Part shown: in pieces, positions 1 to 64,000 of the stretch
Position numbering within the stretch: the stretch's first letter is position 1
Layout of the letters: each line of letters begins with the position of its first letter
From: Escherichia coli
Lineage (GTDB): Bacteria; Pseudomonadota; Gammaproteobacteria; Enterobacterales; Enterobacteriaceae
NCBI RefSeq assembly: GCF_001677475.2
Contig: NZ_CP015229.1
Reading direction: 5' to 3' (one strand)
DNA: 64,000 nt
The notes under the pieces: model-generated
Seen by the model: only the letters and a program-made list of their open reading frames with translations
Databases searched by the model: none
What the model was told of the DNA's origin: nothing
Position numbers and translations under genes: made by a program

Positions 1-456
1 CCGGCGCTGGTAGCTCATGCGGGCGTGCTGTTATTTGCCGCCGGGATCGTGGTCTCCAGCGTCAGCCGTCAGGAGATCAGCCTGAATTTACAGCCGGGTC
101 AGCAGGTGACGCTGGCAGGATACACCTTCCGTTTTGAGCGCCTCGATCTACAAGCCAAAGGTAATTACACCAGCGAAAAAGCGATAGTGGCGTTATTTGA
201 CCATCAGCAACGCATTGGTGAACTGACACCGGAGCGGCGTTTTTACGAAGCACGTCGTCAGCAAATGATGGAGCCGTCAATTCGCTGGAACGGCATCCAT
301 GACTGGTATGCGGTCATGGGTGAAAAAACCGGAGCGGATCGTTACGCTTTTCGTTTGTATGTACAAAGCGGTGTGCGCTGGATCTGGGGGGGAGGATTGT
401 TGATGATTGCGGGCGCATTGTTAAGCGGATGGCGGGGGAGGAAGCGCGATGAATAA
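1..456 (+). CDS. nrfE: Cytochrome c-type biogenesis protein NrfE (CcmF-like), C-terminal part; 5' end lies upstream of the window
   Basis: Open frame runs from the window edge to a TAA at 454-456; hydrophobic C-terminus; position immediately upstream of nrfF/nrfG as in the E. coli nrf operon. Confidence 0.8.
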   Translation, partial: PALVAHAGVLLFAAGIVVSSVSRQEISLNLQPGQQVTLAGYTFRFERLDLQAKGNYTSEKAIVALFDHQQRIGELTPERRFYEARRQQMMEPSIRWNGIHDWYAVMGEKTGADRYAFRLYVQSGVRWIWGGGLLMIAGALLSGWRGRKRDE

Positions 457-832
457 AGGACTTCTCACGCTACTGCTGTTATTTACCTGTTTTGCGCGCG
501 CTCAGGTTGTAGACACCTGGCAATTCGCCAATCCGCAACAACAGCAACAGGCGTTAAATATTGCCAGCCAGTTACGTTGTCCGCAGTGCCAAAATCAGAA
601 CTTACTGGAATCCAACGCGCCGGTGGCAGTCAGTATGCGCCATCAGGTTTACAGCATGGTGGCGGAGGGGAAGAACGAAGTCGAAATCATTGGCTGGATG
701 ACCGAACGCTACGGAGATTTTGTTCGCTATAACCCACCGTTAACGGGTCAGACGCTGGTGTTGTGGGCGCTGCCTGTGGTGTTGTTACTGCTGATGGCAC
801 TGATCCTCTGGCGAGTGAGGGCGAAGCGATGA
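449..832 (+). CDS. nrfF: Formate-dependent nitrite reductase complex subunit NrfF (CcmH-like)
   Basis: 127-aa ORF with signal peptide and the CPQC motif (LRCPQCQNQ); ATG at 449 overlaps the nrfE stop. Confidence 0.9.
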
Positions 833-1425
833 AACAGCCCAAAATACCGGTGAAAAAGCTGACAATACTCACGATTTTGATGGTATTTCTCTGTGTCGGC
901 AGTTATCTGTTAAGCCCAAAATGGCAGGCGGTACGTGCGGAGTATCAGCGTCAGCGCGATCCGCTACATCAGTTTGCCAGCCAGCAAACCCCGGAAGCGC
1001 AGCTTCAGGTATTGCAGGATAAAATCCGCGCTAATCCACAAAACAGCGAACAATGGGCGTTACTGGGCGAGTACTATCTGTGGCAAAACGATTACAGCAA
1101 TTCGCTGCTGGCGTACCGTCAGGCGTTGCAACTACGTGGTGAGAACGCTGAACTGTATGCGGCGCTGGCGACGGTGCTTTATTACCAGGCCAGCCAGCAT
1201 ATGACCGCCCAGACTCGCGCAATGATCGACAAAGCCCTCGCGCTGGACTCTAACGAAATCACTGCTCTGATGCTGCTGGCTTCCGATGCGTTTATGCAGG
1301 CGAATTACGCGCAAGCCATCGAACTATGGCAAAAAGTGATGGATCTCAACTCACCCCGGATCAACCGGACACAGCTGGTCGAGTCGATTAATATGGCGAA
1401 ACTGTTGCAGCGGAGATCGGATTAA
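829..1425 (+). CDS. nrfG: Formate-dependent nitrite reductase complex subunit NrfG (TPR protein)
   Basis: ATG at 829 overlaps the nrfF stop (ATGA); translation [14 protein letters not shown]... matches NrfG. The ORF-track start at 763 is an upstream in-frame extension. Confidence 0.88.
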
Positions 1426-1769
1426 TCATCTGGTGATGAAGATTATGTTATTGAGCTGCATAAAAAATAATCGAATGAACATATGCCAAAAATAATCACC
1501 AATCAGTATTATTGCAGATTAAACAAATAAAAATCTTTCCATAACAAATGGTTATTCATTAATCCTGCCATAAACTCGCGTTATTATGCATTAATGCAGC
1601 GAAAAGCTCTGTTGTTAAAGGGTTGCGCAACATACCGCGCAAATGATACTGATCATAAGCGTTAAAAAAATCTACAAACCAACGCAACACAATTCATGCC
1701 CTGGCAGTAGTATGTCACGTTCTCGCGTTTCTGAACGGGGAACGGCGCTCCATTGAGGAAGTCATTCAT

Positions 1770-3083
1770 ATGAAAAATATAAAATTCAGCCTGGCCTGGC
1801 AGATTCTGTTTGCTATGGTGCTGGGCATTCTCCTGGGAAGCTACCTGCACTACCATAGCGACAGCCGCGACTGGCTGGTCGTCAATTTGCTCTCTCCGGC
1901 GGGTGATATCTTCATCCATCTGATCAAAATGATTGTTGTGCCGATTGTGATCTCCACGCTGGTGGTGGGTATCGCGGGTGTGGGTGATGCCAAACAGCTC
2001 GGGCGTATTGGCGCGAAAACCATTATCTACTTCGAGGTGATCACCACCGTCGCCATCATTTTGGGGATCACTCTGGCGAACGTCTTCCAGCCCGGTGCCG
2101 GGGTGGATATGTCGCAGCTGGCGACCGTCGATATCTCGAAATATCAGAGCACTACGGAAGCGGTACAAAGCAGTTCCCACGGCATTATGGGCACGATTTT
2201 GTCGCTGGTGCCGACGAACATTGTGGCGTCGATGGCGAAAGGCGAAATGCTGCCGATCATCTTCTTCTCGGTGCTGTTTGGCCTGGGGCTTTCCTCCCTG
2301 CCCGCGACGCATCGTGAACCGCTGGTGACCGTGTTCCGCTCCATTTCTGAAACCATGTTTAAAGTGACTCACATGGTGATGCGTTATGCACCGGTGGGTG
2401 TGTTTGCGCTGATTGCGGTGACGGTGGCTAACTTTGGTTTCTCTTCTCTGTGGCCACTGGCGAAACTGGTGCTGCTGGTGCATTTCGCCATTCTGTTCTT
2501 CGCGCTGGTAGTGCTGGGAATTGTGGCGCGCCTGTGCGGGTTAAGCGTCTGGATCCTGATTCGTATTCTGAAAGATGAGCTGATTCTGGCGTACTCCACT
2601 GCCAGCTCTGAAAGCGTGTTGCCGCGAATTATTGAGAAGATGGAAGCCTACGGAGCACCGGCGTCGATCACCAGTTTCGTGGTGCCGACCGGTTACTCTT
2701 TTAACCTTGATGGTTCGACGCTGTATCAAAGTATTGCCGCTATTTTCATCGCGCAGTTGTATGGCATTGACTTGTCCATCTGGCAGGAAATCATTCTGGT
2801 GCTGACGCTGATGGTGACCTCGAAAGGGATTGCTGGCGTGCCGGGCGTGTCGTTTGTGGTGTTGCTGGCAACGCTGGGCAGCGTAGGGATCCCGCTGGAA
2901 GGTCTGGCGTTTATTGCCGGTGTTGACCGTATCCTCGATATGGCGCGTACTGCGCTGAACGTGGTGGGTAATGCGCTGGCGGTGCTGGTGATTGCCAAGT
3001 GGGAACACAAATTTGACCGTAAGAAAGCGCTGGCTTATGAGCGCGAAGTGCTGGGCAAATTTGATAAAACTGCGGATCAATAA
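1770..3083 (+). CDS. gltP: Glutamate/aspartate:proton symporter
   Basis: 437-aa polytopic membrane protein, MKNIKFSLAWQILFAMVLG..., recognisable as GltP (DAACS family). Confidence 0.93.
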   Translation: MKNIKFSLAWQILFAMVLGILLGSYLHYHSDSRDWLVVNLLSPAGDIFIHLIKMIVVPIVISTLVVGIAGVGDAKQLGRIGAKTIIYFEVITTVAIILGITLANVFQPGAGVDMSQLATVDISKYQSTTEAVQSSSHGIMGTILSLVPTNIVASMAKGEMLPIIFFSVLFGLGLSSLPATHREPLVTVFRSISETMFKVTHMVMRYAPVGVFALIAVTVANFGFSSLWPLAKLVLLVHFAILFFALVVLGIVARLCGLSVWILIRILKDELILAYSTASSESVLPRIIEKMEAYGAPASITSFVVPTGYSFNLDGSTLYQSIAAIFIAQLYGIDLSIWQEIILVLTLMVTSKGIAGVPGVSFVVLLATLGSVGIPLEGLAFIAGVDRILDMARTALNVVGNALAVLVIAKWEHKFDRKKALAYEREVLGKFDKTADQ

Positions 3084-3123
3084 TTGAAGATTGCCGGGGA
3101 TATCCACCCGGCAATGTGTGGAT

Positions 3124-3160
3124 GCCTGATGCGACGCTTAACGCGTCTTATCAGGCCTAC
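3124..3160. repeat. REP (repetitive extragenic palindrome) unit
   Basis: gcctgatgcgacgcttaacgcgtcttatcaggcctac, a canonical E. coli REP palindrome between convergent gltP and yjcO. Confidence 0.8.
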
Positions 3161-3161
3161 C

Positions 3162-3851
3162 TTAACCGTTAGTTAATTTTTCAAACTCTTCACACCCGGT
3201 ATCAAACCCTTCCATACAGCTCAGATTTAACCAGTGCAGCGCCTTTTGTTTGTTCTTCTCGATAAAACCTTCTTCACCGTTTAAGAACATCATTCCCGCC
3301 CAGTACTCGGAATAACCGGTTCGGGAAATTGCAGAGCTGCGTTTGAAATACCAGGTTGCCTTGTCATCGTCGGCCTTAATGCCCACGCCGTTGGCGTAAA
3401 TCAAACCAAGCAGCATTTGGGCATCGACGGCAGAGTCGTTCTCCAGATCTTCCGAGGCGTTTTCTAACAGCGAAATCGCCTTTGGATAATCCGGTTTACC
3501 CGCTTGAGTATTTACCAGAATATGCGCCAGCGTTACTTCACCTTCTTTACTGCCCGCTTGCGCCGCTTTCTCTGCAAGAACTTTTGCTTGTGGATAGTCC
3601 AGACTGACCGGATTGGTGATTTTGATCTGCGCCAACAGCGCGCAGGCATCAGCATCACCGCTGTCGGCGGCTTTCTGTGCCCAATATTCGGCTTTGCTCA
3701 AATCGCCGGAGCTAAACCAGCTGTCGGCAAGAAAATATTGTGCGCGTCGGTCCCCGGCCTCTGCTGCCTTTAAATACTGGCTGCCAGGCTCGGAGTCGTT
3801 CGCGTGGGCAAAGAATGTCAAAAACAACATCAATGCGATAATTTTTTTCAT
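3162..3851 (-). CDS. yjcO: Sel1-repeat (TPR-like) exported protein YjcO
   Basis: 229-aa ORF with N-terminal signal peptide and repeated Sel1-like A-x-Y/W-x-x-A-A-x-x-G motifs. Confidence 0.85.
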   Translation of the reverse strand: MKKIIALMLFLTFFAHANDSEPGSQYLKAAEAGDRRAQYFLADSWFSSGDLSKAEYWAQKAADSGDADACALLAQIKITNPVSLDYPQAKVLAEKAAQAGSKEGEVTLAHILVNTQAGKPDYPKAISLLENASEDLENDSAVDAQMLLGLIYANGVGIKADDDKATWYFKRSSAISRTGYSEYWAGMMFLNGEEGFIEKNKQKALHWLNLSCMEGFDTGCEEFEKLTNG

Positions 3852-3902
3852 TTTGATAATACGATTGGGTAGGGAGTAACCAGTATAAAGAGTTCGAATG
3901 GA

Positions 3903-3930
3903 TAAAAAAACAGCCTCCGAAAGGAGGCTG
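3903..3930 (-). terminator. Rho-independent terminator downstream of fdhF
   Basis: Stem cagcctcc/ggaggctg with GAAA loop (3911-3930), followed on the minus strand by a 7-T run (plus-strand A-run 3904-3910). Confidence 0.8.
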
Positions 3931-3944
3931 TAGAAAGGACTGTA

Positions 3945-6092
3945 TTACGCCAGTGCCGCTTCGCGCAGGCGAGTTTTCAACTTGTTGTACTCGTCAATCA
4001 CGTACTGCTCGGCGGCGCGCTGATCGGCGATCGGCTCGACGCGCACGGCGCAGTATTTGTATTCCGGCGTTTTCGTAATCGGGCTTAAGTTTTCGGTAAC
4101 CAGCTCGTTACAGGCACCAATCCACCACTGGTAGGTCATATAAATCGCCCCTTTGTTCGGACGATCGCTGACCTGCGCACGGGTGATAATTTTGCCTTTA
4201 CGCGAGTGCACCCAAACCAATGCCTCATCTTCAATACCCAGACGTTTGGCGTCTTCGGTATTGATTTGTGCGTAGCCAGGTTCATCAGCCAGCGCCGCCA
4301 GTGCCGCACAGTTACCGGTCATCGAACGGCAAGAGTAGTGACCAACTTCACGCACCGTTGACAGTACCATCGGATACTCGTCGGTGAGTTTGTCGATTGG
4401 CGCTACCCAGTCGCAGGTGAAGAACTGCGCCAGACCGTTCGGGGTATCAAACTTCTCTTTAAACAGATAAGAAGTCCCCTGATCGGCATCTGAAGTATCG
4501 CGGCAAGGCCACTGAATGAAGCCCAGTTCGCCCATTTTCTCGTAAGTCGCACCGTAGAAATCCGGGCACAGATGACGCAACTCATCCCAGATCTCCTGGG
4601 TGTTGTTGTAGTGCATCGGATAACCCATACGGGTGGCGATTTCACTGATGATTTGCCAGTCCGTTTTCAGATCCCATTTCGGTTCAACCGCTTTGAAGAA
4701 ACGCTGGAAGCCACGGTCAGCCGCAGTAAACACGCCTTCATGCTCGCCCCACGACGTTGACGGTAAAATAACATCCGCCGCCGACGCGGTTTTGGTCATA
4801 AAGATGTCCTGAACGATGACCAGTTCCAGATCTTCAAAGGCTTTACGTACTGCCGACAGCTCCGCGTCAGTTTGAAGCGGATCTTCGCCCATAATGTACG
4901 CGGCACGCACTTCACCATGCGCTGCGCGGTGCGGCAGCTCGCTGATGCGATAACCGGTATGAGCAGGCAGGCTTTCCACGCCCCAGGCTTTGGCGAATTT
5001 CTCGCGGTTAGCCGGATCTTTCACGTACTGGTATCCCGGATACGTATCCGGCAGCGCGCCCATATCGCAGGCACCCTGCACGTTGTTCTGACCACGAACC
5101 GGGTTTACACCCGCATGCGGCTTACCGAGGTTACCGGTCAGCATCGCGAGGCTGGTCAGAGAACGCACGGTTTCCACGCCCTGGTAGAACTGGGTTACAC
5201 CCATGCCCCACAGGATGGCGGCGCTTTTCGCCTGGGCATACATCCGTGCCGCCTGACGAATCTCACTGGCGCTGACGCCGGTGATATCTTCAACCGACTC
5301 CGGCGTGTAGCCTTCAACGATTTTACGATACTCTTCAAAGCCTTCTGTACGGGAAGCGACGAAAGCTTTGTCGTACAGGTTTTCTTCAATAATGACATGA
5401 CCCATCGCATTCAACAGCGCGATGTTCGAGCCGTTTTTCAGTGCAATGTGCATGTCAGCAATGCGCGCGGTTTCAATTTTGCGCGGATCGCAGACGATAA
5501 TTTTCGCCCCGTTACGTTTAGCGTTAATTACGTGGTTCGCCACGATTGGGTGGGAATCCGCCGGGTTGTACCCGAAAACGAACACTAAATCGGTATTATC
5601 AATTTCGTTAATAGCATTGCTCATTGCGCCATTACCGACCGATTGGTGCAGACCTGCAACCGATGGGCCGTGTCAGACACGAGCGCAGCAGTCAACGTTA
5701 TTGGTACCAATAACGGCGCGCGCAAATTTTTGCATTACATAGTTGGTTTCGTTACCCGTACCACGCGAGGAGCCGGTCGTCTGGATGGCATCCGGACCGT
5801 ACTTCTCTTTGATGGCGCTCAGGCGCTCGGCAACGTAATTCAGTGCCTCATCCCAGGAAACAGGTTCGAGTTTGCCGCCACGCTGGCGACGGATCATGGG
5901 GGTTTTCAGGCGCGGGGTCAGGATCTGGGTATCGTTAATGAAGTCCCAGCCATAATAACCCTTCAGACACAGGGTACCCTGGTTGGTTTTCCCCTGCGCT
6001 GCCTCCGCCCGGACGATTTTGCCGTTATCGACGACCAGGTTGATTTTGCAACCTGATGCGCAATAGGGGCAAACCGTGACGACTTTTTTCAT
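3945..6092 (-). CDS. fdhF: Formate dehydrogenase H, selenocysteine-containing molybdoenzyme (715 aa); in-frame UGA at 5673-5675 decoded as Sec
   Basis: ORF-track pieces 5673..6092 and 3945..5624 are in the same frame, separated only by TGA; read-through gives ...CCARV-U-HGPSVAGLHQSVGNGAMSNAINEIDNTDLVFVFGYNPADSHP..., the known FdhF sequence around Sec140. Confidence 0.95.
5630..5675 (-). other. Selenocysteine recoding site: UGA plus downstream SECIS hairpin in fdhF mRNA
   Basis: mRNA reads UGA-CACGGCCCAUCGGUUGCAGGUCUGCACCAAUCGGUCGGUAAUGGCG immediately 3' of the UGA, the classic fdhF SelB-binding stem-loop. Confidence 0.85.
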
Positions 6093-6142
6093 CGGTCTCG
6101 CTCCAGTTAATCAAATCACGCATACGCGCTCTCGACTACAGT

Positions 6143-6160
6143 ATGCATCTTTTATGCCAC
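6143..6160 (-). promoter_or_regulatory. Sigma-54 (-24/-12) promoter of fdhF
   Basis: Minus-strand TGGCATAAAAGATGCA fits the GG-N10-GC spacing of the TGGCAC-N5-TTGCA consensus; about 50 bp upstream of the fdhF ATG. Confidence 0.7.
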
Positions 6161-6224
6161 ATTTTATTTGGGGTCATTCCCTGATATTACGGGCACTATT
6201 TATTCAAAACTCTGACGAAAAACA

Positions 6225-6265
6225 GGCTGTCGTCAGTTTTGACGTGACGAAACGAAATACCGCGT
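6225..6265 (-). promoter_or_regulatory. Candidate FhlA upstream activating sequence for fdhF
   Basis: Palindromic cgtcagttttgacgtgacga block about 80-110 bp upstream of the sigma-54 promoter, where the fdhF UAS is known to lie; exact site boundaries not verified. Confidence 0.4.
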
Positions 6266-6289
6266 GACAGCCATCACGCGGCAGACATT

Positions 6290-7756
6290 TTATTTTTTCT
6301 CGACGACGGGACTTGCCTGATACCCGCCGCCCAGCGATTTCATCAACTGAATGCTTTGGATCACCCGGCGGCTGTCCAGCATCAGTAATGACATCTCCTC
6401 GGCAAGCACTGGCAACCGGGCTTCGGTGGCCTGTAAGCGGCTGGTTAAGCCGCGTTGATAGGCGGCCTCGGCAGCGCGCTGGGTGAAGCGCGTTGCTTCC
6501 ACGCGTTCAGCCTGCATCTCTCGCTCGTCGTTGAGCGTTTGCAGACGCGTGCCGTTGACGGCAACGTCGCGCACCGCATTCAGCACTGACTGGTTGTAAC
6601 GTTCAATCATCATGTTGCTGGCGGCGCGAGTGCCTTCGAGATTGGCATTCAACCGTCCACCGTCAAACAGCGGCAATTTCAGACCTGGGATAAAGTTGAA
6701 CTGGCGACTGGTTTTTTTGAATAAGGTATCCAGGTGGATAGAATCCAGGCCGAAAAACGCTTTGATATCAAAGCTCGGATAGAACAGCGCCCGCGCGGAA
6801 TCCACCTGATCTAATGACGCCTGAACATACCAGCGCATAGCTTGCAGATCCGGGCGTCTGGCGAGCAACTCATAAGAGAGTGTCGCCGGAATACCGGTCT
6901 GGACTTGCGGTAATGCCACCGGTTTGATCTCCGGCATATCGCTGGCTCCCGCGCCAATCAATGCACGCAGAGATTCTCGCGTTTCGGTGATTTGCCCTTT
7001 AACGGCAGCAATTTGTTTATCGACCGCCAGAATCTGTGCCCGCGCGCCGTGGAAAGGCACTTGCGCTTCCAGACCGTGCGCCACTTTACTCTGGTGCGCT
7101 TTCACCGCGTAATCAATCACATCGCGTGTTTGTTCTAACAGATCGAGCATCTGATAGCTGGCCTGCATACTGTAATAAAGCTGCGCTACGCCCGTGGTCA
7201 GCGATAGTTCTACTGCTGCGGTTTCTGCCAGCGCTGCATTATGCGCGCCAATGGCGGCGGCAACCGCTGAGCGATGCACACCCCACAAATCAAGATCCAG
7301 TCCGGCAAACAAACCGACTGTGGCTTCCGTATAGTACGGCCCGTCCATCCCCAGTGCGGGCGCATCCATCGCATAAGGGCTTAAAAAGCCGTTCGCCGAG
7401 ACACGTTGGCGGTTGAGCATCCCTAACGCTGCGACCTGTAATTGTGAACCGGCATCTAACAAATCGGCCTGCGACTGCGCTTTTTCTTCCCGCAGTTTCG
7501 CTTCGGCGAGGGTGTGTGAACCACTTAGCGTCCGTTGGATCAGTGCATCCAACTGCGGGTCATTGAGTTGTTTCCACCACTGCGCCTGCGGCCAGCCGGA
7601 GCTGGCAAGATGAATATCATCGGCCAGTTTGATTTGTTCCGGTTTGAGCTGTTGATGAGGCGCAGAATCCTTACGTACCAGGGCACAGCCGGAAATCAGC
7701 GTCGTGCTGCCGAGAATGCTGCACAACAGCAGGCGTGAAAGTTGACGATTGATCAT
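6290..7756 (-). CDS. mdtP: Outer-membrane efflux channel (TolC-like lipoprotein) MdtP
   Basis: 488-aa ORF with lipoprotein signal (LISGC), OMF-family features; overlaps mdtO by 4 bp. Confidence 0.88.
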   Translation of the reverse strand: MINRQLSRLLLCSILGSTTLISGCALVRKDSAPHQQLKPEQIKLADDIHLASSGWPQAQWWKQLNDPQLDALIQRTLSGSHTLAEAKLREEKAQSQADLLDAGSQLQVAALGMLNRQRVSANGFLSPYAMDAPALGMDGPYYTEATVGLFAGLDLDLWGVHRSAVAAAIGAHNAALAETAAVELSLTTGVAQLYYSMQASYQMLDLLEQTRDVIDYAVKAHQSKVAHGLEAQVPFHGARAQILAVDKQIAAVKGQITETRESLRALIGAGASDMPEIKPVALPQVQTGIPATLSYELLARRPDLQAMRWYVQASLDQVDSARALFYPSFDIKAFFGLDSIHLDTLFKKTSRQFNFIPGLKLPLFDGGRLNANLEGTRAASNMMIERYNQSVLNAVRDVAVNGTRLQTLNDEREMQAERVEATRFTQRAAEAAYQRGLTSRLQATEARLPVLAEEMSLLMLDSRRVIQSIQLMKSLGGGYQASPVVEKK

Positions 7757-9804
7757 TGCGTGGCTCCTTGTACCTGTTCCGTGGCGGGCGTTAATACCGG
7801 GGCTGTCCAGTCTGGCAAGCGGGCGAAAAGCTGGCAGACGTGTTGCTCCTGTTTTAATAAGGTCGGCAGGATGGCCTGCGAGGCGGGTGTTTCTTCAAGC
7901 GTTATTTGAGGAGAACGGCTGAGTGCGGTTGCCAGACCGGCGGCGTATTTCTCCAGTGCGTCGGCAAACTGACCTGCTCTGTCCGGCTGGAGCGCGTTAT
8001 CCAGCGCCTGCGCCGAGTTCCAGGTTGCATCCCAGGCGTGAAGAATATCGCGGCCCTGACGAATAACCGTTTGCGAACGTTCAATCAGTAAAGCGCGTTC
8101 TTCGCTGTCCAGTTGACGCTCCAGCGCCACGCGTTGGCACATCTCTTCACAGGCATTAAACGCCGCATGCAGACCTATACGAATTTGCAGATAAGTGCGC
8201 AGAGCCGTGACTTCCTGTTGGCGCGGGATACGCATCAGTTTGCTTAACATACCCAGCGCGCCAGCCAGTTTTTGCGGCAGTGCACGCGCTTCGCTTTCAG
8301 GCCAGACAAAGGTGTAAATCACCGCCGATACTGCCGTACCGATAAGAATGCCGATGGCACGATCGCGTATTTCCACCAGGTCGTAAAACGGACCAAAGAC
8401 GTTTTCGAGCGTGGCGAGAGCAAAGGTCACCACCATCTGCGTGCCGATATAAGAAGAACGCTCAGAGCTGGTGGCGAACCACGCACCTGCCAGGAAAATC
8501 GGTGCCAGTACGAGCAGCAATTCGACAATGTTGTCCAGCCATGGCATGACCAGTAGCGTAAACAGCAACGCCAGAATTGCACCACAAAAAGCTCCGCCAA
8601 AACGTAGCGCCATCTTCTGGTACGAAGAACCGATATTAGGGTTAGCGACGATCACGCAGGTCAGCATACAGGTGTGAATGCCTTCCCAGTCCACGCCGCT
8701 GTAGAAGGTGTAACAGATCAAACAGGCCAGCAGCGTTTTTACTGCGTAACGCATATAGTCCGGATTAGTAAAGGCATCGGCGACCATTGACGGCGGTTTG
8801 GCGGCGGGCGTTGGCGGTGTGTGCGGATCCATCTGACCAAGCTGTAACAGTGTCTGGCAGATATTCTCCAGGTTACATTCCCGTGCCGCCATCGCTTCAT
8901 CTTCACTAAGCCGCCAGTCGCTTTGCCAGCACTGCCCTTTGGCAATAGCATGTTGCAGCTTGGTGATTTCAATGGCTAATTTTTGCCGAAACTCAATGAT
9001 TACCTGCGAATCAGCAAAAGAGGTGGGATCGTAGCGATTCAGCGTCGAGTAAATGTAGGTTACCGTTGCCACGCAGCTTTGCCACCATGCGCTCTGGGCT
9101 CGCCAGTTGGCATCATCCGCGAGGCAAAAGACATTGAGTTTTTGCAGCGCCAGCGTCTCTCTTTCAATCCGCGTTTCGGGTAGCGGTGCGAGGCTGTCCG
9201 TCAGGTGGCTAATGGCATCATCAAGCCGATCATTAATCGCCTGATGCATCTGCGTAATGGCACGACTGGGAAACCACAGCACGCCGATTAACGTCATCAG
9301 CAAGGTTGGATAGAGGCCAACAACGATACACCACAGGGTTAAGCGCACGACCACTTCCGGATAGTCGAGCATGGCGGGGAAGGTTTGCCCGTAAATAGCG
9401 ACAATGGCGACGGCGAAAAAGACCAGCCCCAACCGATGGGTGCGCATCAAAAACATACAGCCCATCAGGATAGGACCTGCGATGATCAATCGGATCAACG
9501 GTTCGCCATATGACCATTTGTAGATCAAAAACAGGCTGGCGATCTCCAGCACCGTGGCGACCACAAACAAGATCGCCACAAATTTGGTGTAAAACGCGTT
9601 CGACTGAATACCGTAAAACAGCACTGCCAGTGATAACGCCACAAAAGGGATCTCAAAAGTCATCGAGATCAGAATCACCAGTAGGCAGCCTACCCAGAGT
9701 TGCACGGTCTGCGGCACACGACCTGGCCGCCGCTCGCTTAACTCTTCATGAAAGAACGCCAGCAGCCTGACCACCGGTAATGGCAGGGAGTTGAGCGCGC
9801 TCAT
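7753..9804 (-). CDS. mdtO: Efflux pump inner-membrane component MdtO (aromatic acid exporter family)
   Basis: 683-aa polytopic membrane ORF; operon context mdtN-mdtO-mdtP. Confidence 0.85.
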   Translation of the reverse strand: MSALNSLPLPVVRLLAFFHEELSERRPGRVPQTVQLWVGCLLVILISMTFEIPFVALSLAVLFYGIQSNAFYTKFVAILFVVATVLEIASLFLIYKWSYGEPLIRLIIAGPILMGCMFLMRTHRLGLVFFAVAIVAIYGQTFPAMLDYPEVVVRLTLWCIVVGLYPTLLMTLIGVLWFPSRAITQMHQAINDRLDDAISHLTDSLAPLPETRIERETLALQKLNVFCLADDANWRAQSAWWQSCVATVTYIYSTLNRYDPTSFADSQVIIEFRQKLAIEITKLQHAIAKGQCWQSDWRLSEDEAMAARECNLENICQTLLQLGQMDPHTPPTPAAKPPSMVADAFTNPDYMRYAVKTLLACLICYTFYSGVDWEGIHTCMLTCVIVANPNIGSSYQKMALRFGGAFCGAILALLFTLLVMPWLDNIVELLLVLAPIFLAGAWFATSSERSSYIGTQMVVTFALATLENVFGPFYDLVEIRDRAIGILIGTAVSAVIYTFVWPESEARALPQKLAGALGMLSKLMRIPRQQEVTALRTYLQIRIGLHAAFNACEEMCQRVALERQLDSEERALLIERSQTVIRQGRDILHAWDATWNSAQALDNALQPDRAGQFADALEKYAAGLATALSRSPQITLEETPASQAILPTLLKQEQHVCQLFARLPDWTAPVLTPATEQVQGATQ

Positions 9805-10835
9805 TATTGCGGCTCAAGATTAGCGACTGCCGACGCGCCAATACGGAACATTTCCGGGTCAGGTTTATCGACCATGATTTTGACCGGAAAACGCTGGGCA
9901 ACGCGGACCCAGTTAATAGAACGAGAAACTTTCGGCAGGCCGCCCAGCACCAGGCCGCCGTCATCCGGTAGCACGCCGTAGCCAATCGAATCCACTTTAC
10001 CTTCGAAGGTTTTGCCGCTGTCGCTCATCAGGCGAATCGTTGCGGGTGTACCTGAGCGAATATTTTTCAGATCGGTTTCGCGGAAGTTGGCGATCACGTA
10101 CCAGTGACGAGTGTCGATTAGGGTAAAAATAGGGCGCATGGCAGAAGCAAATTGCCCGACGGAGGTTTTGAGAGAAATGACCCGGCCATCAAACGGCGCG
10201 CGAACGGTCGCCATTTCCAGATGCAGTTTGGTCAGGGCAATATCCGCTTCGACCGCCGCACGTTGCGCCACCAGCGCATCGACGCCGCTGACGGCGCTGG
10301 CGGCTGACTGCGCCTGTAACAATACGGCATTAAGATCCGCTTCTGCGGCGCGCTGCGCCGTTCTTGCACGGTCAACGTCTTCCGCTGAGACAAAACCTTC
10401 TTTCAATAATGGCTCGGTGCGGCGTAATGTATCTGTGGCCTGTTTCGCGGCGGCACGGGCTTTTTCTACCGTGGCATTAACCGAGTCGGCACCAAACTGT
10501 TGCGCGTCAACGCTACGCTGGGTGAGCATAATTTGCTTATCCAGCGCCGCGAGGGAGGCTTCGGCTTTCGCCAGATTGGCTTCGTACGGGCGCGGGTCGA
10601 TGCGGAACAGTAAATCGCCCTGTTTCACTGCCTGGTTGTCGGTGACCGCCAGTTCTACAATGCGACCGCTGACTTCCGGCACCACATCAATGGTATCTGC
10701 TGACGCGTAAGCGTCATTAGTTGATGGCGCACTGTCTACGCGCCAGATAACGAAAACAAGGGCAACCAGCGCCAACGCAACCACTAACAGAGCAGGGAAT
10801 TTACTGCGAGGAGCTTTTTTCGGCGTACTTTCCAT
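9804..10835 (-). CDS. mdtN: Membrane fusion protein (HlyD family) MdtN
   Basis: 343-aa ORF, single N-terminal TM segment followed by coiled-coil and beta-barrel MFP regions. Confidence 0.88.
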   Translation of the reverse strand: MESTPKKAPRSKFPALLVVALALVALVFVIWRVDSAPSTNDAYASADTIDVVPEVSGRIVELAVTDNQAVKQGDLLFRIDPRPYEANLAKAEASLAALDKQIMLTQRSVDAQQFGADSVNATVEKARAAAKQATDTLRRTEPLLKEGFVSAEDVDRARTAQRAAEADLNAVLLQAQSAASAVSGVDALVAQRAAVEADIALTKLHLEMATVRAPFDGRVISLKTSVGQFASAMRPIFTLIDTRHWYVIANFRETDLKNIRSGTPATIRLMSDSGKTFEGKVDSIGYGVLPDDGGLVLGGLPKVSRSINWVRVAQRFPVKIMVDKPDPEMFRIGASAVANLEPQ

Positions 10836-10853
10836 GAGCGCGTCTCAAATAGA

Positions 10854-11129
10854 TTAGAAAAATGCCAGCCAGAGCAGCATGGCGTAGAGAGCAAAAAGGG
10901 CGGTATAAATAATTCCGACAAATGCCAGATTGATATTTGCCCGCTGAATAATTCGCCTCGCGATGAGCGTCAAAATAAGGCTGGCAATAGCGCAGAAAAA
11001 CCAGCTGGGATAATAAGCGCCGATCACCGGGATTGCCGGAGATAATGAGCATCCCGAAACCATGAAGACGGGAATTATCCAGGCTGTTTTTTTGAGTTGC
11101 ATCGCCATGCGAGAGAGAACTGTTGGCAT
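10854..11129 (-). CDS. ytcA: Small lipoprotein/membrane protein YtcA (91 aa)
   Basis: ATG at 11129-11127 gives MPTVLSRMAMQLKKTAWIIPVFMVSGCSLSP... with lipobox; first gene of the ytcA-mdtNOP cluster. Confidence 0.75.
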   Translation of the reverse strand: MPTVLSRMAMQLKKTAWIIPVFMVSGCSLSPAIPVIGAYYPSWFFCAIASLILTLIARRIIQRANINLAFVGIIYTALFALYAMLLWLAFF

Positions 11130-11300
11130 ATTAAATACATCCTGTCTGCTGCGAACAATATCTGTAGTGAATATCAATATCCATTGAAGGCGTCAGTATG
11201 GCTATTTTCTTGATGAATAAAAATAGCTTTATTCAGCCACCGCATTCATAACTTATATATTTTATGTATTAATTGCCTGTATGTATTTTTATAATAAATA

Positions 11301-11328
11301 CTTTTGGGGGCTTAAGCGCCCCCAAAAG
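11301..11328 (-). terminator. Rho-independent terminator downstream of yjcS
   Basis: cttttgggggc-ttaa-gcgcccccaaaag hairpin followed on the minus strand by a T/A-rich tract. Confidence 0.65.
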
Positions 11329-11337
11329 TGAGTGGCA

Positions 11338-13323
11338 TTAATTTGGGGTTACGATATTCACCCACAAATCGAAATTATCCAGACAGGCAATAATTTCTTC
11401 CAGTTTCGCGCCATTGCCAATAATTTTGGCTTTCTTCGCTTTTACCAGATCCGCCATTTTGGCTTGTCCGGTCAGCACGGCGTGCAGATCTTCACGGCTA
11501 ATGTAGAAGGACGCATTGGCTTGCGGTTGCAGCGTTTTACGGTAGTTAAGCACGCTATCGTTCAGGGTCAGGTTGAGGTTATCGCCGTTACTCATATTGA
11601 AGTTCAGGCTGATGTTCTTCCCGGCGGCTTTTTCGCTATCGAGGCGAACAGCCATAAAGTCGAACAGCATTTCGACCGACATCCCGCGAATGGTATCCGG
11701 GGAACCGGTGGTGCCGTGGCTGAACTTATGTACCCCTTCGCGCAGCTCTTTCGCGCCAGTCAGGTAGAAACCGCGCCAGGTGGCTGACTCCGCCTGATAA
11801 CCAAGCTGTTCAAAGTTATTGGCTTGCAGATTCTTCGCCACCTGGTCGCCCGGATTGGCGGCAATCACCTGTTTCAGTAACTCTGCCGACCAGCGATAAT
11901 CTCCCTGCTTGTTTGCTTCTTGCGCCAGGCTGATGACGCGTGCGGAACCGCCCAACGCCTGTACATAACGTTTACCCATCTCCACCTGACCATACGGATG
12001 CAGGTTTGCCGGGTTACCGTCGTAATAGCCGAGGTAGAAGTTATATACCGCACGGGCGTTGTGGCTGACAGAACCGTAATAGCCACGGCTGGCCCAGTTA
12101 TTGGCAAGCGCAGGCGGCAGCTTAATCATGTCGCCGATTTCATTCATGGTGTAGCCCTGGTTTGCCAGGTGCAGGGTCTGGTCGTGAATGTACTTGATAG
12201 TATCGCGATATTTACCAATATAATCATTGATATGCTTATTGCCCCATACCGGCCAGGTGTGCGGCATAAACAGGACTTCCGCTTCGTTACCCCACATATC
12301 CAGCGTTTCGTTCAGGTACTCGGTCCACTTGTTGGTATCGCGGGTTTTCGCGCCGCGCAGAGTGTAGAAGTTGTGCAGGGTATGCGTGGCGTTCTCGGCG
12401 GTACACAGGGCTTTCAGGGCCGGAATATAGAAGTGCATTTCCGCTGGCGCTTCGCTGCCTGGGGTCATCAGGAAGTCAAACTCCAGGCCGTCGATAATCA
12501 TCTTCTCGCCAGTTCTGACGATCGTTTTGGTTGGCGCAATAATGCTTGGGTCACCGGTTGCCAGCGTCACGCCAAGGCCATTACCCACGTTACCCTGCGC
12601 GTTGTGCGGCAGTAACAGGCCGTAAGAGTAGAGCGCACGGCGGCTCATAATGTTACCCGCCAGTACGTTTTCACTGATGGCTTCGTCCATAAATCCAGCA
12701 GGGGCAATCACCTGCACTTTGCCCGATTTAACATCGGCTTCAGAGATAATACCTTTCACGCCACCATAGTGGTCAGTGTGGCTGTGGGTGTAGATAACCG
12801 CAACAATCGGTTTTTGCGGACGATGCTGGAAGTAAAGGTCAAGGGCGGCTTTTGCGGCAGGCGGCGTTACCAGCGGGTCGATAACAATAATGCCTTTCTC
12901 GCCTTCCACGAACGTAATGTTGGAGATGTCCTGACCACGCACCTGATACATTTTATCGGTGACTTTGAACAGGCCAGAAATACCGTTGATCTGTGACTGA
13001 CGCCACAGGCTGGGGTTTACGGTTTCCGGCGCAGCGGCATTAATATCAAATTTGTAATCGTCTGCGCGGTAGTAAACTTTACCGTTCGCATCACGCAGAA
13101 TACCTTCGTTCAGCAGCGGAGCGATAAATCCACGCTGGGCATCGTCAAAATCCTGACGATCGCTAAACGGTAATGATTTGGCGTAATTCTGATTAACCTG
13201 TTGCGTATATTGGGAGGCGGCTTTCGCTTCCTCTTTCGCGTAAGCGGTATTTACCATCATGCCGCTGGCGGCGGTTAACGCAATAACAATCCTGCTCAAA
13301 CGGAATAACCGAGAGTTATTCAT
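11338..13323 (-). CDS. yjcS: Alkyl/aryl-sulfatase YjcS (metallo-beta-lactamase fold with SCP2-like C-terminal domain)
   Basis: 661-aa reading from the ATG at 13323 (GGAG Shine-Dalgarno 8 nt upstream); signal peptide; HSHTDHYGG metallo-beta-lactamase motif. Confidence 0.88.
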
Positions 13324-13575
13324 ATAAATCTCCATTTATCATTTGTGTCGTAAATATGTAATCCATGCAAAATACGTCATTTAAAGCTGGCGATATCATA
13401 ATTGGGAAATTGCGACTTTAATAAGTAGAAGTGTGAGCTGAACGCGCCATTTTATTAGGCATTTGTGCTGAAGAGGGAAAAGTACGCAAATTTATTATCT
13501 CTGTAAATAATATGAGGTGTTTTATATATTTATTATATATATTGTACTTCGGCAAATACTGAGCACAATTAATCA

Positions 13576-13893
13576 ATGCAACCGGTGTTTTTTATTAAAA
13601 AACGTACCGGAGCAATGGGCGGTCATGTCGCTGGCACCGCAGGATTCTGTGTTGCTGTGCCAGCCTTTTATTCATGGTCAATGAGTGAGGGGATTGATAA
13701 AGAAACCAGGTCGTCAGAGCGCACTGATTATCCGCATTACGCCAGTGAAGTTGCACTGGCTTTTGGTTCACGAGTGGTTGGCCTCGAACTGGCAAAAATG
13801 ATTGTGGATGCGTGGCTGGGCGCGCAGTACGAAGGCGGTCGTCATCAACAACGCGTGGAGGCGATTACGGCAATAGAGCAGCGGAGAAATTGA
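13576..13893 (+). pseudogene. rpiB: Decayed remnant of ribose-5-phosphate isomerase B / allose-6-phosphate isomerase (rpiB)
   Basis: C-terminal ...SSERTDYPHYASEVALA-FGSRVVGLELAKMIVDAWLGAQYEGGRHQQRVEAITAIEQRRN matches RpiB, but the central catalytic segment (ICGTGVG region, about 50 residues) is missing and the N-terminus is unrelated. Confidence 0.6.
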
Positions 13894-13961
13894 GATTCAT
13901 CCACTACTTGCATGGATGAGTAATGACTAATGTGGATAGAGTTTCTTTTTGAGGTTGGCTA

Positions 13962-14291
13962 ATGAAACGCTTTCCGCTATTTCTTTTATTCACCCTGCTC
14001 ACGCTGTCCACCGTTCCGGCCCAGGCCGATATTATCGACGACACCATTGGCAATATTCAGCAGGCGATTAACGACGCTTATAACCCTGACCGTGGGCGAG
14101 ACTATGAAGATTCGCACGACGACGGCTGGCAGCGTGAAGTGAGCGACGATCGGCGCAGACAATATGACGACCGCCGCCGCCAGTTTGAAGATCGCCGCAG
14201 GCAGCTGGACGATCGCCAGCGCCAGCTTGATCAGGAGCGTCGGCAACTGGAGGATGAAGAGCGGAGAATGGAAGATGAGTATGGGCGATGA
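13962..14291 (+). CDS. yjdP: Secreted low-complexity protein YjdP
   Basis: 109-aa ORF, signal peptide MKRFPLFLLFTLLTLSTVPAQA, then repeated DDRRRQ-type charged repeats. Confidence 0.8.
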   Translation: MKRFPLFLLFTLLTLSTVPAQADIIDDTIGNIQQAINDAYNPDRGRDYEDSHDDGWQREVSDDRRRQYDDRRRQFEDRRRQLDDRQRQLDQERRQLEDEERRMEDEYGR

Positions 14292-14332
14292 GGTAGGCTC
14301 GGGTGAGGGGGCCAGCGAGCACATTCTCCCCA

Positions 14333-15091
14333 TCACGCCACCCCAATCTCCATCCCATCAAACCCCGCCTCAAACCCCGACGGCAGTGCGTTTTCCATCA
14401 GCCACGCATCAAACTGGTGGCTGATATGGGTCAGAATCACCCGTGGCGAGCGGATAACCTGATTCAGCGCAAGCACGGTATTTAAATCACAGTGATTACG
14501 CGGTGCATCCTCGCGCGGCGGGTGGCTGCAATCAATCACCATTACCTGCGGCTGATTATTGCGTAAAAATTTCAGCGTTTTTTCCGGCAAGCCAGCGGTG
14601 TCAGACAGCCACGCCACCCGGCTGTGTGCCGTTTCCAGCAGATAACCGAAGGTCAGTTTTGAGTGGTTGAGCGGCAGCGGCGTGACCTGTAATCCCTGCA
14701 AATCAAACATCACAAATGGCTCCACCGTGTGGCTGAAATCAAGCAGGCCCGGATGTTTAAACAGATCGTCGCAGCCCTGTTCATCCGGCGGGCCGTAGAT
14801 CGGGATCGAATCGCCCACGCCCCAGCGCAGCGGAAACAGCCCCTGCACGTGATCCATATGGTAGTGCGTCAGCAAAAACTGCTGGAACGATCCGGGCGAC
14901 CAGCGATCGGCGAGATCGTGCAGCCCGGCGTCGATCAGGGTGATCGCGTCGTTAAACTTCACGACGCCGCTGCATGGCTGGCGGCGATACTGCGGTGAGC
15001 GCCGCGCTCTGGCGCAGGCCGCGCACTCACAGCCCCATGCGGGAACGCCCTGTGCGCCGCCAGTGCCAGTAAGTGTGAGGGTCAGGCTCAT
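14333..15091 (-). CDS. phnP: Phosphoribosyl 1,2-cyclic phosphate phosphodiesterase PhnP (metallo-beta-lactamase fold)
   Basis: 252-aa ORF with HYHMDH motif; last gene of the phn operon. Confidence 0.9.
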
Positions 15092-15092
15092 G

Positions 15093-15527
15093 TTACAGCG
15101 CCTTGGTGAAGCGGAAGTGGCTCTGCTCGTAGCCTTCGCGCAGATAGAAACGGTGCGCGTCGTGGCGCTTGACGTTGGTGGAAAGCTCGGTCATTTCGGC
15201 CCCGGCCTGGCGGGCTTCTTCTTCTGCCCATGCCAGTAATTTACTGCCGACATTCAGACCGCGCGCCTGCGGCATCACCACCAGTTCCTGAATTTCGCCG
15301 ATCCAGTTGACATGATGCAGATGAAACTGCAAATGCAGGCCGATCATGCCGACAACTTCGCCATCCAGCAGCGCCAGATGGTAGCGCATGTTCGGGTCGC
15401 GCAGGTTGGCGTTAAAGCCCACGCGAAACGCGTGGTGGTCAAACTCCGCCTGTTTTAGCTCACAAATCAGCGCGTAAACTGCGTCGGTATCGTACTGCGT
15501 GGCCGGGCGAAGCTCACAAGCAGGCAT
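15093..15527 (-). CDS. phnO: Aminoalkylphosphonate N-acetyltransferase PhnO (GNAT)
   Basis: 144-aa GNAT-family ORF in phn operon order. Confidence 0.88.
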
Positions 15528-16071
15528 GGTGTTTCTCCTTCTGATGAATCAGCGTCAGCAGCGTGTCGACCGACTGGCGCAGGCTGCCGTCATTATTGAG
15601 CGTATGGCAATCCTGAGGAGTATAGCGGGCGGCGCGCGCCAGCCGGGCGTTAATTTCACTGGCGTTTTCACGGCCACGGTTTTCCAGGCGCTGGCGCAGG
15701 ATCTCCGGCGAAACCTGTAAGCAAATGGGCAGCAGCGCCGATTGATAGCGCGCCCGCGCCTGCGGCAAATGTGCGCGTGAGCCGTTGACCACCACGTCAA
15801 ATCCAGCGTGCAGCCAGAGGTCAATCTCGACGCCGATGCCATAATACAGGCCGTTGGCGTGCCAGCTTAAGGCCAGAAGGTTCTGCCCCGCGCGGGTAAA
15901 AAACTCCTGCTCGCTCAGGGCGATATGGTTTTCACTTCCGGCGCTGGCGGCGCGCGTGATGTAGCGATGCGCTACCAGTAGCTGAGTTTGTTCCCGCTGG
16001 CGAAGTTCCGTCAACAGACTGTCTTTTCCGGAGCCAGAGGCCCCCATTAACCAAATCAGTTTTCCCGTCAT
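15514..16071 (-). CDS. phnN: Ribose 1,5-bisphosphate phosphokinase PhnN
   Basis: 185-aa ORF with P-loop GASGSGKDS; overlaps phnO by 14 bp. Confidence 0.9.
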
Positions 16072-17207
16072 CAGAACACCCTTTTCCCCTGACGCCAGAC
16101 GTGGTCGATGTGAATGTGATTGCCCTTGCGATGCGCCAGCACCAGGTCGGCGCGTTTACCCTCGCCAATCACCCCGCGATCCTGAAGATTCAGCGCCTGG
16201 GCCGGGTTTTTGGTCACCAGCTTCACCGCCTGCGGCAGCGTAAAGCGGTTGCTCTGGTCATCGGCGACGCGGAACGCCGCATCCAGCAGGCTGGCGGGGT
16301 AGTAGTCGGAAGAGAGGATATCCAGCAGGCCAAGCTGTGCCAGCTCACTTGCCGCCACGTTACCGGAGTGCGAACCGCCGCGCACGATATTCGGCGCGCC
16401 CATCAGCACGTTCATACCATGCTTGCGTGAGGCTTCTGCGGCTTCGAACGTGGTAGGAAATTCGGCGATCACGCTACCAAGCTGGTGGGATTCGGCAACG
16501 TGGGCGTGCGTGGCGTCATCGTGGCTGGCGAGCGCAATGTGTCGCGCGCGGCACATTGCGGCGATGGTTTCGCGATTTGGCTGCGACCAGCGTGCGGCGA
16601 GCGCCAATTGCTCTTCTTCGTACTGCTGCATCTGCGCATCGGTGAGGGAATATTTGCCCTGATAATATTCGCGATACTTCTCGCGATTGGCGAACTGGCG
16701 CTGGCCTGGCGAGTGGTCCATCAGCGATACCAGCGTCACCGGTTCGCGCTGCACCAGTTTTTCAAACAGCGGCAGCGTGGTGTGATGCGGCAGTTCGCAG
16801 CGCAGGTGCAGGCGGTGCTCGGCGCGGTTGACGCCGCGTTTCTGCGTCTCTTCGATGGCGTTGATCATCTTCTCCAGATTCTCCAGCCGATCGCCGCCGT
16901 CGCGCACATCACCAATCGCCACGGCGTCCAGTACGGTGGTGATGCCGCTTGCCACCATCAGCGCGTCGTGGCTGCTCATCGCCGAATGGGCGGGCCAGTC
17001 GACTTTCGGGCGCGGGGTGAAGAATTTATCGAGGTTGTCGGTATGCAGCTCAATCAGGCCGGGTAGTAGCCAGCCACCTTCGCCGTCCATCGCTTCCGGC
17101 TGGCGGCTCTGGCTTTCGGCAAAGGCGCGAATTTCGCCATCCTGTACTTCCAGTGAACCGTGCACCACTTCGTTTTCCAGCACCAGTTTGACGTTATTGA
17201 TAATCAT
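16071..17207 (-). CDS. phnM: C-P lyase pathway triphosphate diphosphohydrolase PhnM (amidohydrolase fold)
   Basis: 378-aa ORF; operon position and metal-dependent hydrolase motifs. Confidence 0.9.
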
Positions 17208-17884
17208 GAAGAGGCTCCCATCGGGTGCAGGCGGTCGGCGACGTCATTGCGTACGGCTTCGTCATGGAAGATACCGACGATGGCTGCGCCACGGGCTTTA
17301 GCTTCGAGAATCAGTTCCACCACCGCGGCGCTGTTTTTGGCGTCCAGCGAGGCGGTAGGTTCGTCGAGCAGCAGAATGGGGTAGTCGACGATAAAGCCAC
17401 GGGCGATGTTGACGCGCTGCTGTTCGCCGCCGGAGAAGGTCGATGGTGCAAGGTGCCACAGGCGTTCAGGCACGTTCAGGCGCGTCAGTAATCGGGCGGC
17501 TTTAGCGGCGCAGGCTTCACGCGGTACGCCGGTATCGAGCAGAGGCTGCATCACCACTTCCAGTGCCGAAATACGCGGGATGACGCGCAGAAACTGGCTC
17601 ACCCAGCCGATGGTGGTTTTGCGGATCTCCACCACTTTGCGCGCTGGCGCGGTGACCAGGTCTACCCATTCCTCACCGTGTTTGATCTGGATTTGCCCTT
17701 CGTCGGGCAGATAGTTGGCGTACAGCGAGCGCAGCAGGGTTGATTTTCCGCTGCCGGAGTGGCCGTGAAGCACCACGCATTCGCCTGCGTTGACGGTGAG
17801 CGAGGCACGTTGTAAGACGTGCAGGCGCACGCCGTTTTGCTGGTGCAGGATGAAGGTTTTACTGACGTTTTGTACGTTAATCAT
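17204..17884 (-). CDS. phnL: C-P lyase system ATP-binding protein PhnL
   Basis: ATG at 17884-17882 gives [11 protein letters not shown]...; Walker [10 protein letters not shown]; ORF-track start at 17998 is an extension through the upstream REP. Confidence 0.9.
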
Positions 17885-17905
17885 TTTTCGCCTCGTGGTT
17901 CGGGT

Positions 17906-17990
17906 GTCGGATGTGACGCTGACGCGTCTTATCCGACCTACGGGGAGCGCATTTGTCGGCCGGATAAGGCGTTTACGCCGTATCCGGTAC
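17906..17990. repeat. BIME: two inverted REP units between phnK and phnL
   Basis: gtcggatgtgacgctgacgcgtcttatccgacctac and gtcggccggataaggcgtttacgccgtatccggtac, an inverted REP pair inside the operon. Confidence 0.8.
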
Positions 17991-17994
17991 TGGC

Positions 17995-18753
17995 TCAATT
18001 CTGCAAAACCGATGACACCAGCAACTGGGTGTACGGGTGGTGCGGGTCGTCGAGCACGCGGTCGGTTAACCCACTCTCCACCACTTGCCCCTGTTTCATC
18101 ACCAGCAAACGGTCCGCCAGCAGGCGGGCGACGCCCAGATCGTGGGTGACAATCACCACCGCCAGATTCAGCTCCACCACCAGACCGCGCAGCAGATCGA
18201 GCAGGCGCGCCTGTACCGATACATCCAGCCCGCCGGTCGGTTCATCCATAAACACCAGCTTCGGATGCGTCACCAGGTTACGGGCAATCTGCAAACGTTG
18301 CTGCATGCCGCCGGAAAAGGTGGTCGGCAGGTCGTCGATCCGGTTGGCGGGAATCTCCACCTCTTCCAGCCACTTCTGCGCGGTGGCGCGGATGTCGCCG
18401 TAATGACGCGCCCCGGTTGCCATCAAGCGTTCGCCGATGTTGCCGCCCGCCGATACCTGACGGCGCAGGCCGTCGAGCGGATGCTGATGCACCACGCCCC
18501 ATTCGGTGCGCAGCAGGCGACGGCGGTCGGCCTCGCTCATGCCATAGAGGGAACGGTTTTCATAGTGAATCTCCCCCTGCTGCGGCGTCAGGCGCGCGGA
18601 GATTGATTTCAGCAGCGTGGTCTTCCCGGAGCCGGATTCCCCGACAATGCCTAGCACTTCCCCCGGCCATAAATCAAAAGAGACATCGCTAAAGCCTTTG
18701 CCCGGCGCGTAAAGGTGGGTCAGGTTATTGATCGAAAGTAACGGTTGATTCAT
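17995..18753 (-). CDS. phnK: C-P lyase system ATP-binding protein PhnK
   Basis: ATG at 18753 gives [15 protein letters not shown]...; Walker [10 protein letters not shown]. Confidence 0.9.
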
Positions 18754-19595
18754 TGGTTTTTTGCCTCGCTCTGTTGGCGGCAATAATCGGTATCGGAGCA
18801 GACAAACATGCGGTTTCCGGCGTCATCCAGCACCACTTCATCAAGATAGCTGTGGGTCGATCCGCAGATGGCGCACGGCTCATCCCACTGCTGGACGGTG
18901 AACGGGTGATCGTCGAAATCGAGGCTTTCCACGCGGGTAAACGGCGGCACCGCATAGATGCGCTTCTCACGCCCTGCGCCGAACAGTTGCAGGGCGGGCA
19001 TCATGTCCATTTTCGGGTTATCGAATTTCGGGATCGGCGACGGGTCCATCACGTAGCGCCCGTTCACCTTCACCGGATAGGCGTAGGTGGTGGCGATATG
19101 ACCGAAGCGGGCGATATCTTCATACAGCTTCACCTGCATCACGCCATACTCCTCCAGCGCGTGCATGGTGCGGGTCTCCGTTTCTCGCGGCTCGATAAAG
19201 CGCAGCGGTTCCGGGATCGGCACCTGGAAGATAACTATCTGATCTTCGGTCAGCGGCGTTTCGGGGATACGGTGGCGCGTCTGGATAAGCGTCGCATCAT
19301 CCGTGCGTTCGGTGGTGTTCACCCCGGTCACGCGCTTAAAGAAGTTGCGAATCGACACGGCGTTGGTGGTGTCATCCGCGCCCTGGTCAATCACCTTCAA
19401 CACGTCGCTTTCGCCAATCACGCTGGCGGTGAGCTGTATGCCGCCGGTTCCCCAGCCGTACGGCATCGGCATCTCGCGCCCGCCAAACGGCACCTGATAA
19501 CCGGGGATCGCTACCGCTTTTAAGATGGCGCGGCGGATCATGCGTTTGGTCTGCTCGTCGAGGTACGCAAAGTTGTAGCCGCTCAGATTAGCCAT
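18750..19595 (-). CDS. phnJ: C-P lyase catalytic subunit PhnJ (alpha-D-ribose 1-methylphosphonate 5-phosphate C-P lyase)
   Basis: ATG at 19595 gives MANLSGYNFAYLDEQTKRMIRRAILKAVAIPGYQVPFGG...; C-terminal CxxCxxxxxC cluster. Confidence 0.92.
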   Translation of the reverse strand: MANLSGYNFAYLDEQTKRMIRRAILKAVAIPGYQVPFGGREMPMPYGWGTGGIQLTASVIGESDVLKVIDQGADDTTNAVSIRNFFKRVTGVNTTERTDDATLIQTRHRIPETPLTEDQIVIFQVPIPEPLRFIEPRETETRTMHALEEYGVMQVKLYEDIARFGHIATTYAYPVKVNGRYVMDPSPIPKFDNPKMDMMPALQLFGAGREKRIYAVPPFTRVESLDFDDHPFTVQQWDEPCAICGSTHSYLDEVVLDDAGNRMFVCSDTDYCRQQSEAKNQ

Positions 19596-20652
19596 GGTTC
19601 TGCTCCTGTTGCAGACGTTTGAGTAGCTCCAGTTCAGCCTGGAAATCGACGTAGTGCGGGAGTTTGAGGTGCGAGACAAAGCCTGCAGCTTCGACGTTGT
19701 CGGCATGCGCCAGCACGAACTCTTCATCCTGCGCCGGGCCTGTCGCGTGCTCGCCGTACTCCGGGGCTTGTAGAGCGCGGTCAACCAGCGCCATCGCCAT
19801 CGCTTTGCGCTCGCTCATGCCGAACACCAGCCCGTAGCCGCGCGTGAAGTGCGGCGGCTCATCCGGCGGGTCGATAAAACCGTTGACCATTTCACATTCG
19901 GTCATCAGCAGTTCGCCGACGTTCACCGCAAATCCCAGCTCTTCCGGCACAATCGACACGTCGATATAGCCGCTGCGGATTTCGCCTGCGAACGGATGAT
20001 TGCGTCCGTAACCACGCTGGGTGGAGTAGGCTAGCGCCAGCAAATAGCCTTCGTCGCCGCGCATTAATTGTTGCAGGCGGGAGGAGCGTGAGCAGGGGTA
20101 AACCGGCGGCGTGCGGGTGATGTCGTCCGGCTGTGCGCCGCTATCTTCTTCAAACTTCGCCAGCCCCTGACGCGCCAGCAGGCTGAAAACGTGCGGCGAC
20201 GGCTGTTGTTCGCTGTCGGCTGTGGTCAGCGTCGGCGCTTCGCCGTTTGCCAGCAGGGTGAAATCGAGCAGGCGATGGGTGTAGTCGTAGGTTGGGCCAA
20301 GCAGCTGGCCGCCGGGAATATCTTTATAAACCGCTGAAATACGCCGTTCGAGACGCATCTCCGTGGTGTCGAGCGGCTCGCTTACCGCGAGCTTCGCCAG
20401 CGTGGTGCGGTAGGCGCGTAGCAGGAAAATCGCTTCAACGTTATCGCCGCTGGCCTGTTTCAGCGCCAGCGCAGCCAGTTCGCGGTCGGCAATGCCGCCT
20501 TCGGTCATCACGCGATCTACCGCGAGGTTAAGCTGCTGTTCAATCTGGGCGACGCTCAGTTCAGGCAAATCGGTATCGCCCCGGCGTCGGCTCTCTTGCA
20601 GGGCGTGGGCGGCGTCGATCGCCTTCTCGCCCCCTTTCACGGCAACGTACAT
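19588..20652 (-). CDS. phnI: C-P lyase core component PhnI
   Basis: ATG at 20652 gives [16 protein letters not shown]... (354 aa); overlaps the phnH stop by 1 nt. Confidence 0.9.
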   Translation of the reverse strand: MYVAVKGGEKAIDAAHALQESRRRGDTDLPELSVAQIEQQLNLAVDRVMTEGGIADRELAALALKQASGDNVEAIFLLRAYRTTLAKLAVSEPLDTTEMRLERRISAVYKDIPGGQLLGPTYDYTHRLLDFTLLANGEAPTLTTADSEQQPSPHVFSLLARQGLAKFEEDSGAQPDDITRTPPVYPCSRSSRLQQLMRGDEGYLLALAYSTQRGYGRNHPFAGEIRSGYIDVSIVPEELGFAVNVGELLMTECEMVNGFIDPPDEPPHFTRGYGLVFGMSERKAMAMALVDRALQAPEYGEHATGPAQDEEFVLAHADNVEAAGFVSHLKLPHYVDFQAELELLKRLQQEQNHG

Positions 20653-21236
20653 CAGCACACCTCCACATGAGTGGTTCGCGGGATAGCCAGCAGGCGCTCG
20701 CCGCAGGTCAGGATCAGGTCGATGCCGAGCGGGAACGGGTGCGGGCGCTCGGTGAGTTCGTGCAGAATGCACTCTGGCAGCTGCGGAGCGATCATTCGTT
20801 CTTCGGCAATACCCGCGCCAGTAAGGCGCAGCATGCGCCCGCCGCTCAGGCTGACGACCTGTAAAATCAGCGTCGCGCCCGCTTCCGGCGCAACAGCGGT
20901 GCCGCTGGAAAGAGCGTTGAGCTGTTCGCTGGAAATCGCCTCATCCGTTACCGCGAAGGTCGCCAGTTCCGGTTGATTGACCAGAGGCGCGTTGGTATGA
21001 AAACGCAGGCTCTGGCTGACGATATCGTTACTTAATGGCGCGGAAAGCCACACCGGCGTGTCGTTATCGGCCAGCGTCAGCAGCACGCTGGTGGTGGCGA
21101 TATTCAGCGGCTGCCAGCCGCGTTTGAGCTGATGCAGGGCGACAATCACGCCCGGCTCGCTCATGGCCTTTAACAGGCGACGAAAACTGTGCTGGGCATC
21201 CTGCACGGGAAGCATAAAAGCGGTTTCCAGGGTCAT
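20652..21236 (-). CDS. phnH: C-P lyase core component PhnH
   Basis: 194-aa ORF in operon order, coupled to phnG and phnI. Confidence 0.9.
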
Positions 21237-21685
21237 GCGTTGTCTCCGCGAACCATCGTAAAGAAGTCGACCCGGCTGGCGTTCACTTCGGCCTGGCGTG
21301 CGGCAATGCGTGCCATACGGTCAGCATCCAGCGGGGCAATAAGGGTTTCTGATAAGTTTTGAAAGTGGCGAGATTGCTGCATCAGCGCGTCAATCAGCGC
21401 GCAGCGTTCGGCATGCTGTTTATCACGCCCCAGCACCCAGCTGTAGCCGAGCGTGCCGTCAGTCAGGCGCACGGCGGCGCGGGTCAGCGTGGCGTCGCCG
21501 GCAAAAAAGCGTTCGCCGGTGCCGCCCATCCGCGCCTGAATCTGCACCAGGCCAGTTTCGGCGGCGCGGATTACTTCATAGTCGGCGGTGATGTTCAGCG
21601 CGTTCAGGCGGGCTGCCAGTTCAGCCGGTTGGCTGTGCGCCAGTACGGACATCCAGTGCTGGCGGGTCGCGGTATCTGCGTGCAT
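21233..21685 (-). CDS. phnG: C-P lyase core component PhnG
   Basis: 150-aa ORF in operon order. Confidence 0.9.
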
Positions 21686-22411
21686 TCAGTGCTCCATAGT
21701 GAATTCAATCATGTCGGCGCGCGTCAGGCTGACGGAGTACTCCGCCGGGCTGCTTTCACCGTCACGGTGGTTAAGGGTGCGCACGCACAGCAGCGGCGAC
21801 ATATTCGGGATTTCAAGACGCTGGCACTCTTTGGCCTGGGCGCGGCGGGCGCTGATCCGCGTCTGGCTGCGGCGCAGCGCAATCCCCGTTTGCTCGCGCA
21901 GAAAATCGTGCAGCGAGCCGCTGTCGAAGCGTTGCAGCGTCGGCCAGAGAGTAAGGTCCGCGAAGTAGTGGTCGATTAAACAGAGCGCGACGCCGTTGAC
22001 CCGACGCAGGGTGCGCAGGTGGATGACGTTCTCGCCCTCGGTTATCCCCAGCGCGTCAGCGACGTGACCGGAGGCGGGGCGCAGCACCGACAGCAGTTTT
22101 TCGCTGGTGGGATGGCTGCCCTGGTCCAGCAGGTTCTGGCTAAAACGCGCCTGGGCGTTGAGCGGGTAATCGAACGGGCGCATCAGCACCAGCACGCCGA
22201 CGCCCTGACGGCGTTGTACCCAGCCTTTTTCCACCAGTTGGTCGATGGCGCGGCGCAGGGTGTGGCGATTCACCTCAAAGCGCGCCGCCAGTTGCTGCTC
22301 GGCGGGAAGATAGTCGCCGCAGCGATAGTGTTGACGAAGCTCCTGCTCAAGTTTTGCGGCTATCTCCTGATAGCGTGTTGGGTAGCTGGTCGGATGTGTA
22401 GACAAGTGCAT
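21686..22411 (-). CDS. phnF: GntR-family transcriptional repressor PhnF
   Basis: 241 aa from the ATG at 22411; N-terminal winged-helix HTH and UTRA-like C-terminal domain. Confidence 0.88.
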   Translation of the reverse strand: MHLSTHPTSYPTRYQEIAAKLEQELRQHYRCGDYLPAEQQLAARFEVNRHTLRRAIDQLVEKGWVQRRQGVGVLVLMRPFDYPLNAQARFSQNLLDQGSHPTSEKLLSVLRPASGHVADALGITEGENVIHLRTLRRVNGVALCLIDHYFADLTLWPTLQRFDSGSLHDFLREQTGIALRRSQTRISARRAQAKECQRLEIPNMSPLLCVRTLNHRDGESSPAEYSVSLTRADMIEFTMEH

Positions 22412-22431
22412 AGCTATCAATGCCTCGCTTA

Positions 22432-23211
22432 TCAGATAAAGTGCTTACGCAACCGTTGAGAGAGGAAATCCAGCAGGCTGACCGTGACGATAATCAGCAC
22501 CATCAGGGCGCAGGTTTGCTGGAACTGGAAACCGCGAATCGCTTCCCACAGCGTGACGCCAATTCCGCCTGCGCCGACCATGCCTACGACGGTCGCCGAA
22601 CGGACGTTGGATTCGAAGCGATAGAGAGAATAGGAAATCAGCAGCGGCATCACTTGCGGCAGCACGCCGTAGAGGATCTCTTCGAGCTTGTTGGCACCAG
22701 TGGCGCGAATACCTTCCACCGGGCCGGGTTCAATTGCTTCTACCGCTTCGGAAAGCAGCTTGGAGAGCACGCCGGTGGTGTGGATAAACAGCGCCAGCAC
22801 GCCAGCGAACGGGCCAAGGCCGACGGCGACCACGAACAGCATGGCGAAGACCATTTCGTTAATGGCGCGGCAGGCGTCCATCAGGCGGCGTACGGGCTGG
22901 TAAACCCACCACGGCACCAGGTTTTCGGCGCTCATCAGGCCAAAGGGGATGGAGAGAACCACCGCCAGCGCGGTGCCCCAGACGGCGATTTGCAGCGTGA
23001 CGGCCATTTCGGTGAGGTAATCCTGCCACTGGCTGAAATCGGGCGGGAAGAAGTCGGCGGCGAACGTCGCCATGTTGCCGCCGTCTTTAATCAGCGTGAG
23101 CGGGGCCATTTCCGCGCCCTGCCACGAGACGACCAGCACGGCGAGAACAATGGCCCAGCTCAGAAGCGAGAACCAGCTGCGCTTGGGTGGGGCGATGGTG
23201 ATGGTTTGCAT
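22432..23211 (-). CDS. phnE: Phosphonate ABC transporter permease PhnE; uninterrupted 259-aa frame
   Basis: Single continuous [22 protein letters not shown]... with no frameshift. Confidence 0.9.
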
Positions 23212-23235
23212 ATATTGCTCCGTTTAATGTTTTCT

Positions 23236-23321
23236 CCCTCTCCCTGTGGGAGAGGGCCGGGGTGAGGGCATCAGCGTGCGCATTTCCCCCTCACCCTAAC
23301 CCTCTCCCTCAAGGGAGAGGG
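23236..23321. repeat. GC-rich intergenic repeat: three tandem/nested palindromes (BoxC-like)
   Basis: ccctctccc-tgt-gggagaggg (23236-23256), gggtgaggg...ccctcaccc (23260-23296) and ccctctccc-tcaa-gggagaggg (23300-23321), between phnD and phnE. Confidence 0.6.
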
Positions 23322-23336
23322 GACCGATCGAGCACA

Positions 23337-24353
23337 TTACTGCACCGCTTTACTCACCGAACTCATCGCGCTTAACGCGTTGTTCAGGCGGTCCAGGTCA
23401 TCCAGTTGCGCCTGAATCTCGGTGGTTTTCGCCAGTTTGTCCTGCTCATTCAGCCCTTTATTGCCTTTCACACCCTGCATCTCTTTAAACAGCGCGAGCT
23501 GGCGAATCGGCACCAGTTGCAGGTCGCTGGAGGCGCGGAACGGGGCCCAGCCCAGGCGCTCCAGCACCGCTTTCTCTTCCGGCGTTTTGCCGTAGTTCAT
23601 AAAGAAGTCGTAGATCTTGTCTTTGGTGGTTTCGGAAAGATTTTTGCGCCAGACGATCGGATCGCCTGGGATCAGCGGCGATTTCCAGATCACCTTCAGT
23701 TCTTTGAGCTTCTCCGGTGCGGAGGTTTTCAGCTTGTCGAGGTTTTCGGTGTTGTTGGTCGCCACATCCACTTGTTTGTTGGCGACGGCCAGCGCGTTGG
23801 TTTCATGCCCGGCGTTGACGGTGCGCTTGAAGTCGCTGGCGGAAATATTGTTTTTGGCGAAGACGTAGTAGCCGGGGACGAGGAAGCCAGAGGTGGAGTT
23901 AGGATCGCCATTGCCAAAGGTGAGATCTTTACGCTTCGCCAGCAGATCGTTCAGGTTGTTGATCGGACTGTCTTTGTTGACGATCAACACGCTCCAGTAA
24001 CCCGGCGATCCATCCGCCGCGACCGTCTGGGCGAAGACCTGACCGTTGGCGCGATCCACCGCTTCCATCGCCGACAGATTGCCGTACCAGGCGATATCCA
24101 CTTTGTTGAAGCGCATTCCCTGGATAATGCCCGCGTAGTCCGGGGCAAAGAAGGCGTTGACCTTTACGCCCAGCTTCTTCTCCATATCCTGTAAGAACGG
24201 CGTCCATTGCGGTTTCAGGTTTTGCTGTGATTCCGTTGAAATAATGCCGAAATTCAGCGCCTTTTCCTGCTCTTCGGCGTGCGCCGGGCTTAACAGGGTG
24301 CTGAGGCTGAACATGCTGGTGAAGGCCAGCGAGGCAATTATCTTAGCGTTCAT
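23337..24353 (-). CDS. phnD: Phosphonate ABC transporter periplasmic binding protein PhnD
   Basis: 338-aa ORF with signal peptide ending AHA. Confidence 0.92.
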   Translation of the reverse strand: MNAKIIASLAFTSMFSLSTLLSPAHAEEQEKALNFGIISTESQQNLKPQWTPFLQDMEKKLGVKVNAFFAPDYAGIIQGMRFNKVDIAWYGNLSAMEAVDRANGQVFAQTVAADGSPGYWSVLIVNKDSPINNLNDLLAKRKDLTFGNGDPNSTSGFLVPGYYVFAKNNISASDFKRTVNAGHETNALAVANKQVDVATNNTENLDKLKTSAPEKLKELKVIWKSPLIPGDPIVWRKNLSETTKDKIYDFFMNYGKTPEEKAVLERLGWAPFRASSDLQLVPIRQLALFKEMQGVKGNKGLNEQDKLAKTTEIQAQLDDLDRLNNALSAMSSVSKAVQ

Positions 24354-24377
24354 TCGTTTTCCTCAATGATGGGGATG

Positions 24378-25166
24378 TCAGGCAGCTTTCGCGTTTTCTT
24401 CGACGCGGTTGATGCTGCGGTAGAGATGGTCAAAACGTTCGTTATCAAACTGTTGGCTGCTGCCGTCGTAGAAGACGTGCCCCTGGCGCAGGGCGACGAT
24501 GCGTTCGCAGTAGCGCAGGGCGTAATCCACCTGATGCAGCGTGACGACCACGGTAATGCCGTCGTTCTGGTTAATGTCGCGCAGGGTGTCCATCACGATG
24601 CGCGCCGATTCCGGGTCCAGCGAGGCGATGGGTTCATCGGCCAGAATTACCTTCGCCTGCTGCATCAGCGCGCGGGCAATCGCCACACGCTGCTGTTGCC
24701 CGCCGGAGAGGGTGGAAACGCGCTGATGGGCAAAATGCACCATGCCAACGCGGGTCAGCGCCTGTAACGCGCGCTGTTTCTGCTCGCGGGTGAACCAGCT
24801 AAAACAGGTGCGCCAGAATGGCGTGCTGCCGAGCGCGCCAATCAGCACGTTCTCCAGTACGCTCAGGCGATTCACCAGGTTGAATTGTTGGAAGATGTAG
24901 CCGGTGTTGGCGCGGCTTTTGCGGATATCGCGGGCCAGGCGGCCTTCGCGCTGGACTGTGCGGCCCAGCAGCTCGATATGGCTACCGGCAGATTTATCGC
25001 CGGTAATCAAACCGCTTAAGTGACGTAAAAGGGTGGATTTGCCGGAACCCGACGGCCCAAGCAGAGCCACCATTTCACCGTGATGAATGTTCAGATCAAC
25101 CGCGTGCAGCGCCTGATGCTGATTGAAGGTTTTGGCGAGCTTCTCGACACGGATAATCGTTTGCAT
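24378..25166 (-). CDS. phnC: Phosphonate ABC transporter ATP-binding protein PhnC
   Basis: 262-aa ORF, Walker [13 protein letters not shown] signature LSGGQQQR; good GGGAGG ribosome-binding site. Confidence 0.93.
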
Positions 25167-25210
25167 GATGCAGCCTCCCTAAAAAAGTGGCTCCATCGTG
25201 GCGGATTATT

Positions 25211-25245
25211 GTGACGATTTTGTTAACTAAAAGTGACTAACGGAT
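25211..25245 (-). promoter_or_regulatory. Pho box (PhoB-binding site) of the phnC promoter
   Basis: Minus-strand ccgTTAGTCACttttAGTTAACaaaaTCGTCAC: repeated TGTCAT-like 7-mers at about 11-bp phase, 45-80 bp upstream of the phnC ATG. Confidence 0.6.
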
Positions 25246-25298
25246 GAAGAGTTAACGAGATTTCGATGACAGTGCGGGAGGGCGGCCCTCCCGGCGGG

Positions 25299-25742
25299 TT
25301 AGTGCGTTGGTTGTTGTTTGACGACATTAATCATCCACGGTACGCCAAATTTATCGGTGACTTTGCCGAAGCCATGCGCCCAGAAAGTTTCCTGCCAGGC
25401 CATTTCGATTTTTCCGTTAGCGGCAAGGTTGTCAAACCAGCGTTTTCCTTCTTCGACCTGTTGCGAATCGAGCACCAGCGTAAAGCCGGAGTAGCTGGCT
25501 TTTCCTGACGGTATAGCATCGCTCATCATGATATCGCTTCCGGCAATGCGCACATTGGCGTGGGCGATGGCGGTATCGGGAAATTGCATTCCGGAAGGGC
25601 AGTTCTCGGCGCTGTCCTGCGCTGATTTTGGCATTTCGCCGAAGCTGATTTTATAGAGCAGTTCAGCGCCCAACGTACGTTGATAATAAGCAATTGCGTC
25701 GGCACAGTTACCGGCAAAAGAGAGGTAGGGACTTAACGGCAT
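25299..25742 (-). CDS. yjdN: Glyoxalase/bleomycin-resistance-fold protein YjdN (PhnB)
   Basis: 147-aa ORF MPLSPYLSFAGNCADAIAYYQ... Confidence 0.85.
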   Translation of the reverse strand: MPLSPYLSFAGNCADAIAYYQRTLGAELLYKISFGEMPKSAQDSAENCPSGMQFPDTAIAHANVRIAGSDIMMSDAIPSGKASYSGFTLVLDSQQVEEGKRWFDNLAANGKIEMAWQETFWAHGFGKVTDKFGVPWMINVVKQQPTH

Positions 25743-25807
25743 GATGGTGACCTCAGTTAAGAGAAGCCAGTTAAGTGTAGTTCGAAATTTATACAGATGA
25801 GAGGGAA

Positions 25808-25883
25808 GCCTGATAAGACGCGGTCAGCGTCGCATCAGGCTGTCGGCATCGTTGCCGGATGCGGCGCGAGCGCCTTATCCGGC
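25808..25883. repeat. BIME: two inverted REP units between yjdN and yjdM
   Basis: gcctgataagacgcggtcagcgtcgcatcaggc and gccggatgcggcgcgagcgccttatccggc. Confidence 0.8.
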
Positions 25884-25901
25884 TTACCGATCACAATACA
25901 A

Positions 25902-26237
25902 TCAGTTCTTTTTCACAAACTCAGATTTCAGTTTCATCGGACCAAAACCGTCGATTTTGCAATCGATGTTATGGTCGCCTTCAACCAGGCGGATGTTTTT
26001 CACTTTGGTGCCAATTTTCAGCATCGAAGAGCTACCTTTCACCTTCAGATCTTTAATGATGGTAACGCTGTCGCCGTCAGCCAGCAGATTGCCATTAGCA
26101 TCTTTAACGATCAGCTCGTCGCTTTCCTGTGCAGGTTCTGCGTCGTTCCATTCGTAGGCACATTCCGGGCAGATGTACATGCCGTTATCTTCGTAGGTGT
26201 ATTCGGAGTTGCATTTTGGGCAGTGTGGTAATGACAT
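25902..26237 (-). CDS. yjdM: Zinc-ribbon protein YjdM (PhnA)
   Basis: ATG at 26237 gives [30 protein letters not shown]... (111 aa, two CxxC pairs); ORF-track start at 26384 is an extension. Confidence 0.88.
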
Positions 26238-26636
26238 GTGGATTTCCTCAAAAGTCAGCAGGGCAAAAGCGCCAAAAAACGGCAGATTGCCGAAAAAGGC
26301 CGCAATTATACACAAAATCCCTGAGTTTGTCGGGGGTACTGCTGATTTTAGACGACGATCGTTTTCATTTGAAAGGAAACGCAAAAAGAAAATAATCTTT
26401 TTGCCTCCATTTATTATTTAAGATAAGGTTAATGCTCTACTTGTTCTTTTTTTAATTCAAATGATATTTTTATCTTTCTGACGTTTTAAACGTATCGGAA
26501 GATGTTATTTATTTTAATAAAAAAACACTCTAAATATAAAATTATTTCTTGCAGTAATTATAAAAGCCGAAAACAGAACTCAAAAACAATCTGGCTAAAT
26601 AAAAGTAACAAAATTTGCTTTAAGGAAGAATTTTCT

Positions 26637-28865
26637 ATGTACACACAGACCCTGTATGAGTTAAGTCAGGAGGCTGAACGGCTGTTACAGCTTTCTCGCC
26701 AACAGTTGCAGTTACTGGAAAAAATGCCTCTCTCTGTACCCGGAGACGATGCGCCACAACTGGCTTTACCCTGGAGTCAGCCTAATATCGCCGAACGTCA
26801 CGCGATGCTGAATAATGAGTTGCGTAAAATTTCCCGACTGGAAATGGTGCTGGCGATTGTCGGTACCATGAAAGCAGGGAAATCAACCACCATTAATGCC
26901 ATTGTTGGTACGGAGGTTCTGCCTAATCGTAATCGCCCAATGACTGCGCTGCCGACGCTTATTCGCCATACGCCCGGGCAAAAGGAACCGGTACTGCATT
27001 TTTCACATGTCGCGCCAATCGATTGTTTAATTCAAAAATTACAACAGCGCCTGCGTGATTGCGATATTAAGCATCTGACCGATGTGCTGGAAATAGATAA
27101 AGATATGCGTGCGCTTATGCAGCGGATCGAAAATGGCGTCGCTTTCGAAAAATATTATCTGGGTGCCCAGCCTATTTTTCATTGTCTGAAAAGTTTGAAT
27201 GATTTGGTGCGACTGGCGAAGGCGCTGGACGTCGATTTTCCTTTTTCTGCTTACGCCGCCATTGAGCATATTCCCGTGATTGAAGTGGAGTTTGTCCATC
27301 TGGCGGGGCTGGAGAGTTATCCCGGTCAGTTGACGTTACTGGATACCCCCGGGCCAAATGAAGCCGGGCAACCGCATCTGCAAAAAATGCTTAACCAGCA
27401 GCTGGCTCGCGCCTCGGCGGTATTGGCGGTGCTGGATTATACGCAACTGAAATCGATCTCCGATGAAGAGGTCCGTGAGGCGATTTTGGCGGTGGGGCAA
27501 TCGGTGCCGCTGTATGTGCTGGTCAATAAGTTCGATCAACAGGATCGTAACAGTGACGACGCCGACCAGGTGCGGGCACTGATTTCCGGGACGCTGATGA
27601 AAGGCTGTATTACGCCACAGCAGATATTTCCGGTGTCGTCGATGTGGGGCTACCTGGCGAATCGGGCGCGCCATGAGTTAGCCAACAACGGTAAGTTACC
27701 ACCGCCAGAGCAACAACGCTGGGTGGAAGATTTTGCCCATGCCGCGCTCGGCAGGCGCTGGCGTCATGCCGATCTGGCTGACCTCGAACATATTCGTCAT
27801 GCTGCCGATCAGTTGTGGGAAGATTCGCTGTTCGCCCAGCCAATTCAGGCGTTGCTTCATGCCGCTTACGCTAACGCCTCGTTGTATGCTCTGCGATCTG
27901 CCGCGCATAAACTGTTGAATTACGCGCAGCAGGCGCGGGAATACCTGGATTTCCGTGCGCACGGGTTAAACGTCGCTTGTGAACAATTGCGGCAAAATAT
28001 TCATCAGATCGAAGAAAGTTTGCAGCTATTGCAACTCAATCAGGCGCAGGTGAGCGGCGAGATTAAACATGAAATCGAGCTGGCCCTGACCTCCGCCAAC
28101 CACTTTCTGCGTCAACAGCAAGATGCGCTGAATGCGCAGTTTGCCGCCTTGTTTCAGGATGATTCGGAGCCGTTAAGCGAGATTCGTACCCGCTGTGAGA
28201 CACTGTTACAGACGGCGCAGAACACCATTAGTCGCGACTTTACGCTGCGTTTTGCCGAGCTGGAATCCACCCTTTGCCGGGTGTTAACCGATGTTATTCG
28301 CCCCATTGAGCAACAAATCAAAATGGAATTGAGCGAGTCAGGGTTTCGTCCTGGGTTTCATTTTCCTGTTTTTCACGGCGCAGTTCCCCACTTCAACACT
28401 CGCCAGCTGTTCAGTGAAGTCATTTCGCGCCAGGAAGCAACGGACGAGCAGAGCACGCGTTTAGGCGTTGTGCGTGAGACTTTTTCGCGCTGGTTGAATC
28501 AGCCCGACTGGGGACGGGGAAATGAGAAATCCCCGACAGAGACGGTTGATTACAGTGTGTTGCAACGAGCATTAAGCGCAGAAGTCGATCTTTATTGCCA
28601 ACAAATGGCTAAAGTTCTGGCAGAGCAGGTCGATGAATCTGTTACGGCAGGCATGAATACTTTTTTCGCTGAGTTCGCTTCATGTTTGACGGAATTACAG
28701 ACGCGTTTACGCGAAAGTCTGGCTCTGCGTGAACAAAATGAATCGGTGGTCAGGCTGATGCAGCAGCAATTGCAGCAGACTGTGATGACTCACGGCTGGA
28801 TTTACACCGACGCCCAGCTGTTACGCGATGATATTCAAACACTTTTCACGGCAGAACGATATTGA
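26637..28865 (+). CDS. crfC: Dynamin-like large GTPase CrfC (YjdA)
   Basis: ATG at 26637 gives MYTQTLYELSQEAERLL...; GTPase G1 motif GTMKAGKST; 742 aa. Confidence 0.88.
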   Translation: MYTQTLYELSQEAERLLQLSRQQLQLLEKMPLSVPGDDAPQLALPWSQPNIAERHAMLNNELRKISRLEMVLAIVGTMKAGKSTTINAIVGTEVLPNRNRPMTALPTLIRHTPGQKEPVLHFSHVAPIDCLIQKLQQRLRDCDIKHLTDVLEIDKDMRALMQRIENGVAFEKYYLGAQPIFHCLKSLNDLVRLAKALDVDFPFSAYAAIEHIPVIEVEFVHLAGLESYPGQLTLLDTPGPNEAGQPHLQKMLNQQLARASAVLAVLDYTQLKSISDEEVREAILAVGQSVPLYVLVNKFDQQDRNSDDADQVRALISGTLMKGCITPQQIFPVSSMWGYLANRARHELANNGKLPPPEQQRWVEDFAHAALGRRWRHADLADLEHIRHAADQLWEDSLFAQPIQALLHAAYANASLYALRSAAHKLLNYAQQAREYLDFRAHGLNVACEQLRQNIHQIEESLQLLQLNQAQVSGEIKHEIELALTSANHFLRQQQDALNAQFAALFQDDSEPLSEIRTRCETLLQTAQNTISRDFTLRFAELESTLCRVLTDVIRPIEQQIKMELSESGFRPGFHFPVFHGAVPHFNTRQLFSEVISRQEATDEQSTRLGVVRETFSRWLNQPDWGRGNEKSPTETVDYSVLQRALSAEVDLYCQQMAKVLAEQVDESVTAGMNTFFAEFASCLTELQTRLRESLALREQNESVVRLMQQQLQQTVMTHGWIYTDAQLLRDDIQTLFTAERY

Positions 28866-29740
28866 CCAAGACGTTACTTGACGGCCCCGGTCGCGTGCTG
28901 GAGTCGGTTTATCCCCGCTTTTTAGTGGATCTGGCGCAGGGCGATGATGCCCGCCTTCCACAAGCCCATCAGCAGCAGTTTCGTGAACGACTGATGCAGG
29001 AACTTCTTGCGCGCGTGCAGCTTCAGACATGGACGAACGGCGGCATGTTAAATGCGCCGCTTAGCCTGCGTCTGACATTGGTGGAAAAACTGGCGTCGAT
29101 GCTGGATCCCGGTCATCTGGCGCTGACGCAGATCGCGCAGCATCTGGCGCTGCTGCAAAAAATGGATCACCGCCAGCACTCTGCTTTCCCAGAGCTCCCC
29201 CAGCAAATTGCCGCCTTGTATGAGTGGTTTTCAGCCCGTTGTCGCTGGAAGGAAAAGGCGTTAACGCAACGAGGCCTCCTGGTGCAGGCAGGTGATCAGA
29301 GCGAGCAAATTTTTACCCGCTGGCGTGCTGGGGCGTATAACGCCTGGTCGTTGCCTGGGCGCTGTTTTATCGTTCTGGAGGAGTTGCGCTGGGGGGCATT
29401 TGGCGATGCCTGCCGTCTGGGAAGCCCGCAAGCGGTGGCGTTGTTGCTGGGTGATTTGCGCGAGAAAGCGACACAACATCTGGCAGAGAGTATCAATGCG
29501 GCACCGACCACGCGTCACTATTACCATCAGTGGTTTGCCTCTTCGACCGTTCCGACGGGAGGGGATCATGCTGATTTTTTAAGTTGGCTGGGAAAGTGGA
29601 CCACGGCAGATAAACAGCCCGTTTGCTGGTCAGTGACCCAACGCTGGCAAACAGTCGCGCTGGGGATGCCACGACTCTGTTCAGCGCAGCGTTTGGTGGG
29701 GGCAATGGTCGAGGAAATCTTCTCTGTAAATTTGGTGTAA
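28862..29740 (+). CDS. yjcZ: CrfC-partner protein YjcZ
   Basis: 292-aa ORF whose TTG start overlaps the crfC TGA stop (TTGA). Confidence 0.8.
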   Translation: MTKTLLDGPGRVLESVYPRFLVDLAQGDDARLPQAHQQQFRERLMQELLARVQLQTWTNGGMLNAPLSLRLTLVEKLASMLDPGHLALTQIAQHLALLQKMDHRQHSAFPELPQQIAALYEWFSARCRWKEKALTQRGLLVQAGDQSEQIFTRWRAGAYNAWSLPGRCFIVLEELRWGAFGDACRLGSPQAVALLLGDLREKATQHLAESINAAPTTRHYYHQWFASSTVPTGGDHADFLSWLGKWTTADKQPVCWSVTQRWQTVALGMPRLCSAQRLVGAMVEEIFSVNLV

Positions 29741-30003
29741 ATAATCAGTTACATCAATGAGTCTTAAACGAAATTCATGTGTGAAGTTGATCGCAAATTT
29801 AAACACTGGTAGGGTAAAAAGGTCATTAACTGCCCAATTCAGGCGTCAACTGGTTTGATTGTACATTCCTTAACCGGAGGGTGTAAGCAAACCCGCTACG
29901 CTTGTTACAGAGATTGCATCCTGCAATTCCCGCTCCCCTTTTGCGGCCGTCGCGCTGATTTTTCTGGCGTTTGCGGAAATGGGCCAACTCTGCGAGGAAA
30001 GCT

Positions 30004-31506
30004 ATGCTGAAAAGGAAAAAAGTAAAACCAATTACCCTTCGTGATGTCACCATTATTGATGACGGTAAACTGCGTAAAGCCATTACCGCAGCATCACTGG
30101 GTAATGCAATGGAATGGTTTGATTTTGGTGTTTATGGTTTTGTTGCTTACGCATTAGGTAAAGTTTTTTTCCCGGGGGCTGACCCCAGCGTGCAGATGGT
30201 TGCTGCACTTGCCACTTTCTCCGTTCCCTTTCTGATTCGACCGCTTGGCGGACTCTTCTTTGGTATGTTGGGCGATAAATATGGTCGCCAGAAGATCCTC
30301 GCTATCACTATTGTGATTATGTCGATCAGTACGTTCTGTATTGGCTTAATACCGTCCTACGACACGATTGGTATTTGGGCACCGATTCTGCTGTTGATCT
30401 GTAAGATGGCACAAGGTTTCTCGGTCGGCGGTGAATATACCGGGGCGTCGATATTTGTTGCGGAATACTCCCCTGACCGTAAACGTGGCTTTATGGGCAG
30501 CTGGCTGGACTTCGGTTCTATTGCCGGGTTTGTGCTGGGTGCGGGCGTGGTGGTGTTAATTTCGACCATTGTCGGCGAAGAGAACTTCCTCGACTGGGGT
30601 TGGCGTATTCCGTTCTTTATTGCTCTGCCGTTAGGGATTATCGGGCTTTACCTGCGCCATGCGCTGGAAGAGACTCCGGCGTTCCAGCAGCATGTCGATA
30701 AACTGGAACAGGGCGACCGCGAAGGTTTGCAGGATGGCCCGAAAGTCTCGTTTAAAGAGATTGCCACCAAACACTGGCGCAGCCTGTTGACATGTATTGG
30801 TCTGGTAATTGCCACCAACGTGACTTACTACATGTTGCTGACCTATATGCCGAGTTATTTGTCGCATAACCTGCATTACTCCGAAGACCACGGGGTGCTG
30901 ATTATTATCGCCATTATGATCGGTATGCTGTTTGTTCAACCGGTGATGGGCTTGCTGAGTGACCGTTTTGGTCGTCGTCCGTTTGTGCTACTTGGTAGTG
31001 TTGCCCTGTTTGTGTTGGCGATCCCGGCGTTTATTCTGATTAACAGTAACGTCATCGGCCTGATTTTTGCCGGGTTACTGATGCTGGCGGTGATCCTTAA
31101 CTGCTTTACGGGCGTTATGGCTTCTACCTTGCCAGCGATGTTCCCGACGCATATCCGTTACAGCGCGCTGGCGGCGGCATTTAATATTTCGGTGCTGGTT
31201 GCCGGTCTGACGCCAACGCTGGCGGCCTGGCTGGTCGAAAGCTCGCAGAATCTGATGATGCCTGCCTATTACCTGATGGTAGTGGCGGTGATTGGTTTAA
31301 TCACCGGCGTAACCATGAAAGAGACGGCGAATCGTCCGTTGAAAGGTGCGACACCGGCGGCGTCAGATATACAGGAAGCGAAGGAAATTCTCGTCGAGCA
31401 TTACGATAATATTGAGCAGAAAATCGATGATATTGACCACGAAATTGCCGATTTGCAGGCGAAACGTACCCGCCTGGTGCAGCAACATCCGCGAATTGAT
31501 GAATAA
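30004..31506 (+). CDS. proP: Proline/glycine betaine:proton symporter (osmosensing MFS transporter)
   Basis: ATG at 30004 gives MLKRKKVKPITLRDVTIIDDGKLRKAITAASLGNAMEWFDFGVYGF...; C-terminal coiled coil (...IDDIDHEIADLQAKRTRLVQQ). Confidence 0.93.
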   Translation: MLKRKKVKPITLRDVTIIDDGKLRKAITAASLGNAMEWFDFGVYGFVAYALGKVFFPGADPSVQMVAALATFSVPFLIRPLGGLFFGMLGDKYGRQKILAITIVIMSISTFCIGLIPSYDTIGIWAPILLLICKMAQGFSVGGEYTGASIFVAEYSPDRKRGFMGSWLDFGSIAGFVLGAGVVVLISTIVGEENFLDWGWRIPFFIALPLGIIGLYLRHALEETPAFQQHVDKLEQGDREGLQDGPKVSFKEIATKHWRSLLTCIGLVIATNVTYYMLLTYMPSYLSHNLHYSEDHGVLIIIAIMIGMLFVQPVMGLLSDRFGRRPFVLLGSVALFVLAIPAFILINSNVIGLIFAGLLMLAVILNCFTGVMASTLPAMFPTHIRYSALAAAFNISVLVAGLTPTLAAWLVESSQNLMMPAYYLMVVAVIGLITGVTMKETANRPLKGATPAASDIQEAKEILVEHYDNIEQKIDDIDHEIADLQAKRTRLVQQHPRIDE

Positions 31507-31518
31507 GCTGAAACGGAT

Positions 31519-31547
31519 GGCCTGATGTGACGCTGTCTTATCAGGCC
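31519..31547. repeat. REP-like palindrome / proP terminator
   Basis: ggcctgatgtgacgctgtcttatcaggcc immediately downstream of the proP stop. Confidence 0.7.
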
Positions 31548-31559
31548 AACAATTGAACT

Positions 31560-31576
31560 CTTAAGGTTCACTTAAT
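31560..31576 (+). promoter_or_regulatory. PmrA (BasR) box upstream of pmrR
   Basis: CTTAAG-gttca-CTTAAT, an exact YTTAAK-N5-YTTAAK direct repeat 45-60 bp upstream of the pmrR ATG. Confidence 0.65.
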
Positions 31577-31620
31577 CTCTGACGCGCATACTCTCCTCCA
31601 GGTTAACGGAGGAGAGTGCA

Positions 31621-31710
31621 ATGAAAAACCGTGTTTATGAAAGTTTAACTACCGTGTTCAGCGTGCTGGTGGTCAGCAGCTTTCTTTATATCTGGTTTGC
31701 CACGTTCTGA
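31621..31710 (+). CDS. pmrR: Small membrane protein PmrR (29 aa); below the ORF-track cutoff
   Basis: atg aaa aac cgt ... ttc tga translates to MKNRVYESLTTVFSVLVVSSFLYIWFATF, a single TM helix; GGAGG Shine-Dalgarno; 3' end overlaps the convergent basS by 25 bp. Confidence 0.75.
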   Translation: MKNRVYESLTTVFSVLVVSSFLYIWFATF

Positions 31711-32786
31711 TCTTTCTTCAGCCGTACCCAGGCCCGCGTGCCGGAAGTCTCTTGCCGGTTCTGCAGGAAAAACTGCCCGTGATGCAACTGTGTAATGCGG
31801 CTGACAATACTTAACCCCAGACCAATCCCGCCATAACGGCTGTCCATACGTACAAACGCTTTACTCAACTCCCCGCATTTACTCTCATCAATACCCGGTC
31901 CTTCATCTTCAACGGCCATTACCGCTCCGCCATCTTCTTGCAGCTTAATCATAATGTTGCTGCCTTGCGGGCTGTAACGATGGGCGTTTTCTACCAGGTT
32001 TCGCAATAACATCCGCAGCAGGGTTGCGTCACCCTGAACGGTGATGTCGGCGGCGCTCTCTGGCAATAGCAGGGTTTGCTGGCGCTGGTCGAGCATGGTA
32101 CTGAGTTCGTCATACGAGGGGAGAATGACCTCTTCCAGCAGTTTTACATGTTGATAATTACCGGAAGAAAATGACTGTCCGGCGCGCGCCAGTTGTAACA
32201 GCTGGGAGACGCTCTCCATCATCTGATCAAGCCGTGCCACTAACGGTGCTACATCAATGTGATGCGTTTTCGCCAGCAGTTCCAGATGCAAACGCACCCC
32301 CGCCAGTGGCGTTCGCAGTTCGTGCGCGACGTCAGCGGTAAACAACCTTTCGTTATCCAGCGTGTTGGTCAGGCGACTGACCAGATCGTTTAACGCCGAA
32401 ACCACCGCTTCGATTTCGAGGGTGGCGCTGTGAATGGCAATGGGCGTTAAGTTGTCGGCGGTGCGCGCTTCCAGCTCTTTTTGCAGCTCCGCCAGCGGGC
32501 GGGTGATGCGATGCACCGCCTGATAGCAGATAAATAGCGTCAGGCTGACCATAAAGACGCCGGGGACAATCAGGCTGGCGACCGCCTCGCGGATCTCGCG
32601 CATAATGTGGCGATCGTTGTTGCGATTGTCGCGTAGCGCCTGCTCAAACAGCTGAATCTGCTCGGTACTTTCATGCCATAGCCAGAAGACGCTGATCAAC
32701 TCAAACACCAACAAAATGGCCCCGATGGTCAATATCAGCCGTTGGCGCAGCGATATTGGTCGGCGCAGAAAACGCATCAAATTCAA
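31686..32786 (-). CDS. basS: Two-component sensor histidine kinase BasS (PmrB)
   Basis: 366-aa ORF with two TM segments, HAMP, H-box (ADVAHELRTPL) and ATPase domain; exact start codon uncertain. Confidence 0.88.
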   Translation of the reverse strand: MNLMRFLRRPISLRQRLILTIGAILLVFELISVFWLWHESTEQIQLFEQALRDNRNNDRHIMREIREAVASLIVPGVFMVSLTLFICYQAVHRITRPLAELQKELEARTADNLTPIAIHSATLEIEAVVSALNDLVSRLTNTLDNERLFTADVAHELRTPLAGVRLHLELLAKTHHIDVAPLVARLDQMMESVSQLLQLARAGQSFSSGNYQHVKLLEEVILPSYDELSTMLDQRQQTLLLPESAADITVQGDATLLRMLLRNLVENAHRYSPQGSNIMIKLQEDGGAVMAVEDEGPGIDESKCGELSKAFVRMDSRYGGIGLGLSIVSRITQLHHGQFFLQNRQETSGTRAWVRLKKDQNVANQI

Positions 32787-33455
32787 TTAGTTTTCCTCTT
32801 TTGCGACCAGCATATAGCCAAAGCCGCGCACGGTGCGGATACGGGCTTTGCCCACTTTGTCGCGCAGATTGTGGATATGCACTTCCAGGGTGTTAGTCGA
32901 GGGTTCATTGTCCCAGTTATAGATGTCGTTGTAGAGAATTTCCCGATGCACCGGACTGCCTGCTTTGAGCATTAACCGTGACAGCAGAGCATATTCTTTG
33001 GGCGTCAGAATCAACTCTTCACCGCCCATCCATACCTGACGGCGACCCATATTCAGCGTCAGATTGCCAACAATCAGCTCACTTTCGCCCTGATTATTAT
33101 GGCGTCGTAGCAGGGCGCGGATACGGGCGTGCAACTCTTCCAGCGCGAACGGTTTTACCAGATAGTCGTCAGCCCCGACATCCAGCCCGGCGATTTTGTC
33201 TGTAAGGGTATCGCGGGCGGTGAGAATTAACACCGGCAGAGTGTATTTTTTCTGCCGGATACGGGCAAGAAAATGCAGCCCATCTTCATCGGGTAAGCCT
33301 AAATCCAGTACCACCAGGCTGTAATGACCGGCCTCAAGGCTTTGTTCCGCCATCCGCGCGGTTGTCACGCCATCGCACGCGTAGCCTTCGGTTTGCGCCG
33401 CCAGAATCAATCCCTGCAATAACAGCGTATCGTCTTCAACAATCAGAATTTTCAT
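32787..33455 (-). CDS. basR: Two-component response regulator BasR (PmrA), OmpR family
   Basis: 222-aa [19 protein letters not shown]...; receiver plus winged-helix domains. Confidence 0.92.
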
Positions 33456-35095
33456 TCACTCACTCTCCTGCAAGTTTGCAGAATATCATCCGCAGCCTGG
33501 TAATACTTCGTCTCAACGCCAGTTAATCCCAATAGCGTGGAGAATAAATTGTCTTGTGAATAGTGTTGCGTTTGCGCCTGTTTTTGCAGGCAGTTCTGGT
33601 CAACCTGATACCGTTTTTGATAATCCTCCGACAGCCACAGCAGCATTGGCACCTGTTTTTGGCTATCCGGGGCGATGGCATAAGGCAGACCGTGCAGATA
33701 GATGCCATTTTCACCTAACGATTCACCGTGGTCAGAAAGATAAACCAGGCTGGTGGTAAATTTATCCTGATGTTCTTTCAGCAGATTAATCGCTTTATCA
33801 ACAATATAGTCGACGTAAACCAGCGTGTTGTCGTAAGTGTTCACCAGTTGCTCTTTGGTACAGGTCTGGATCTCATTGGTGTCGCAGGTTGGGGTAAATT
33901 TCCTGAACTGCGGCGGATAGCGGTTGTAATAGGTCGGACCGTGGCTGCCGATGGTGTGTAAGACAATCACGCCATCACCCTGCAGGTTATTGATGTACTC
34001 TTCCAGCCCGTGGAACAGCACTTCGTCATAGCATTCGCCGTTGATGCACTGACCAGGCAGATTCAGCGCGGTGACGTTCTGGTGAGGCACGCGGTCGCAG
34101 GCACCTTTACAGCCACCATCGTTGTCATTCCACAGCACGTTGATGCCCGCTCGCTGAATGATATCCAGCACGCCTTCCTGGTGCTGTGCCAGCTCTTCTT
34201 TGTAATGCTCACGCGGCATATCCGAGAACATACACGGTACTGAAACTGCCGTTGCCGTGCCGCAAGATGCGGTATTAGGGAAATAGACCACGTTATCTTT
34301 CGCCAATCGCGGGTTAGTTTCACGCGGGTAGCCGTTGAGGGAGAAGTTCTCCGCCCGCGAGGTTTCGCCGACAATCAGGATGGTCAAATTTTTACGTTTT
34401 TCGTTCTGCATTAACGGGTTGCGGTGCGCGTCTTCACCAATTCGCACCAGCGGCAGATTTGCCAGTCGCTGATGGGAGTACCATGACCAGCTGGCAACAA
34501 TGCTGTTAGAGGGGCTTAAGGACTTCACCAGCTCTTTGTTGTTGCGGAACAACGAGGCGTAGTCTTTATAAAACAGTGCGGCGACCAGCAAAATCAGCAG
34601 TACAGAAACCAGAATATTGGCTCCACGGAAAAGAACACTGCGCAGACGCGAGGTGGCAGGTTTGATTTTTATCCAGCAGGCAATCAGCGCAGCAAGCACG
34701 CCGCTGAATCCCAGCGTTAATAACATTTGCGGTGTCATCAGCGCATAACTTTCTGCCGGAGTGGTATCAATAATATTGGCAATCATCGAGCGGTCGATGA
34801 CGATGCCGTAAGTCATTATGAAATATTGTGCAGCCGCGCCAACCAGAATAAACAGGCAGGCCAGCGGTCGATTAAGCCATAAGAAAGAGCTTAGTGTCAG
34901 GACAATATTAATCACGCTGAAGGCGACGACCGGCATCGACAAGAAAACCAGTACGTTATGCAGCGAGTCCAGCGGCAGCGCCTGCAACACCTGTTTAAAA
35001 AAGGCAATATTCAGGCAGATAGAGATATAAAAAGCGGCCAACAATAGCCAGGCGAGTAAATTCAAAGAGGGTCTTTTTAGTAGGCGCTTCAACAT
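33452..35095 (-). CDS. eptA: Lipid A phosphoethanolamine transferase EptA (PmrC)
   Basis: 547 aa from the ATG at 35095 ([18 protein letters not shown]...); N-terminal TM helices plus sulfatase-like domain; overlaps basR by 4 bp. Confidence 0.9.
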
Positions 35096-35145
35096 CACGG
35101 TGTTTCCATCGAACAAAGTGCGCATATGCTCGCAAAGCAAAATTA

Positions 35146-35174
35146 AGCCAACCTTAAGTTCTTAAGGTTGGCTT
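35146..35174 (-). terminator. Palindromic terminator downstream of adiC
   Basis: aagccaaccttaag-ttc-ttaaggttggctt, a 13-bp perfect stem flanked by T-runs on both strands. Confidence 0.6.
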
Positions 35175-35198
35175 TTATGTGTGCTGGATTAAGGGGAA

Positions 35199-36536
35199 TT
35201 AATCTTTGCTTATTGGTGCATCTAAGGGATACGGGTTTTTATGCAGCCTGTTGTAATTCAGCGCATACATGGCGGTGATGACCATCAGGGTGACAAATGA
35301 CCACATAACCTCTTTCGCCCCGGACCCCACAACGGCCCAAATGCAGTAGAGGAAGGCAATGGTAGTAACAGCCAGATATGCCGGGCGTGCTTTACCAAAG
35401 TGACCGTGGCCGAGCAGCAGTAACGCCGCACAGGTGTAAAGATATGGCACCAGTGTAAAGATGACCGAGACGGAAGAAACCAGACCGAACTCTTTGGTCG
35501 CGTTTGGTGAAATGCTGCTGAGCTGGAAGATGGTCATCAAAATACCGACGATAATCAGCCCCGCCACTGGCGTACCCGCTTTATTTACACGGGCAAAAAT
35601 CGGTGGGAACAGTCCGTCATCGGCAGCGGCTTTCGCCGTTTGACCCGCCAGCAATGTCCAGCCGCCCAGTGAACCTAAGCAACCCGCAGCTGCGCAGAAG
35701 GAAACAATGGCCCCGGCGGTGTCACCCAACGCCATCCGTGCGGCATCACCGAATGGCGAGGCAGAAACGCGCAGTGCGGCATTAGGGATCATCCCCATAA
35801 TCGCGGTGGTGGAGAGTACATAGCAAACGGCGGCAATCAATACCCCACCAATGGTGGCGATAGGGACATTGCGTTTCGGGTTTTTCACCACACCTGCGGC
35901 AACGGAGGCACTTTCCACACCGATGAACGACCACAGCGTAACGTTAAGGGTACTTTGAATTGCACCGAAGGTGCCCAGGCCGCTGACGTTCCATGCCGCC
36001 ATATAGGTTTCACCACGGAACCAGAACCAGCCAAATACGGCAATCCCGACGATGGGGATCAGCGCCAGCACGGTGGCAACGGCCTGCACGCGGGTGATCA
36101 TTTTCGGACCGACAATGTTCAGCAGGACGAAGATCCACAGCACCACGACGCAGGTGATGGTTAATACCAGTGGATCTTTCAGAATCGGGAAGAAGTAACT
36201 TAAATATCCTACGCCAATGACCACCATGGCGATATTGCCGATCCAGCAGGCCAGCCAGTAGAGGACGTTGGTTTGATAACCGAGAAACGGGCCAAAGCAG
36301 CGGCGGGCGTAAGCGTAAGAACCACCAGGACTTGGGTCGAGGAACGACATTTTGGCGTATACCATCGAGAGCCCCAGCGCACCGATAATCGTCACCAACC
36401 ATCCATAAATGGCAATCCCGCCAGTGGAGGCCAGGTTTGCAGGTAACAGAAAAACACCTGACCCCATAATATTCCCCGACACCATCAGGGTGACGGGGAT
36501 TAAGCCCACTTTGTGAGCATCAGCATCCGAAGACAT
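35199..36536 (-). CDS. adiC: Arginine:agmatine antiporter (APC family)
   Basis: 445-aa 12-[34 protein letters not shown]... Confidence 0.93.
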
Positions 36537-36672
36537 AATTAAACTCCTGCGAAGGCGAGCTTCGTGACAATAAATTACGTCATATCATACGCCTGCATTC
36601 GATAGTTGAATTATTATCGACCGGGTTATCGCTGATGCCGTTATTAATATAGCTCTTCGTTAAGGTTAAAAA

Positions 36673-37434
36673 TCAGGCGACAGTGCGTTCTCTGTGCTGA
36701 CTAACATAATGCAGCGGCGTCATACCGTAGAAGTCTTTAAAGACAGAAATAAAGTACGACGTACTGTTGTAGCCGCAGGACTGTGATACCTGAGAGATAT
36801 TTTTACCGTCCATCATTAATTCATTTACGGCATAACGCATGCGGCAGGTGGTGATTATTTGGCTATAACTGGTGTTTTCGCTTTTCAGCTTTTTCTTTAA
36901 CAGACTCGGGCTAAGACATAAACAACTGGCTACCATACTAAGATTCCAGTCTTTGTGGATATCGCTTTCAATAATTTGATAAACGCTGTCACTTACACAA
37001 TTACGTAACATATACATCATTAATGAAAGGAATTTTTTACTGTCGAGAAAACGGGATAGCACAGTGAATAATAATGCGCGTGTTCGTTCCTTTTCTGACT
37101 CAGTTTCAGCGGGCATCATGCTGTGTTGCGCGGCAACGCGAAAGACGTCTGGCGTCAGGCATGGCAGGGTGAGGATGGGCGTAGCACTACGTTGCCATAC
37201 TGGTATTTGCGAGAGATCTTTATTCAGAAACCGGAGGTAATCTTTGATGATGTCGTGACTAATATGAGCAACCAAAGTGTTATTAAGAGAGGAGACGTCG
37301 ATAATATTATTTTCACAATTTAATAACGCCATATGGTTAGCTTTAAGGCTAATAGGTTCTTTCCCATTCACCCTTATCCAGACATCTTTTTCAGTCAATA
37401 AAACAATACAAGGTTGGTCGCTGCAAATCCTCAT
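36673..37434 (-). CDS. adiY: AraC-family transcriptional activator AdiY
   Basis: 253-aa ORF with C-terminal AraC-type HTH. Confidence 0.88.
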   Translation of the reverse strand: MRICSDQPCIVLLTEKDVWIRVNGKEPISLKANHMALLNCENNIIDVSSLNNTLVAHISHDIIKDYLRFLNKDLSQIPVWQRSATPILTLPCLTPDVFRVAAQHSMMPAETESEKERTRALLFTVLSRFLDSKKFLSLMMYMLRNCVSDSVYQIIESDIHKDWNLSMVASCLCLSPSLLKKKLKSENTSYSQIITTCRMRYAVNELMMDGKNISQVSQSCGYNSTSYFISVFKDFYGMTPLHYVSQHRERTVA

Positions 37435-37758
37435 ACATGTACTCCTGAGTGCGAATAAAAGACCAGTTCTCGCTAAAGCAAAGCGATACCGGGAAATGGT
37501 TATATAATTGTATGATGAATATAAACATGCATAAAAATAACGAGTTTTACTAATATTACAAATTTTTATAGTAATTTCTCATGTACATATTTTTTTACAG
37601 GGTAAATAACAGGCAAAAAAAAGCGCGGGGTGGGGCCGCGCAAAAAGTATGACATTTTTGTTTGCAGCAATTTTTATGAAAACGTTGCCATACTCAAAAG
37701 GCCTAAGGCCAGGCGGCGTAATGTTATTTAAACAATTACGCCTTCAGCGGAATAGTGG

Positions 37759-40026
37759 TTACGCTTTCACACACATAACGTGGTAAATACCGTCAATAAT
37801 TTCAGTCCCTTCAGTTTCGTGTTCAAATCCAGGGAAATGATGATCCCAGGATTGCAGCGAGCGTAAATAACTTACTTGCGGACTGTTTTTATCGCCGAAG
37901 TTTTCACCAGACAGCAGCATCGGGATTCCTGGCGGATACGGGATAACTGAGTTTGCCGCAATGCGTCCTGGCAGATTTTCAATGGATACCAGTTCGACAT
38001 TGTTGTCGACAATTGCGTTGTACGCTTCTCGCGGGGTGATTTCCGCCACCGGCAGGCCGGAATAGGCTTCGTTCAACCGTGCGCCAGGGTTGTTTTCTTT
38101 CAGCCAGGCAAACATGGTGTCACCCAGATCGTGAATCCCCATGTTCGCGTAAGTGTCAGGATATTGTTCAACAAGTTCCGGCATCACCTGCGCCAGCGGT
38201 GTGTTGGCGTCATAGTGGCGTTTGAAGGAGCAAAGGGTGTTAACCAGAGTCCCCCATTTCCCACGGGTTACGCCCATAGAGAACAGGAACATAATTTGGA
38301 AGTCAGTGGTGCGGGTAGGCACAATGCCGTGGCGACCAAGCCAGGCAGTGACCAGCGCCGCCGGAACACCGGTTTCTTCCAGTTCACCATCTTCACCCAT
38401 TCCCGGAGCAAGGATGCTGACTTTAATTGGGTCGAGCATACTCCAGTTATCCGGAATATCTTTGAAGCCGTGCCAGCTTTCGCCCGGATGCATTACCCAG
38501 CAGTCCTGAACGGTGGTCAGCAGTTTGGTTGGTGCGTCAGCAAAGTCATAGGTTTTGCCGGTTTGTGGGTCGGTGACGACTTCTTTGTTCCACGGTTTGA
38601 AGAACCAGCTACCGTCAGCGGTGAACTCTTTATACAGCCGCGCCATCGCCTGACGGAAATCAACCGCTTCGTCGATCACTTCCTGCGTCAGTGACAGGCC
38701 GCTGTTGCCGTCCATCATCGACACCGCCACGTCGTTGGATGCGCAGATGGCATACAGCGGGGAGGTGGTGGCATGCATCATGTAGGCCTGGTTGAAGCGG
38801 GAGAAGTTAATCGCCCCACGACCTTCACGTACATGAATATAAGAAGCCTGTGAAAGCGCATTCAGCAGTTTGTGGGTGGAATGGGTGGCGAAAACAGTAG
38901 GACCGTTGTGATCGCCAGGTTCGCCGCGCATGGCATAGTGATCGGCATAGATCGGGTTGAAACGTGCATAGCCGTACCAGGCTTCGTCAAAGTGCAGACG
39001 ATCGGAGGTTTTTTCCAGCAGATCCTGCGCTTCTTTAGCGTTATAACACACGCCGTCATAGGTGCAGTTGGTCACCACGCAGTAAGACGGTTTTTGCCCG
39101 GCTTTGTCTTTGGTCAGCGGGCTTTCACTGATTTTCTTCTGCAAGGTTTCAGGTTGCATTTCTTGCGGATAGATTGGCCCGATAATGCCGTAGCGGTTGC
39201 GGCTTGGCACCATGTAGACCGGTTTCGCGCCTGTCAGCATCAAGCCTTGTTCGATGGATTTATGGCAGTTACGGTCAACGACCACGACATCGTTATCGGT
39301 CATGCAAGCCTGCATGATGGTGCGGTTAGAGCCGGAAGTACCGACGACTACCGACCAGGAGCGATCGGCACCAAATACGCGTGCGGCATATTTTTCGCTT
39401 TCGCCAAATGCGCCAGTATGGTCAAGCAAAGAACCGAGGGAAGTTCGTTCGATGCCCATGTCGGTGCGGAACAGGTTTTCACCATAGTAGTCATGGTAGA
39501 AACGTCCGGCGGGTGTTTTGGTAAAACCAACGCCACCCTGGTGGCCTGGCGCTGCCCAGGAATATTCATGGATGTCGCTATATTTCATCAGCGCGCTGAA
39601 CAGTGGCGGCAACAGTTGCTGGCGGTAGCGGGTCATCGCGGCAACGGCGCGTCCGGCGATAAAGTCGGCGGTATCTTCCAGAATCCAGGCGAATTCATCG
39701 ACAAGCTCCAGCAGATCCCGGTCCATTGCGGCGAGGGCTTTTTCCCGATCGCCCAACAGGAAGACCGGCACGTTTTGTTGGCGCTCATGAAGCTTACCGA
39801 TCAATTGTCTGACGTTTTGATGTTCGTCCGGATGTTCCATTTGATAGCTGAACATCAGGCAGTCAATGGCTTCGTTTGAAGAGAGAATGGCAAAACCATC
39901 ATCAAAGGAGGTGGATTTAATCACGGTAACATTTTGCTGGCTTAAAGCATCTGCCAGACGCTCAACGGCGTTACCGACCCAGGTGTCTTGATGGAGAAAC
40001 TCGCTTTCAACAATTAATACTTTCAT
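37759..40026 (-). CDS. adiA: Biodegradative (acid-inducible) arginine decarboxylase
   Basis: 755 aa from the ATG at 40026 (MKVLIVESEFLHQDTW...); PLP-lysine motif FATHSTHKLL. Confidence 0.93.
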   Translation of the reverse strand: MKVLIVESEFLHQDTWVGNAVERLADALSQQNVTVIKSTSFDDGFAILSSNEAIDCLMFSYQMEHPDEHQNVRQLIGKLHERQQNVPVFLLGDREKALAAMDRDLLELVDEFAWILEDTADFIAGRAVAAMTRYRQQLLPPLFSALMKYSDIHEYSWAAPGHQGGVGFTKTPAGRFYHDYYGENLFRTDMGIERTSLGSLLDHTGAFGESEKYAARVFGADRSWSVVVGTSGSNRTIMQACMTDNDVVVVDRNCHKSIEQGLMLTGAKPVYMVPSRNRYGIIGPIYPQEMQPETLQKKISESPLTKDKAGQKPSYCVVTNCTYDGVCYNAKEAQDLLEKTSDRLHFDEAWYGYARFNPIYADHYAMRGEPGDHNGPTVFATHSTHKLLNALSQASYIHVREGRGAINFSRFNQAYMMHATTSPLYAICASNDVAVSMMDGNSGLSLTQEVIDEAVDFRQAMARLYKEFTADGSWFFKPWNKEVVTDPQTGKTYDFADAPTKLLTTVQDCWVMHPGESWHGFKDIPDNWSMLDPIKVSILAPGMGEDGELEETGVPAALVTAWLGRHGIVPTRTTDFQIMFLFSMGVTRGKWGTLVNTLCSFKRHYDANTPLAQVMPELVEQYPDTYANMGIHDLGDTMFAWLKENNPGARLNEAYSGLPVAEITPREAYNAIVDNNVELVSIENLPGRIAANSVIPYPPGIPMLLSGENFGDKNSPQVSYLRSLQSWDHHFPGFEHETEGTEIIDGIYHVMCVKA

Positions 40027-40224
40027 CATTGCTTACCCGGTTATGAAGGAATCTTCGTTGCGGGCAAGTATCTTCCGGCCTTTTCGGGCTGTAAAGCGCG
40101 TGAAAAATAAACATTTTTGAAATATTTGTTTTTATAAACAATATGTTATGTGATTATTTTAAATTATTTTCACTGCTTATTATCGACGGCTAAACTATTT
40201 TTTTGGCTGATACTGATATCGTCT

Positions 40225-41133
40225 TTAGCCGGGAAACGTCTGGCGGCGCTGTTGGCTAAGTTTGCGGTATTGTTGCGGTGACATGCCGACATATTTGCCG
40301 AACGTGCTGTAAAAACGGCTACTCGAACGAAAGCCTGCCGTCAGGGCAATATCGAGAATACTTTTATCGGTATCGCTCAGTAACGCGCGAACGTGGTTGA
40401 TGCGCATCGCGGTTATGTACTGTTTCATCGTCAATTGCATGACCCGCTGGAATATCCCCATTGCATAGTTGGCGTTAAGTTTGACGTGCTCAGCCACATC
40501 GTTGATGGTCAGCGCCTGATCATAGTTTTCGGCAATAAAGCCCAGCATCTGGCTAACATAAAATTGCGCATGGCGCGAGACGCTGTTTTTATGTGTGCGC
40601 GAGGTTTTATTGACCAGAATCGGTTCCCAGCCAGAGAGGCTAAATCGCTTGAGCATCAGGCCAATTTCATCAATGGCGAGCTGGCGAATTTGCTCGTTCG
40701 GACTGTTCAATTCCTGCTGCCAGCGGCGCACTTCAAACGGACTAAGTTGCTGTGTCGCCAGTGATTTGATCACCATACCGTGAGTGACGTGGTTAATCAG
40801 GTCTTTATCCAGCGGCCAGGAGAGAAACAGATGCATCGGCAGATTAAAAATCGCCATGCTCTGACAGGTTCCGGTATCTGTTAGTTGGTGCGGTGTACAG
40901 GCCCAGAACAGCGTGATATGACCCTGATTGATATTCACTTTTTCATTGTTGATCAGATATTCCACATCGCCATCGAAAGGCACATTCACTTCGACCTGAC
41001 CATGCCAGTGGCTGGTGGGCATGATATGCGGTGCGCGAAACTCAATCTCCATCCGCTGGTATTCCGAATACAGCGACAGCGGGCTGCGGGTCTGTTTTTC
41101 GTCACTGCTGCACATAAACGTATCTGTATTCAT
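40225..41133 (-). CDS. melR: AraC-family melibiose operon activator MelR
   Basis: 302-aa ORF; divergent from melA. Confidence 0.9.
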   Translation of the reverse strand: MNTDTFMCSSDEKQTRSPLSLYSEYQRMEIEFRAPHIMPTSHWHGQVEVNVPFDGDVEYLINNEKVNINQGHITLFWACTPHQLTDTGTCQSMAIFNLPMHLFLSWPLDKDLINHVTHGMVIKSLATQQLSPFEVRRWQQELNSPNEQIRQLAIDEIGLMLKRFSLSGWEPILVNKTSRTHKNSVSRHAQFYVSQMLGFIAENYDQALTINDVAEHVKLNANYAMGIFQRVMQLTMKQYITAMRINHVRALLSDTDKSILDIALTAGFRSSSRFYSTFGKYVGMSPQQYRKLSQQRRQTFPG

Positions 41134-41415
41134 GGAGGACTCTCTTTCCTAGAATATCAGAATTATGGCAGGAGTGAGGGAGGATGACTGCGAGTGGGAG
41201 CACGGTTTTCACCCTCTTTTCAGAGAGGCGAGGGGACTGTCCGAGCATCATGAGGCCGAAAACTCTGCTTTTCAGGTAATTTATTCCCATAAACTCAGAT
41301 TTACTGCTGCTTCACGCAGGATCTGAGTTTATGGGAATGCTCAACCTGGAAGCCGGAGGTTTTCTGCAGATTCGCCTGCCATGATGAAGTTATTCAAGCA
41401 AGCCAGGAGATCTGC
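41134..41415. promoter_or_regulatory. melR/melAB divergent promoter region
   Basis: 282-bp spacer between divergent melR and melA; known to carry MelR and CRP sites. Individual sites not resolved here. Confidence 0.5.
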
Positions 41416-42771
41416 ATGATGTCTGCACCCAAAATTACATTTATCGGCGCTGGTTCGACGATTTTCGTTAAAAATATTCTTGGTGATGTGTTCCATCGCG
41501 AGGCGCTGAAAACGGCGCATATTGCCCTGATGGACATTGACCCCACCCGCCTGGAAGAGTCGCATATTGTGGTGCGTAAGCTGATGGATTCAGCAGGGGC
41601 CAGCGGCAAAATCACCTGCCACACCCAACAGAAAGAAGCCTTACAGGATGCCGATTTTGTCGTGGTGGCATTTCAGATTGGCGGTTATGAACCTTGCACG
41701 GTGACTGATTTCGAGGTCTGTAAGCGGCATGGTCTGGAACAAACCATTGCCGATACGTTGGGGCCGGGCGGTATTATGCGCGCGCTACGTACCATTCCGC
41801 ATCTGTGGCAAATTTGCGAGGACATGACGGAAGTCTGCCCCGATGCCACCATGCTCAACTACGTTAACCCAATGGCGATGAATACCTGGGCGATGTATGC
41901 CCGCTATCCGCATATCAAACAGGTCGGGCTGTGCCATTCGGTGCAGGGAACGGCGGAAGAGCTGGCGCGTGATCTCAATATCGACCCGGCTACGCTGCGT
42001 TACCGTTGCGCAGGTATCAACCATATGGCGTTTTACCTGGAACTGGAGCGTAAAACCGCCGACGGCAGTTACGTGAATCTCTACCCGGAACTGCTGGCGG
42101 CTTATGAAGCAGGGCAGGCACCGAAGCCGAATATTCATGGCAATACTCGCTGCCAGAATATTGTGCGCTACGAAATGTTCAAAAAGCTGGGCTACTTCGT
42201 CACGGAATCGTCAGAACATTTTGCTGAGTACACGCCGTGGTTTATTAAGCCAGGTCGTGAGGATTTGATTGAGCGTTATAAAGTACCGCTGGATGAGTAC
42301 CCGAAACGCTGCGTCGAGCAGCTGGCGAACTGGCATAAAGAGCTGGAGGAGTATAAGAACGCCTCCCGGATTGATATTAAACCGTCACGGGAATATGCCA
42401 GCACAATCATGAACGCTATCTGGACTGGCGAGCCGAGTGTGATTTACGGCAACGTCCGTAACGATGGTTTGATTGATAACCTGCCACAAGGATGTTGCGT
42501 GGAAGTAGCCTGTCTGGTTGATGCTAATGGCATTCAGCCGACCAAAGTCGGTACGCTACCTTCGCATCTGGCCGCTCTGATGCAAACCAACATCAACGTA
42601 CAGACGCTGCTGACCGAAGCCATTCTTACGGAAAATCGCGACCGTGTTTACCACGCCGCAATGATGGACCCGCATACTGCCGCCGTGCTGGGCATTGACG
42701 AAATATATGCTCTTGTTGACGACCTGATTGCCGCCCACGGCGACTGGCTGCCAGGCTGGTTGCACCGTTAA
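41416..42771 (+). CDS. melA: Alpha-galactosidase (NAD/Mn-dependent, GH4)
   Basis: 451-aa ORF MMSAPKITFIGAGSTIF... with Rossmann GxGS motif. Confidence 0.93.
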   Translation: MMSAPKITFIGAGSTIFVKNILGDVFHREALKTAHIALMDIDPTRLEESHIVVRKLMDSAGASGKITCHTQQKEALQDADFVVVAFQIGGYEPCTVTDFEVCKRHGLEQTIADTLGPGGIMRALRTIPHLWQICEDMTEVCPDATMLNYVNPMAMNTWAMYARYPHIKQVGLCHSVQGTAEELARDLNIDPATLRYRCAGINHMAFYLELERKTADGSYVNLYPELLAAYEAGQAPKPNIHGNTRCQNIVRYEMFKKLGYFVTESSEHFAEYTPWFIKPGREDLIERYKVPLDEYPKRCVEQLANWHKELEEYKNASRIDIKPSREYASTIMNAIWTGEPSVIYGNVRNDGLIDNLPQGCCVEVACLVDANGIQPTKVGTLPSHLAALMQTNINVQTLLTEAILTENRDRVYHAAMMDPHTAAVLGIDEIYALVDDLIAAHGDWLPGWLHR

Positions 42772-42873
42772 AACGCGACTAAACGCTACTGCGCCGGGGG
42801 ATTTATTCCGGCGCACACCTCTGACGATACCAATAACAGAAGGCGGGCGTTGGTAACAACGACCCGATACCCT

Positions 42874-44295
42874 ATGAGCATTTCAATGACTACAAAACTC
42901 AGTTATGGATTTGGAGCGTTCGGGAAGGATTTTGCGATCGGCATTGTGTATATGTACCTCATGTATTACTACACCGATGTCGTCGGGCTGTCTGTGGGTT
43001 TGGTCGGTACTTTGTTTCTGGTGGCGAGGATCTGGGATGCTATTAACGATCCGATTATGGGATGGATTGTAAATGCTACGCGATCGCGATGGGGCAAGTT
43101 CAAACCCTGGATCCTGATCGGTACGTTGGCAAACTCTGTAATCTTATTTCTCCTCTTTAGTGCGCATCTGTTTGAAGGTACTACTCAGATTGTCTTTGTT
43201 TGCGTGACCTACATCCTCTGGGGCATGACTTACACCATTATGGATATTCCCTTCTGGTCGCTGGTTCCAACCATAACGCTCGATAAACGTGAGCGCGAAC
43301 AACTGGTTCCTTATCCGCGTTTTTTTGCCAGTCTGGCAGGCTTTGTTACGGCAGGTGTGACGCTACCATTTGTTAATTATGTCGGCGGTGGCGATCGGGG
43401 ATTTGGCTTTCAGATGTTCACTCTGGTACTGATCGCCTTTTTTATTGTTTCAACCATCATCACTCTGCGCAATGTGCATGAAGTCTTTTCGTCAGACAAT
43501 CAACCGTCTGCTGAAGGAAGCCATCTGACACTTAAAGCCATCGTTGCGCTTATTTATAAAAACGATCAGCTTTCATGCCTCTTGGGTATGGCTCTTGCTT
43601 ATAATGTAGCCAGCAATATTATTACCGGCTTTGCTATCTATTATTTCTCATATGTTATCGGTGATGCGGATTTGTTCCCCTATTATCTGTCGTATGCGGG
43701 AGCTGCTAACCTGGTGACGTTAGTATTCTTCCCACGCTTAGTTAAATCATTATCCCGACGCATTTTATGGGCCGGAGCATCTATTCTTCCGGTGTTAAGC
43801 TGTGGTGTTCTCCTGTTAATGGCATTAATGAGCTATCACAACGTCGTCCTCATTGTGATTGCGGGTATCTTGCTGAATGTGGGAACGGCGCTTTTCTGGG
43901 TATTACAGGTCATCATGGTGGCAGATACCGTTGATTACGGTGAATATAAACTGCACGTACGCTGTGAAAGCATCGCTTACTCCGTGCAGACTATGGTGGT
44001 GAAGGGCGGTTCAGCCTTTGCGGCTTTTTTCATTGCGGTTGTGTTAGGGATGATTGGCTATGTACCGAATGTTGAACAGTCTACGCAAGCCCTATTAGGT
44101 ATGCAGTTTATTATGATTGCTCTACCGACTCTGTTTTTCATGATAACGCTGATTCTCTACTTCCGTTTCTATCGCCTCAATGGTGACACGCTGCGCAGGA
44201 TCCAGATCCATCTGCTGGATAAATATCGCAAAGTACCGCCCGAGCCTGTTCATGCTGATATTCCGGTCGGTGCAGTGAGTGATGTGAAAGCCTGA
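42874..44295 (+). CDS. melB: Melibiose:cation symporter
   Basis: ATG at 42874 gives [38 protein letters not shown]...; 12-TM GPH-family transporter. Confidence 0.92.
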
Positions 44296-44318
44296 CGTGG
44301 ACAATAGCTAACGAAAAT

Positions 44319-44416
44319 GGCCTGATGCGATATGTTTATCAGGCCACGTTTTAATACAATGCTTTGGATTTGCAAATTTTGTAGACCGGATAAGGAATTC
44401 ACGCCGCATCCGGCAT
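44319..44416. repeat. BIME: two REP units downstream of melB
   Basis: ggcctgatgcgatatgtttatcaggcc and gaccggataaggaattcacgccgcatccggc. Confidence 0.75.
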
Positions 44417-44433
44417 CAACAAAACGCACGTTG

Positions 44434-45063
44434 TTATCCGGTTATCAAGCCAAAGCGCCGTAGCTGGCGGCAATGAAAGCGAGCGAGGAATATCACCGTC
44501 GTTAATGCGCCAAGCAGCGCGCAGAACATATCGGATTGCGTGTCCCACTGGTCGCCCTGGGTGCCGAGAAAATCATCCGCTCCCTGGCCCATTGCCAGCG
44601 CCGCCCACCACTCGATTAATTCATACATCGCGCTTATCGCCAGCGCCACGCAGCAGACCAGAAACGCCACCATCTTATGTCCGCGAACGTACATCCCGCG
44701 CACAAGGATCTCTCGTGCCACCAGTGCAGGCACCAGCCCCTGGAAAAAATGCCCCAGTTTGTCATACGGATTACGGCTCAACCCCAGCCATTCCTGCACC
44801 TCAAAACCAACGGGGACTTTCGCGTAGGTGTATTGTCCGCCGACCATCAGGATGATGGCGTGAAAGAAAATGAGCGTATAGAGCAGCGGCGTTAACGGAT
44901 AACGTCTGGCGGTGGCAAGCAGTAGCGGCACGACAATAATCACCGGTGTCACTTCCATCAGCCAGGTGAGTTTGTCATGGGCCGAAATGCCGGTATAAAT
45001 CAGGATTAACGTTAGCGTCAGTGCGCCGGTGTTAAGAATTAACGGCTTGAGTGTGCGGGTCAT
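44434..45063 (-). CDS. yjdF: Inner-membrane protein YjdF
   Basis: 209-aa multi-TM ORF. Confidence 0.8.
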   Translation of the reverse strand: MTRTLKPLILNTGALTLTLILIYTGISAHDKLTWLMEVTPVIIVVPLLLATARRYPLTPLLYTLIFFHAIILMVGGQYTYAKVPVGFEVQEWLGLSRNPYDKLGHFFQGLVPALVAREILVRGMYVRGHKMVAFLVCCVALAISAMYELIEWWAALAMGQGADDFLGTQGDQWDTQSDMFCALLGALTTVIFLARFHCRQLRRFGLITG

Positions 45064-45185
45064 GGTGAGTTCGCAAGTCAGGGAAAATACTGACTATTCA
45101 CCAGCAAGCGTGAAATTACAATCGCAAAAGAGGTGGCCCAGGGGGATCACCTGGCAGCATGCTGCCAGGCGCTGGGCCGAAGAGG

Positions 45186-46832
45186 TTACTTAGTGCAGTT
45201 CGCGCACTGTTTGTTGACGATTTGCTGGAAGAAGTCGTTACCTTTGTCATCGACCAGGATAAACGCCGGGAAATCTTCTACTTCGATTTTCCAGATAGCT
45301 TCCATACCCAGCTCCGGATAAGCGACGCATTCAAGATGCTTGATGCTCTGCTGCGCCAGTACCGCCGCCGGACCGCCGATACTACCGAGGTAGAAGCCGC
45401 CGTGTTTATGACACGCGTCGGTAACCTGCTGACTGCGGTTACCTTTCGCCAGCATGATCATGCTGCCGCCGTGGGATTGCAGCAGATCCACGTAGGAGTC
45501 CATACGACCTGCGGTGGTTGGGCCAAGTGAACCTGATGGATAACCGGCAGGGGTTTTCGCCGGACCCGCGTAGTAGATCGGGTGATCTTTGATGTACTGC
45601 GGCAGTTCTTTACCGGCGTCAATCAGCTCTTTCAGCTTGGCGTGTGCAATATCTCGACCCACGATAATGGTGCCGGTGAGCGACAAGCGGGTGGATACCG
45701 GGTATTGCGAAAGCTGGGCGAGGATCTCTTTCATCGGGCGGTTAAGGTCGACTTTCACCGCTTCGCCTTCACCGGCCTGACGCAGTTCTTGTGGAATGTA
45801 CTGGCCTGGATTGTGTTCCAGTTTTTCGATCCAGATACCTTCGCGGTTGATTTTCGCTTTAATGTTACGGTCAGCGGAGCAGGAGACGCCCATGCCTACC
45901 GGGCAGGATGCACCGTGACGCGGCAGACGGATAACGCGAATGTCGTGCGCGAAGTATTTACCACCAAACTGCGCGCCAAGACCGAGTTTCTGGGCCTCTT
46001 CCAGCAGTTCCTGTTCCAGCTGGACATCGCGGAACGCCTGACCATGTTCGTTCCCTTCCGTCGGCAGTTCATCATAATAGTGAGTGCTTGCTAACTTGAC
46101 GGTTTTCAGGTTGGTTTCCGCAGACGTACCGCCAATCACAAACGCGATATGGTACGGCGGGCAGGCTGCAGTACCGAGGGTACGCATTTTCTCGACGAGG
46201 AAGTTTTTCAGTTTGCCGGGCGTCAGCAGGGCTTTGGTTTCCTGGTAGAGATACGTTTTGTTGGCAGAGCCGCCGCCTTTAGCGACACAGAGGAATTTGT
46301 ACTCATCGCCATCTACCGCGTACAGGTCGATTTGCGCAGGCAGGTTCGTGCCGGTGTTGACCTCTTTATACATGTCCAGCGGCGCGTTCTGTGAATAGCG
46401 CAGGTTATCTTCGATATAGGTGTTATAGACGCCTTTCGACAGCGCTTCTTCATCACCGCCACCGGTCCACACGCGCTGACCTTTTTTACCGACGATGATT
46501 GCGGTGCCGGTATCCTGGCAGGTCGGCAGCACGCCTTTGGCGGCGATTTCGGAGTTTCTTAAGAATTGCAGCGCCACGTACTTGTCGTTTTCGCTGGCTT
46601 CTGGATCGTGAAGAATAGCCGCGACCTGTTTCTGGTGGGCCGGGCGGAGCATGAAAGAAGCGTCGTGAAAGGCTTGCTGCGCCAGCAGGGTCAGGGCTTC
46701 TGGTTCCACTTTCAGAATGGTTTCGCCGTCGAAGTCGGCAACGCTAACGTAATCGGAAGTGAGTAGATAGTATTCGGTATTGTCTTTCCCCATCGGGAAA
46801 GGTGCCTGGTAGATAAAGGGTTTGTTTGACAT
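45186..46832 (-). CDS. fumB: Class I (Fe-S) fumarate hydratase, anaerobic isozyme
   Basis: 548-aa [40 protein letters not shown]... Confidence 0.93.
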
Positions 46833-46872
46833 AGCTTCCAGCCTGTAACTCTGTATTTGTTATTCGAAAATG

Positions 46873-46900
46873 GCGTGCCGCGTAGTCACGGGCGGCACGC
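46873..46900 (-). terminator. Terminator hairpin downstream of dcuB
   Basis: gcgtgccgc-(10 nt loop)-gcggcacgc stem followed on the minus strand by cattttcg. Confidence 0.55.
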
Positions 46901-46909
46901 AAAGTGCAT

Positions 46910-48250
46910 TTATAAGAACCCGTACATCGCGGCGAAGATCCAGCCGAAGACGCACGATACGCTCACACCAATCAACCCCGGCAGAATAAAGCTGTGGTTG
47001 ATGACGAAGCGACCGATGTGGGTGGTGCCGGAACGGTCAAACTGAATCGCTGCCAGATCGCTCGGATAAGTCGGCAGGATGTAATAACCGTAGCAAGCCG
47101 GTGCTGAAGCCACGATGTATGCCGGATCAACGCCGATAGCCAGCGCGACCGGAACAATCGCCGCCAGCGCCGCAGCCTGAGAGTTTACAAACTTGGAAAC
47201 CAGCAGCAGAACAATGGCATAGGCCCACGGATACTCTTTCACCATTTCACCCAGTACGCCCTGAATTTCAGACATATGGGCACCGAACATGGTTTCTGCC
47301 ATCCATGCGATACCGTACACCGCCACGATGGCGATCATACCGGAACGGAAGACTTCGTTTTTTGAGATAGACGCGGGATTGGTTTTGGTCAGGATAATAA
47401 TCAGCGCCCCGGTCAGCAGCATAAACATCTGAATAACCAGTACCATCGACAGCGGTTTGCCGCCGAAGGATGGACGCAGGTCCGAATCAGCACCAAGAAG
47501 TGCGACTACAGCGATTGCCCCGAGGAAGATCCACATTGCAAGCCAGTTGCTTTTCGGCAGTTTTTTATCCAGCAGCGTCGCGGTATCACCGTAAACATAC
47601 TCACGGTTTTCCGGTACGGAGATGAATTTCTGGAACTCTTCGTCTTTATCCAGATCTTTACCGCGGAACCAGCTGAAGATACCGATCGCCAGGATACCGA
47701 TTAACGTCGATGGAATGGTGATTGCCAGCAGGTCGAGGAACTCAAGATGGCGACCATCAAAGGTGACATTACCCAGCATTGCAACCAGAGACACGACCGC
47801 AACCGACACCGGACTGGCGATAATCCCCATCTGTGCACCGATAGAACTTGCCGCCATCGGGCGTTCCGGACGGATGTTGTTCTTAATGGCGACGTCGTAG
47901 ATGATCGGCAAAATGGTGTAAACCACATGACCCGTACCGCAAAGAATGGTCAGCGTACAGGTCACAAACGGCGCGACAATTGAGACATATTTCGGGTTGC
48001 GGCGCAGCAGCTTCTCGGCAATTTGCAGCATGACATCAAGACCGCCCGAAGCTTGCAAGGTCGCCGATGCCGCCACCACCGCAATGATAACCAGCATGAC
48101 ATCAACCGGTGGTTTACCTGGCTGAAGGTGGAAGACGAAGACCAGAATGACCAGACCGATACCGCCTAATAAACCCAGCGCGATACCACCCTTTCTGGCA
48201 CCATAAAACAGACATATCAGTATTATGATAAGTTGGATAGTAAATAACAT
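46910..48250 (-). CDS. dcuB: Anaerobic C4-dicarboxylate antiporter
   Basis: 446-aa polytopic [25 protein letters not shown]... Confidence 0.92.
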
Positions 48251-48819
48251 GTGTGAACCCTCGCGATAATCCTATTTAAATTTTTGCTGAATAGATCACA
48301 GTCACGTTCTGTTTTGTATGAACTGTTTTCAGAGCCTGACTAAATATCCGTTTGGTCGTTACCGGCTTTAGCAAATACCTCACAGTGAATATTGGCTGAT
48401 TAAAGCAGCGGCAAATTTATGCACTGTGATAAGCGGCTTTTTCAGAGAGAATGACTCTCTGGCGATGGGTTTATAGTTTGTACTGCGCAGATGTTAATGT
48501 TTTGTTTGCTTCTATCTTATTGATATTTATTGGTCTATTTTTTTTCTCAGGGCAGATGTCATTAGGTTTATAGATTAATCTGATCTACCCATTTGTGGGT
48601 AAAAATACACATAATGCGGGTGACATAATAGTTAATTAACTTTTGTTAGCGTTTTGAAATTAAAAACACCGTTCATCTGAAGAGATATTAATTTTTAACG
48701 ATGATAGAGGGATAATTATATTTGATCTGGCACAAGTTTTATTGATTAACGATGTAACTTGTGCCAGGGGTATTTTGCATTACGGTAATAATTATTACTT
48801 ACAGATAACCAGCGATCCG
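48251..48819 (-). promoter_or_regulatory. Long AT-rich dcuB upstream regulatory region
   Basis: 569-bp AT-rich untranslated spacer upstream of dcuB; known in E. coli to integrate DcuR, FNR, NarL and CRP control. Individual sites not resolved. Confidence 0.45.
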
Positions 48820-49539
48820 TTATTGGCAATATTGTTTCAGTAGTGAGTAGTGTTCTGCCTGAATACGGTAACGGTAAACCGGACGCCCCGTGACGCCATA
48901 ATGGATACTGGTGAACAAGATGTGGCAGTTGACCAGCCAGATAAGGTATTTACGGCAGGAAACACGCGAGATGTTAACCTCGTTAGCCAGCTCGTCGGTT
49001 GAAAACTCATAGTCCTGATGCGCGTCAATCCACTGGCACAGCGTGCGTAACGTCTGCGGCGTTAAGCCTTTTGGCAAGCGACGAGGATCCTGCTCGTTGG
49101 AGCTGCTGCCGTGGATTAGCTGATCAAGCTCGGCCTGGTCATAATACTGATGTTTTTCCAGCGCCATTTTCTTTTGCCGCCAGCCGGTGAGCGCCTCTTC
49201 AAAGCGGGAAGCCTGGAAGGGTTTGATCAGGTAATCCACGACACCGTAATGCAGCGAATCTTTAATGGTTGCCGCATCGGCTGCGGAGGAGATGACAATC
49301 ACATCACTTTTGCAACGCGCGTTATGCAGGACAGGCAGTAAATCGAGCCCGTTCTCTTTTTGCATATAGATATCGAGCAATATCAGGTCGATAGGCGTAT
49401 CGCTATTGAAGATAATCTCTTTGGCTTTCTCCAGCGTCGAGGCTGTTCCACAGCATTGAAAGCCTGGGATTTGTGCTACGTATCGGCGATTCAGCTCCGC
49501 GACCATTGCGTCGTCATCGATAATTAATACATTGATCAT
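48820..49539 (-). CDS. dcuR: Two-component response regulator DcuR (CitB family)
   Basis: 239-aa ORF MINVLIIDDDAMVAELNRRY...; overlaps dcuS by 4 bp. Confidence 0.92.
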   Translation of the reverse strand: MINVLIIDDDAMVAELNRRYVAQIPGFQCCGTASTLEKAKEIIFNSDTPIDLILLDIYMQKENGLDLLPVLHNARCKSDVIVISSAADAATIKDSLHYGVVDYLIKPFQASRFEEALTGWRQKKMALEKHQYYDQAELDQLIHGSSSNEQDPRRLPKGLTPQTLRTLCQWIDAHQDYEFSTDELANEVNISRVSCRKYLIWLVNCHILFTSIHYGVTGRPVYRYRIQAEHYSLLKQYCQ

Positions 49540-51167
49540 CTGTTCGACCTCTCCCCGTCCCAGGGTATCTGGACAAAAAATTGTGTGAAAATCCCGGGTT
49601 CCGATTCCACGGCGATGCTGCCGCCGAGATTTTCTACCTGTTGTTTGACAAGTGCTAAACCGACGCCTCGCTCGCTTCCTTTTGTCGAGACACCTTTGTC
49701 AAAAATGTGATCGATTTTGTCGGGTGCGATCCCCGGTCCATCATCGTTAACTTCACAGTGCAGCCAGCCGTGACGGTAGTGCAATGTTACGCTAATTTCG
49801 CCACCGGGTTCCGGCCCTAATGCTTCCAGCGCGTTTTCTATCAGATTTCCCAACGTGGTAATCAGCGTCGCGACCTGGTCCTCACTGCCGCTGTCTGGCA
49901 ACTGGCTTTCACTGTTTAAAATCAGCGTATGGCCTAAATCGGTCGCGCGGTTAATCTTGCTGATTAAAAAACCAGCGATAACCGGAGATTTGATCTTACC
50001 CAGCAGAGAGCCAATCTCTTCCTGATAGTTATTGGCTGTTTTGAGAATGTAATCTTCCAACTGCTTATAACTCTTCAGATGCAATAATCCGAGAATCACG
50101 TGCAATTTATTCATAAATTCGTGGGATCGTTCACGAAGTGCGTCAGCATAGTTGACCAGACCGTCGAGTCGCTGCATCAGTTTACGTACTTCAGTTTTGT
50201 CCCTGAAGGTTGAAATGGCACCGATGATAACGCCATTACTGCGCACCGGAACGGTGTTGATCAGTAATAGCCGGTCTTTAATCGTAATCTCTTCGTCGCG
50301 GCGCGGCGTACCGTCGCGTAACACTTCCGAGACATCTACTACCTGTGACCACGAGTGGCTTAGCGTCGACAGTTTCTCATCGTCCTGCGACTTACGGTAA
50401 TTCAGCAATTCTTGTGCGGCATCGTTGATCAGCGTGACTTCACCGCGATCGTCCACGGCAACGACGCCTTCTTTGATAGACTGCAACATGGCCTGGCGCT
50501 GCTCAAACAGCGTGGAGATTTCGTAGGGTTCCAGGCCAAAAAGAATTTTTTTCAGTACTTTAACCAGAATGCAGGTGCCAATCAGTCCGACCAGCATGCC
50601 AAATAATACCGACCAGATAATGCTCCAGCGACTGTCATTGATCTGTTGGGTCACGCGGCTTAACTCAAGGCCGATCGCCACCACGCCAATTTGTTTATGA
50701 TTTTCATCGTAGATGGGGGTAAATACGCGTAAAGCCTGCGCCAGAAAACCGCGATTGATAGCGACATTTTCTTCGCCATTCAGCGCTTTAAGGATGTCAT
50801 CACCTTTAAATGGCTGACCAATACGCTGGGCTTCAGGATGCGAGTAGCGAAGACTTTGCATATCGGTAACGACAATAAATAGCAGATCGTTGCGTTTGCG
50901 CACGGCTTCCGCGATGGCCTGGATGCCGCTCTCCTGCGGTTTTTTCTGCAAGCCCTGACGGATTTCCGGCGAGTCGGCGAGGGTTCGCGCCACTGCCAGT
51001 GCCTTGTTGGCTAGCCCGTCTCGCGTCATATCACTGATTTGCGAGAAGTAAATCAGATGCACCACCAATAGTACCGAGAACAGTACCGCGCTGACCATTA
51101 AGATCACAGTGGTACTCAATTTCATCGGACGTTTGCGTAACATGCGGTAGGGCAATGAATGTCTCAT
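49536..51167 (-). CDS. dcuS: C4-dicarboxylate sensor histidine kinase DcuS
   Basis: 543-aa ORF with two TM segments, periplasmic and cytoplasmic PAS domains, kinase core. Confidence 0.92.
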   Translation of the reverse strand: MRHSLPYRMLRKRPMKLSTTVILMVSAVLFSVLLVVHLIYFSQISDMTRDGLANKALAVARTLADSPEIRQGLQKKPQESGIQAIAEAVRKRNDLLFIVVTDMQSLRYSHPEAQRIGQPFKGDDILKALNGEENVAINRGFLAQALRVFTPIYDENHKQIGVVAIGLELSRVTQQINDSRWSIIWSVLFGMLVGLIGTCILVKVLKKILFGLEPYEISTLFEQRQAMLQSIKEGVVAVDDRGEVTLINDAAQELLNYRKSQDDEKLSTLSHSWSQVVDVSEVLRDGTPRRDEEITIKDRLLLINTVPVRSNGVIIGAISTFRDKTEVRKLMQRLDGLVNYADALRERSHEFMNKLHVILGLLHLKSYKQLEDYILKTANNYQEEIGSLLGKIKSPVIAGFLISKINRATDLGHTLILNSESQLPDSGSEDQVATLITTLGNLIENALEALGPEPGGEISVTLHYRHGWLHCEVNDDGPGIAPDKIDHIFDKGVSTKGSERGVGLALVKQQVENLGGSIAVESEPGIFTQFFVQIPWDGERSNR

Positions 51168-51347
51168 CAGCTTCCTTGTGTGACAAATTTCTTAAGCATT
51201 ATCTCTGATGAGGCGGGTAATTCAAAGGGAGTAAGAATGATTGGCTATATAGGGGAAGAGATTCTGGCAACGGAAACTGCCAGTGCTGAATGAAGGTTCC
51301 GGGGCTATGCTTATAGCGATAATCATACTGATGAGAGAGGGAAGGTC

Positions 51348-51578
51348 ATGGATCGGGCGCTACTGGACGGGGGTTATCGCTGTTATACCGGCGAAAAGAT
51401 CGATGTCTATTTCAATACTGCGATATGTCAGCATTCTGGCAATTGCGTACGTGGCAACGGCAAGTTATTTAATCTCAAACGAAAGCCGTGGATCATGCCG
51501 GATGAAGTCGACGTTGCCACTGTGGTTCAAGTGATTGATACGTGCCCGAGCGGCGCGCTGAAATACCGTCATAAATAA
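51348..51578 (+). CDS. yjdI: Small CDGSH-like Fe-binding protein YjdI
   Basis: 76-aa [40 protein letters not shown]... Confidence 0.8.
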
Positions 51579-51589
51579 GCGAGGGTAAA

Positions 51590-51862
51590 ATGGAAATACG
51601 CGAAGGCCACAATAAATTTTACATAAATGACGAACAAGGCAAGCAAATCGCTGAAATTGTCTTTGTGCCGACCGGAGAGAATTTAGCGATTATCGAACAT
51701 ACCGATGTCGATGAAAGCCTGAAAGGGCAAGGGATTGGTAAACAGCTGGTTGCGAAAGTCGTGGAAAAAATGCGTCGGGAAAAACGAAAAATTATCCCAC
51801 TATGCCCATTTGCGAAACACGAATTTGATAAAACGCGGGAGTATGATGATATTCGCAGTTGA
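51590..51862 (+). CDS. yjdJ: GNAT-family acetyltransferase YjdJ
   Basis: 90-aa ORF with GNAT core motif QGIGKQLV. Confidence 0.8.
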
Positions 51863-52088
51863 TGGGAGAGTACAGATTCACGATATTTTTCATGCTCTCC
51901 GCGGTGTGATGCAGGAGAGCATCTGAAGGGTAGGGGGATGCACAAAGAATGGGCAGAGAGCGCGTTTTTTTGTCCCAAGTCATCCCCTTTACTGAGCAAA
52001 AAAAAGAATATCTCCTATATGAGAATCATCAATCGGGGTTAATAAGTTTTGCGTCCCCAGAGCGTTTAAAATTGATAGGAGTCATATT

Positions 52089-52385
52089 ATGGAAGGTAAA
52101 AACAAGTTCAATACTTATGTTGTTTCTTTTGATTATCCATCATCTTATTCCTCAGTGTTCTTAAGGTTAAGATCATTGATGTATGATATGAATTTCTCCT
52201 CTATCGTGGCTGATGAATATGGGATACCACGACAATTGAATGAAAATTCCTTCGCAATAACGACATCGTTAGCCGCAAGTGAAATCGAAGATTTAATCAG
52301 GCTTAAATGCTTAGACTTACCGGATATTGATTTTGACCTCAACATTATGACAGTTGATGACTATTTCCGTCAGTTTTACAAGTAG
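52089..52385 (+). CDS. ghoS: Type V antitoxin GhoS (sequence-specific endoribonuclease)
   Basis: 98-aa ORF MEGKNKFNTYVVSFDYPSSYSSVFLRLRSL..., directly upstream of ghoT. Confidence 0.85.
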   Translation: MEGKNKFNTYVVSFDYPSSYSSVFLRLRSLMYDMNFSSIVADEYGIPRQLNENSFAITTSLAASEIEDLIRLKCLDLPDIDFDLNIMTVDDYFRQFYK

Positions 52386-52412
52386 CCAGGAAGGATAAGA
52401 AGAACATAAAAA

Positions 52413-52586
52413 ATGGCACTATTCTCTAAAATATTAATTTTTTATGTGATTGGTGTGAACATATCCTTTGTCATTATCTGGTTTATCTCACATGAGAAAA
52501 CACATATTCGTTTACTTAGTGCATTCCTGGTCGGAATAACCTGGCCAATGAGTCTGCCTGTGGCATTACTTTTTTCTCTCTTTTAG
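52413..52586 (+). CDS. ghoT: Type V toxin GhoT (57-aa membrane-lytic peptide); absent from the ORF track
   Basis: Hand translation of atg gca cta ttc ... ttt tag gives MALFSKILIFYVIGVNISFVIIWFISHEKTHIRLLSAFLVGITWPMSLPVALLFSLF (two TM helices), 27 bp downstream of ghoS. Confidence 0.85.
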   Translation: MALFSKILIFYVIGVNISFVIIWFISHEKTHIRLLSAFLVGITWPMSLPVALLFSLF

Positions 52587-52704
52587 GAGCTGTAGTTGAG
52601 TGGACCCGCTGGTTATCTTGAAACGAAGCGTCTCTCCTCAAAACTGGATTTGCGGAACGACGAACGAAGCAGTCGCCTGACTGCTTCGTTCATTAAAGTG
52701 AAAT

Positions 52705-54222
52705 TTATTTCTGTGGGCGCATCGCCGGGAAGAGAATAACGTCGCGAATAGTATGACTGTTTGTAAACAGCATAATCATTCGGTCGATACCAATACCCAG
52801 ACCAGCGGTTGGCGGCAGACCATATTCCAGCGCAGTCACGTAATCTTCGTCATAGAACATGGCTTCGTCGTCACCTGCAGCTTTAGCGTTAACCTGTTCC
52901 TGGAAACGTTCAGCCTGATCTTCTGCATCGTTTAATTCGCTAAAACCATTACCGATTTCACGACCACCGATGAAGAATTCAAAACGGTCGGTGATTTCCG
53001 GGTTAACATCATTACGGCGCGCCAGCGGGGACACTTCTGCCGGATATTCCGTAATAAAGGTTGGCTGAATCAGATGTGCTTCTGCCACTTCATCAAAGAT
53101 CTCCGTAACAATACGTCCCAGACCCCAGCTTTTCTCTACCGTAATTCCGATAGATTCAGCTAATGCTTTAGCGGCATCAAAATTATCCAGGTCGGCCATA
53201 TCGGTTTCTGGACGATATTTTTTGATTGCTTCGCGCATGGTGAGTTTTTCAAACGGTTTGCCGAAATCAAACACATGCTCGCCATAAGTGACTTTAGTGG
53301 TACCCAGAACCTCTTGTGCCAGGGTGCGGAACAGTGACTCTGTCAGTTCAATCAAATCGTGGTAATCCGCATACGCCATGTAGAGTTCCATCATTGTGAA
53401 CTCAGGATTATGGCGAACAGAAATGCCTTCATTACGGAAGTTACGGTTGATTTCGAATACCCGTTCAAAACCGCCTACAACCAGACGTTTCAGATACAGC
53501 TCCGGCGCAATACGCAGGTACATATCTAAATCCAGAGCGTTATGATGGGTAATAAACGGGCGAGCAGATGCCCCACCTGGAATTACCTGCATCATCGGGG
53601 TTTCTACTTCCATAAAGCCGCGCGCGACCATGAACTGGCGGATAGCGGCCAGAATTTTTGAACGGACAACAAACGTTTGACGGGATTTATCGTTAGCGAT
53701 GAGGTCCAGATAACGTTGACGATAACGGACTTCCTGATCCTGCAGACCATGGAATTTATCTGGTAAAGGACGTAGTGCTTTTGTCAGCAGGCGCAACTCA
53801 GTACAGTGAATGGAAAGCTCACCCGTTTGCGTCTTAAACAGCGTACCGCGGGCACCGATAATGTCACCCAGATCCCATTTTTTAAACTGATCGTTATAAA
53901 CACCTTCTGGCAGGCTATCTCGTGCGACGTACAGTTGAATACGGCCACCGACATCCTGCAACGTTACAAAGGAGGCTTTCCCCATGATACGACGGGTCAT
54001 CATTCGGCCAGCAACCGAGACTTCAATGTTTAAGGATTCCAGTTCCTGGTTATCCTTCGCATCAAACTCTTCGTGCAACTGGTCAGAGGTATGGTCGCGG
54101 CGAAAATCATTGGGAAACGCCACACCTTGCTGACGTAGTGCCGCCAGCTTTTCGCGGCGATTTCTCAGTTCATCGTTAAAATCAATAGCCTCATTGGCTC
54201 CCCGTGTTTCTCGTTCAGACAT
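52705..54222 (-). CDS. lysU: Lysyl-tRNA synthetase, inducible isozyme
   Basis: ATG at 54222 gives MSE(R/Q)[30 protein letters not shown]... (505 aa); class II aaRS motifs. Confidence 0.92.
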
Positions 54223-54458
54223 TTTGGTTCCTCTAAATCCAGCTTTCAATTTAGCGTAGATAAAGAGACAGATCGGTACACTGTATTATCTGCCTCGACT
54301 ATTAATAACTCAGTTTATCTTATCGAAACTAACGCTTACCTCAAGTTGATATCACTAATAAATAACCATCAAAATGGTTTAAATGACTTATTAATCTCGA
54401 TTTATTAGTGTGATAAACTAAAAGTTAGTTTATTCATAACCAATTGTTTTTACGACAG

Positions 54459-55916
54459 TTAATCGTTGCTCTCCTGTATCATATTTGTCGGCGTGCTAAA
54501 CAGATAACGGGCAGCAAAGGCCAATACCACGATGATCGCGACACAAGCCAACGTCCACTCTCCCATCTGAGAAAAGAATCGCTGGTAAGCTGCAATTGCC
54601 ATTCCGCTAATTTGCGACTCTGTCGTCTGCTGTGCCACGACGCCTGCCAGCCAGTTGGCGACCGCGCCTGTTGCCAGCATATAAATACCGGTTAATACGC
54701 CAGACATTTTCAGACGCGTGATTTGCGCAATCGCCACCGGGTCAATAAAGAGTTCGGCAAAGCCCATTAGCGCCAGCCCGGATATCATCACGCCCATTGA
54801 CGCTTGACCGTCAGCCGCTGCATGTCGGGCATCAAATGCCAGCAACATAAAGCCACAAGCCATCAGCAATAAGCCAAAGGCAAACCTCAGCCAGACGCGC
54901 AATGTTGAGTTGCCGTGGCTTTCTGGCGACGCCAGCCAGGCCAGAACAACCCCAGCGAGCATCACCGCAATTGCGTTCACTGACTGGAATAGTGCAGTAG
55001 GTACTTCAATATTGAATGCCTGACGATTCACAAAGCGATCGATAAACAAACTGATGGTACTGCCGCCCTGTTGTGCCAGTACCCAGAACAACGTCCCGAC
55101 AAACATCAACAATACAATTTGCCAAAGAGCACGGCGGTGTTCGGGGAATTTGATCATCATGCGGGCAATGATTTGTGCGGCAATGAGGCAAACGATCGCC
55201 AGCAAATATCCCGACCAGTCGTTCTCCAGCAGCAGGGTAAAAAATACTGGGGCTAAACAGAGCATCACCACTAACCAGCTCCATACTGGTAAGGCAAATT
55301 TCACGCTAGTGAGCGCTTTCTTATCCATACTACGCGTGGACTGGAAATGACGATGACCGCTTAAGAAAATCAACAAACCGATAAACATGCCGCCACCCGC
55401 AAGGGCAAAGCCAACATGCCATCCATACCACTGAGCAGCCAGGCCGCAGGCGATGGGGGCGGCGATAGAACCGATATTGCCCGCAGCATACAGCAGCGAA
55501 AAACCGCCATCACGTCGATGATCGTTCTCGTCGTAGAGCTCGCCAAGCAAACAGCTGATGTTTGATTTGAATAAACCGTAGCCACAAATAATGATTGCCA
55601 GCGCCAGATACAGGCTAAAGGTTGAATTTGTATCAATGCCCAGCACTACATGGCCAAGGGTCATTAACAGCGCGCCGGCAATTACCGCAGTACGATTGCC
55701 GAGCAGGCGGTCGGCAAGCCAGCCGCCGAGAATAGGGGTAACGTAAACCAGAGATGCATATGCGCTGAACAGGCTGATGGCATGGTTATCATCAAAACCA
55801 AGCTGATGGGTGAGATAGAGAATGAGCAAGGCACGCATGCCGTAAAAACTGAAGTACTCCCAGATTTGGATCGCCACGATATAGTATATCGCGCGCGGCT
55901 GTGAGGGTGTTTTCAT
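54459..55916 (-). CDS. dtpC: Dipeptide/tripeptide:proton symporter DtpC (YjdL), POT family
   Basis: 485-aa 14-[41 protein letters not shown]... Confidence 0.92.
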
Positions 55917-55931
55917 GTGTTCTCCTTATGA

Positions 55932-55963
55932 GCAAAAAAGGGAAGTGGCAAGCCACTTCCCTT
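55932..55963 (-). terminator. Rho-independent terminator of the cadBA operon
   Basis: aagggaagtgg-caag-ccacttccctt stem followed on the minus strand by TTTTTTGC. Confidence 0.8.
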
Positions 55964-55974
55964 GTACGAGCTAA

Positions 55975-58122
55975 TTATTTTTTGCTTTCTTCTTTCAATA
56001 CTTTAACGGTATAGCGGCCATCAGCCTGACGGTATGCACCGTGAATATCGGTTTCAAAGCCCGGATAGTGAGCGCCGATTTCACACAGCATCTGCAGGAA
56101 CTCCAGAACCGGACGGCTTTCTTCGGTGATCATTTCTCCCGGCATTACCAGAGGAACTCCCGGCGGATACGGAAGGATCATATTGGCGTTAATACGACCG
56201 ACCATTTCGTCGAGGTAAACTTCTTCGGTCATACCGTGCAGCTCTTTCTGGAACGCAGCATACGGAGTCATTACCATCGTCGGCAGCACTTCAAATGCGC
56301 GATACATCAGATCCGGCAGATTGTGGTGAACAATCAGTTTGTGGATATTCTGAGCCAGTTCCTGAATACGCATGTTTTCATAGAATTCAGGATCTTCACG
56401 ATACAGAGACGGCAGCATGTTTTTCACACGCAGGTTCAGGTCGAACGCACGTTTGAAGTCAGTCAGAGCACGCAGCAGGCTCAGTGCTTTGGTCTTATCG
56501 ATACCGATGCTGAACAGGAACAGCAGGTTATACGGACCGGTTTTCTCAACAACGATGCCATGTTCGTCGAGGTATTTCGCCACGATGCTGGCCGGAATAC
56601 CAAAGTCGCTCATGGTGCCGTCTTTTTCCATCCCCGGAGTCAGCAGGGTGACTTTGATCGGGTCAAGATACATGTGCTCGTTATCGATGTTTTTGAAGCC
56701 GTGCCAGGTGCTGTCAGAACGCAGCGGCCAGCATTCAGTCGTATCGATATGATCCGGCTGCCAAACATCAAAGAACCAGCCATCAGATTCCGTTCTCAGA
56801 CGTTTGATCTCTTTACGGAATTTGATCGCACGTTCAATGGAACCGTTGATCAGACGCTTACCAGCATTACCTTTCATCATCGCCGCTGCGGTTTCAGTGG
56901 ACGCCACGATACCGTAGTGCGGAGAAGTGGTGGTGTGCATCATGTAGGCTTCGTTAAAGGTTTCTTCGTTTACGTCACCTTTAACGTGGATCATGGAAGC
57001 CTGAGAGAACGCCGCCAGCAGTTTGTGAGTAGACTGGGTTTCGTAAATCACTTTCCCTTCTACACGGCCACCGCTCATACCGCATTTACCTTCGTAAATC
57101 GGTGAGAAGTTGGTGTAAGGCACCCACGCGGAGTCAAAGTGGATGGATTTCACATCCAGTGTTTTCTTGATGAAGTCGGTGTTGTACAGCAGACCATCAT
57201 AGGTAGAGTTGGTAATTACAGCATGTACCGGCCAGGTTGCGTTTGGTGTTTCTTTCACGCGCTTAGCAATGGTAGCGTGCTGGAATTCACTCTGTGGGAT
57301 ACCACCAAGAATACCGTAAGCGTTACGGGTCGGGCGGAAATAGATTGGCGTAACATCGCTCATCATCATCAGGTGGGTCAGCGATTTGTGGCAGTTACGG
57401 TCAATCAGAATGGTGCTGCCTGCCGGAGCAGAGTACATACCAACAATTTTGTTCGCAGTGGAAGTACCGTTGGTCACCATGTAGCTGCGGTCTGCGTTAA
57501 AGACGCGAGCGATATACTGTTCTGCTTCTTTGTGTGGACCACTGTGATCCAGCAGAGAACCCAGTTCAGATACTGAAATGGAAATATCAGATTTCATGGT
57601 GTTCGGACCAAAGAAATCATAGAACAGGCTACCTACCGGGCTTTTCTGGAATGCAGTACCGCCCATGTGACCAGGAGTACAGAAAGTATATTTACCTTCA
57701 CGAACATATTTAAACAGTGCTTTGGTCAGCGGAGGCAGAATAGTGTTGATATATTCGTCAGTGGTCTGCTTGATCTTGTTAGCAATATCTTCAGCAGCAC
57801 CCAGCGCATATTCAAAGAAGCTAATCTGTAAACGCAGGTCATTCAGGCTTACATCGAGAGTGGAATACGTATTAGCGAACGCGTACAACGGCAGGTTCTC
57901 GTTCATTTTGCTAATTTCTTCGCACAGCTCGAGATTATATTTATCCCAGTCAAAAATAACGCCGCACAGACGCGCATTGTTTTCGATCAGTTTTAATAAG
58001 TCGTCACGGTCGTTCGGGTAAACAATCTGGAAGTTCAGACGTTCAAGCGCGCGATGAAGTTCACGGATGGGTTCTTCTTTAAAATAAACCCCCATGTGAT
58101 TCAATATTGCAATAACGTTCAT
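55975..58122 (-). CDS. cadA: Inducible lysine decarboxylase
   Basis: 715 aa from the ATG at 58122 (MNVIAILNHMGVYFKEEPIRELH...); PLP-lysine motif YETQSTHKLL; ORF-track start at 58161 is an extension. Confidence 0.95.
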   Translation of the reverse strand: MNVIAILNHMGVYFKEEPIRELHRALERLNFQIVYPNDRDDLLKLIENNARLCGVIFDWDKYNLELCEEISKMNENLPLYAFANTYSTLDVSLNDLRLQISFFEYALGAAEDIANKIKQTTDEYINTILPPLTKALFKYVREGKYTFCTPGHMGGTAFQKSPVGSLFYDFFGPNTMKSDISISVSELGSLLDHSGPHKEAEQYIARVFNADRSYMVTNGTSTANKIVGMYSAPAGSTILIDRNCHKSLTHLMMMSDVTPIYFRPTRNAYGILGGIPQSEFQHATIAKRVKETPNATWPVHAVITNSTYDGLLYNTDFIKKTLDVKSIHFDSAWVPYTNFSPIYEGKCGMSGGRVEGKVIYETQSTHKLLAAFSQASMIHVKGDVNEETFNEAYMMHTTTSPHYGIVASTETAAAMMKGNAGKRLINGSIERAIKFRKEIKRLRTESDGWFFDVWQPDHIDTTECWPLRSDSTWHGFKNIDNEHMYLDPIKVTLLTPGMEKDGTMSDFGIPASIVAKYLDEHGIVVEKTGPYNLLFLFSIGIDKTKALSLLRALTDFKRAFDLNLRVKNMLPSLYREDPEFYENMRIQELAQNIHKLIVHHNLPDLMYRAFEVLPTMVMTPYAAFQKELHGMTEEVYLDEMVGRINANMILPYPPGVPLVMPGEMITEESRPVLEFLQMLCEIGAHYPGFETDIHGAYRQADGRYTVKVLKEESKK

Positions 58123-58201
58123 AGTCATATCTCCAGGTAAAAAAGGCCCCTCCCAACACATGGGACAAAATGAAAGGAGGAGCCTCGGAAAATACTTTTA
58201 A

Positions 58202-59536
58202 TTAATGTGCGTTAGACGCTGTGTGGTTATCCATTGAGTGACTCTGGCGCTCGTGCATTTTGCGAGCGTAGAACATCAGGATAATCAGGCTGACGATGAA
58301 GGTACCTGCCAGCTCGAAGGAGCTTGCGCCCATTAGCGCGATGAAGCAGAACACGCAACCCAGTACAGAGCAGATCAGGCTGACAAAGTTGCGGATGTTA
58401 ACGCCTTCAAAACGAATCAGGTCAACGCAAGAGTAGAAGTACGGCAGCATAGTCAGCAGTACTGCGATACCGGTCAGTTCACCGAACAGGTCAGATGCTT
58501 TACCACCGGCAGAGTTCATCAGAGTGATGAGGATCATCAGGGCAGTCATTTTCACTGCAGCCAGCAGCAGACCTTTTTTCGGAATACCGTTGCTGTCGAC
58601 TTCACCATAAACTTTCGGGAAGTTACCGTCGTTAGCGGCACGTACACCTGCCTGGCCTACCAACATCATCCAGGAGCCCAGAGAAGTCAGGCACGCAAAG
58701 GCGGTGAATGCAGAAACCAGCGGCGCAGCCCAGTTACCGAGGATAGTTGAAGCACTGATTGCAAACGGAGCACCGGAAGCCGCCATTACAGAAGACGGAT
58801 ACATACCGGAAAGCACCTGAGTCGCAGCGATGTAAACAATACCTGCTAAACCAGTACCCAGCATGGTTGCCAGCGGAACGGTACGTTTCGGGTTTTTAAC
58901 CATACCAGTACTTACAGCTGCGGATTCAACACCCACGAAGGCCCACAGGCAGAGCAGAATACTTTTAATGATCGCATGACCATCGGTGGTATCCGCAGTA
59001 TTCCAGTTAGCAGCATAAGTCGCAGCATCAAACCAATGCCAGCCAACAATAGCTGTCATAACCACAGGAATAAGAACCAGCACCAGACCAATAGTGGTTA
59101 AACGGCTTACCCAGGTACCGCCGAGCATATTTACAAAGGTAAATACCCAGACGATAGCAATACAGGCGATACCCGCCGGAACAGGATCATTTAATACTGG
59201 GAAGAAGGTGGAAAGATAAGATACAGCGGTAATACCAATCGCCAGGTTACCAATCCAGTTAGCATGGTAATAAAGAACACCTGTCTGAAAACCAAATGCA
59301 GGAGAAATTTCTCCGGCATAAGCAATTGGGCCACCTTGTTGCGGGTTTTTTGTTGCCAGTCGGGCATATACATACGCCAGCGACATTGCACCAATAATAG
59401 AGATAATCCAACCCCAGATAGCAATACCACCGATACTTGCTAGGTTCGCAGGTAATAATGCAATACCGCTCCCCATCATATTACCGGCAACAACACCGGT
59501 ACAGGCAAATAGCCCGATCTTCTTGGCAGAACTCAT
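58202..59536 (-). CDS. cadB: Lysine:cadaverine antiporter (APC family)
   Basis: 444-aa ORF MSSAKKIGLFACTGVVAGNMMGSGIALLPANLA... Confidence 0.95.
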   Translation of the reverse strand: MSSAKKIGLFACTGVVAGNMMGSGIALLPANLASIGGIAIWGWIISIIGAMSLAYVYARLATKNPQQGGPIAYAGEISPAFGFQTGVLYYHANWIGNLAIGITAVSYLSTFFPVLNDPVPAGIACIAIVWVFTFVNMLGGTWVSRLTTIGLVLVLIPVVMTAIVGWHWFDAATYAANWNTADTTDGHAIIKSILLCLWAFVGVESAAVSTGMVKNPKRTVPLATMLGTGLAGIVYIAATQVLSGMYPSSVMAASGAPFAISASTILGNWAAPLVSAFTAFACLTSLGSWMMLVGQAGVRAANDGNFPKVYGEVDSNGIPKKGLLLAAVKMTALMILITLMNSAGGKASDLFGELTGIAVLLTMLPYFYSCVDLIRFEGVNIRNFVSLICSVLGCVFCFIALMGASSFELAGTFIVSLIILMFYARKMHERQSHSMDNHTASNAH

Positions 59537-59901
59537 GCTCTTCTCCTAATTTCATTTTTGAATTTGGAGTCCGGGTCATGATGTATAACTATTTCCTGAC
59601 CAGACCAAACTGGCGCTAAGATTACTCACGAAAAAAGGATTAATCCTAAAGATTAGGTGAAATAACACAAAAGTTTCTGTAAGTGAGAACTTGAGGTTTT
59701 TTATTAACACATCAGGATCGCAAGTTGATATCATGAAAAGATAAACATTCAATGTTTACAATAGATTGCGTGACGTCTTCTGGTTAAATTTATGTAATAA
59801 AAATTATGCGGCAAATAAATTGCCGCAACATATTATACCAATAAAAACATACAAAAACTCAACAACAAATATTCCCGGGCATGAATCAACCCGGGATTTG
59901 C
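59537..59901 (-). promoter_or_regulatory. Pcad promoter/operator region
   Basis: 365-bp AT-rich spacer between the cadC stop and cadB start; known to hold the CadC binding sites and H-NS-bound DNA. Site boundaries not resolved. Confidence 0.55.
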
Positions 59902-61440
59902 TTATTCTGAAGCGAGAAATTTGTCGAGATAAGGTACAACATAAGGAACAGAAGTCTGGAATATACCATTTTCAATCCAGTAAAGGGTGTTTGCCCCTGG
60001 GCGTAAATTAAAGGCGGTGAGATATGCATCAGCTGCTTCCCGGTTCATCCCCTTCATTTCATAAACCTTGCCAAGCAACACATAATTTAGCCAGGACATT
60101 TCAAGATCAATGCCAGTATTTATCGCCTGGTAAGACTCATCTGTTTTACCTTTTACCAGAGCACTGACCGCTTTTATTTGATATATAATGGACAGGTTAT
60201 TCAATTCCGGTAGTGTAACAATGTTATTTATTTCTGTGTTCAGTGCTGCTAATTGTTTTTCATCCAAAGGATGTTGAGAATGGCGCACGATATCAACTAA
60301 TGCTTTTTCTGCTCTCGCGTAGGTAAATTCTGGGGATGATTGAACAATCTCACCTAATAATTCACTGGCACGATTCAATGATTTATCATCGCCATGCAGT
60401 AAATAATCATGTGCCTGATAAAAATTAGTTAATAACGCACCACGATGAGGCAAAATTTGCTGGAGCATCTCCTGCATTCGTTGTGGCCACGGTTGGTTTA
60501 ACGCTTTTGATAAACTCTCCAGTAAATCATTTTGAATCGCCAGCTGATTACCGTTAGTGATGACATAACGTTTATCCAGCATGGTTGAACCATCTGCATT
60601 GTCTACCAATTTTACCGACATAAAGCATTGTTGAGCACGGTATTGGCGCTGATTAACAAACGCAATAGATAATGTTTTACCGGAACTGCTCGGTTCATCA
60701 ATGTTGTAGTTGATTTTGTCATGCACCATAAAGGTGGAGAAGGTGTTAAGTGATGTCGCCACCAAATCACCCACACCTATCGCGTAAGAGAGCTGATATG
60801 GGGAACTCCAGCTGTTACAACTCTTATTCACCATATTAATGTCAATATCGCGTGGATTGAGCAAAATACGCGATTTGCTCATCGGAAGACGTGTATCAAG
60901 ACTTGAAAACGCTACCAGTGCTACACAGATACCTAACGACAACAGGAAAAAAAACCATACCCAAAAGGTAGTGAATCGTTTGCTTTTAACTGGGGATTGT
61001 TCAGGTGGCGTTGCGGTGTTTTGAATGTTAAGACTGTGGGAGGGAGAATCTGTGGCAGGAACCGCCTCTGGTATAGGGGGAGGCGAAGATAGCATTATTT
61101 CCTCTCCCTCTTCTTCGCTGTACCAGATAACCGGCACCATTAATTTATAGCCGCGCTTTGGTACAGTAGCGATATAGACAGGACTATCTTCATCATTATC
61201 TTTTAATGACTTACGTAGTTCTGAGATACTCTGCGTCACAACGTGATTGGTGACAATACTTCTCTTCCAGACATTATCGATAAGTTCATCCCTGCTAAGT
61301 ACTTCGCCACTGTGTTGAGCAAAGAAAACCAGAAGATCGATTAATCTCGGCTCAAGGGTAAGTTGACGCCCATTGCGGCTAATTTGGTTTATGGACGGAG
61401 TAACAAGCCATTCGCCAACGCGAACTACAGGTTGTTGCAT
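59902..61440 (-). CDS. cadC: Membrane-integrated ToxR-like transcriptional activator CadC
   Basis: 512-aa ORF MQQPVVRVGEWLVTPSINQISRNGRQLTLEPRLIDLL...; winged-helix N-terminus, one TM helix, periplasmic sensor. Confidence 0.95.
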   Translation of the reverse strand: MQQPVVRVGEWLVTPSINQISRNGRQLTLEPRLIDLLVFFAQHSGEVLSRDELIDNVWKRSIVTNHVVTQSISELRKSLKDNDEDSPVYIATVPKRGYKLMVPVIWYSEEEGEEIMLSSPPPIPEAVPATDSPSHSLNIQNTATPPEQSPVKSKRFTTFWVWFFFLLSLGICVALVAFSSLDTRLPMSKSRILLNPRDIDINMVNKSCNSWSSPYQLSYAIGVGDLVATSLNTFSTFMVHDKINYNIDEPSSSGKTLSIAFVNQRQYRAQQCFMSVKLVDNADGSTMLDKRYVITNGNQLAIQNDLLESLSKALNQPWPQRMQEMLQQILPHRGALLTNFYQAHDYLLHGDDKSLNRASELLGEIVQSSPEFTYARAEKALVDIVRHSQHPLDEKQLAALNTEINNIVTLPELNNLSIIYQIKAVSALVKGKTDESYQAINTGIDLEMSWLNYVLLGKVYEMKGMNREAADAYLTAFNLRPGANTLYWIENGIFQTSVPYVVPYLDKFLASE

Positions 61441-62020
61441 AATAGAAACTCATTCGAAAAGGGAATGATGCAATGATAATTGCCACAACCTATTTTTACC
61501 ATCTATAGATGGGTTTATTTACATATTATTGGTGAATGCAAGACGTTATTTTTACCAGCGATAAACTTCTTGATTACATAGTATTACGAAAGGATTTTAC
61601 TGAGAACCAGAAGTAATATTCCTTACCATCAAAATTCATCATCTTTGCCAAAGAAAAATGTTCAGAAAATAATCCATGGAAAATTGTCCGGAGCGCTTAC
61701 TATTTTAATGGATTGTTAGTCTTTGCATGAGCAAGCGGACTGATAAATTTCTCTTTGTTCTCATTCAGAAAATCTCATCAGTCGCCGTTCAGACCGGTGT
61801 TGTGCTTTATGGATGCGTTACGCTCCTGATGACGTCATTTGACGTTCAACAGCATCACGGGGCCGCACGACATTTCACGTCAGTCAGTGCTATCGCTCAG
61901 GAACACATTTCCCCGAATTGGGATCTACCCGCAAAATGCTGGTGATGTGGGGAGAATCTGGTTGAGTTCGGTAGAATTGATTTGTAGGCAGAACGCTTAA
62001 ATCGTGGCGTCCTGAAACGA

Positions 62021-62048
62021 AAAACGGACCTCCGTGGAGGTCCGTTTA
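62021..62048 (-). terminator. Rho-independent terminator of pheU
   Basis: cggacctcc-gtgg-aggtccg hairpin directly 3' of the tRNA, followed by a T-run on the minus strand. Confidence 0.8.
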
Positions 62049-62056
62049 TATGAATT

Positions 62057-62132
62057 TGGTGCCCGGACTCGGAATCGAACCAAGGACACGGGGATTTTCA
62101 ATCCCCTGCTCTACCGACTGAGCTATCCGGGC
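62057..62132 (-). tRNA. pheU: tRNA-Phe (anticodon GAA)
   Basis: Reverse complement GCCCGGATAGCTCAGTCGGTAGAGCAGGGGATTGAAAATCCCCGTGTCCTTGGTTCGATTCCGAGTCCGGGCACCA: 76 nt, anticodon loop ATTGAAAAT, TPsiC GGTTCGATTCC, encoded CCA. Confidence 0.97.
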
Positions 62133-62238
62133 AACGGGGCGCATTAAACCGTAATCTGCACATCTCGTCAACCTAATTTCAGTAAAAGCGATTCAACTGC
62201 TTAAGATTGCGGCAAATCGCTACTTTTCTGTGTTTCTG

Positions 62239-62814
62239 TCAGGTCAGTGCGCCACCCTGGCGGCAGCGAGCGAAGCGCAGGATATCTTCTGCCAGCCGAT
62301 GTGCGGTGTCGACATCCGCCTGGCTACGATTCACCAGCATTCGGCTTAAACAGCCTTCCAGCACCAGTTCCATCTGCTTTGCTACCATCGCCGGATCGTC
62401 AACTTCCAGCGTGGTTAACAGTTCGTGGGTGAAATCGTAGGCCGCGCTTTTTTGCTGATCGGCCAGTTGATGAATAGGGTGGCCAGGATCGGGATAAAAC
62501 GTACAGGCAGCGATAAATAGACAGCCCGGATAGCGGTTGTTTTTAACGCACTCCGATAACGCCTGATAACGTGCCAGCAGCTTTTGTTCGGCGGTTTGCG
62601 TTTCGTCCAGCATCAGCTGACGACGCCAGACATCTATCTGTTGGCTAAGATAACGCAGCGCATCGTAGAGGATTGCCTCTTTGTCTGGCCAGAAGCGGCG
62701 CAGCTCGTCCAGTGGATAATCCACACGTTCAGCAACCATCTCCAGCGTGGTGTTGGCAATCCCTTGTAATTCTAATAATTTCAGGGCTTCTCCCAGTACA
62801 TCTTCACGTTGCAC
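62239..62814 (-). CDS. yjdC: TetR-family transcriptional regulator YjdC
   Basis: ORF 62239..62838 with N-terminal TetR HTH; likely GTG start giving 191 aa; start uncertain by 8 codons. Confidence 0.8.
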
Positions 62815-62850
62815 GCTATTTTCCTCCGTCTTTCCCACTGCAAGTGTCGT

Positions 62851-64000
62851 TCACGGTTGGCGATCGCGCAAATGTGCGCTGAAGGTTTCAGCATCCATAA
62901 AGCCCGTGACGCGTGCTTGTGGATGCTCCTGGCTTTGTCCGTCAAAAAAGAGAATTGTCGGTAGGCCAAGGACATTAAGATGCTTTAACAGCGCCACATC
63001 TTGTGCGTCGTTAGCAGTGACGTTGGCCTGAAGTAAGACCGTGTCTGCTAACGCTTTTTGCACCTGCGGGTCGCTGAAGGTGTATTTCTCAAACTCTTTA
63101 CAGGCGACGCACCAGTCGGCATAAAGATCTAACATCACCGGTTTGCCTTTGGCTTCAACGAGCGCCTGATTTAACTCATCTACCGTTTTGATTTGTGTAA
63201 AGTTGAGATGCGTCTGAGTTTGCGCGGTATGCGTCGCACCAAATGCCCAATCCTGAAGTGGGCGCACGCTAACCAATGCCGCTGCAAGCAGGATTATTTG
63301 CACCACGCGCATCCAGCCGCGTTTGGCCTGTAGGCTGGTGATAAAGGCCCAGCCAAAGAATGCGACACCCAGCGCCGACCACAAGCGTAATCCCCATATA
63401 TCACCAATCACTCGCTCCAGCAGGAAGACCGGCAGTGCGAGGATCACAAAACCAAACGCGGTTTTGACTTGTTCCATCCACGGGCCGCTTTTCGGCAGCA
63501 GGCGGTTACCAAAGACGGTTATTAGCATCAGCGGCAGGCCCATGCCCAACGCATAGAGATAAAGCGTGCCGCCCCCCAGCCACATGTTCCCGCTTTGGGC
63601 GATATACAACAGAATCGCGCTAAGCGGTGCGGTGGTGCATGGTGAACAGATCAGTCCGGCAATCGCTCCCATAACAAACACACCGCCAGGTGAGCCGCCC
63701 TGTTGGCGATTGCTCATCAGCGTGAGACGGGTTTGCAGCGAAGAGGGGAGTTGCAGAGTAAACAAGCCAAACATTGACATCGCCAGCAAGGTAAAGACGA
63801 TAGCGAGGCCAATGAGCACGTATGGGTGCTGTAGCGCCGCCTGGAACTGTAACCCTGCGGCGGCAACCACCAGACCCAGCGCCGTGTAAGTCAGCGCCAT
63901 CCCCTGCACATAAATAAAGGTCAGCAACAATGCTCTGGCAGTGGAAAGCCGCTGTTTACCGCCCAGCACGATGCCAGAAATCAGTGGGTACATTGGCAGC
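62851..64000 (-). CDS. dsbD: Thiol:disulfide interchange protein DsbD (DipZ), C-terminal part; 5' end beyond the window
   Basis: Frame open to the window edge; TM core and C-terminal thioredoxin-like domain with WCVAC motif. Confidence 0.9.

Follow-up and report, generated by a model that had tools for sequence, protein, structure and literature searches.

Overlapping gene pairs that share nucleotides between stop and start codons, in the form of ATGA or TGATG, have been validated as coupled by termination-reinitiation in E. coli and Haloferax (Huber et al. 2019, PMC6728339; Huber et al. 2023, PMC10666635). In overlapping E. coli pairs this mechanism has been experimentally validated, and the contribution of the Shine-Dalgarno (SD) sequence was found to differ widely between genes (Huber et al. 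2019, PMC6728339). A downstream gene may also be served by a promoter located within its upstream neighbour. This has been reported for motA, which is driven by a sigma-28 (FliA) promoter near the 3' end of flhC; among the intragenic FliA promoters, the authors singled it out as the only one with broad conservation (Fitzgerald et al., bioRxiv 10.1101/188474). As regards the initiation codon, annotated UUG-initiated genes make up about 3 % of E. coli genes (Hecht et al., bioRxiv 10.1101/063800), while switches from AUG to UUG are strongly selected against and tend to be offset by a stronger SD (Belinky et al. 2017, PMC5622118).

The rdcA (crfC, yjdA) and rdcB (yjcZ) genes of E. coli have been described and cloned as an operon; their products interact tightly in two-hybrid assays, deletion of either gene results in the same phenotype, and together the two proteins activate the diguanylate cyclase DgcE, which heads the biofilm-matrix cascade of E. 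coli (Pfiffer 2019). Owing to this joint activation, the amount of RdcB made per RdcA could influence the switch from motility to biofilm.

Both genes lie on the + strand of the window analysed here, a 64,000-nucleotide stretch of E. coli DNA (contig NZ_CP015229.1). The rdcA gene (26637..28865, from the MG1655 start and stop mapped onto the window, in agreement with RefSeq) encodes a dynamin-like GTPase of 742 amino acids that matches the NCBIfam CrfC equivalog with 1594 bits, as well as Pfam Dynamin_N. The program-made list of open reading frames contains rdcB (28862..29740, +, 292 amino acids, TTG start) plus an ORF with its end at 28865. The RdcA partner protein encoded by rdcB belongs to the Pfam YjcZ family (PF13990; E=1.2e-144, 481 bits, residues 21-287 of 292), and its orthologues in different Enterobacteriaceae genera are 53-63 % identical. 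Positions 28860-28869 of the window read tattgaccaa, so that TTG (28862-28864) and TGA (28863-28865) form the TTGA (28862..28865, +) in which the initial annotation had seen the yjcZ start overlapping the crfC stop. This overlap is read directly from the sequence, and the same TTG and 4-nt overlap are annotated in RefSeq/PGAP (strain BE2-5) and in MG1655 (b4109, 4327135..4329363; b4110, 4329360..4330238). Base 28862 is shared with the last RdcA codon (TAT, Tyr742), whose third position it forms, as rdcA ends in cga tat TGA (Arg-Tyr-stop). The letters TTGA carry no meaning by themselves and stand above chance due to the conserved 292-codon family ORF that opens there. The junction is an already known, ordinary overlapping pair, annotated exactly so, and its sole oddities are the weak start codon and the published promoter inside rdcA.

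Overlaps of this kind are commonplace in the window, where they involve 14 of the 47 co-directional neighbour pairs (about 30 %). All 12 further overlaps listed in the initial annotation are real when the MG1655 gene ends are mapped onto the window: they measure 14 nt at phnO/N, 8 nt at nrfE/F and phnJ/I, 4 nt at nrfF/G, mdtO/P, phnM/L, phnK/J, phnH/G, basR/eptA and dcuS/R, and 1 nt at phnN/M and phnI/H. A 1-nt overlap at mdtN/mdtO, absent from that list, was additionally observed. The start codon of rdcB is the only TTG among the 54 mapped window genes; dicD starts with GTG and all others with ATG.

Comparative evidence, as well as agreement with the existing annotation, lends good support to the proposal that the overlapping TTG opens the yjcZ frame. 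An in-frame TGA (28829..28831, +) bars any longer N-terminal extension, as seen in the sequence and in the translation of 28829-29740, and neither ATG, GTG nor TTG occurs in the rdcB frame between this codon and 28862, so that no canonical start is possible further 5' than the TTG. Among 80 species loci, the homologous start codon is ATG in the 77 species of other Enterobacteriaceae genera and TTG in the three Escherichia loci, the junction reading ATGA in 72 loci and TTGA in those three. TTG is thus confined to Escherichia among the sampled genera, ATG having been kept in all sampled sister genera, which makes the TTG at 28862 an Escherichia-specific descendant of an ancestral ATG, derived by a single A-to-T change (ATGA to TTGA). 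Within the species, at least 5395 of the 5408 complete E. coli genomes carrying the junction retain TTG. In the main E. coli haplotype, to which the search was confined (a minor T2I haplotype of 270 genomes lies outside it), the first base of the start is never A, G or C.

The sequence downstream of the TTG evolves as coding sequence. RdcB residues 2-20 are conserved across genera, with L5, G8, R11, L13, E14, P18 and F20 present in at least 90 %, and pairwise differences per site over codons 2-22 amount to 0.17, 0.18 and 0.51 at the three codon positions, a coding-like pattern that changes to the periodicity of the rdcA frame upstream of the start. Within Escherichia, the same codons show five synonymous and two non-synonymous changes, a signal that comes from just seven variable sites. 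The UUG is aligned with the starts of its orthologues and followed by sequence under coding constraint, as expected of a genuine UUG-initiated gene. The supplements of TRAINSPOTTER, INRI-seq, TetRP and Giess 2017 contain no entries for yjcZ, rdcB, b4110 or yjdA.

It is very improbable that Escherichia lost the ancestral start through the ATG-to-TTG change and that RdcB begins further downstream, the annotated TTG being a mere longest-ORF choice. The Pfam YjcZ match does open at residue 21, and one Enterobacter hormaechei entry (P0117) is annotated from Met21. Against this, codons 2-22 retain coding periodicity and mostly synonymous change within Escherichia, no candidate has a better SD than the TTG, and T is invariant at 28862 in the main haplotype, although a change to C would be silent for RdcA. 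Each of the three candidates was rejected on further grounds. GTG at codon 12 (28895..28897, +) has a weak SD (-2.4) and is replaced by GTA in Escherichia sp. E1V33, while the codons upstream of it evolve as coding. GTG at codon 22, the invariant Val22 (28925..28927, +), lacks an SD at a usable distance and would leave out residues 2-21, which are conserved across genera. The first in-frame ATG, at codon 45 (28994..28996, +), which had been named as the start that would overturn the TTG, would cost six invariant residues (V22, L24, Q37, R41, R43 and L44) together with 24 residues of the Pfam domain.

The TTG is accompanied by a very weak SD. The region in question, acggcagaacga (28848..28859, +), which doubles as coding sequence for the conserved RdcA tail ...TLFTAERY, forms an anti-SD duplex of only -2.8 kcal/mol, ranking 48th among the 54 window genes, whereas the other 4-nt overlaps in the window reach -5.6 to -8.5 kcal/mol. 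This weakness is family-wide, the median being -2.4 kcal/mol in the 77 ATG-start orthologues, and no SD compensation for the AUG-to-UUG switch is seen at rdcB. An SD ahead of the restart codon, which is frequent at coupled pairs but not obligatory, has only a very weak counterpart here. A stronger SD in species devoid of the sigma-28 motif was considered and dropped, the pattern being inconsistent across species. The stop-to-start geometry is tightly kept: among the 80 species loci, a 4-nt overlap was found in 75, a 1-nt overlap in one and a 2-nt gap in four, and in none of these species are the rdcA stop and the rdcB start separated by more than 2 nt. Over 101 nt, the junction is less prone to folding than shuffled sequence (z=+1.09), and coupling by the unmasking of a start hidden in RNA structure was rejected, as no masking structure is predicted.

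Translational coupling of rdcA with rdcB, which had been read from the overlap, is plausible. It is consistent with the tight geometry in 80 species, the weak SD, the unmasked start, the binding of RdcA to RdcB and the precedent of Huber et al. (2019). Both genes lie on the same strand without a terminator-like site at the junction, as a single transcript would require, and neither a terminator nor a sigma-70-like promoter is predicted there. As RdcA is expressed throughout growth (Pfiffer 2019) and no terminator is predicted, a bicistronic mRNA is plausible. On such an mRNA, ribosomes finishing RdcA at UGA would most likely reinitiate on the overlapping UUG to produce RdcB, since almost no SD help is available in any family member, and reinitiation would tie the output of the partner protein to the output of the GTPase to which RdcB binds. 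On the other hand, the tight overlap could also persist merely because both protein ends are conserved. A reporter-type test of the dependence of rdcB on rdcA translation, such as premature rdcA stops, was not found in the literature searched.

Coupling to full-length RdcA cannot be the whole story, given the active FliA promoter inside rdcA. The promoter, TAAAGTTC-N11-GTCGATGA (28610..28637, +), lies 225-252 nt upstream of the TTG and matches exactly the published motif (Fitzgerald 2014). Compared with the consensus-like TAAAGTTT-N11-GCCGATAA, 7 of 8 and 6 of 8 positions are matched, which together with the published binding and RNA data identifies it as a FliA promoter. A FliA ChIP-seq site and motif were reported inside yjdA/rdcA, and yjcZ RNA dropped from 52 to 1 when fliA was deleted (Fitzgerald 2014). 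A lacZ fusion showed the intragenic promoter to be active (Fitzgerald et al., bioRxiv 10.1101/188474). Transcription would start near 28644, giving a leader of about 217 nt of rdcA coding sequence. The motif is kept in most of the 80 species, and the promoter is conserved even at synonymous sites, beyond the needs of the protein: codon choice within it is highly uniform (CGT 98 %, AAA 97 %, GCT 88 %, GTC 86 % and GAT 97 %), and third-position conservation over the promoter codons is 0.844 against a mean of 0.589, the highest of 141 placements over the last 150 codons of rdcA, which is to be read as a rank and not as a probability because the sequences are phylogenetically related. The sigma-28 mRNA lacks the rdcA start, and RdcB made from it would thus be uncoupled from the synthesis of full-length RdcA. 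Any test of coupling must reckon with this conserved promoter.

It is possible, though we consider it doubtful, that the TTG is a real start at which ribosomes initiate de novo, chiefly on the sigma-28 mRNA, and that the 4-nt overlap is inherited compaction without a coupling function. The internal FliA promoter is real and active, its conservation at synonymous sites extends across genera, and it is the source of most yjcZ RNA in motile MG1655. Moreover, the start is accessible, because the junction is unstructured, and SD-independent initiation has been documented across the E. coli genome (PMC7043885). However, a UUG with an SD of -2.8 kcal/mol would be a very poor site for de novo initiation, UUG belonging to the class that reaches 10-100 % of AUG even in good contexts (Hecht et al., bioRxiv 10.1101/063800). 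In addition, the two genes have never drifted more than 2 nt apart in the 80 species, and a bicistronic mRNA is plausible.

A further possibility, which appears unlikely, is that ribosomes on the sigma-28 mRNA reach rdcB by reinitiation after translating a short ORF nested in the rdcA frame, which would in addition give rise to a small peptide from the RdcA C terminus. Such an ORF could begin at ATG 28653 (Met671, 70 codons) or ATG 28758 (35 codons), the latter opening a speculative sub-ORF (28758..28865, +) on the sigma-28 leader that ends at the overlapping TGA, as does every rdcA-frame start downstream of the promoter. ATG 28758 is the only leader start with a moderate SD (-5.8 kcal/mol), and Met671 is 97 % conserved. 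Nevertheless, the conservation of Met671 is not informative, as this residue lies inside a conserved protein motif, and ATG 28653 is situated just about 9 nt from the presumed transcription start and has no SD. Other Escherichia species do not preserve the SD of ATG 28758 (-2.8), and in most genera its codon specifies Leu. The suggestion of a compensating nested ORF, with ATG 28758 and its SD having appeared in Escherichia alongside the TTG, was retained only as a low-probability reading, since this SD is confined to E. coli proper. In its fullest form, which we regard as improbable, a nested ORF of 35-70 codons would drive reinitiation and release a free C-terminal RdcA micro-protein, while in Escherichia the UUG would be locked by dual coding and throttle the RdcB:RdcA ratio; the lock would arise because base 28862 doubles as the wobble position of the terminal Tyr codon, where A or G would create a stop and C would turn the start into CUG.

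The account that we favour, with a probability of roughly 60 %, combines both transcripts: the TTG is the real start, RdcB is made by reinitiation after RdcA on a bicistronic mRNA, and extra rdcB message is supplied by the sigma-28 mRNA. This second, FliA-dependent transcript, starting about 217 nt upstream inside rdcA, would add rdcB message during flagellar gene expression, and ribosomes must arrive at its UUG either by initiating de novo or by first translating a short ORF in the rdcA frame. We infer both the occurrence of reinitiation and the share of each mRNA, and the sigma-28 mRNA may dominate where nearly all yjcZ RNA is FliA-dependent. The modest gain here is the strong comparative support for the TTG start of rdcB and the recognition that, in this genus only, TTG has taken the place of a conserved ATG with no compensating SD.

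With respect to the known systems, rdcA/rdcB resembles the pairs of Huber et al. in that the genes are co-directional and overlap by 4 nt, their products bind each other, and the stop-start distance stays between -4 and +2 nt in 80 species. It differs from them in that the rdcB start in Escherichia is UUG and not AUG, and in that coupling is plausible only; unlike the other 4-nt overlaps in the window, moreover, rdcB has a much weaker SD. Like annotated UUG genes of E. coli, rdcB is a conserved ORF whose UUG is its 5'-most start, and curated annotation accepts this codon. Unlike in the usual UUG genes, however, the codon derives from an AUG retained by all sampled sister genera, and no SD compensation accompanies the change. 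The promoter inside rdcA is similar to that of motA in flhC: each is a sigma-28 promoter that sits close to the 3' end of one gene and drives the next, is shared by several genera and has left its mark on codon choice. Unlike flhC and motA, however, rdcA and rdcB also overlap at stop and start, so that two mRNAs, differing in the coupling they allow, would serve the rdcB start.

The sequence tattgaccaa, read directly at window positions 28860-28869, places the rdcB start TTG (28862-28864, +) over the rdcA stop TGA (28863-28865, +); the upstream gene, rdcA (crfC/yjdA), encodes a dynamin-like GTPase, and the downstream gene is rdcB (yjcZ). The mechanical ORF list contains a 292-codon rdcB ORF with this TTG start (28862..29740, +) and a same-strand upstream ORF terminating at 28865. 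The previous stop in the rdcB frame is a TGA at 28829-28831 (+), and neither the sequence nor its translation contains an ATG, GTG or TTG in that frame between this stop and 28862. The opening of the yjcZ frame at a TTG over the crfC TGA, as described in the initial annotation, is confirmed by the sequence and by the RefSeq/PGAP and MG1655 records, in which rdcB starts at the identical TTG with the same 4-nt overlap; the TTGA overlap is correct, but already known from existing annotation.

The window, a piece of E. coli chromosome, is collinear with MG1655 from nrfE to dsbD, with the als-rpiB block missing: the entire als operon, together with the bulk of the alsR-rpiB region (~6.8 kb, MG1655 4306823-4313662), is absent at window ~13547-13756, where ~200 nt lacking an MG1655 match stand instead. 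Mapping of MG1655 gene ends onto the window was used to measure junction overlaps, and each of the similar overlaps listed earlier was recovered, with 14 nt at phnO/N, 8 nt at nrfE/F and phnJ/I, 4 nt at nrfF/G, mdtO/P, phnM/L, phnK/J, phnH/G, basR/eptA and dcuS/R, and 1 nt at phnN/M and phnI/H; mdtN/O, absent from that list, also overlaps by 1 nt. Since 14 of the 47 co-directional neighbour pairs in the window overlap, the rdcA/rdcB overlap is in itself ordinary, and the only unusual feature of the junction is the TTG, the sole one among 54 mapped starts. Elsewhere in the window, the 3' ends of the convergent pmrR (+) and basS/pmrB (-) share 25 nt (31686-31710), as in the MG1655 annotation, and phnE (22432-23211, -), a pseudogene in the MG1655 annotation, is an unbroken 259-codon ORF. 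Upstream of the annotated rdcA ATG (26637), the reading frame stays open for a further 45 codons, back to another ATG at 26502 (26502-26636, +), which would yield 787 aa versus the annotated 742 aa; the NCBIfam CrfC model covers the annotated form over its full length (residues 1-742).

Comparative evidence argues well for the TTG at 28862 as the probable rdcB start (probability roughly 0.9). Scanning a single genome from each species yielded 80 loci in which an RdcA relative is directly followed by an RdcB relative. The counterpart of the 28862 codon is ATG in 77 loci (Citrobacter, Enterobacter, Kosakonia, Lelliottia, Leclercia, Phytobacter, Trabulsiella, Yokenella, Superficieibacter, Pluralibacter, Franconibacter, Siccibacter, Atlantibacter and others) and TTG in the three Escherichia loci; ATG is therefore ancestral, and TTG arose through a single A-to-T change in the Escherichia lineage. 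In the protein alignment, RdcB residues 2-20 are conserved between genera with an overall identity of just 53-63 %, and L5, G8, R11, L13, E14, P18 and F20 are conserved at ≥90 %. Mean pairwise differences over codons 2-22 (67 distinct sequences) are 0.17, 0.18 and 0.51 at positions 1, 2 and 3, and in the 63 nt upstream of the start the periodicity shifts to the rdcA frame. Within Escherichia, where the switch to TTG has already taken place, five synonymous and two non-synonymous differences fall in codons 2-22. Further downstream, the frame offers as alternative starts GTG codon 12 (28895, +), converted to GTA by one of these synonymous changes, GTG codon 22 (28925, +) and codon 45 (28994, +), its first ATG; none has a better Shine-Dalgarno (SD) match, and initiation at the ATG would remove six invariant residues. 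AUG-to-UUG switches are strongly selected against and usually offset by a stronger SD (Belinky et al. 2017, PMC5622118); the SD comparison across the 80 loci revealed no such compensation for rdcB.

A search of 5426 complete E. coli genomes found an exact copy of the 31-mer that surrounds the TTG in 5125 of them and, in a further 270, a second haplotype in which codon 2 is ATC instead of ACC; TTG is thereby kept in at least 5395 of the 5408 genomes having the junction. Replacing the first start base of the main haplotype by A, G or C gave no match in the complete genomes. This base, 28862, also serves as the wobble position of RdcA's final codon: RdcA ends in TAT TGA (Tyr) in Escherichia and in NNA followed by TGA in other genera (Pro in 38 loci, Thr in 20, and others). 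In the Escherichia context, A or G would create TAA or TAG, shortening RdcA by one residue, and C would create CTG, so that T alone lets RdcA end in Tyr while rdcB keeps a usable start. The absence of the C variant from the main haplotype fits start-codon selection, because TAT to TAC is silent for RdcA yet gives CTG. The data are compatible with Tyr having driven the start-codon change and with the reverse. The minority RdcB haplotype carries Thr2Ile (28866-28868) and, in two genomes read, Tyr17His (28910-28912), with TTG intact. Some strains carry deletions at the locus: in FDAARGOS_943 (locus L088, 806-2359) the 5' part of rdcA is fused to rdcB near codon 4, related Dynamin_N+YjcZ fusion proteins of 438-442 aa were found by protein search (P0020-P0022), and 19KM2326N (locus L002, 4000-4242) retains a 3' rdcB fragment alone, with rdcA and the greater part of the phn operon gone.

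The anti-SD duplex 5' of the TTG has an energy of -2.8 kcal/mol, placing rdcB 48th among the window's 54 genes, compared with -5.6 to -8.5 kcal/mol at the other 4-nt overlaps there. A weak SD is found family-wide (median -2.4 in the 77 ATG loci), and its bases also encode the conserved RdcA tail LLRDDIQTLF-AAE. The overlap is 4 nt in 75 of the 80 loci and 1 nt (TGATG) in one, with a 2-nt gap (TAAnnATG) in four; the gap never exceeds 2 nt. The RNA around the junction is unstructured (z=+1.09), which makes the unmasking of a hidden rdcB start unlikely. Termination-reinitiation, with a variable SD contribution, has been demonstrated for overlapping E. coli pairs (Huber 2019, PMC6728339), and RdcA and RdcB interact tightly in two-hybrid assays, their single deletions sharing one phenotype (Pfiffer 2019). 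Given the weak SD, tight spacing, unstructured RNA and RdcA-RdcB binding, reinitiation is the most economical explanation on the bicistronic mRNA, on which ribosomes terminating at the rdcA UGA would reinitiate at the overlapping rdcB UUG. The translational coupling previously suggested is thus plausible and somewhat favoured, albeit unproven; it cannot be the sole route.

A FliA (sigma-28) ChIP-seq site within yjdA, with the motif TAAAGTTCTGGCAGAGCAGGTCGATGAA, has been described as driving yjcZ, whose RNA dropped from 52 to 1 when fliA was deleted (Fitzgerald et al. 2014), and the promoter was active as a lacZ fusion in their follow-up (bioRxiv 10.1101/188474); the FliA-dependent part of yjcZ RNA is large in the published RNA-seq. 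An exact match lies at 28610-28637 (+), 225-252 nt upstream of the TTG, and the usual spacing would place the transcription start near 28644. Most of the 80 loci, spanning most Enterobacteriaceae genera that have the gene pair, retain the motif, usually in the form TAAAGCTT-N11-GTCGATGT, and it is kept at synonymous positions too (CGT 98 %, AAA 97 %, GCT 88 %, GTC 86 %, GAT 97 %). Across the promoter codons, third positions reach a conservation of 0.844 (mean 0.589), which ranks first among 141 placements within the final 150 rdcA codons, a figure to be read as a rank and not a probability because the sequences are related. Since conservation reaches synonymous positions, the region looks like a dual-use sequence, both coding and promoter. 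The family arrangement is conserved: an internal sigma-28 promoter, a ~217-nt leader of rdcA coding sequence and an overlapped, SD-poor start. Full-length RdcA cannot be translated from the sigma-28 mRNA, and rdcB must therefore be reached there either by de novo initiation or by reinitiation after a short rdcA-frame ORF, for which the 35 codons from ATG 28758 offer the only moderate SD start in the leader (-5.8 kcal/mol), although both this ATG and its SD are unconserved.

The rdcA/rdcB pair shows the geometry and operon organization of the textbook 4-nt stop/start overlap class, whose functional hallmark is dependence on upstream translation, but lacks its optional SD. Among annotated UUG starts, rdcB is typical apart from its AUG-to-UUG switch, and the rdcA-internal promoter driving rdcB is comparable to the motA promoter inside flhC.

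Follow-up and report, generated by a model that had tools for sequence, protein, structure and literature searches.

The 29-codon gene pmrR lies between proP and the sensor-kinase gene basS (pmrB), behind an exact PmrA box, and its Shine-Dalgarno (SD) sequence is buried in a perfect hairpin. This arrangement raises the question of which RNA the hairpin acts on. An earlier note on this DNA proposed that it controls the translation of pmrR itself, which would place it in the 5' untranslated region of the PmrA-driven mRNA. We asked whether the position of the promoter, the conservation of the hairpin and the published RNA ends agree with that proposal, or whether they point to RNA that enters pmrR from the gene upstream.

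The pmrR locus

The analysis covered a window of 64,000 nucleotides of Escherichia coli DNA, and the features to which we refer are the following, in window coordinates.

30004..31506, + strand: proP coding sequence (open reading frame and annotation; MG1655 4330502-4332004, mapped allowing a 3-nt indel)
31519..31547, + strand: REP-like hairpin after the proP stop, GGCCTGAT...ATCAGGCC, without a U-tract (sequence)
31552..31717, + strand: match to Rfam RF02052, STnc630 (178.5 bits; gathering threshold 55)
31560..31576, + strand: PmrA (BasR) box, CTTAAGgttcaCTTAAT, an exact match at a fixed distance from the small open reading frame in about 57 loci
31587..31592, + strand: -10-like hexamer CATACT, 10 nt after the box, whose last three bases open the left arm of the hairpin
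31590..31599, + strand: left (anti-SD) arm, ACTCTCCTCC (sequence, folding, comparison)
31600..31601, + strand: predicted PmrA-dependent start, the first purines past an all-pyrimidine tract (MG1655 4332095-6)
31608..31617, + strand: right arm, GGAGGAGAGT, including the SD GGAGG at 31608-31612 (sequence, folding)
31617..31625, + strand: mapped 3' ends of sense RNA just past the hairpin (Term-seq, TRS)
31621..31710, + strand: pmrR coding sequence, a 29-amino-acid membrane peptide and LpxT inhibitor (open reading frame, NCBIfam, RefSeq annotation)
31664..31678, + strand: small stem inside the pmrR coding sequence, followed by GCTTTCTTTA; terminator-like, and also in the STnc630 consensus structure
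31686..32777, - strand: basS (pmrB) coding sequence, convergent with pmrR and overlapping it by 25 bp (open reading frame)
31973, + strand: Rho-dependent termination region antisense to basS (MG1655 4332468; PMC7815308 supplementary file 2)

The 29-codon frame that the earlier note had named pmrR is present in the list of open reading frames at 31621-31710 (+). It belongs to the NCBIfam PmrR family NF033224, with 72.7 bits against a cut-off of 30, and RefSeq names it 'LpxT activity modulator PmrR'. The claimed 25-bp overlap of its 3' end with that of basS, on the opposite strand, was found in the same list at 31686-31710. Of 5426 complete E. coli genomes, 5408 contain the locus, which is annotated proP / pmrR / pmrB; box, hairpin and open reading frame are nearly invariant in three aligned strains. 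proP is the co-directional upstream neighbour of pmrR and the source of read-through RNA.

The REP-like hairpin behind the proP stop is a weak naRNA4 match, below threshold, and no RNA 3' end is listed at 31519..31547 in the two 3'-end sets that could be searched. Beside it (31519-31550), this strain carries 3 additional nt (CAA) relative to most E. coli genomes, and the best identity of a 401-nt query among complete E. coli genomes was at most 98.5%.

The Rfam match to STnc630 is full length, and the Rfam consensus structure already contains an 11-bp hairpin. The Salmonella 'sRNA' STnc630 is therefore the pmrR locus, and the region encodes PmrR. Noise aside, STnc630 was the only Rfam family at E <= 10, and no cis-regulatory family (riboswitch, thermometer or leader) was found. 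In Salmonella, STnc630 is enriched with Hfq, and an hfq mutant has about 6-fold less of it (PMC5001712 supplements), a hint that Hfq or an sRNA may take part in its control. The PmrA box, the convergent overlap with pmrB and a box-deletion phenotype in E. coli have been published (PMC8129183, Fig. 7), the last in strain WD101, where removal of the pmrR PmrA box gave a PmrR-loss phenotype (PMC8129183); the overlap was noted by Xu et al. 2021 as well (PMC8004244). Among open-access full texts (subscription papers lay outside the scope) we found none linking pmrR with SD sequestration or an anti-SD role, and a full-text search for STnc630 returned no papers.

The hairpin, the promoter and the predicted start of pmrR

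The hairpin is as the earlier note had drawn it: nine perfect pairs between ctctcctcc (31591-31599) and ggaggagag (31608-31616) around the loop aggttaac, to which A31590:T31617 adds a tenth. The SD GGAGG (31608-31612) lies inside it, 8 nt before the ATG at 31621. In a 64-nt context the hairpin folds with -22.7 kcal/mol (z = -3.7), and 1 of 200 shuffled sequences was as good. Opening the stretch from the SD to the AUG was computed to cost 19 to 21 kcal/mol in RNAs that start at or before 31590, versus 5.7 kcal/mol in RNAs that start at or after 31597. The same comparison across 46 distinct loci of other genomes gave means of 16.2 for the long and 5.8 for the short RNA, with a gap of more than 5 kcal/mol in 40 of the 46. 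An intrinsic (Rho-independent) terminator was considered and rejected: a stem is present, but it lacks a U-tract, its tails being GUGCAAUGAAAA on the + strand and AUGCGCGUCAG on the - strand, and the terminator scan left it uncalled.

For comparison, we inspected the DNA downstream of basS in 80 loci from different species. The exact box occurs in 50 of them, and 7 further loci have GTTAAT as the second half-site. About 57 of the 80 share one layout, consisting of the box, 10 nt (11 in one locus), the hexamer nAnAcT, a pyrimidine-rich anti-SD arm, a loop of 4 to 12 nt, the SD arm, 0 to 5 nt and the ATG of a PmrR-like small open reading frame of 28 to 30 codons. The sole boxed locus outside this layout, in a Pantoea sp. 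(L061), keeps the box and the small frame and is missing the anti-SD arm. In five loci (L011, L014, L016, L037 and L082) uvrB and basS converge directly, with neither a pmrR frame nor a PmrA box between them, so that pmrR was lost, or never gained, in parts of the family. The 25-bp overlap was ruled out as a conserved feature, since the overlap of the coding sequences ranges from -8 to +57 nt among genera; what these loci conserve is the tight convergent arrangement rather than the 25 bp.

The box itself, CTTAAG and CTTAAT around gttca, is read directly at 31560-31576, as had been claimed. Only two exact matches to YTTAAK-N5-YTTAAK occur in the 64-kb window, the other being at 35142-35158 on the - strand, before eptA. 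There, CTTAAGGTTGGCTTAAT is followed after 10 nt by GAGCAT (35095-35158, -), which is the geometry of the pmrR promoter. Sites with one mismatch to the box lie at 26417-26433 (+) and 52291-52308. The likely start of eptA (MLKRLL...) is 35095, rather than the TTG upstream at 35140 given in the list of open reading frames.

At characterized promoters, PmrA boxes take the place of the -35 element (PMC10570014). The PhoB site of pstS spans -41 to -25 and lies 4 bp upstream of the pmra-box (PMC10570014), from which we derive a position of about -37 to -21 for the pmra-box of pbgP, and a PmrA footprint has its edge at -19/-22 relative to an S1-mapped start (PMC2565834). Judged by its sequence, the pmrR promoter fits this geometry, with the box in the -35 position and a -10 hexamer at the proper spacing. 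A scan of the pmrR region for the sigma-70 consensus called no promoter, as expected for an activator-dependent promoter that has no -35 element. A2 and T6 of the hexamer do not vary in any of the 43 distinct sequences aligned, including those in which A2 lies outside the stem (Escherichia, Klebsiella).

This geometry bears directly on where the PmrA-driven RNA begins. Since the hexamer occupies 31587-31592 and is followed by seven pyrimidines (31593-31599), A31600 or G31601 is the expected +1, 8 to 9 nt after the hexamer and within the loop. Among 47 distinct loci, 35 have a purine 7 nt past the hexamer, and a start at that distance would leave 0 to 2 nt of the left arm in 45 of the 47. The pmrR start at about 31600 is thus a prediction from promoter geometry and conservation. 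An mRNA starting in the loop would carry the SD arm only and would form no hairpin. The supplements of the SMRT-Cappable-seq study and of Srikumar 2015 contain no entry for a pmrR 5' end. The earlier note had stated that a transcription start past the left arm would refute its proposal; from the overlap of the hexamer with that arm and the pyrimidine tract, such a start is probably what occurs.

A model built on that proposal, in which a hairpin in the 5' untranslated region throttles the PmrA-driven pmrR mRNA or makes its translation conditional, for example on temperature, Hfq or an sRNA, draws on several observations. The hairpin is strong and occludes the SD, its stem covaries with wobbles on the sense strand (see below), STnc630 is Hfq-associated and reduced in the hfq mutant, and the 5' boundary of the Rfam model lies 8 nt before the box. 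If transcription began at or before 31590, however, the box would come to lie at about -14 to -30, in conflict with replacement of the -35 element and with the footprints, whose edges are at about -20. The hexamer with its invariant A2 and T6, 10 nt past the box, overlaps the left arm, and 31593-31599 offers no purine to start on. As for the Rfam boundary, it cannot mark a PmrA-dependent start because it lies upstream of the activator site, and it fits an RNA derived from proP better. We therefore regard this reading as unlikely. Of the translational control that had been suggested, the burial of the SD and, with moderate support, selection on the stem as sense RNA are upheld, whereas throttling of the PmrA-driven mRNA is disfavored by the promoter geometry.

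The strand on which the hairpin is probably selected

The stem covaries across at least 10 genera, with arms such as CTCTCCTCC/GGAGGAGAG, CTATCCTCA/TGAGGATAG, CTGCCTTC/GGAGGGCAG and CTCTCCCA/TGGGAGAG. Among 43 distinct aligned sequences, 81.4% of the cells were paired, compared to 35 to 53% when the partners were slid. The covariation score was 0.255 versus 0.160 ± 0.014 in shuffled alignments, none of which reached the observed value (0/500). One stem pair occurs as AU in 16, CG in 11 and GC in 5 sequences, the two G's of the SD are invariant in the alignment, and RNAalifold recovered the core of the helix.

The repeat is a palindrome, and its pairs can be scored in a strand-neutral manner, as an A.C on the pmrR-sense strand is a G.U on the basS-sense strand. 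Across 47 distinct hairpins we counted 439 Watson-Crick pairs, 35 sense-strand G.U, 16 A.C and 9 other mismatches. Most A.C cases occur in the outer part of the stem, where they face the A of the -10-like hexamer. The asymmetry between sense G.U and A.C is thus about 2:1, in counts that are phylogenetically non-independent. RNAfold energies did not separate the strands significantly (mean -13.0 versus -12.0, p = 0.17). Overall, the wobble pattern moderately favors a structure in pmrR-sense RNA, and the hairpin seems, with moderate support, to be under selection as an RNA structure of the sense strand.

This bears on a second explanation, namely that the repeat acts mainly on the opposite strand, as a 3'-terminal stem-loop (stabilizer or terminator) of the eptA-basRS mRNA. 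In E. coli the palindrome is perfect and the antisense RNA folds equally well, and basS is the one neighbor common to all loci. Furthermore, a construct with pmrB and 86 nt of downstream DNA gave about 315-fold less pmrB mRNA and no colistin resistance (PMC8004244), while constructs with 103 or 126 nt restored resistance (PMC8004244). In contrast, the wobbles in the SD part of the stem favor the sense strand, the antisense hairpin is much weaker in several genera (for example -2.6 versus -10.5 and -2.1 versus -9.0), and the minus strand has no U-tract. No minus-strand 3' end was found here in the two datasets searched, in which expression was low at this place, and the half-life of the pmrB mRNA was unchanged (Xu 2021, PMC8004244).

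The constructs of Xu 2021 also allow another reading once their ends are placed on the window, by our own mapping. The +86 cut falls at 31600, the predicted pmrR start, and removes the anti-SD arm. The +103 cut falls at 31583, 4 nt upstream of the -10 hexamer, and keeps both hexamer and hairpin, and the +126 cut falls at 31560, the first base of the PmrA box. The constructs therefore differ in elements of the pmrR promoter as well as in the hairpin: the +103 and +126 cuts bring back the -10 hexamer and the PmrA box of pmrR as well. Altogether we consider a main function on the basS strand improbable, and slightly more so than a hairpin acting on the PmrA-driven mRNA, but an element of the basS 3' untranslated region may be an additional role of the repeat.

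Read-through RNA and a proposed shield on the ribosome-binding site

RNAs that carry both arms are documented by published 3' ends. Term-seq places one at MG1655 4332116, window position 31621 (PMC7815308 supplementary files 1 and 3), and TRS places a peak at 4332117, window position 31622 (PMC10687069 supplementary file 4). Both ends are 4 to 5 nt after the stem, indicating that longer RNAs from proP carry the hairpin with both of its arms. According to the TRS authors, transcripts of the upstream gene are seen by SEnd-seq to terminate inside pmrR (PMC10687069), and a TRS 'primary' 3' end for pmrR is at 4332305, about window position 31810. Because neither strand has a U-tract and the Rho region lies farther on, the 3' end at the hairpin is most simply that of proP read-through RNA, either trimmed by exonuclease or weakly terminated.

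At the Rho-dependent region, reads dropped from 248 to 32 without bicyclomycin and went from 400 to 443 with it (p = 2.7e-37; PMC7815308). Under non-inducing conditions sense RNA thus still crosses pmrR, with 248 reads upstream of the Rho site. pmrR-basS is also listed as a convergent excludon by ExcludonFinder (PMC12288877). This listing and the Rho region antisense to basS document convergent, overlapping transcription of the two genes; the antisense interplay that the earlier note had suggested may follow from it.

In 49 of 50 loci the gene upstream of pmrR points in the same direction as pmrR, and it comes in two unrelated contexts. Escherichia has proP at this position, and uvrB takes its place in Klebsiella, Raoultella, Kosakonia, Kluyvera, Pseudocitrobacter, Phytobacter and Trabulsiella (e.g., L043, L062, L065 and L084). 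The first PmrA half-site of Kosakonia includes the uvrB stop codon TAA, so that uvrB transcripts must enter the pmrR promoter. In Phytobacter massiliensis (L013) the SD hairpin is followed by TTTTTT and then the ATG; it resembles a genuine intrinsic terminator in which the 3' arm serves as the ribosome-binding site.

These observations could be explained by a hairpin that is a mere 3'-end structure of the upstream mRNA (proP or uvrB), a weak terminator or exonuclease block, in which the SD is incidental. The ends mapped 4 to 5 nt after the stem and the terminator-like Phytobacter locus fit this explanation. But the hairpin stays in register with the box, the -10 hexamer and the pmrR ATG whichever of the two genes lies upstream, and the SD is always within the right arm. 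Moreover, loci in which uvrB is followed by a terminator of its own retain the hairpin, and most genera have no U-tract. We find it quite unlikely that a 3'-end function is all there is; a role at the upstream 3' end agrees with the model that we propose and probably belongs to it.

We propose that the hairpin is a fold-back shield like that of IS10, so that pmrR is translated only from its own PmrA promoter, and we hold this to be the probable explanation, if by a modest degree. PmrA bound at 31560-31576 would substitute for the -35 element. The -10-like hexamer at 31587-31592 overlaps the beginning of the left arm, and transcription would begin at about A31600, inside the loop. The PmrA-dependent mRNA would thus have a leader of about 21 nt with the SD arm only and would be freely translated. 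RNA entering from the co-directional upstream gene (proP in Escherichia, uvrB in most other genera) would instead carry both arms, and on this read-through RNA the hairpin would close the SD, so that no PmrR is made. The hairpin would double as a stable 3' end of the upstream mRNA. By further extension, the untranslated RNA past the hairpin would be open to Rho, which would limit antisense transcription into basS. The start position and the difference in translation between the two classes of transcript are the parts of this model that we infer.

Two observations among the compared loci bear on the shield in opposite senses. The Pantoea locus without the anti-SD arm (L061) is the only one with a divergent upstream neighbor, and we count it as support, from one case only. 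Conversely, in several genera a strong terminator distinct from the hairpin follows uvrB ahead of the box; read-through should be lower in these and the hairpin is nevertheless kept, which counts against the shield. The sense RNA that crosses pmrR under non-inducing conditions is a further point against it.

A reason to insulate pmrR from read-through is plausible. PmrR balances resistance to polymyxin against resistance to bile (deoxycholate) by inhibiting LpxT, and loss and excess both impair growth. Indeed, PmrR expressed from a plasmid without stress impaired growth, and PmrR-mediated inhibition of LpxT led to deoxycholate sensitivity (PMC8129183). If the shield is real, it would explain how a gene of 29 codons stays silent although its upstream neighbour is well expressed and a sensor-kinase operon adjoins it on the other side, why colistin resistance from pmrB clones depends on defined lengths of downstream DNA, and why 'STnc630' looks like an sRNA. 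It would also exemplify, outside transposons, a promoter that initiates transcription from within an anti-SD hairpin.

A more elaborate version, to which we give little credence, is a two-way switch. With PmrA off, the SD would be closed on proP or uvrB read-through RNA, Rho would be recruited and basS would be shielded from antisense transcription; with PmrA on, a translated pmrR mRNA would run antisense into basS. Such a switch would amount to RNA-level negative feedback on the sensor kinase, atop the PmrR-LpxT-Fe3+ loop. The palindrome would then also cap the 3' end of the basS mRNA, and the need for at least 103 to 126 nt of downstream DNA in the pmrB constructs (Xu 2021) would be explained.

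Comparison with known systems

The PmrA box and the pmrR/basS overlap of E. coli were already known, as was the hairpin in the STnc630 consensus. New are the fixed layout, the covariation of the stem, the overlap of hexamer and arm with a predicted start in the loop, the placing of published 3' ends just past the hairpin, the computed difference in the cost of opening the SD, and the proposed reassignment of the hairpin to read-through RNA.

The closest known system is that of IS10/Tn10, for which Davis, Simons and Kleckner reportedly described protection from external promoters by fold-back inhibition in 1985 (cited in PMC13181058). In IS10, a sequence upstream of the element's own transcription start pairs with the ribosome-binding site; only incoming transcripts are silenced, as native ones do not have the 5' arm. 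pmrR resembles IS10 in that energy computations close the ribosome-binding site on the long RNA and leave it open on the predicted native RNA, and in that read-through RNAs with both arms exist in vivo, as seen from published 3' ends. It differs from IS10 in being a chromosomal regulatory small-protein gene rather than a transposase gene, and its 5' arm shares bases with the -10 of a promoter that depends on an activator, PmrA. In addition, the upstream mRNA has its 3' end at the pmrR hairpin, and the pmrR start is a predicted one. In IS200, stem-loops likewise stop impinging transcripts and occlude the ribosome-binding site (PMC3196728).

Compared to the other PmrA promoters (pbgP/arnB, ugd and eptA/pmrC), that of pmrR is similar in having the box in place of the -35 element and the -10 about 10 nt downstream, but only pmrR has its -10 and its predicted start embedded in an anti-SD hairpin. 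STnc630 is the same locus, treated by Rfam as an sRNA gene, whereas the region encodes PmrR. Finally, pmrR-basS is similar to convergent excludons in that the two transcripts overlap and a Rho-limited sense RNA runs antisense to basS. In this pair, however, mutual repression is at most a possibility, and the length of the overlap between the coding sequences varies among genera.

Follow-up and report, generated by a model that had tools for sequence, protein, structure and literature searches.

The closest described counterparts of the genes analysed here are two amino-acid-dependent acid-resistance systems of Escherichia coli, AR3 (adiA-adiY-adiC) and AR4 (cadC together with cadBA). To judge from the literature, the cytoplasmic PLP decarboxylase of each system would use up one proton per substrate, with AdiA converting arginine to agmatine and CadA converting lysine to cadaverine, and an APC-family exchanger, AdiC or CadB, would bring the external substrate in and carry the internal amine out. 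Substrate:product exchange of the AdiC/CadB type is established for the E. coli proteins. At low pH, each system would be switched on by an unrelated activator of its own, namely AdiY, a soluble AraC-type protein, and CadC, a membrane-spanning ToxR-like sensor. Both would be silenced by H-NS on AT-rich promoter DNA, and H-NS has been reported to bind the adiY, cadBA and cadC promoter regions (PMC2984483). A further E. coli module built from these two protein families, the third, is speF-potE.

The window, by which we mean the whole 64,000-nucleotide stretch of E. coli DNA analysed, contains an adi and a cad module that correspond to AR3 and AR4 as textbooks describe them; the gene sets are therefore of a kind already known. 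We consider it very probable that they are two independent, well-characterised acid-resistance systems with distantly paralogous proteins, that the adi genes are resident at their site and the cad genes belong to a site-shifting block, and that the nearness of the two is coincidental. This explanation draws on what is presented here about the identity and homology of the genes, their composition and synteny, and the limits of the block, and takes its biochemistry and regulation from the literature.

Layout of the two modules

Gene names were checked against the RefSeq annotation of an E. coli chromosome 98.9% identical to the window, the nearest complete E. coli genome being about 1% divergent. 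Together with the ORF calls, this annotation confirmed the genes and coordinates given in an earlier, sequence-only reading, which placed adiC-adiY-adiA and cadC-cadB-cadA on either side of the mel/fum/dcu genes, within 35199-61440. The arginine set spans 35199-40026 and the lysine set 55975-61440. The interval between them holds mel, yjdF, fumB, dcuB, dcuRS, yjdIJ, ghoST, lysU and dtpC. An Rfam scan of 33000-64000 found nothing beyond a tRNA. The features of the arginine module and its upstream side are as follows.

35199..36536, minus strand: adiC, arginine/agmatine antiporter of the APC superfamily, 445 aa (ORF; Pfam AA_permease_2, 4e-49; annotated adiC in the 98.9%-identical chromosome)
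36673..37434, minus strand: adiY, AraC/XylS-type activator, 253 aa (Pfam HTH_AraC and HTH_18; GC 0.415, GC3 0.457)
37759..40026, minus strand: adiA, biodegradative arginine decarboxylase, 755 aa (Pfam OKR_DC_1_N, OKR_DC_1 and OKR_DC_1_C)
38863..38880, minus strand: AdiA residues 383-388, the PLP-lysine motif S-T-H-K-L-L with K386 (translated sequence)
40027..40224, no strand: AT-rich region upstream of adiA, GC 0.338 (composition)
40236..44436, no strand: melR-melA-melB, a variable insert between adiA and yjdF (locus comparison)

Those of the lysine module are listed next.

55975..58122, minus strand: cadA, inducible lysine decarboxylase, 715 aa (Pfam OKR_DC_1 domains; 69% identical to LdcC)
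57016..57033, minus strand: CadA residues 364-369, S-T-H-K-L-L with K367 (translated sequence)
58202..59536, minus strand: cadB, lysine/cadaverine antiporter, 444 aa (Pfam AA_permease_2)
59537..59901, no strand: cadC-cadB intergenic region with the cadBA promoter, GC 0.34 (composition)
59902..61440, minus strand: cadC, ToxR-like membrane-integrated activator, 512 aa (Pfam Trans_reg_C and CadC_C1)

All six genes were called on the minus strand. Along the direction of transcription, adiA-adiY-adiC runs enzyme, regulator, transporter, and cadC-cadB-cadA runs regulator, transporter, enzyme. The opposite internal order described earlier is thus imprecise: on this one strand, the exchange concerns enzyme and transporter alone. 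Likewise, the modules are indeed near each other, though the distance of about 20 kb has to be corrected: their nearest edges, the adiA start at 40026 and the cadA end at 55975, lie 15.9 kb apart.

Enzymes, transporters and regulators compared

AdiA and CadA align across 740 aa with 36% identity (E 1e-163), both contain OKR_DC_1_N, OKR_DC_1 and OKR_DC_1_C above the Pfam gathering score, and both carry the S-T-H-K-L-L motif on which their paralogy had been proposed. S-x-H-K does not vary among the five paralogues of E. coli, with STHKML in LdcC and SVHKQQ in SpeF and SpeC; its lysine presumably binds PLP in AdiA and CadA, as in the solved structures. AdiA matches PDB 2VYC over its full length and inducible lysine decarboxylase structures such as 3N75 belong to the family of CadA, from which we infer decarboxylase activity and decameric assembly for both. 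The antiporters, also proposed as paralogues, share 38% of their residues across 447 aa (E 3e-100). The AA_permease_2 fold spans the whole of AdiC and CadB, their best similarity lies within the AdiC/CadB/PotE group, and AdiC entries are the closest solved structures to CadB. By these alignments, enzymes and transporters alike are true paralogues, ancient and distant, and both splits would long predate the Enterobacteriaceae.

The dedicated activators, which the sequence-only reading had counted among the paralogous parts, do not share this relationship. AdiY has a C-terminal double helix-turn-helix (HTH_AraC / HTH_18). CadC comprises Trans_reg_C (residues 24-100) and CadC_C1 (residues 191-324), with a hydrophobic segment of about 25 residues near position 160 between them, which predicts the ToxR-like architecture of an N-terminal winged helix, a single membrane segment and a periplasmic sensor domain. 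A sequence comparison of AdiY with CadC found no homology.

In bootstrapped neighbour-joining trees, support was 100% for each of the AdiA, CadA/LdcC and Odc clades and below 40% for their inter-relations. Many other lineages separate AdiA from CadA, each of which sits in a strongly supported clade of its own. The phylogenies of AdiA versus CadA and AdiC versus CadB, suggested earlier as a check, are poorly resolved at their deep nodes and come close to the outcome named beforehand as contrary, modules unrelated beyond family level. Our first protein search, with an antiporter profile, returned close AdiC and PotE orthologues only and contributed little to the deep phylogeny.

We then surveyed the neighbourhoods of 80 AdiA-like loci from other bacteria of several phyla. 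At 70 of them an APC transporter lies within 3.6 kb of the enzyme gene, upstream in 46 and downstream in 24; 28 of these partners are AdiC-like, 21 are PotE-like and 21 are distant APC proteins. In Vibrionaceae and Shewanella, an AdiA-like enzyme (66-72% identical) stands beside a PotE-like transporter (50-54%). In Yersinia nurmii and Pantoea the transporter is AdiC (83-88%) and precedes a decarboxylase that shares only 51-54% identity with AdiA, and three loci (L031, L049 and L050) are clusters of two or three decarboxylases with one common transporter. adiY was detected in Enterobacteriaceae-type adi loci only. Adjacency of enzyme and transporter would accordingly be near-universal, with partners, order and regulators probably reassorted repeatedly.

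These sequences do not support a duplication of the whole three-part cassette, because the regulators are unrelated, adiY is confined to Enterobacteriaceae-type loci and the gene order differs. A three-gene segmental duplicate would be expected to show homology of all its components, which AdiY and CadC break, and a conserved gene order, which is also absent. A lesser event can be envisaged, in which an ancestral pair of decarboxylase and antiporter genes was duplicated as a unit to give adi, cad and speF-potE, the regulators and the order changing later. The paralogy of both enzyme and transporter and their adjacency at 70 of the 80 loci agree with such an event. It is mildly favoured by the Adi and Cad proteins being slightly closer to each other than either is to SpeF/PotE (36% versus 32-34% for the enzymes, 38% versus 32-33% for the transporters), and in the tree published by Carriel et al. 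2018 Ldc and Adc likewise lie nearer to one another than to Odc (PMC6257575). However, our rooted-triplet bootstraps are star-like and uninformative (41/30/29% for the antiporters; for the decarboxylases, 72% for AdiA+SpeF and 25% for AdiA+CadA), extant pairings cross subfamilies, as where an AdiA-like enzyme adjoins a PotE-like or distant APC transporter, in variable order, and several decarboxylases may share one transporter. We regard a duplication of the pair as rather unlikely.

Chromosomal sites of adi and cad

The gene order dcuB-fumB-yjdF-(mel)-adiA-adiY-adiC-eptA-basR is common to Escherichia and Citrobacter. Within it, melR-melA-melB is missing, with the limits listed above, from E. 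albertii L005 and Citrobacter L006, L007, L010 and L023, and melB alone (42772-44436) from L008, L009 and L015. The adi module was found in 5400 of 5426 complete E. coli genomes (99.5%). The adi genes would thus be long-term residents of a site common to E. coli, E. albertii and Citrobacter.

The cad genes, in turn, form part of a larger, lysine-themed block, the E. coli copy of which lies 3' of a tRNA-Phe gene, on its island-prone side.

52705..61506, minus strand: conserved 8.8-kb block cadC-cadB-cadA-dtpC-lysU (blastn; at different sites in different species)
52705..54222, minus strand: lysU, second lysyl-tRNA synthetase, in the block (annotation; GC3 0.46)
54459..55916, minus strand: dtpC (yjdL), di/tripeptide permease, in the block (annotation)
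61700..61859, minus strand: C-terminal remnant of a tyrosine recombinase (integrase), about 160 bp, equal to the K-12 pseudogene yjdQ b4654 (PGAP: 'tyrosine-type recombinase/integrase; frameshifted; incomplete; missing N-terminus')
62057..62132, minus strand: tRNA-Phe (pheU), with its 3' end toward the cad block (ARAGORN, Rfam)

Using blastn, we found that E. fergusonii aligns at 90.3% to exactly 52705-61506, and that Raoultella and Pseudescherichia cover the same span. The limits of the block are therefore sharp, at 52705 and about 61506. Across six species, its cadCBA core occupies six chromosomal contexts. dtpC accompanies it in five of these species and lysU in four; a gene of the PTR2 type comes after cadA in five of the six. 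In E. coli the block lies between ghoT and the integrase remnant with pheU, in E. fergusonii between phoH-pgaDCBA-dgcT and serX-ghrA-ycdXY, and the flanks differ again in each of Raoultella, Pseudescherichia, Scandinavium and Trabulsiella. Two of these sites, the E. coli one at pheU and the E. fergusonii one at serX, are within about 0.5 kb of a tRNA 3' end. Among the 5426 complete E. coli genomes, 5190 have an intact cad block and about 3-4% are without one; a strain without some 10 kb carrying lysU, yjdL and cadABC at pheU, a documented island insertion site, has been described (PMC3408504).

We also looked for traces of insertion around the block. The integrase fragment sits between the pheU 3' end and the block, outside the conserved limits, and since pheU is a general hot spot it may belong to another element. 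No second copy of the tRNA-Phe 3' end with three or fewer mismatches was found at the lysU end, where the best ungapped matches are at chance level, and the cadC-pheU spacer showed no phage similarity. The E. albertii contig L005 starts with 640 bp of unrelated sequence containing no tRNA and did not reveal an empty site. Of the hallmarks of a tRNA-borne island, the cad block thus shows location elsewhere or absence in relatives together with deviant composition, and lacks direct repeats of the tRNA 3' end on its flanks. The plasmid matches listed were records of 0.09-4.9 Mb, nine of them E. coli records matching both adi and cad; where both positions are listed their spacing is near-chromosomal, and we rejected plasmid carriage, these records most likely being mislabelled pieces of chromosome.

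Composition sets the cad block apart. Four of its five genes have a GC3 of 0.54 or less (cadC 0.388, lysU 0.46, cadB 0.488, cadA 0.54) against a window mean of 0.62, and the value for cadC, with GC 0.419, is the lowest in the window (z = -2.8). By contrast, adiA (GC 0.525, GC3 0.59) and adiC (GC 0.543, GC3 0.62) are ordinary, and the codon-usage deviation expected earlier for both modules was therefore seen for cad and not for these two genes. The GC-skew scan that had been suggested alongside was of no help as an indicator of recent insertion: the skew is -0.020 for the cad block, +0.032 for adi and +0.022 for the window, and the third-position skew of individual flanking genes ranges so widely, from -0.11 to +0.22, that the measure is uninformative. 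The modules do lie in AT-rich intergenic DNA, as had been noted (34-38% GC around adi, 34% between cadC and cadB), but this is not specific to them, since dcuB-dcuR (35%) and lysU-dtpC (30.5%) are as AT-rich.

It could be argued that both modules are horizontally acquired islands, with AT-rich DNA and H-NS silencing as marks of foreign origin. adiY and cadC are AT-rich and H-NS-bound, the cad block counts as mobile when species are compared and adjoins a tRNA gene and an integrase remnant, and the adi loci of Kluyvera, Hafnia and other genera are without the E. coli flanking genes. On the other hand, the composition of adiA and adiC, the site that adi shares between Escherichia and Citrobacter, its near-ubiquity in E. 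coli, the equally AT-rich promoter DNA at dcuB-dcuR and lysU-dtpC, and an adi module flanked by neither mobility genes nor repeats make a foreign origin of both unlikely. For the earlier alternative of duplication or acquisition, acquisition fits cad, with its six contexts, low GC3 and adjoining tRNA and integrase remnant; duplication of the three-part cassette does not hold.

We tentatively entertain the possibility that the block is a self-contained 'lysine island', inserted independently at different Enterobacteriaceae sites, and that decarboxylase and antiporter genes are modular parts, re-paired rather than co-inherited. As the block has no mobility genes of its own, it would then have been carried along by tRNA-targeting elements or moved by recombination at its sharp ends. 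Against a coincidental placement in E. coli, any of the six contexts could be the ancestral one, and cad may instead have translocated out of the E. coli site.

With three modules (adi, cad and speF-potE) in a genome of about 4.9 Mb, our own rough arithmetic puts the chance of some pair falling within 20 kb at about 2-3%, which we take as suggestive and not compelling, the comparative data explaining the proximity otherwise. The proximity itself, at that chance expectation, is what speaks for a local tandem or segmental duplication at this site with mel/fum/dcu inserted later. The 36-38% identity, though, places the split far earlier than the genus, the regulators are unrelated, and the cad block lies at the pga/serX locus, away from adi, in E. 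fergusonii and elsewhere again in the other compared species. Furthermore, none of the 80 AdiA-like loci has cad genes within 10 kb, a weak test since even the E. coli spacing is 16 kb and a similar one elsewhere could escape a 10-kb flank. We consider a local duplication effectively refuted. Because the cad core is found at a different site in each of six species, the 16-kb neighbourhood of adi and cad most plausibly reflects a coincidental placement particular to this lineage rather than a relic of duplication, E. fergusonii providing the one direct test.

Comparison with described systems

As first stated, the finding of two flanking modules adds nothing new, and the comparative points are modest. 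On the lysine side, the evolutionary unit is five genes, among them those for a second lysyl-tRNA synthetase and a peptide permease, and decarboxylase-transporter pairs resemble exchangeable components more than fixed cassettes. These two points are relevant to the gain of acid-resistance capacity and to its loss, as in Shigella-like lineages, and they warn against taking gene proximity for evidence of duplication.

Compared with AR3, the window has identical genes, order and flanks, without substantive difference. In the speF-potE module, SpeF shares 32-33% identity with AdiA and CadA, and PotE likewise 32-33% with AdiC and CadB. The module differs in its enzyme motif (SVHKQQ versus STHKLL in AdiA and CadA) and has no dedicated transcription factor gene; the leader peptide speFL is annotated there instead. 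The decarboxylase family of Carriel et al. 2018 (Lys/Arg/Orn decarboxylases of the wing-domain, AAT-fold type; PMC6257575) comprises the same Adc, LdcI/LdcC and Odc groups as our trees, with equally poor resolution of the deep branches, and its accessible text has no report of the shifting location of the cad block or of quantified partner-swapping around Adc-type enzymes. Like the LEE and other pathogenicity islands at pheU, the cad block lies 3' of this tRNA gene with an integrase fragment between; unlike them, it has neither a flanking direct repeat nor an intact mobility gene. Finally, the genes and order of AR4 match those of the window, whereas conservation across species reaches beyond the textbook cadCBA, taking in dtpC in five of the six compared and lysU in four.

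Gene content and homology of the two modules

A 22.8-kb query from the span found a match in 5425 of the 5426 complete E. coli genomes, and the closest one, 98.9% identical and colinear, carries a RefSeq annotation that names every gene.

Features of the span (window positions, strand)
35199-36536, minus: adiC
36673-37434, minus: adiY
37759-40026, minus: adiA
40225-41133, minus: melR
41416-42771, plus: melA
42874-44295, plus: melB
between melB and yjdI, minus: yjdF, fumB, dcuB, dcuR, dcuS
between dcuS and lysU: yjdI, yjdJ, ghoS, ghoT (plus)
52705-54222, minus: lysU
54459-55916, minus: dtpC
55975-58122, minus: cadA
58202-59536, minus: cadB
59902-61440, minus: cadC
61700-61859, minus: C-terminal fragment (~160 bp) of a tyrosine recombinase/integrase (K-12 pseudogene yjdQ)
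62057-62132, minus: tRNA-Phe

Over every segment tested, the identity of the window to any complete E. coli genome did not exceed about 99.0-99.2%, so its source lineage has no close relative among the 5426 complete RefSeq E. coli genomes.

The module coordinates of the sequence-only reading were exact, and it correctly recognized two systems of a decarboxylase and an APC antiporter. AdiA and CadA share 36% identity over 740 residues (E 1e-163), and all three Orn/Lys/Arg decarboxylase Pfam domains were found in each; AdiC and CadB, both AA_permease_2 proteins, share 38% over 447 residues (E 3e-100). The S-T-H-K-L-L motif said to be common to both enzymes was located at 38863-38880 in AdiA and 57016-57033 in CadA. 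Its equivalent is STHKML in LdcC and SVHKQQ in SpeF/SpeC, with S-x-H-K invariant in the five E. coli decarboxylase paralogues. AdiA aligns over its entire length with 2VYC, the solved structure of the E. coli enzyme, inducible lysine decarboxylase structures fall in the same family, and the nearest solved relatives of CadB are AdiC structures. In both systems an imported amino acid is decarboxylated and the amine is exported via an exchanger, removing cytoplasmic protons; AdiA/AdiC handle arginine/agmatine and CadA/CadB lysine/cadaverine.

Each module does have a regulator gene, as the proposed "dedicated activator" implied, but the two regulators are unrelated. BLASTP found no similarity between AdiY and CadC, and Pfam identifies AdiY as an AraC-type HTH protein and CadC as an OmpR-type winged helix with a CadC periplasmic domain. 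AdiY and CadC were recruited separately. All six genes lie on the same strand, adi reading enzyme-regulator-transporter and cad regulator-transporter-enzyme; the supposed "opposite internal order" is a difference of order on one strand, not a mirror image.

Age of the paralogy and pairing of enzyme and transporter

From the five E. coli decarboxylases we made a profile, searched it against 1.84 billion representative proteins and placed 48 full-length members in a neighbour-joining tree. The AdiA, CadA/LdcC and ornithine decarboxylase clades each received 100% bootstrap support, and the branching among them and the many lineages between received less than 40%. This is in accord with the published phylogeny (PMC6257575), which leaves the mutual order of its Adc, LdcI/C, LdcA and Odc groups unresolved and describes Ldc and Adc as closer to each other than to Odc.

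The identities would mildly place Adi nearer to Cad than to SpeF/PotE in both families, at 36% for AdiA-CadA against 32-34% to SpeF/SpeC and 38% for AdiC-CadB against 32-33% to PotE. Rooted-triplet bootstraps split 41/30/29% for the antiporters, and for the decarboxylases gave 72% to AdiA+SpeF and 25% to AdiA+CadA. Since these triplets give no resolution, co-duplication of the enzyme-transporter pair is possible but unproven. The proposed "ancient duplication" holds in that, judged by identities and trees, the enzymes and the transporters are ancient paralogues, but the three-part cassette fails as a duplicated unit, its regulators being unrelated and its gene order different.

A scan for decarboxylase relatives with one genome per species yielded 80 AdiA-like loci (48-97% identity) in Proteobacteria, Lentisphaeria, Fusobacteria and other groups. 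An APC transporter lay within 3.6 kb in 70 of them, upstream of the enzyme in 46 and downstream in 24. Of these partners, 28 are AdiC-like and 21 PotE-like, and the remaining 21 are distant APC proteins with <30% identity. Vibrionaceae and Shewanella have a PotE-like transporter (50-54%) beside an AdiA-like enzyme (66-72%), while in Yersinia nurmii and Pantoea a close AdiC (83-88%) is followed by an enzyme with just 51-54% identity to AdiA; in Xenorhabdus, adiA lies directly beside adiC. Several loci combine one transporter with two or three decarboxylase paralogues, and adiY is restricted to Enterobacteriaceae-type loci. No CadC-like gene was found near the enzyme in the 80 loci within a 10-kb flank, the E. 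coli spacing itself being 16 kb. The adjacency is thus ancient and pervasive, yet partners, order and regulators have been reassorted.

Among the paralogue clusters (L031, L044, L046, L049, L050, L078), two or three decarboxylases share one or two APC transporters, combining Adc-like with Odc-like or other enzymes; in L031, from Variovorax, three enzymes are lined up with a single PotE-like transporter.

Composition and the adi site

Against the 50 ORFs of the window (mean GC3 0.616, standard deviation 0.081), the composition check proved positive for part of the modules only. The lowest GC3 belongs to cadC (0.388, z = -2.8), adiY is a low outlier (0.457, z = -2.0), and lysU (0.46), cadB (0.488) and cadA (0.54) are below average, but adiA (0.59) and adiC (0.62) are ordinary and bear no compositional mark of foreign origin. 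The GC-skew scan gave no usable signal. The strongest compositional deviation of the window, opposite in direction to cadC and adiY, is a run of co-directional minus-strand ORFs at 14333-25166 (GC 0.59-0.63, GC3 0.70-0.76).

The modules are indeed embedded in AT-rich intergenic DNA (34-38% GC around adi, 34% in the cadC-cadB spacer), but spacers outside their cores are equally AT-rich (dcuB-dcuR 35% GC, lysU-dtpC 30.5%). The accepted reason for AT-rich control regions is H-NS binding, and gel shifts showed H-NS on the adiY, cadBA and cadC promoter regions (PMC2984483). Both systems are induced at low pH via AdiY or the membrane sensor CadC and otherwise silenced by H-NS (PMC6257575; PMC2984483).

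The adi genes occupy an old site: in E. coli, several Citrobacter and E. albertii alike, the genes run dcuB-fumB-yjdF-(mel)-adiA-adiY-adiC-eptA-basR, and the module is present in 5400 of the 5426 complete E. coli genomes.

The mel genes lying between the modules are themselves a variable insert, as their absences in relatives indicate. E. albertii (L005) lacks the whole of melR-melA-melB (40236-44436), as do four Citrobacter (L006, L007, L010, L023), and melB alone (42772-44436; GC 0.46, below the 0.527 of melA) is cleanly absent from two Citrobacter (L008, L009) and from a divergent "E. coli" (L015) with 92-94% identity to the window. The AT-rich stretch from dcuS to lysU (51168-52704, GC about 0.40) is occupied by yjdI, yjdJ and the toxin-antitoxin genes ghoS-ghoT; as E. 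albertii homology ends at 51862, immediately past yjdJ, ghoST may belong to the variable region and not to the core.

The cad block in different chromosomal contexts

Using CadC orthologues to fetch contigs, we compared six species. Behind cadC-cadB-cadA, five of them have a PTR2 permease gene (dtpC) and four a lysyl-tRNA synthetase gene (lysU), and the flanks differ in every species. E. fergusonii DNA aligns at 90.3% to precisely the interval 52705-61506, which runs from the stop codon of lysU to a point 66 bp before the start of cadC, with no other match nearby; the DNA on either side of its block corresponds to phoH-pgaDCBA-dgcT and serX-ghrA-ycdX-ycdY of E. coli. Alignments of Raoultella and Pseudescherichia have the same limits. 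Scandinavium carries cadCBA between glyA-hmpA and glnB, and Trabulsiella carries cadCBA-dtpC at yet another site. "Acquisition" thus fits the cad side, whose site differs per species; for adi it has no backing from the composition of adiA and adiC. The modules, put at about 20 kb apart, are separated by roughly 16 kb, a spacing best read as the landing place of a roving lysine block in the E. coli lineage, with E. fergusonii as the sole direct test.

The block is intact in 5190 of the 5426 complete E. coli genomes. An E. coli sequence, CP028768.1 (L092), has an orphan CadC-like gene (10001-11575, 84% identical to CadC) that lacks neighbouring cadBA; the island around it also contains IS66 copies, an invasin-like gene and an autotransporter.

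In E. coli the block lies on the 3' side of tRNA-Phe (pheU), and the integrase fragment sits between cadC and the tRNA, whose 3' end is some 200 bp away. A paper on the LEE describes an E. coli strain lacking ~10 kb at pheU, including lysU, yjdL and cadABC (PMC3408504). The conserved block limits leave the integrase fragment outside, and a search for a second copy of the tRNA-Phe 3' end at the far (lysU) boundary found none; with these two results, the sequence suggests, and does no more than suggest, a classical tRNA-island origin. In E. fergusonii (L087), about 450 bp separate the lysU end of the block from the 3' end of tRNA-Ser(GGA) (serX, 19210-19297). Both Escherichia placements adjoin a tRNA 3' end, with opposite block ends facing it. 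The cadC-pheU spacer is uninterrupted in only 3704 of the 5426 genomes, in keeping with pheU as a hot spot for islands.

Plasmid carriage was considered and rejected: the PLSDB "plasmids" of 0.09-4.9 Mb that match both the adi and the cad locus (NZ_CP134663.1, NZ_CP141089.1, NZ_OL790696.1 and others) are most probably chromosome sequences filed under the wrong label. In those with a position given for each locus, adi and cad are spaced much as on the chromosome.

Taken as a whole, adi and cad are two textbook systems with nothing new in kind; the measured partner-swapping and the block-level mobility of cadCBA-dtpC-lysU are modest refinements of what is known of them.

Follow-up and report, generated by a model that had tools for sequence, protein, structure and literature searches.

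The perfect inverted repeat in the spacer between dcuR and dcuB of Escherichia coli is a composite of two things rather than a single element. We favour, with moderate confidence, the reading that it consists of the known FNR operator of dcuB-fumB and a lineage-specific hairpin at the end of the dcuSR operon, which uses the operator as its 3' arm. The two parts of this reading differ in strength. The assignment of the proximal arm to the FNR operator is highly likely, as is a role of FNR in activation of dcuB-fumB. The proposal that the distal arm has an RNA-level role, as part of an operon-end hairpin of dcuSR, is tentative and carries less than even confidence.

Inverted repeat downstream of dcuSR

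The window, that is, the whole 64-kb stretch of DNA that was analysed, contains dcuS, dcuR, dcuB and fumB on the same strand (Table 1). The dcuR-dcuB spacer is 570 bp long. It shows 98-98.6% identity to E. coli chromosomes and was found in 5414 of 5426 complete genomes. Compared with K-12, the window has 11 differences across the spacer, three of which are inside the loop of the repeat. A repeat search recovered the arms CTGGCACAAGTT (proximal) and AACTTGTGCCAG (distal), which are complementary at 12 of 12 positions with 17 nt between them. The coordinates and the complementarity given in an earlier note on this DNA were reproduced exactly. The repeat starts 52 nt past the dcuR stop codon, close to the distance of about 55 bp given there.

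We found five loci in the window with perfect inverted repeats of 12 bp or more whose loops span 3-40 nt, versus 0.1 expected per 64 kb, as estimated from 200 first-order Markov simulations of the 64-kb window. Furthermore, a 12-nt complement to the FNR-site region did not arise in any of 2000 shuffles of the 78 nt upstream. The 12-bp repeat is unlikely to be a product of chance.

Table 1. Features of the dcuS-fumB region, in window coordinates
Feature	Position	Strand	Remarks
fumB	45186-46832	minus	ORF list, RefSeq name
dcuB coding sequence	46910-48250	minus	ORF list, RefSeq name
dcuB promoter core (inferred), TGTG + TATTTT	48596-48611	minus	-10 region 48602-48607; start near 48596
44-bp block, TGTTTTTAATTTCAAAACGCTAACAAAAGTTAATTAAsTATTAT	48625-48668	minus	near-invariant across genera; -29 to -72 from inferred start
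FNR operator of the dcuB-fumB promoter	48722-48735	plus TTGATCTGGCACAA, minus TTGTGCCAGATCAA	centre 132.5 bp upstream of transcription start
Proximal arm; 3' arm of the predicted hairpin on dcuR-sense RNA	48727-48738	minus	9 of 12 bases belong to the FNR operator
Loop, 17 nt, fast-evolving	48739-48755	minus	7 of 17 positions variable among 8 Escherichia lineages
Distal arm; 5' arm of the predicted hairpin on dcuR-sense RNA	48756-48767	minus	complements the FNR half-site; restricted to Escherichia and C. koseri
Block A, AT-rich, GTTATnTnnnnGTAAYAATTATTAnnRTAATGMAAAAT	48771-48810	minus	conserved in Escherichia, Citrobacter, Salmonella, Trabulsiella, Intestinirhabdus
dcuR, last gene of dcuSR, 239 aa	48820-49539	minus	ORF list, RefSeq name
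dcuS	49536-51167	minus	ORF list, RefSeq name

The proximal arm belongs to the FNR operator of dcuB-fumB

FNR operators are of the CRP/FNR family and have the consensus TTGAT-N4-ATCAA. The 14-mer TTGATCTGGCACAA shares 9 bp with the proximal arm and has a further 5 bp in the flank outside the arm, so that the arm corresponds to the promoter-distal half and the spacer of the operator. One half of the site, ATCAA, is perfect, whereas the TTGTG half is degenerate with respect to the consensus. The 12-bp repeat is larger than the published operator, since it adds a complementary copy that is located 17 nt off and outside the operator.

The same 14-mer is known from K-12. Myers et al. 2013 (PMC3688515) give TTGATCTGGCACAA in their Table S6 as a predicted FNR site at 4,347,240 adjoining dcuB, and it is located at an FNR ChIP-seq peak without overlapping nucleoid-protein signal. 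Table 1 of the same paper places dcuB-fumB in Category 1 (direct FNR activation) with one site at -132.5, and gives the centre of the FNR peak as 4,347,259. The ratio of expression in the fnr mutant to that in the wild type was approximately 0.03 for dcuB and 0.05 for fumB (Myers et al. 2013, PMC3688515). The site in the window is identical to the published dcuB-fumB site in all 14 positions and has the same placement relative to dcuR and dcuB. The peak centre corresponds to position 48741 of the window and the centre of the 14-mer to 48728.5, an offset that is within ChIP resolution. The coordinate mapping was checked against the distances from dcuB and dcuR of gut-adaptive mutations (Lourenco et al. 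2016).

We scored the region with a symmetrised FNR matrix made from the 62 other ChIP-bound sites of Table S6, with the dcuB site excluded. TTGATCTGGCACAA reached 11.7 bits, level with the weakest training site (11.72). It was the top FNR match in the spacer, where the next match had 3.4 bits, and the sole 14-mer at or above 11.7 bits in the 64-kb window.

Orthologous loci were fetched with DcuR as a query, and 29 of them had dcuB downstream (Escherichia, Citrobacter, Salmonella, Trabulsiella and Intestinirhabdus). Of 30 orthologous dcuR-dcuB spacers (Escherichia, Citrobacter, Salmonella and Trabulsiella), 29 have the pattern TTG(T/C)G-N4-ATCAA. In the first 150 nt past the dcuR stop codon, the only part of the repeat that was conserved across genera was the proximal arm with its flank, TTG(T/C)G-N4-ATCAAAT, a palindrome of the FNR type. 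The proximal arm is frozen across genera because it is part of the FNR operator. Conservation of both arms across Enterobacteriaceae, which the earlier note had put forward as a check of its idea, was not observed; the proximal arm alone is kept.

At -132.5, the site is unusually distant compared with class II FNR promoters (-41.5) and class I FNR promoters (-61.5 and further). Under anoxia, an FNR dimer binds the 14-mer and, from this position 132.5 bp upstream of the dcuB start that depends on DcuR, helps to activate dcuB-fumB. A class II arrangement, in which the site would be at -41.5 and transcription would start at about 48687, was also considered. This was rejected, as there is no conserved -10 element at a suitable distance, and the sigma-70 ChIP peak and adaptive promoter mutations indicate a start at about 48596 instead.

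Conserved blocks of the spacer and the dcuB promoter

From dcuR to dcuB, a multi-genus alignment shows first block A, then a variable spacer whose length is constant, and next the FNR site. These are followed by a short TTAWTAT block, the 44-bp block and TGTGTATTTTTA (48600-48611), which is invariant across genera. Block A is located just past the dcuR stop codon, and its distance to the FNR site is constant across genera. We infer that the 44-bp block is the DcuR-P site. For DcuR, a footprint is reported at 27 bp upstream of a new dcuB start that depends on DcuR, and a footprint length of 42-52 nt is also reported. The 44-bp block presumably suits both of these footprints. The repeat lies upstream of this block, at about -131 to -171.

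The dcuB start was placed at about 48596 because this is the position 132.5 bp from the centre of the FNR site; TATTTT is then at -11 to -6. An anaerobic sigma-70 ChIP peak near 4,347,120 (Myers et al. 2013, PMC3688515) agrees with this start. Gut-adaptive mutations at 4,347,105, 4,347,121 and 4,347,126 cluster at the promoter core of dcuB, and in the mouse-gut study an IS2 insertion at 4,347,105 raised anaerobic dcuB expression in the single clone assayed (Lourenco et al. 2016). The A to T change at 4,347,121 converts TATTTT to TATTAT.

The distal arm is restricted to Escherichia and Citrobacter koseri

The distal arm is placed in the variable, constant-length spacer between block A and the FNR site. 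Folding of 60-nt segments predicted the hairpin in every one of the eight Escherichia lineages sampled, which comprise E. coli, E. albertii, E. whittamii and cryptic clades, with energies of -18 to -21 kcal/mol and z-scores of -4.3 to -5.4. The hairpin was also predicted in C. koseri, at -13.9 kcal/mol. The remaining 19 spacers, from Citrobacter, Salmonella and Trabulsiella, retain the FNR site but gave no such prediction. Of 28 lineages in which the FNR site, the DcuR-type block and the -10 block are all kept, 19 have no distal arm. A metagenome scan with TTGTGCCAGATCAAATAT as a query returned 39 loci, about half of which were unrelated chance matches. The relevant copies added one more Escherichia-like lineage and further C. 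koseri-like sequences, in which the hairpin is kept. They contained a single new arm variant (locus L086); a difference in another locus, L084, is a probable sequencing error in a contig of 1.5x coverage.

Within Escherichia, none of the 12 positions of the distal arm is variable, and none of 16 when the adjoining ACAT is included. Variable columns make up 28.5% of the spacer among the eight lineages, with the loop between the arms varying more than any other stretch. Against this background, the binomial probability of 12 invariant sites is approximately 0.018. The proximal arm varies at one of 12 positions within Escherichia, a C to T change in E. albertii that results in a G.U pair. Polymorphisms within E. 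coli, among five sampled variants, fall in the loop, the 5' flank and block A, and none falls in the arms.

Two arm substitutions were seen, both of them C to T: one lies in the proximal arm of E. albertii and C. koseri, the other in the distal arm of the metagenome locus L086. Both give a wobble pair on the dcuR-sense RNA and an A.C mismatch on the antisense RNA. Two wobble-compatible transitions have a chance of roughly 1 in 4 without selection, and this is weak evidence. The earlier note had set lack of co-variation of the arms in related species beforehand as part of an outcome that would speak against it. We found compensatory two-sided changes in none of the 12 pairs; eight pairs never vary and two vary on one side (G.U and U.G). 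This argues against a two-arm functional unit. Shuffle controls for the covariation test were uninformative.

C. amalonaticus S646 has another 9-nt complement, GCACAAATT, to the same FNR sequence, located directly past the stop codon (p = 0.003 uncorrected, borderline once corrected for approximately 20 sequences). This complement could be explained by a mutational tendency as well as by repeated selection for pairing with the FNR site. A 7-nt complement to the FNR site in Salmonella diarizonae was not significant (p = 0.11).

Alternative explanations of the repeat

Four other explanations were weighed, and each was rated less likely than a known FNR operator combined with a lineage-specific operon-end hairpin. 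Two of them concern proteins that bind DNA. The earlier note had suggested that the repeat could be the operator of a dimeric regulator, and overall its interpretation was partly supported. A dimeric regulator, FNR, does act here according to published ChIP-seq, but its operator is the 14-bp site and not the 12+12 repeat. It is improbable that both arms are half-sites of one symmetric operator, 29 bp apart from centre to centre, for DcuR-P, NarL, a second FNR dimer or another protein. The symmetry is perfect, the arms have been called invariant in Escherichia (with the exception of the proximal position that varies in E. albertii), and the centre of the FNR peak falls between the arms, though its offset from the 14-mer is within ChIP resolution. 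However, outside Escherichia and C. koseri the distal arm is gone, the proximal arm alone being conserved, while the dcuB regulatory blocks persist, and the best 14-mer overlapping the distal arm, TTGTGCCAGGGGTA, has -8.4 bits on the FNR matrix. In addition, the TTGTG halves are oriented CACAA…TTGTG, the reverse of a CRP/FNR-type palindrome. Binding of DcuR or NarL at the repeat is unsupported: the conserved block that fits the DcuR footprint is located 60-100 bp further downstream, and the DcuR motif footprinted at LEE1, TTATCTCACATAATTTAT, is unlike the arms. We also regard it as quite unlikely that the distal arm is a separate DNA site for another protein and that its complementarity to the FNR site is incidental. 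Further copies of GTTAC/GTAAC are present in block A and in the spacer, the DcuR-type block has the motif in the form TAAC-N4-GTTA, and the distance from block A to the FNR site does not change from genus to genus. The stretch that is invariant in Escherichia, CTGGCACAAGTTACAT, overruns the stem by 4 nt (…GTTACAT), and AAG(G)TTAC is common to C. koseri, C. amalonaticus and Trabulsiella. To judge from these sequences, the overrun and the recurrent AAG(G)TTAC would also fit a DNA-binding motif. On the other hand, the CTGGCAC part, which makes up most of the stem, is not common to those genera, the motif is absent from the C. freundii complex and Salmonella, and no known matrix or footprint covers it. 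Inspection of the distal arm by eye led to the rejection of several candidates: TGGCAC of a sigma-54 promoter is present but there is no TTGC at the -12 position, TGTGC of a CRP site is present but its second half is absent, and a NarL heptamer, TACCCCT, lies immediately 5' of the arm but varies even inside Escherichia. No match to the IHF consensus was seen by eye at the distal arm.

The other two explanations concern the RNA end of dcuSR and the origin of the distal arm. The repeat has little chance of being a Rho-independent terminator of dcuSR, perhaps a bidirectional one. Like intrinsic terminators, it provides a stable stem-loop soon after the last stop codon of the operon. A terminator scan found no other terminator-like site between dcuR and the dcuB promoter, and GGGTATTTTG comes after the stem on the plus strand. 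However, the repeat fails two defining features of intrinsic terminators. The 15-nt tail on the minus strand, AUCAAAUAUAAUUAU, has a TransTermHP-style score of -2.04 and that on the plus strand -1.97, weaker than the best tails of three other short-loop perfect repeats (-3.18, -3.62 and -2.41), and neither strand has a U-tract. The loop of 17 nt exceeds the 3-8 nt of the consensus terminator scan, which did not call the site. Thus, the remarks of the earlier note that there is no clean T-run and that a terminator here would be atypical were borne out, and the hairpin is not a classical intrinsic terminator because a U-tract is absent. Moreover, the Term-seq tables of Adams 2021, which are thresholded lists from aerobic cultures, contain two 3' ends inside dcuS and none between 4,341,567 and 4,350,442, hence none at the hairpin, and TERMITe 2025 has no dcuR entry. 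An Rfam E-value search of 48000-49100 returned sub-threshold nonsense matches only (a miRNA and snoRNAs), and a search of five orthologous loci at the Rfam gathering thresholds found no family. The remaining explanation is that the distal arm is functionless, a neutral templated mutation (quasi-palindrome correction against the FNR site) that looks conserved as Escherichia is young. This is conceivable though rather unlikely. Compensatory covariation is absent, and most relatives with the same regulatory blocks are without the repeat, which indicates that it is dispensable for control of dcuB; the complement in S646 hints at a tendency to copy the FNR sequence. Against this stand the invariance of 12 of 12 distal-arm positions (16 of 16 with ACAT), set beside the neighbouring variable columns, and a loop that is the most variable stretch. 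The G.T mismatch at the DNA level in E. albertii is uncorrected, which argues against ongoing templated correction.

Predicted hairpin at the end of dcuSR and its possible role

In the preferred reading, a known FNR operator and an operon-end hairpin, the hairpin is a property of the dcuR-sense RNA. The second option of the earlier note, an RNA processing structure that separates dcuSR from dcuB, may therefore apply in some form at this end of the operon. The 41-mer RNA of this strand folds as a predicted hairpin of -16.8 kcal/mol, with a z-score of approximately -5 versus shuffled upstream sequence. Its stem has 12 bp including six G-C pairs. In K-12-type sequences the loop is approximately 11 nt with a 2-nt bulge; neither this loop nor that of the window is short (3-8 nt). 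The hairpin is the sole stable structure between the dcuR stop codon and the dcuB control region. An RNA-level role of the distal arm is favoured because the structure is on the correct strand, the arms are more constrained than the loop, and no other stable structure is located there.

The distal arm would have arisen by substitutions in the otherwise unconstrained sequence that separates the FNR site from the AT-rich block. This may date to an ancestor of Escherichia and C. koseri, or there may have been two independent events. Read-through transcripts of dcuSR would then form a 12-bp stem-loop of -17 kcal/mol, 52 nt past the stop codon, because the distal arm complements an FNR sequence that cannot move. 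In a crowded spacer, the cheapest way to a new hairpin would be to evolve a complement to a neighbouring sequence that is unchangeable. The operon-end hairpin might act as a barrier to 3' exonucleases, as a pause site, or as both, marking the 3' end of dcuSR after factor-dependent termination.

Dar and Sorek 2018 (PMC6061677) describe Rho-terminated transcripts that are trimmed by exonucleases and whose 3' ends are then defined and protected by stem-loops. Like these stem-loops, the predicted dcuSR hairpin is stable, free of a U-tract and located downstream of the operon on the sense strand. By this analogy, the dcuSR hairpin would most plausibly work in the same way. It also resembles hairpins at operon ends that share sequence with the control region of the following gene, in that its 3' arm is the site of a transcription factor of the downstream promoter. 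Full-text literature searches with the arm and FNR-site sequences returned unrelated primers only, and those for a dcuR terminator returned nothing relevant. To our knowledge, an overlap of an operon-end hairpin with an operator has not been described for dcuSR/dcuB. The FNR operator is already known, and the hairpin itself is without description in the searchable literature but is of a familiar kind. The remainder of the repeat probably behaves like an ordinary lineage-restricted operon-end stem-loop with a putative function.

Little changes, as the sole function of this sequence with experimental support, FNR binding for anaerobic activation of dcuB-fumB, is already published. What is added here is a warning against reading the two arms as one operator, and a map that sets out block A, the FNR site, the DcuR-type block and the -10 region as conserved elements of the dcuR-dcuB spacer.

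A further proposal is that the FNR operator is used twice: as DNA it would recruit FNR for dcuB, and as RNA it would serve as the 3' arm of the dcuSR hairpin. We consider this very improbable. If it were true, transcription of the sensor operon would be physically coupled to oxygen control of its target promoter; for example, FNR might be displaced by read-through from dcuSR, or, when bound, might stop read-through and fix the 3' end of dcuSR. The complement in S646 would then reflect recurrent selection for pairing with the FNR site.

Predicted hairpins around block A in other lineages

If the hairpin marks the 3' end of dcuSR, terminator turnover would have a small example here, with a new operon-end hairpin built through evolution of a complement to a neighbouring, immovable transcription-factor site. 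Such a case would be helpful for annotation, although it would not be a new kind of system. The new hairpin would replace the hairpin of other genera that encloses the AT-rich block. This replacement is modelled from single-sequence folds. RNAalifold found no consensus for an 'ancestral' hairpin of block A, because the clamp shifts register between lineages.

Single-sequence folds of the lineages that are without the repeat show another long hairpin, which encloses block A. For most of the C. freundii complex, its clamp is GGGATT/AATCCC and a T-rich run comes next; clamps of other kinds are seen in other lineages. No such clamp on block A is present in Escherichia and C. koseri. In one E. coli strain, IS1 is inserted in block A.

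Conserved block downstream of dcuR

Block A, which lies just past the dcuR stop codon, is kept in Escherichia, Citrobacter, Salmonella, Trabulsiella and Intestinirhabdus, and its distance to the FNR site (the published dcuB-fumB operator) is constant across the genera that carry it. Part of the DcuR-type block, the inferred DcuR-P site (GsTAACAA…TTA(A)TTA), is similar to block A, and block A starts like the footprinted DcuR site of LEE1 (TTATCT…). Block A could be a second DcuR site or a site for another protein. Alternatively, it could form the top of a 3'-UTR hairpin. We compared the first ~75 nt past the dcuR stop in retrieved loci of lineages that lack the perfect 12-bp inverted repeat at 48727-48767 (L011, L012, L015-L022 (C. 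freundii complex), L008, L024, L081, L009, L010). In these lineages, a long AT-rich hairpin surrounds block A, and its G+C clamp differs by lineage: most members of the C. freundii complex have GGGATT…AATCCC with a T-rich run after it, Citrobacter sp. R56 has CAGGCCTGG…CCAGGTCT, and C. amalonaticus has AATCTTAGCCTT…AAGGTTAAGGTT. RNAalifold did not find a consensus for the hairpin around block A, because the clamp shifts register. This hairpin is probably the dcuSR terminator of the lineages without the inverted repeat. In E. coli strain 3PT, an IS1 is inserted within block A.

In C. amalonaticus S646 (locus L007, positions 3233-3241), GCACAAATT directly follows the dcuR stop, and all 9 nt of it are complementary to AATTTGTGC, which belongs to the FNR site ~80 nt further downstream (shuffling gives p = 0.003 per sequence). 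It is a second complement to the same FNR operator, placed differently.

Motifs and repeats with their window coordinates
Feature	Position	Strand	Sequence or remark
Block A, ~40 bp, AT-rich	48771-48810	minus	GTTATnTnnnnGTAAYAATTATTAnnRTAATGMAAAAT; directly 3' of dcuR stop
Perfect TATAAT	48715-48720	minus	directly adjoins FNR site (ATCAAATATAAT)
Weak sigma-70-like match	48695-48722	plus	TTAACG-16-TATATT; directed into hairpin of the 48727-48767 repeat
12-bp inverted repeat, 92% complementary, 26 nt between arms	48380-48391 / 48418-48429		TCACAGTGAATA / TATGCACTGTGA
Perfect 18-bp inverted repeat, 20-nt loop	41283-41338		ATTCCCATAAACTCAGAT … ATCTGAGTTTATGGGAAT

Promoter-like matches and the dcuB start region

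A promoter using the perfect TATAAT would have FNR at about -20. Neither this TATAAT nor the plus-strand sigma-70-like match is conserved beyond Escherichia and C. amalonaticus. For dcuB, Lourenco et al. 2016 described gut-adaptive mutations, namely insertions of IS2 and an A to T substitution. These mutations (K-12 4,347,105-4,347,126) map to the conserved TGTGTATTTTTA and start region at window positions 48596-48611, the point mutation changing TATTTT to TATTAT, and none of them maps to the perfect 12-bp repeat between dcuR and dcuB.

Other inverted repeats and relation to sequenced genomes

The 92% complementary repeat falls within the inferred 346-nt dcuB leader. Its cores, TCACAGTG and CACTGTGA, are near-invariant in Escherichia, where E. 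albertii differs by a single A to G substitution. The repeat might form a hairpin in the leader RNA or consist of CRP-like half-sites. The perfect 18-bp repeat lies in the spacer that separates two divergent ORFs, one of 302 aa (minus, 40225-41133) and one of 451 aa (plus, 41416-42771). By position, we take this pair to be melR/melA, and therefore the repeat probably corresponds to the paired MelR sites already known there.

The window comes from an Escherichia or Shigella lineage that has no exact representative among 5426 complete E. coli genomes: none of these matched its dcuR-dcuB spacer at 100%, and the best match was 98.6%. DcuR encoded in the window is identical to DcuR of Escherichia sp. 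E1V33, MOD1-EC7003 and E. whittamii.

Follow-up and report, generated by a model that had tools for sequence, protein, structure and literature searches.

The locus at 52089-52586 raises the question whether a hydrophobic open reading frame of only 57 codons, lying behind a gene for the antitoxin GhoS, is a true ghoT, so that the two would make up a toxin-antitoxin pair in which the antitoxin acts on the messenger of the toxin. The ghoST pair is the founding type V toxin-antitoxin system, and Wang et al. 2012 (Nat Chem Biol 8:855, as cited in PMC3997798 and PMC4010927) reportedly dealt with the GhoS/GhoT (YjdK/YjdO) proteins of E. coli K-12. The window, i.e. the whole stretch of 64,000 nucleotides that we analysed, is by its gene order and its substitutions E. 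coli chromosome from a strain other than K-12. We regard it as almost certain that we are dealing with the chromosomal ghoST operon of this non-K-12 strain, a type V system that would act by the mechanism described below. Both proteins are identical to the reference and stand in the reference position, and the system found here is already known.

Table 1. Positions of the features discussed, in coordinates of the window.
Feature	Position	Strand	Remarks
ghoS (yjdK)	52089..52385	+	98 aa, ATG start; ORF list with minimum of 30 aa
ghoT (yjdO)	52413..52586	+	57 aa, ATG start; ORF list with minimum of 30 aa
Shine-Dalgarno sequence of ghoS, AGGAG	52077..52081	+	7 nt 5' of ATG; near-consensus, good spacing
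ghoS-ghoT spacer, CCAGGAAGGATAAGAAGAACATAAAAA	52386..52412	+	27 nt
Purine-rich AGGAAGGA in spacer	52388-52395	+	17 nt 5' of ghoT ATG
Weaker AAGAAG in spacer	52397-52402	+	10 nt 5' of ghoT ATG
A/U-richest 20-mer of the transcript, AAAAUAUUAAUUUUUUAUGU	52428..52447	+	95% A+U, ghoT codons 6-12; sliding-window count
Perfect 13-bp hairpin, GAACGAAGCAGTC-GCCT-GACTGCTTCGTTC	52662..52691		between convergent ghoT and lysU
SECIS_2	5626-5680	-	Rfam gathering threshold, 87 bits
naRNA4/CssrE	25807-25884	-	Rfam, 85.5 bits
sRNA STnc630	31552-31717	+	Rfam, 178.5 bits
tRNA (one)	62060-62132	-	Rfam, 68 bits

Both reading frames, the smaller one 27 bp downstream of the larger, are contained in the list of open reading frames of at least 30 aa exactly as the original prediction had placed them (Table 1). 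They are adjacent and co-directional, with the antitoxin first, and they occupy the yjdJ / lysU locus, an arrangement that is a feature of ghoST. A chance open frame in AT-rich intergenic DNA, which would be no gene at all, could likewise measure only 57 aa, below the usual cutoffs, lie in a stretch of 35% GC and have a weak or distant Shine-Dalgarno sequence. The probability of such a chance frame is practically nil in view of a full-length match to the Pfam family PF10753 (Toxin_GhoT_OrtT; E=9.8e-26; residues 4-57 against positions 1-55 of a model of 55), of identical amino acids across divergent E. coli strains, in which the changes in the DNA are synonymous only, of the RefSeq annotation in all sampled full-length matches, and of the experiments published on the identical K-12 protein (PMC4344625). 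The original prediction was to be given up if the small frame had no homology to GhoT or was disrupted in closely related genomes; homology is established by the Pfam match, and in the divergent strains that were sampled the frame is unbroken and encodes the same amino acids. A 66-aa antisense frame (52145-52345, minus strand), which lies wholly within ghoS, was dropped as unsupported.

The product of the small gene (MALFSKILIFYVIGVNISFVIIWFISHEKTHIRLLSAFLVGITWPMSLPVALLFSLF) bears out the two-helix hydrophobic character ascribed to it beforehand: its GRAVY value (Kyte-Doolittle) is 1.50, and two hydrophobic blocks, at about residues 4-26 (mean up to 2.57) and 34-57 (up to 1.72), are parted by the polar loop S26-HEKTHIR-33. 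These blocks are those of a Kyte-Doolittle hydropathy scan with a 15-residue mean, and both are predicted to span the membrane. GhoT, like OrtT, has been predicted to possess two transmembrane domains, the published ranges 6-26 and 34-54 being those of OrtT, and the substitution F38R abolishes GhoT toxicity (PMC4344625). F38 is present in our protein, in the context S36-A37-F38-L39. The accession of the protein, WP_001173343.1, is the same as in K-12, and given this identity the toxicity known from K-12 GhoT, with membrane damage and loss of ATP, may be expected here as well.

Membership in PF10753 does not by itself single out ghoT, because the family includes both GhoT and OrtT. OrtT (YdcX) is likewise a membrane-damaging peptide with two predicted transmembrane domains, but it lacks an antitoxin partner, escapes neutralisation by GhoS and carries two GCU sites in its mRNA (PMC4344625). 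The small frame could therefore be an orphan GhoT/OrtT paralogue of the OrtT type, free of control by ghoS in the way that OrtT is insensitive to GhoS (PMC4344625). We consider the chance of this vanishingly small: the DNA of the frame is identical to that of K-12 ghoT, it follows ghoS by 27 nt at the locus known from K-12, and it has no GCU site, against two in ortT (PMC4344625). The frame is thus ghoT proper, beside ghoS.

The antitoxin gene is equally well defined. Its product matches the Pfam family PF11080 (Endoribonuclease GhoS; E=7e-41; residues 7-94 against positions 6-93 of a model of 94) and is identical at 98 of 98 residues to chain A of the PDB entry 2LLZ, E. coli YjdK (E=7.8e-62); the RefSeq protein under homologous ghoS DNA is WP_000398619.1. 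R28, the most important catalytic residue of GhoS (PMC4010927), is present in the context F24-L25-R26-L27-R28-S29, as are the flanking L25 and M31. GhoS has a Cas2-like ferredoxin fold and is reported to be a structural homologue of the CRISPR-Cas protein Cas2 with conserved catalytic residues (PMC4010927, PMC3997798), a likeness that we take from the literature, our own comparison being one of sequence identity to 2LLZ alone. Unlike Cas2, GhoS is an antitoxin on its own, and neither a CRISPR array nor cas genes lie in its vicinity. With Pfam matches for both genes, the identity to 2LLZ, the RefSeq annotation and the synteny with K-12, the identification of the two genes as a ghoS-ghoT type V pair holds. 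A decayed pair is excluded, both frames matching the K-12 proteins and the ghoT frame being intact in relatives.

Neither GhoS nor GhoT found a match in the NCBIfam HMM library (E<=0.01) or among the models of the PADLOC defence library. Since Pfam has both families, these null results reflect the content of the libraries and not a defect of the genes. The RefSeq names of the two proteins must consequently rest on other evidence, and a pipeline that used NCBIfam and PADLOC alone would leave ghoS and ghoT unnamed. The claim that the toxin gene is missed by automated calls stands in one part only: 57 aa do lie below the 60-aa default of the ORF list, but the NCBI pipeline annotates GhoT under 24 of 24 sampled full-length matches to the region and under 39 of 39 to ghoT. 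In practice ghoT is not a missed gene, and this side-claim was overstated. The names given in RefSeq, 'type V toxin-antitoxin system endoribonuclease antitoxin GhoS' and 'type V toxin-antitoxin system toxin GhoT', occur in 24/24 sampled matches.

In a K-12 derivative the gene order is dcuB-dcuR-dcuS-yjdI-yjdJ-ghoS-ghoT-lysS(lysU)-dtpC-cadA, and it matches the large open reading frames of the window. With K-12 the locus shares both proteins, the flanking genes, R28, F38 and the distribution of GCU sites; the ghoT DNA is 100% identical to that of K-12 derivatives, and the 27-nt spacer is identical too. It differs by three substitutions in ghoS, all synonymous, and by seven in flanking non-coding DNA. 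Nine of these ten fall within 858 aligned bases (four upstream of ghoS, three in ghoS, none in the spacer or ghoT, two downstream) and the tenth lies just 5' of that alignment, so that the 276 nt upstream of ghoS hold five. The yjdJ-ghoS intergenic region (51863-52088, 226 nt) differs from K-12 at four positions; through one of these substitutions, at 52070, a -10-like TAATAT has become TAAAAT.

These non-coding changes allow a reading in which the pair is intact while its expression, the balance of toxin and antitoxin or its inducibility differ from K-12 in a strain-specific manner, and the five upstream substitutions, including that at 52070, together with the two 3' of ghoT, speak for it. 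We hold it to be very improbable, as no canonical promoter is found there in either allele, the spacer and the ribosome-binding sites of both genes agree with K-12, and such polymorphism is ordinary in E. coli, where identity to the region is 95-99% in 2638 genomes. On the evidence of the sequence, neither the synonymous substitutions in ghoS nor those in the flanks would imply a functional difference from K-12, and the locus is best read as an ordinary ghoST operon.

The ghoST region is close to universal in the species. A megablast search with 51900-52750 found it in 5341 of 5426 complete E. coli genomes, with the identity just mentioned for this query in 2638 of them; ghoT alone, at a coverage of at least 80%, was found in 5272 of the 5426, at an identity of at least 99% in 4319. 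Strains Z226-7, E2348/69 and H105 carry three of the most divergent full-length ghoT alleles among the matches listed (98.3-98.9% identity), and their GhoT has the accession WP_001173343.1, as in K-12. The gene was translated and aligned in five strains, and about 40 genomes were checked by annotation; the five-strain alignment has four variable sites, all of them synonymous (AGT/AGC, TTC/TTT, CTG/TTG, TTG/TTA). The ghoT frame is thus undisrupted in the sampled relatives, and the synonymous sites and the unchanged protein accession indicate purifying selection. Strain E41 (NZ_CP069707.1, L002, 6001-6800) belongs to the few percent of E. coli genomes that lack ghoST: yjdJ is immediately followed there by an IS1A element, and the place of ghoST, lysU and the genes beyond is taken by unrelated genes, for a formylglycine-generating enzyme, an ABC transporter and a vWA protein. 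Among 5.8 billion proteins, a word-indexed search picked up no more than 47 GhoS clusters, every named one from E. coli or Shigella, in agreement with the narrow distribution of GhoS given in the literature (PMC3997798).

The signals for expression are unequal in the two genes. The ribosome-binding site of ghoT is distant or weak and that of ghoS is strong (Table 1), a difference that would fit a toxin translated poorly relative to its antitoxin. The RNA fold around the ghoT start (z=0.40) reveals no significant structure hiding the ribosome-binding site. In a scan with promoter and terminator consensus sequences, no sigma-70-like promoter on the plus strand was found directly 5' of ghoS; the scan gave four promoter-like sites, against 3.1 expected, and two or three antisense ones within ghoS and ghoT were dropped as being at chance level. 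The same scan found no canonical intrinsic terminator 3' of ghoT. The perfect hairpin between ghoT and lysU was missed by it because no T-run follows; the segment that contains this hairpin (52587-52710) folds at -40.9 kcal/mol (z=-3.27), and we suggest the hairpin as a candidate bidirectional terminator for the two convergent genes.

The GC content of ghoST is 35%, against 51.6% in the whole window and 42-50% in adjacent genes, and this AT-richness would be compatible with an old horizontal acquisition. One may go further and see in ghoST an islet of AT-rich DNA (35% vs 52% GC) that was acquired horizontally and is expressed otherwise than in K-12 by virtue of upstream substitutions such as that at 52070, in which case changes of this type could shift the balance of toxin and antitoxin. 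Nothing in the evidence points specifically to an islet with altered expression, and we give it a slim chance at best. Nine 'plasmid' records with ghoST in a plasmid collection (H66-H75), from 94 kb to 4.9 Mb in size and all predicted to be non-mobilizable, are probably chromosome fragments or mislabelled chromosomes, and a phage collection contained no ghoST copy; since the records look chromosomal and the phage collection is without a copy, there is no evidence of ghoST mobility. A 119-kb plasmid of Salmonella enterica carries a toxin gene of the GhoT/OrtT family, with about 70% identity over 155 nt.

How the pair would work follows from what is known of its K-12 counterpart, the enzymatic and toxic activities being deduced from amino-acid identity to the experimentally tested proteins. 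The antitoxin of a type V system targets the mRNA of the toxin, not the toxin protein (PMC3997798, PMC8610362), and GhoS is a stable, sequence-specific endoribonuclease that cleaves ghoT mRNA in A/U-rich regions (PMC3997798). GhoT is a small membrane protein yielding ghost or persister cells (PMC3997798, PMC3905216, PMC4010927, PMC4344625). In our strain, GhoS would thus neutralise the toxin by cutting A/U-rich regions of ghoT mRNA and not by binding GhoT, an activity that the 100% identity to the tested K-12 protein makes likely. If made, GhoT, an inner-membrane peptide of 57 residues that is predicted to form two hydrophobic helices, would damage the membrane, lower ATP and lead to 'ghost' or dormant cells. 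The search for A/U-rich sites in ghoT mRNA that had been proposed at the outset yields, in a sliding-window count, the 95% A+U 20-mer of Table 1; the second richest stretch lies in the spacer and ribosome-binding region. We take the 20-mer as a candidate region for GhoS cleavage because cleavage is reported in A/U-rich regions (PMC3997798); a literature search with the original ghoST papers outside its reach found no explicit GhoS cleavage motif. As our ghoT and spacer do not differ from those of K-12, the cleavage sites published for K-12 must be preserved here.

The release of the toxin under stress is assigned to another toxin, MqsR, which cuts at GCU and degrades ghoS mRNA preferentially, so that GhoT synthesis is freed (PMC4344625, PMC3905216); others report that the ghoS transcript also contains a site cleaved by RNase III (PMC6212723). 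Applied to the window, the type II toxin MqsR, a GCU-specific RNase, would destroy the ghoS part of the transcript first, and the ghoT part, being without a GCU site, would be spared, with the consequence that toxin synthesis is released. The distribution of sites is as published (PMC4344625, PMC3905216), with three GCU sites in ghoS, at gene positions 121, 213 and 221, and none in ghoT. Under synonymous recoding the probability that ghoT has no GCU is 0.065 if codons are drawn uniformly and 0.032 if they follow local usage, and it is 0.74 when the gene's own codons are permuted and its AT-rich usage is kept. Taken alone, the lack of GCU in ghoT is a weak statistical signal, and we keep it as agreement with the literature.

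Related copies exist outside this locus. In some Escherichia genomes and metagenome contigs a ghoS-like and a ghoT-like gene lie between potE and rarD; this locus has the same two-gene architecture and Pfam families, but its ghoS-like protein is 58% identical and has K for R28, and it occupies another chromosomal locus, which is absent from the window. Strain 3908 (NZ_CM128561.1, L006, 2625-3078) has such a second ghoS-like gene between speF-potE and rarD, 58% identical to GhoS and with K replacing R28 and E replacing R26. Behind it stands a GhoT/OrtT pseudogene truncated at its 5' end; an antitoxin-like gene has been kept and the toxin has decayed. Three metagenome contigs from ENA (L007, 1011-1457; L008; L009), with the protein P0042, possess a locus of the potE/rarD type in which the stop codon of the ghoS-like gene has become TAT. 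P0042 is one open reading frame across the ghoS-like and the ghoT-like part, with both Pfam domains and in a cluster of 91 member sequences, and its ghoS-like N-terminus is without an ATG start; it may be either a functional fusion or a decaying copy with the toxin still translated from its own ATG. Another protein, P0003 (169 aa, from a 5.0-Mb ENA contig), consists of near-identical E. coli GhoS and GhoT called as one fused protein. Its sequence alters near the ghoS stop (…RQFLQVAGKDKKNIK-MALFS…), and a frameshift or a mistake in the sequencing seems to lie behind the fusion.

Some further observations concern other genes of the window. The lysyl-tRNA synthetase gene convergent with ghoT (52705-54249, minus strand) appears in the mechanical list as a frame of 514 aa starting from TTG. 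We take this gene, which stands beside dtpC/cadA, to be the lysU paralogue of K-12 nomenclature. The homologous CDS in RefSeq, labelled lysS, has 1518 nt (505 aa), from which it follows that the true start is the ATG nine codons downstream of the TTG. The SECIS_2 hit of Table 1, a selenocysteine insertion element, lies at the 5' side of a 559-aa frame, presumably fdhF.

The ghoST operon of this strain has little discovery value: the system has been the subject of experiments since 2012, the structure of its antitoxin is solved, both proteins have Pfam families, and in RefSeq E. coli genomes they are named nearly universally. What it illustrates for toxins of this kind is that a cutoff of 60 aa for open reading frames hides small toxins like ghoT, which argues for a lower cutoff, or for profile searches, beside known antitoxin genes.
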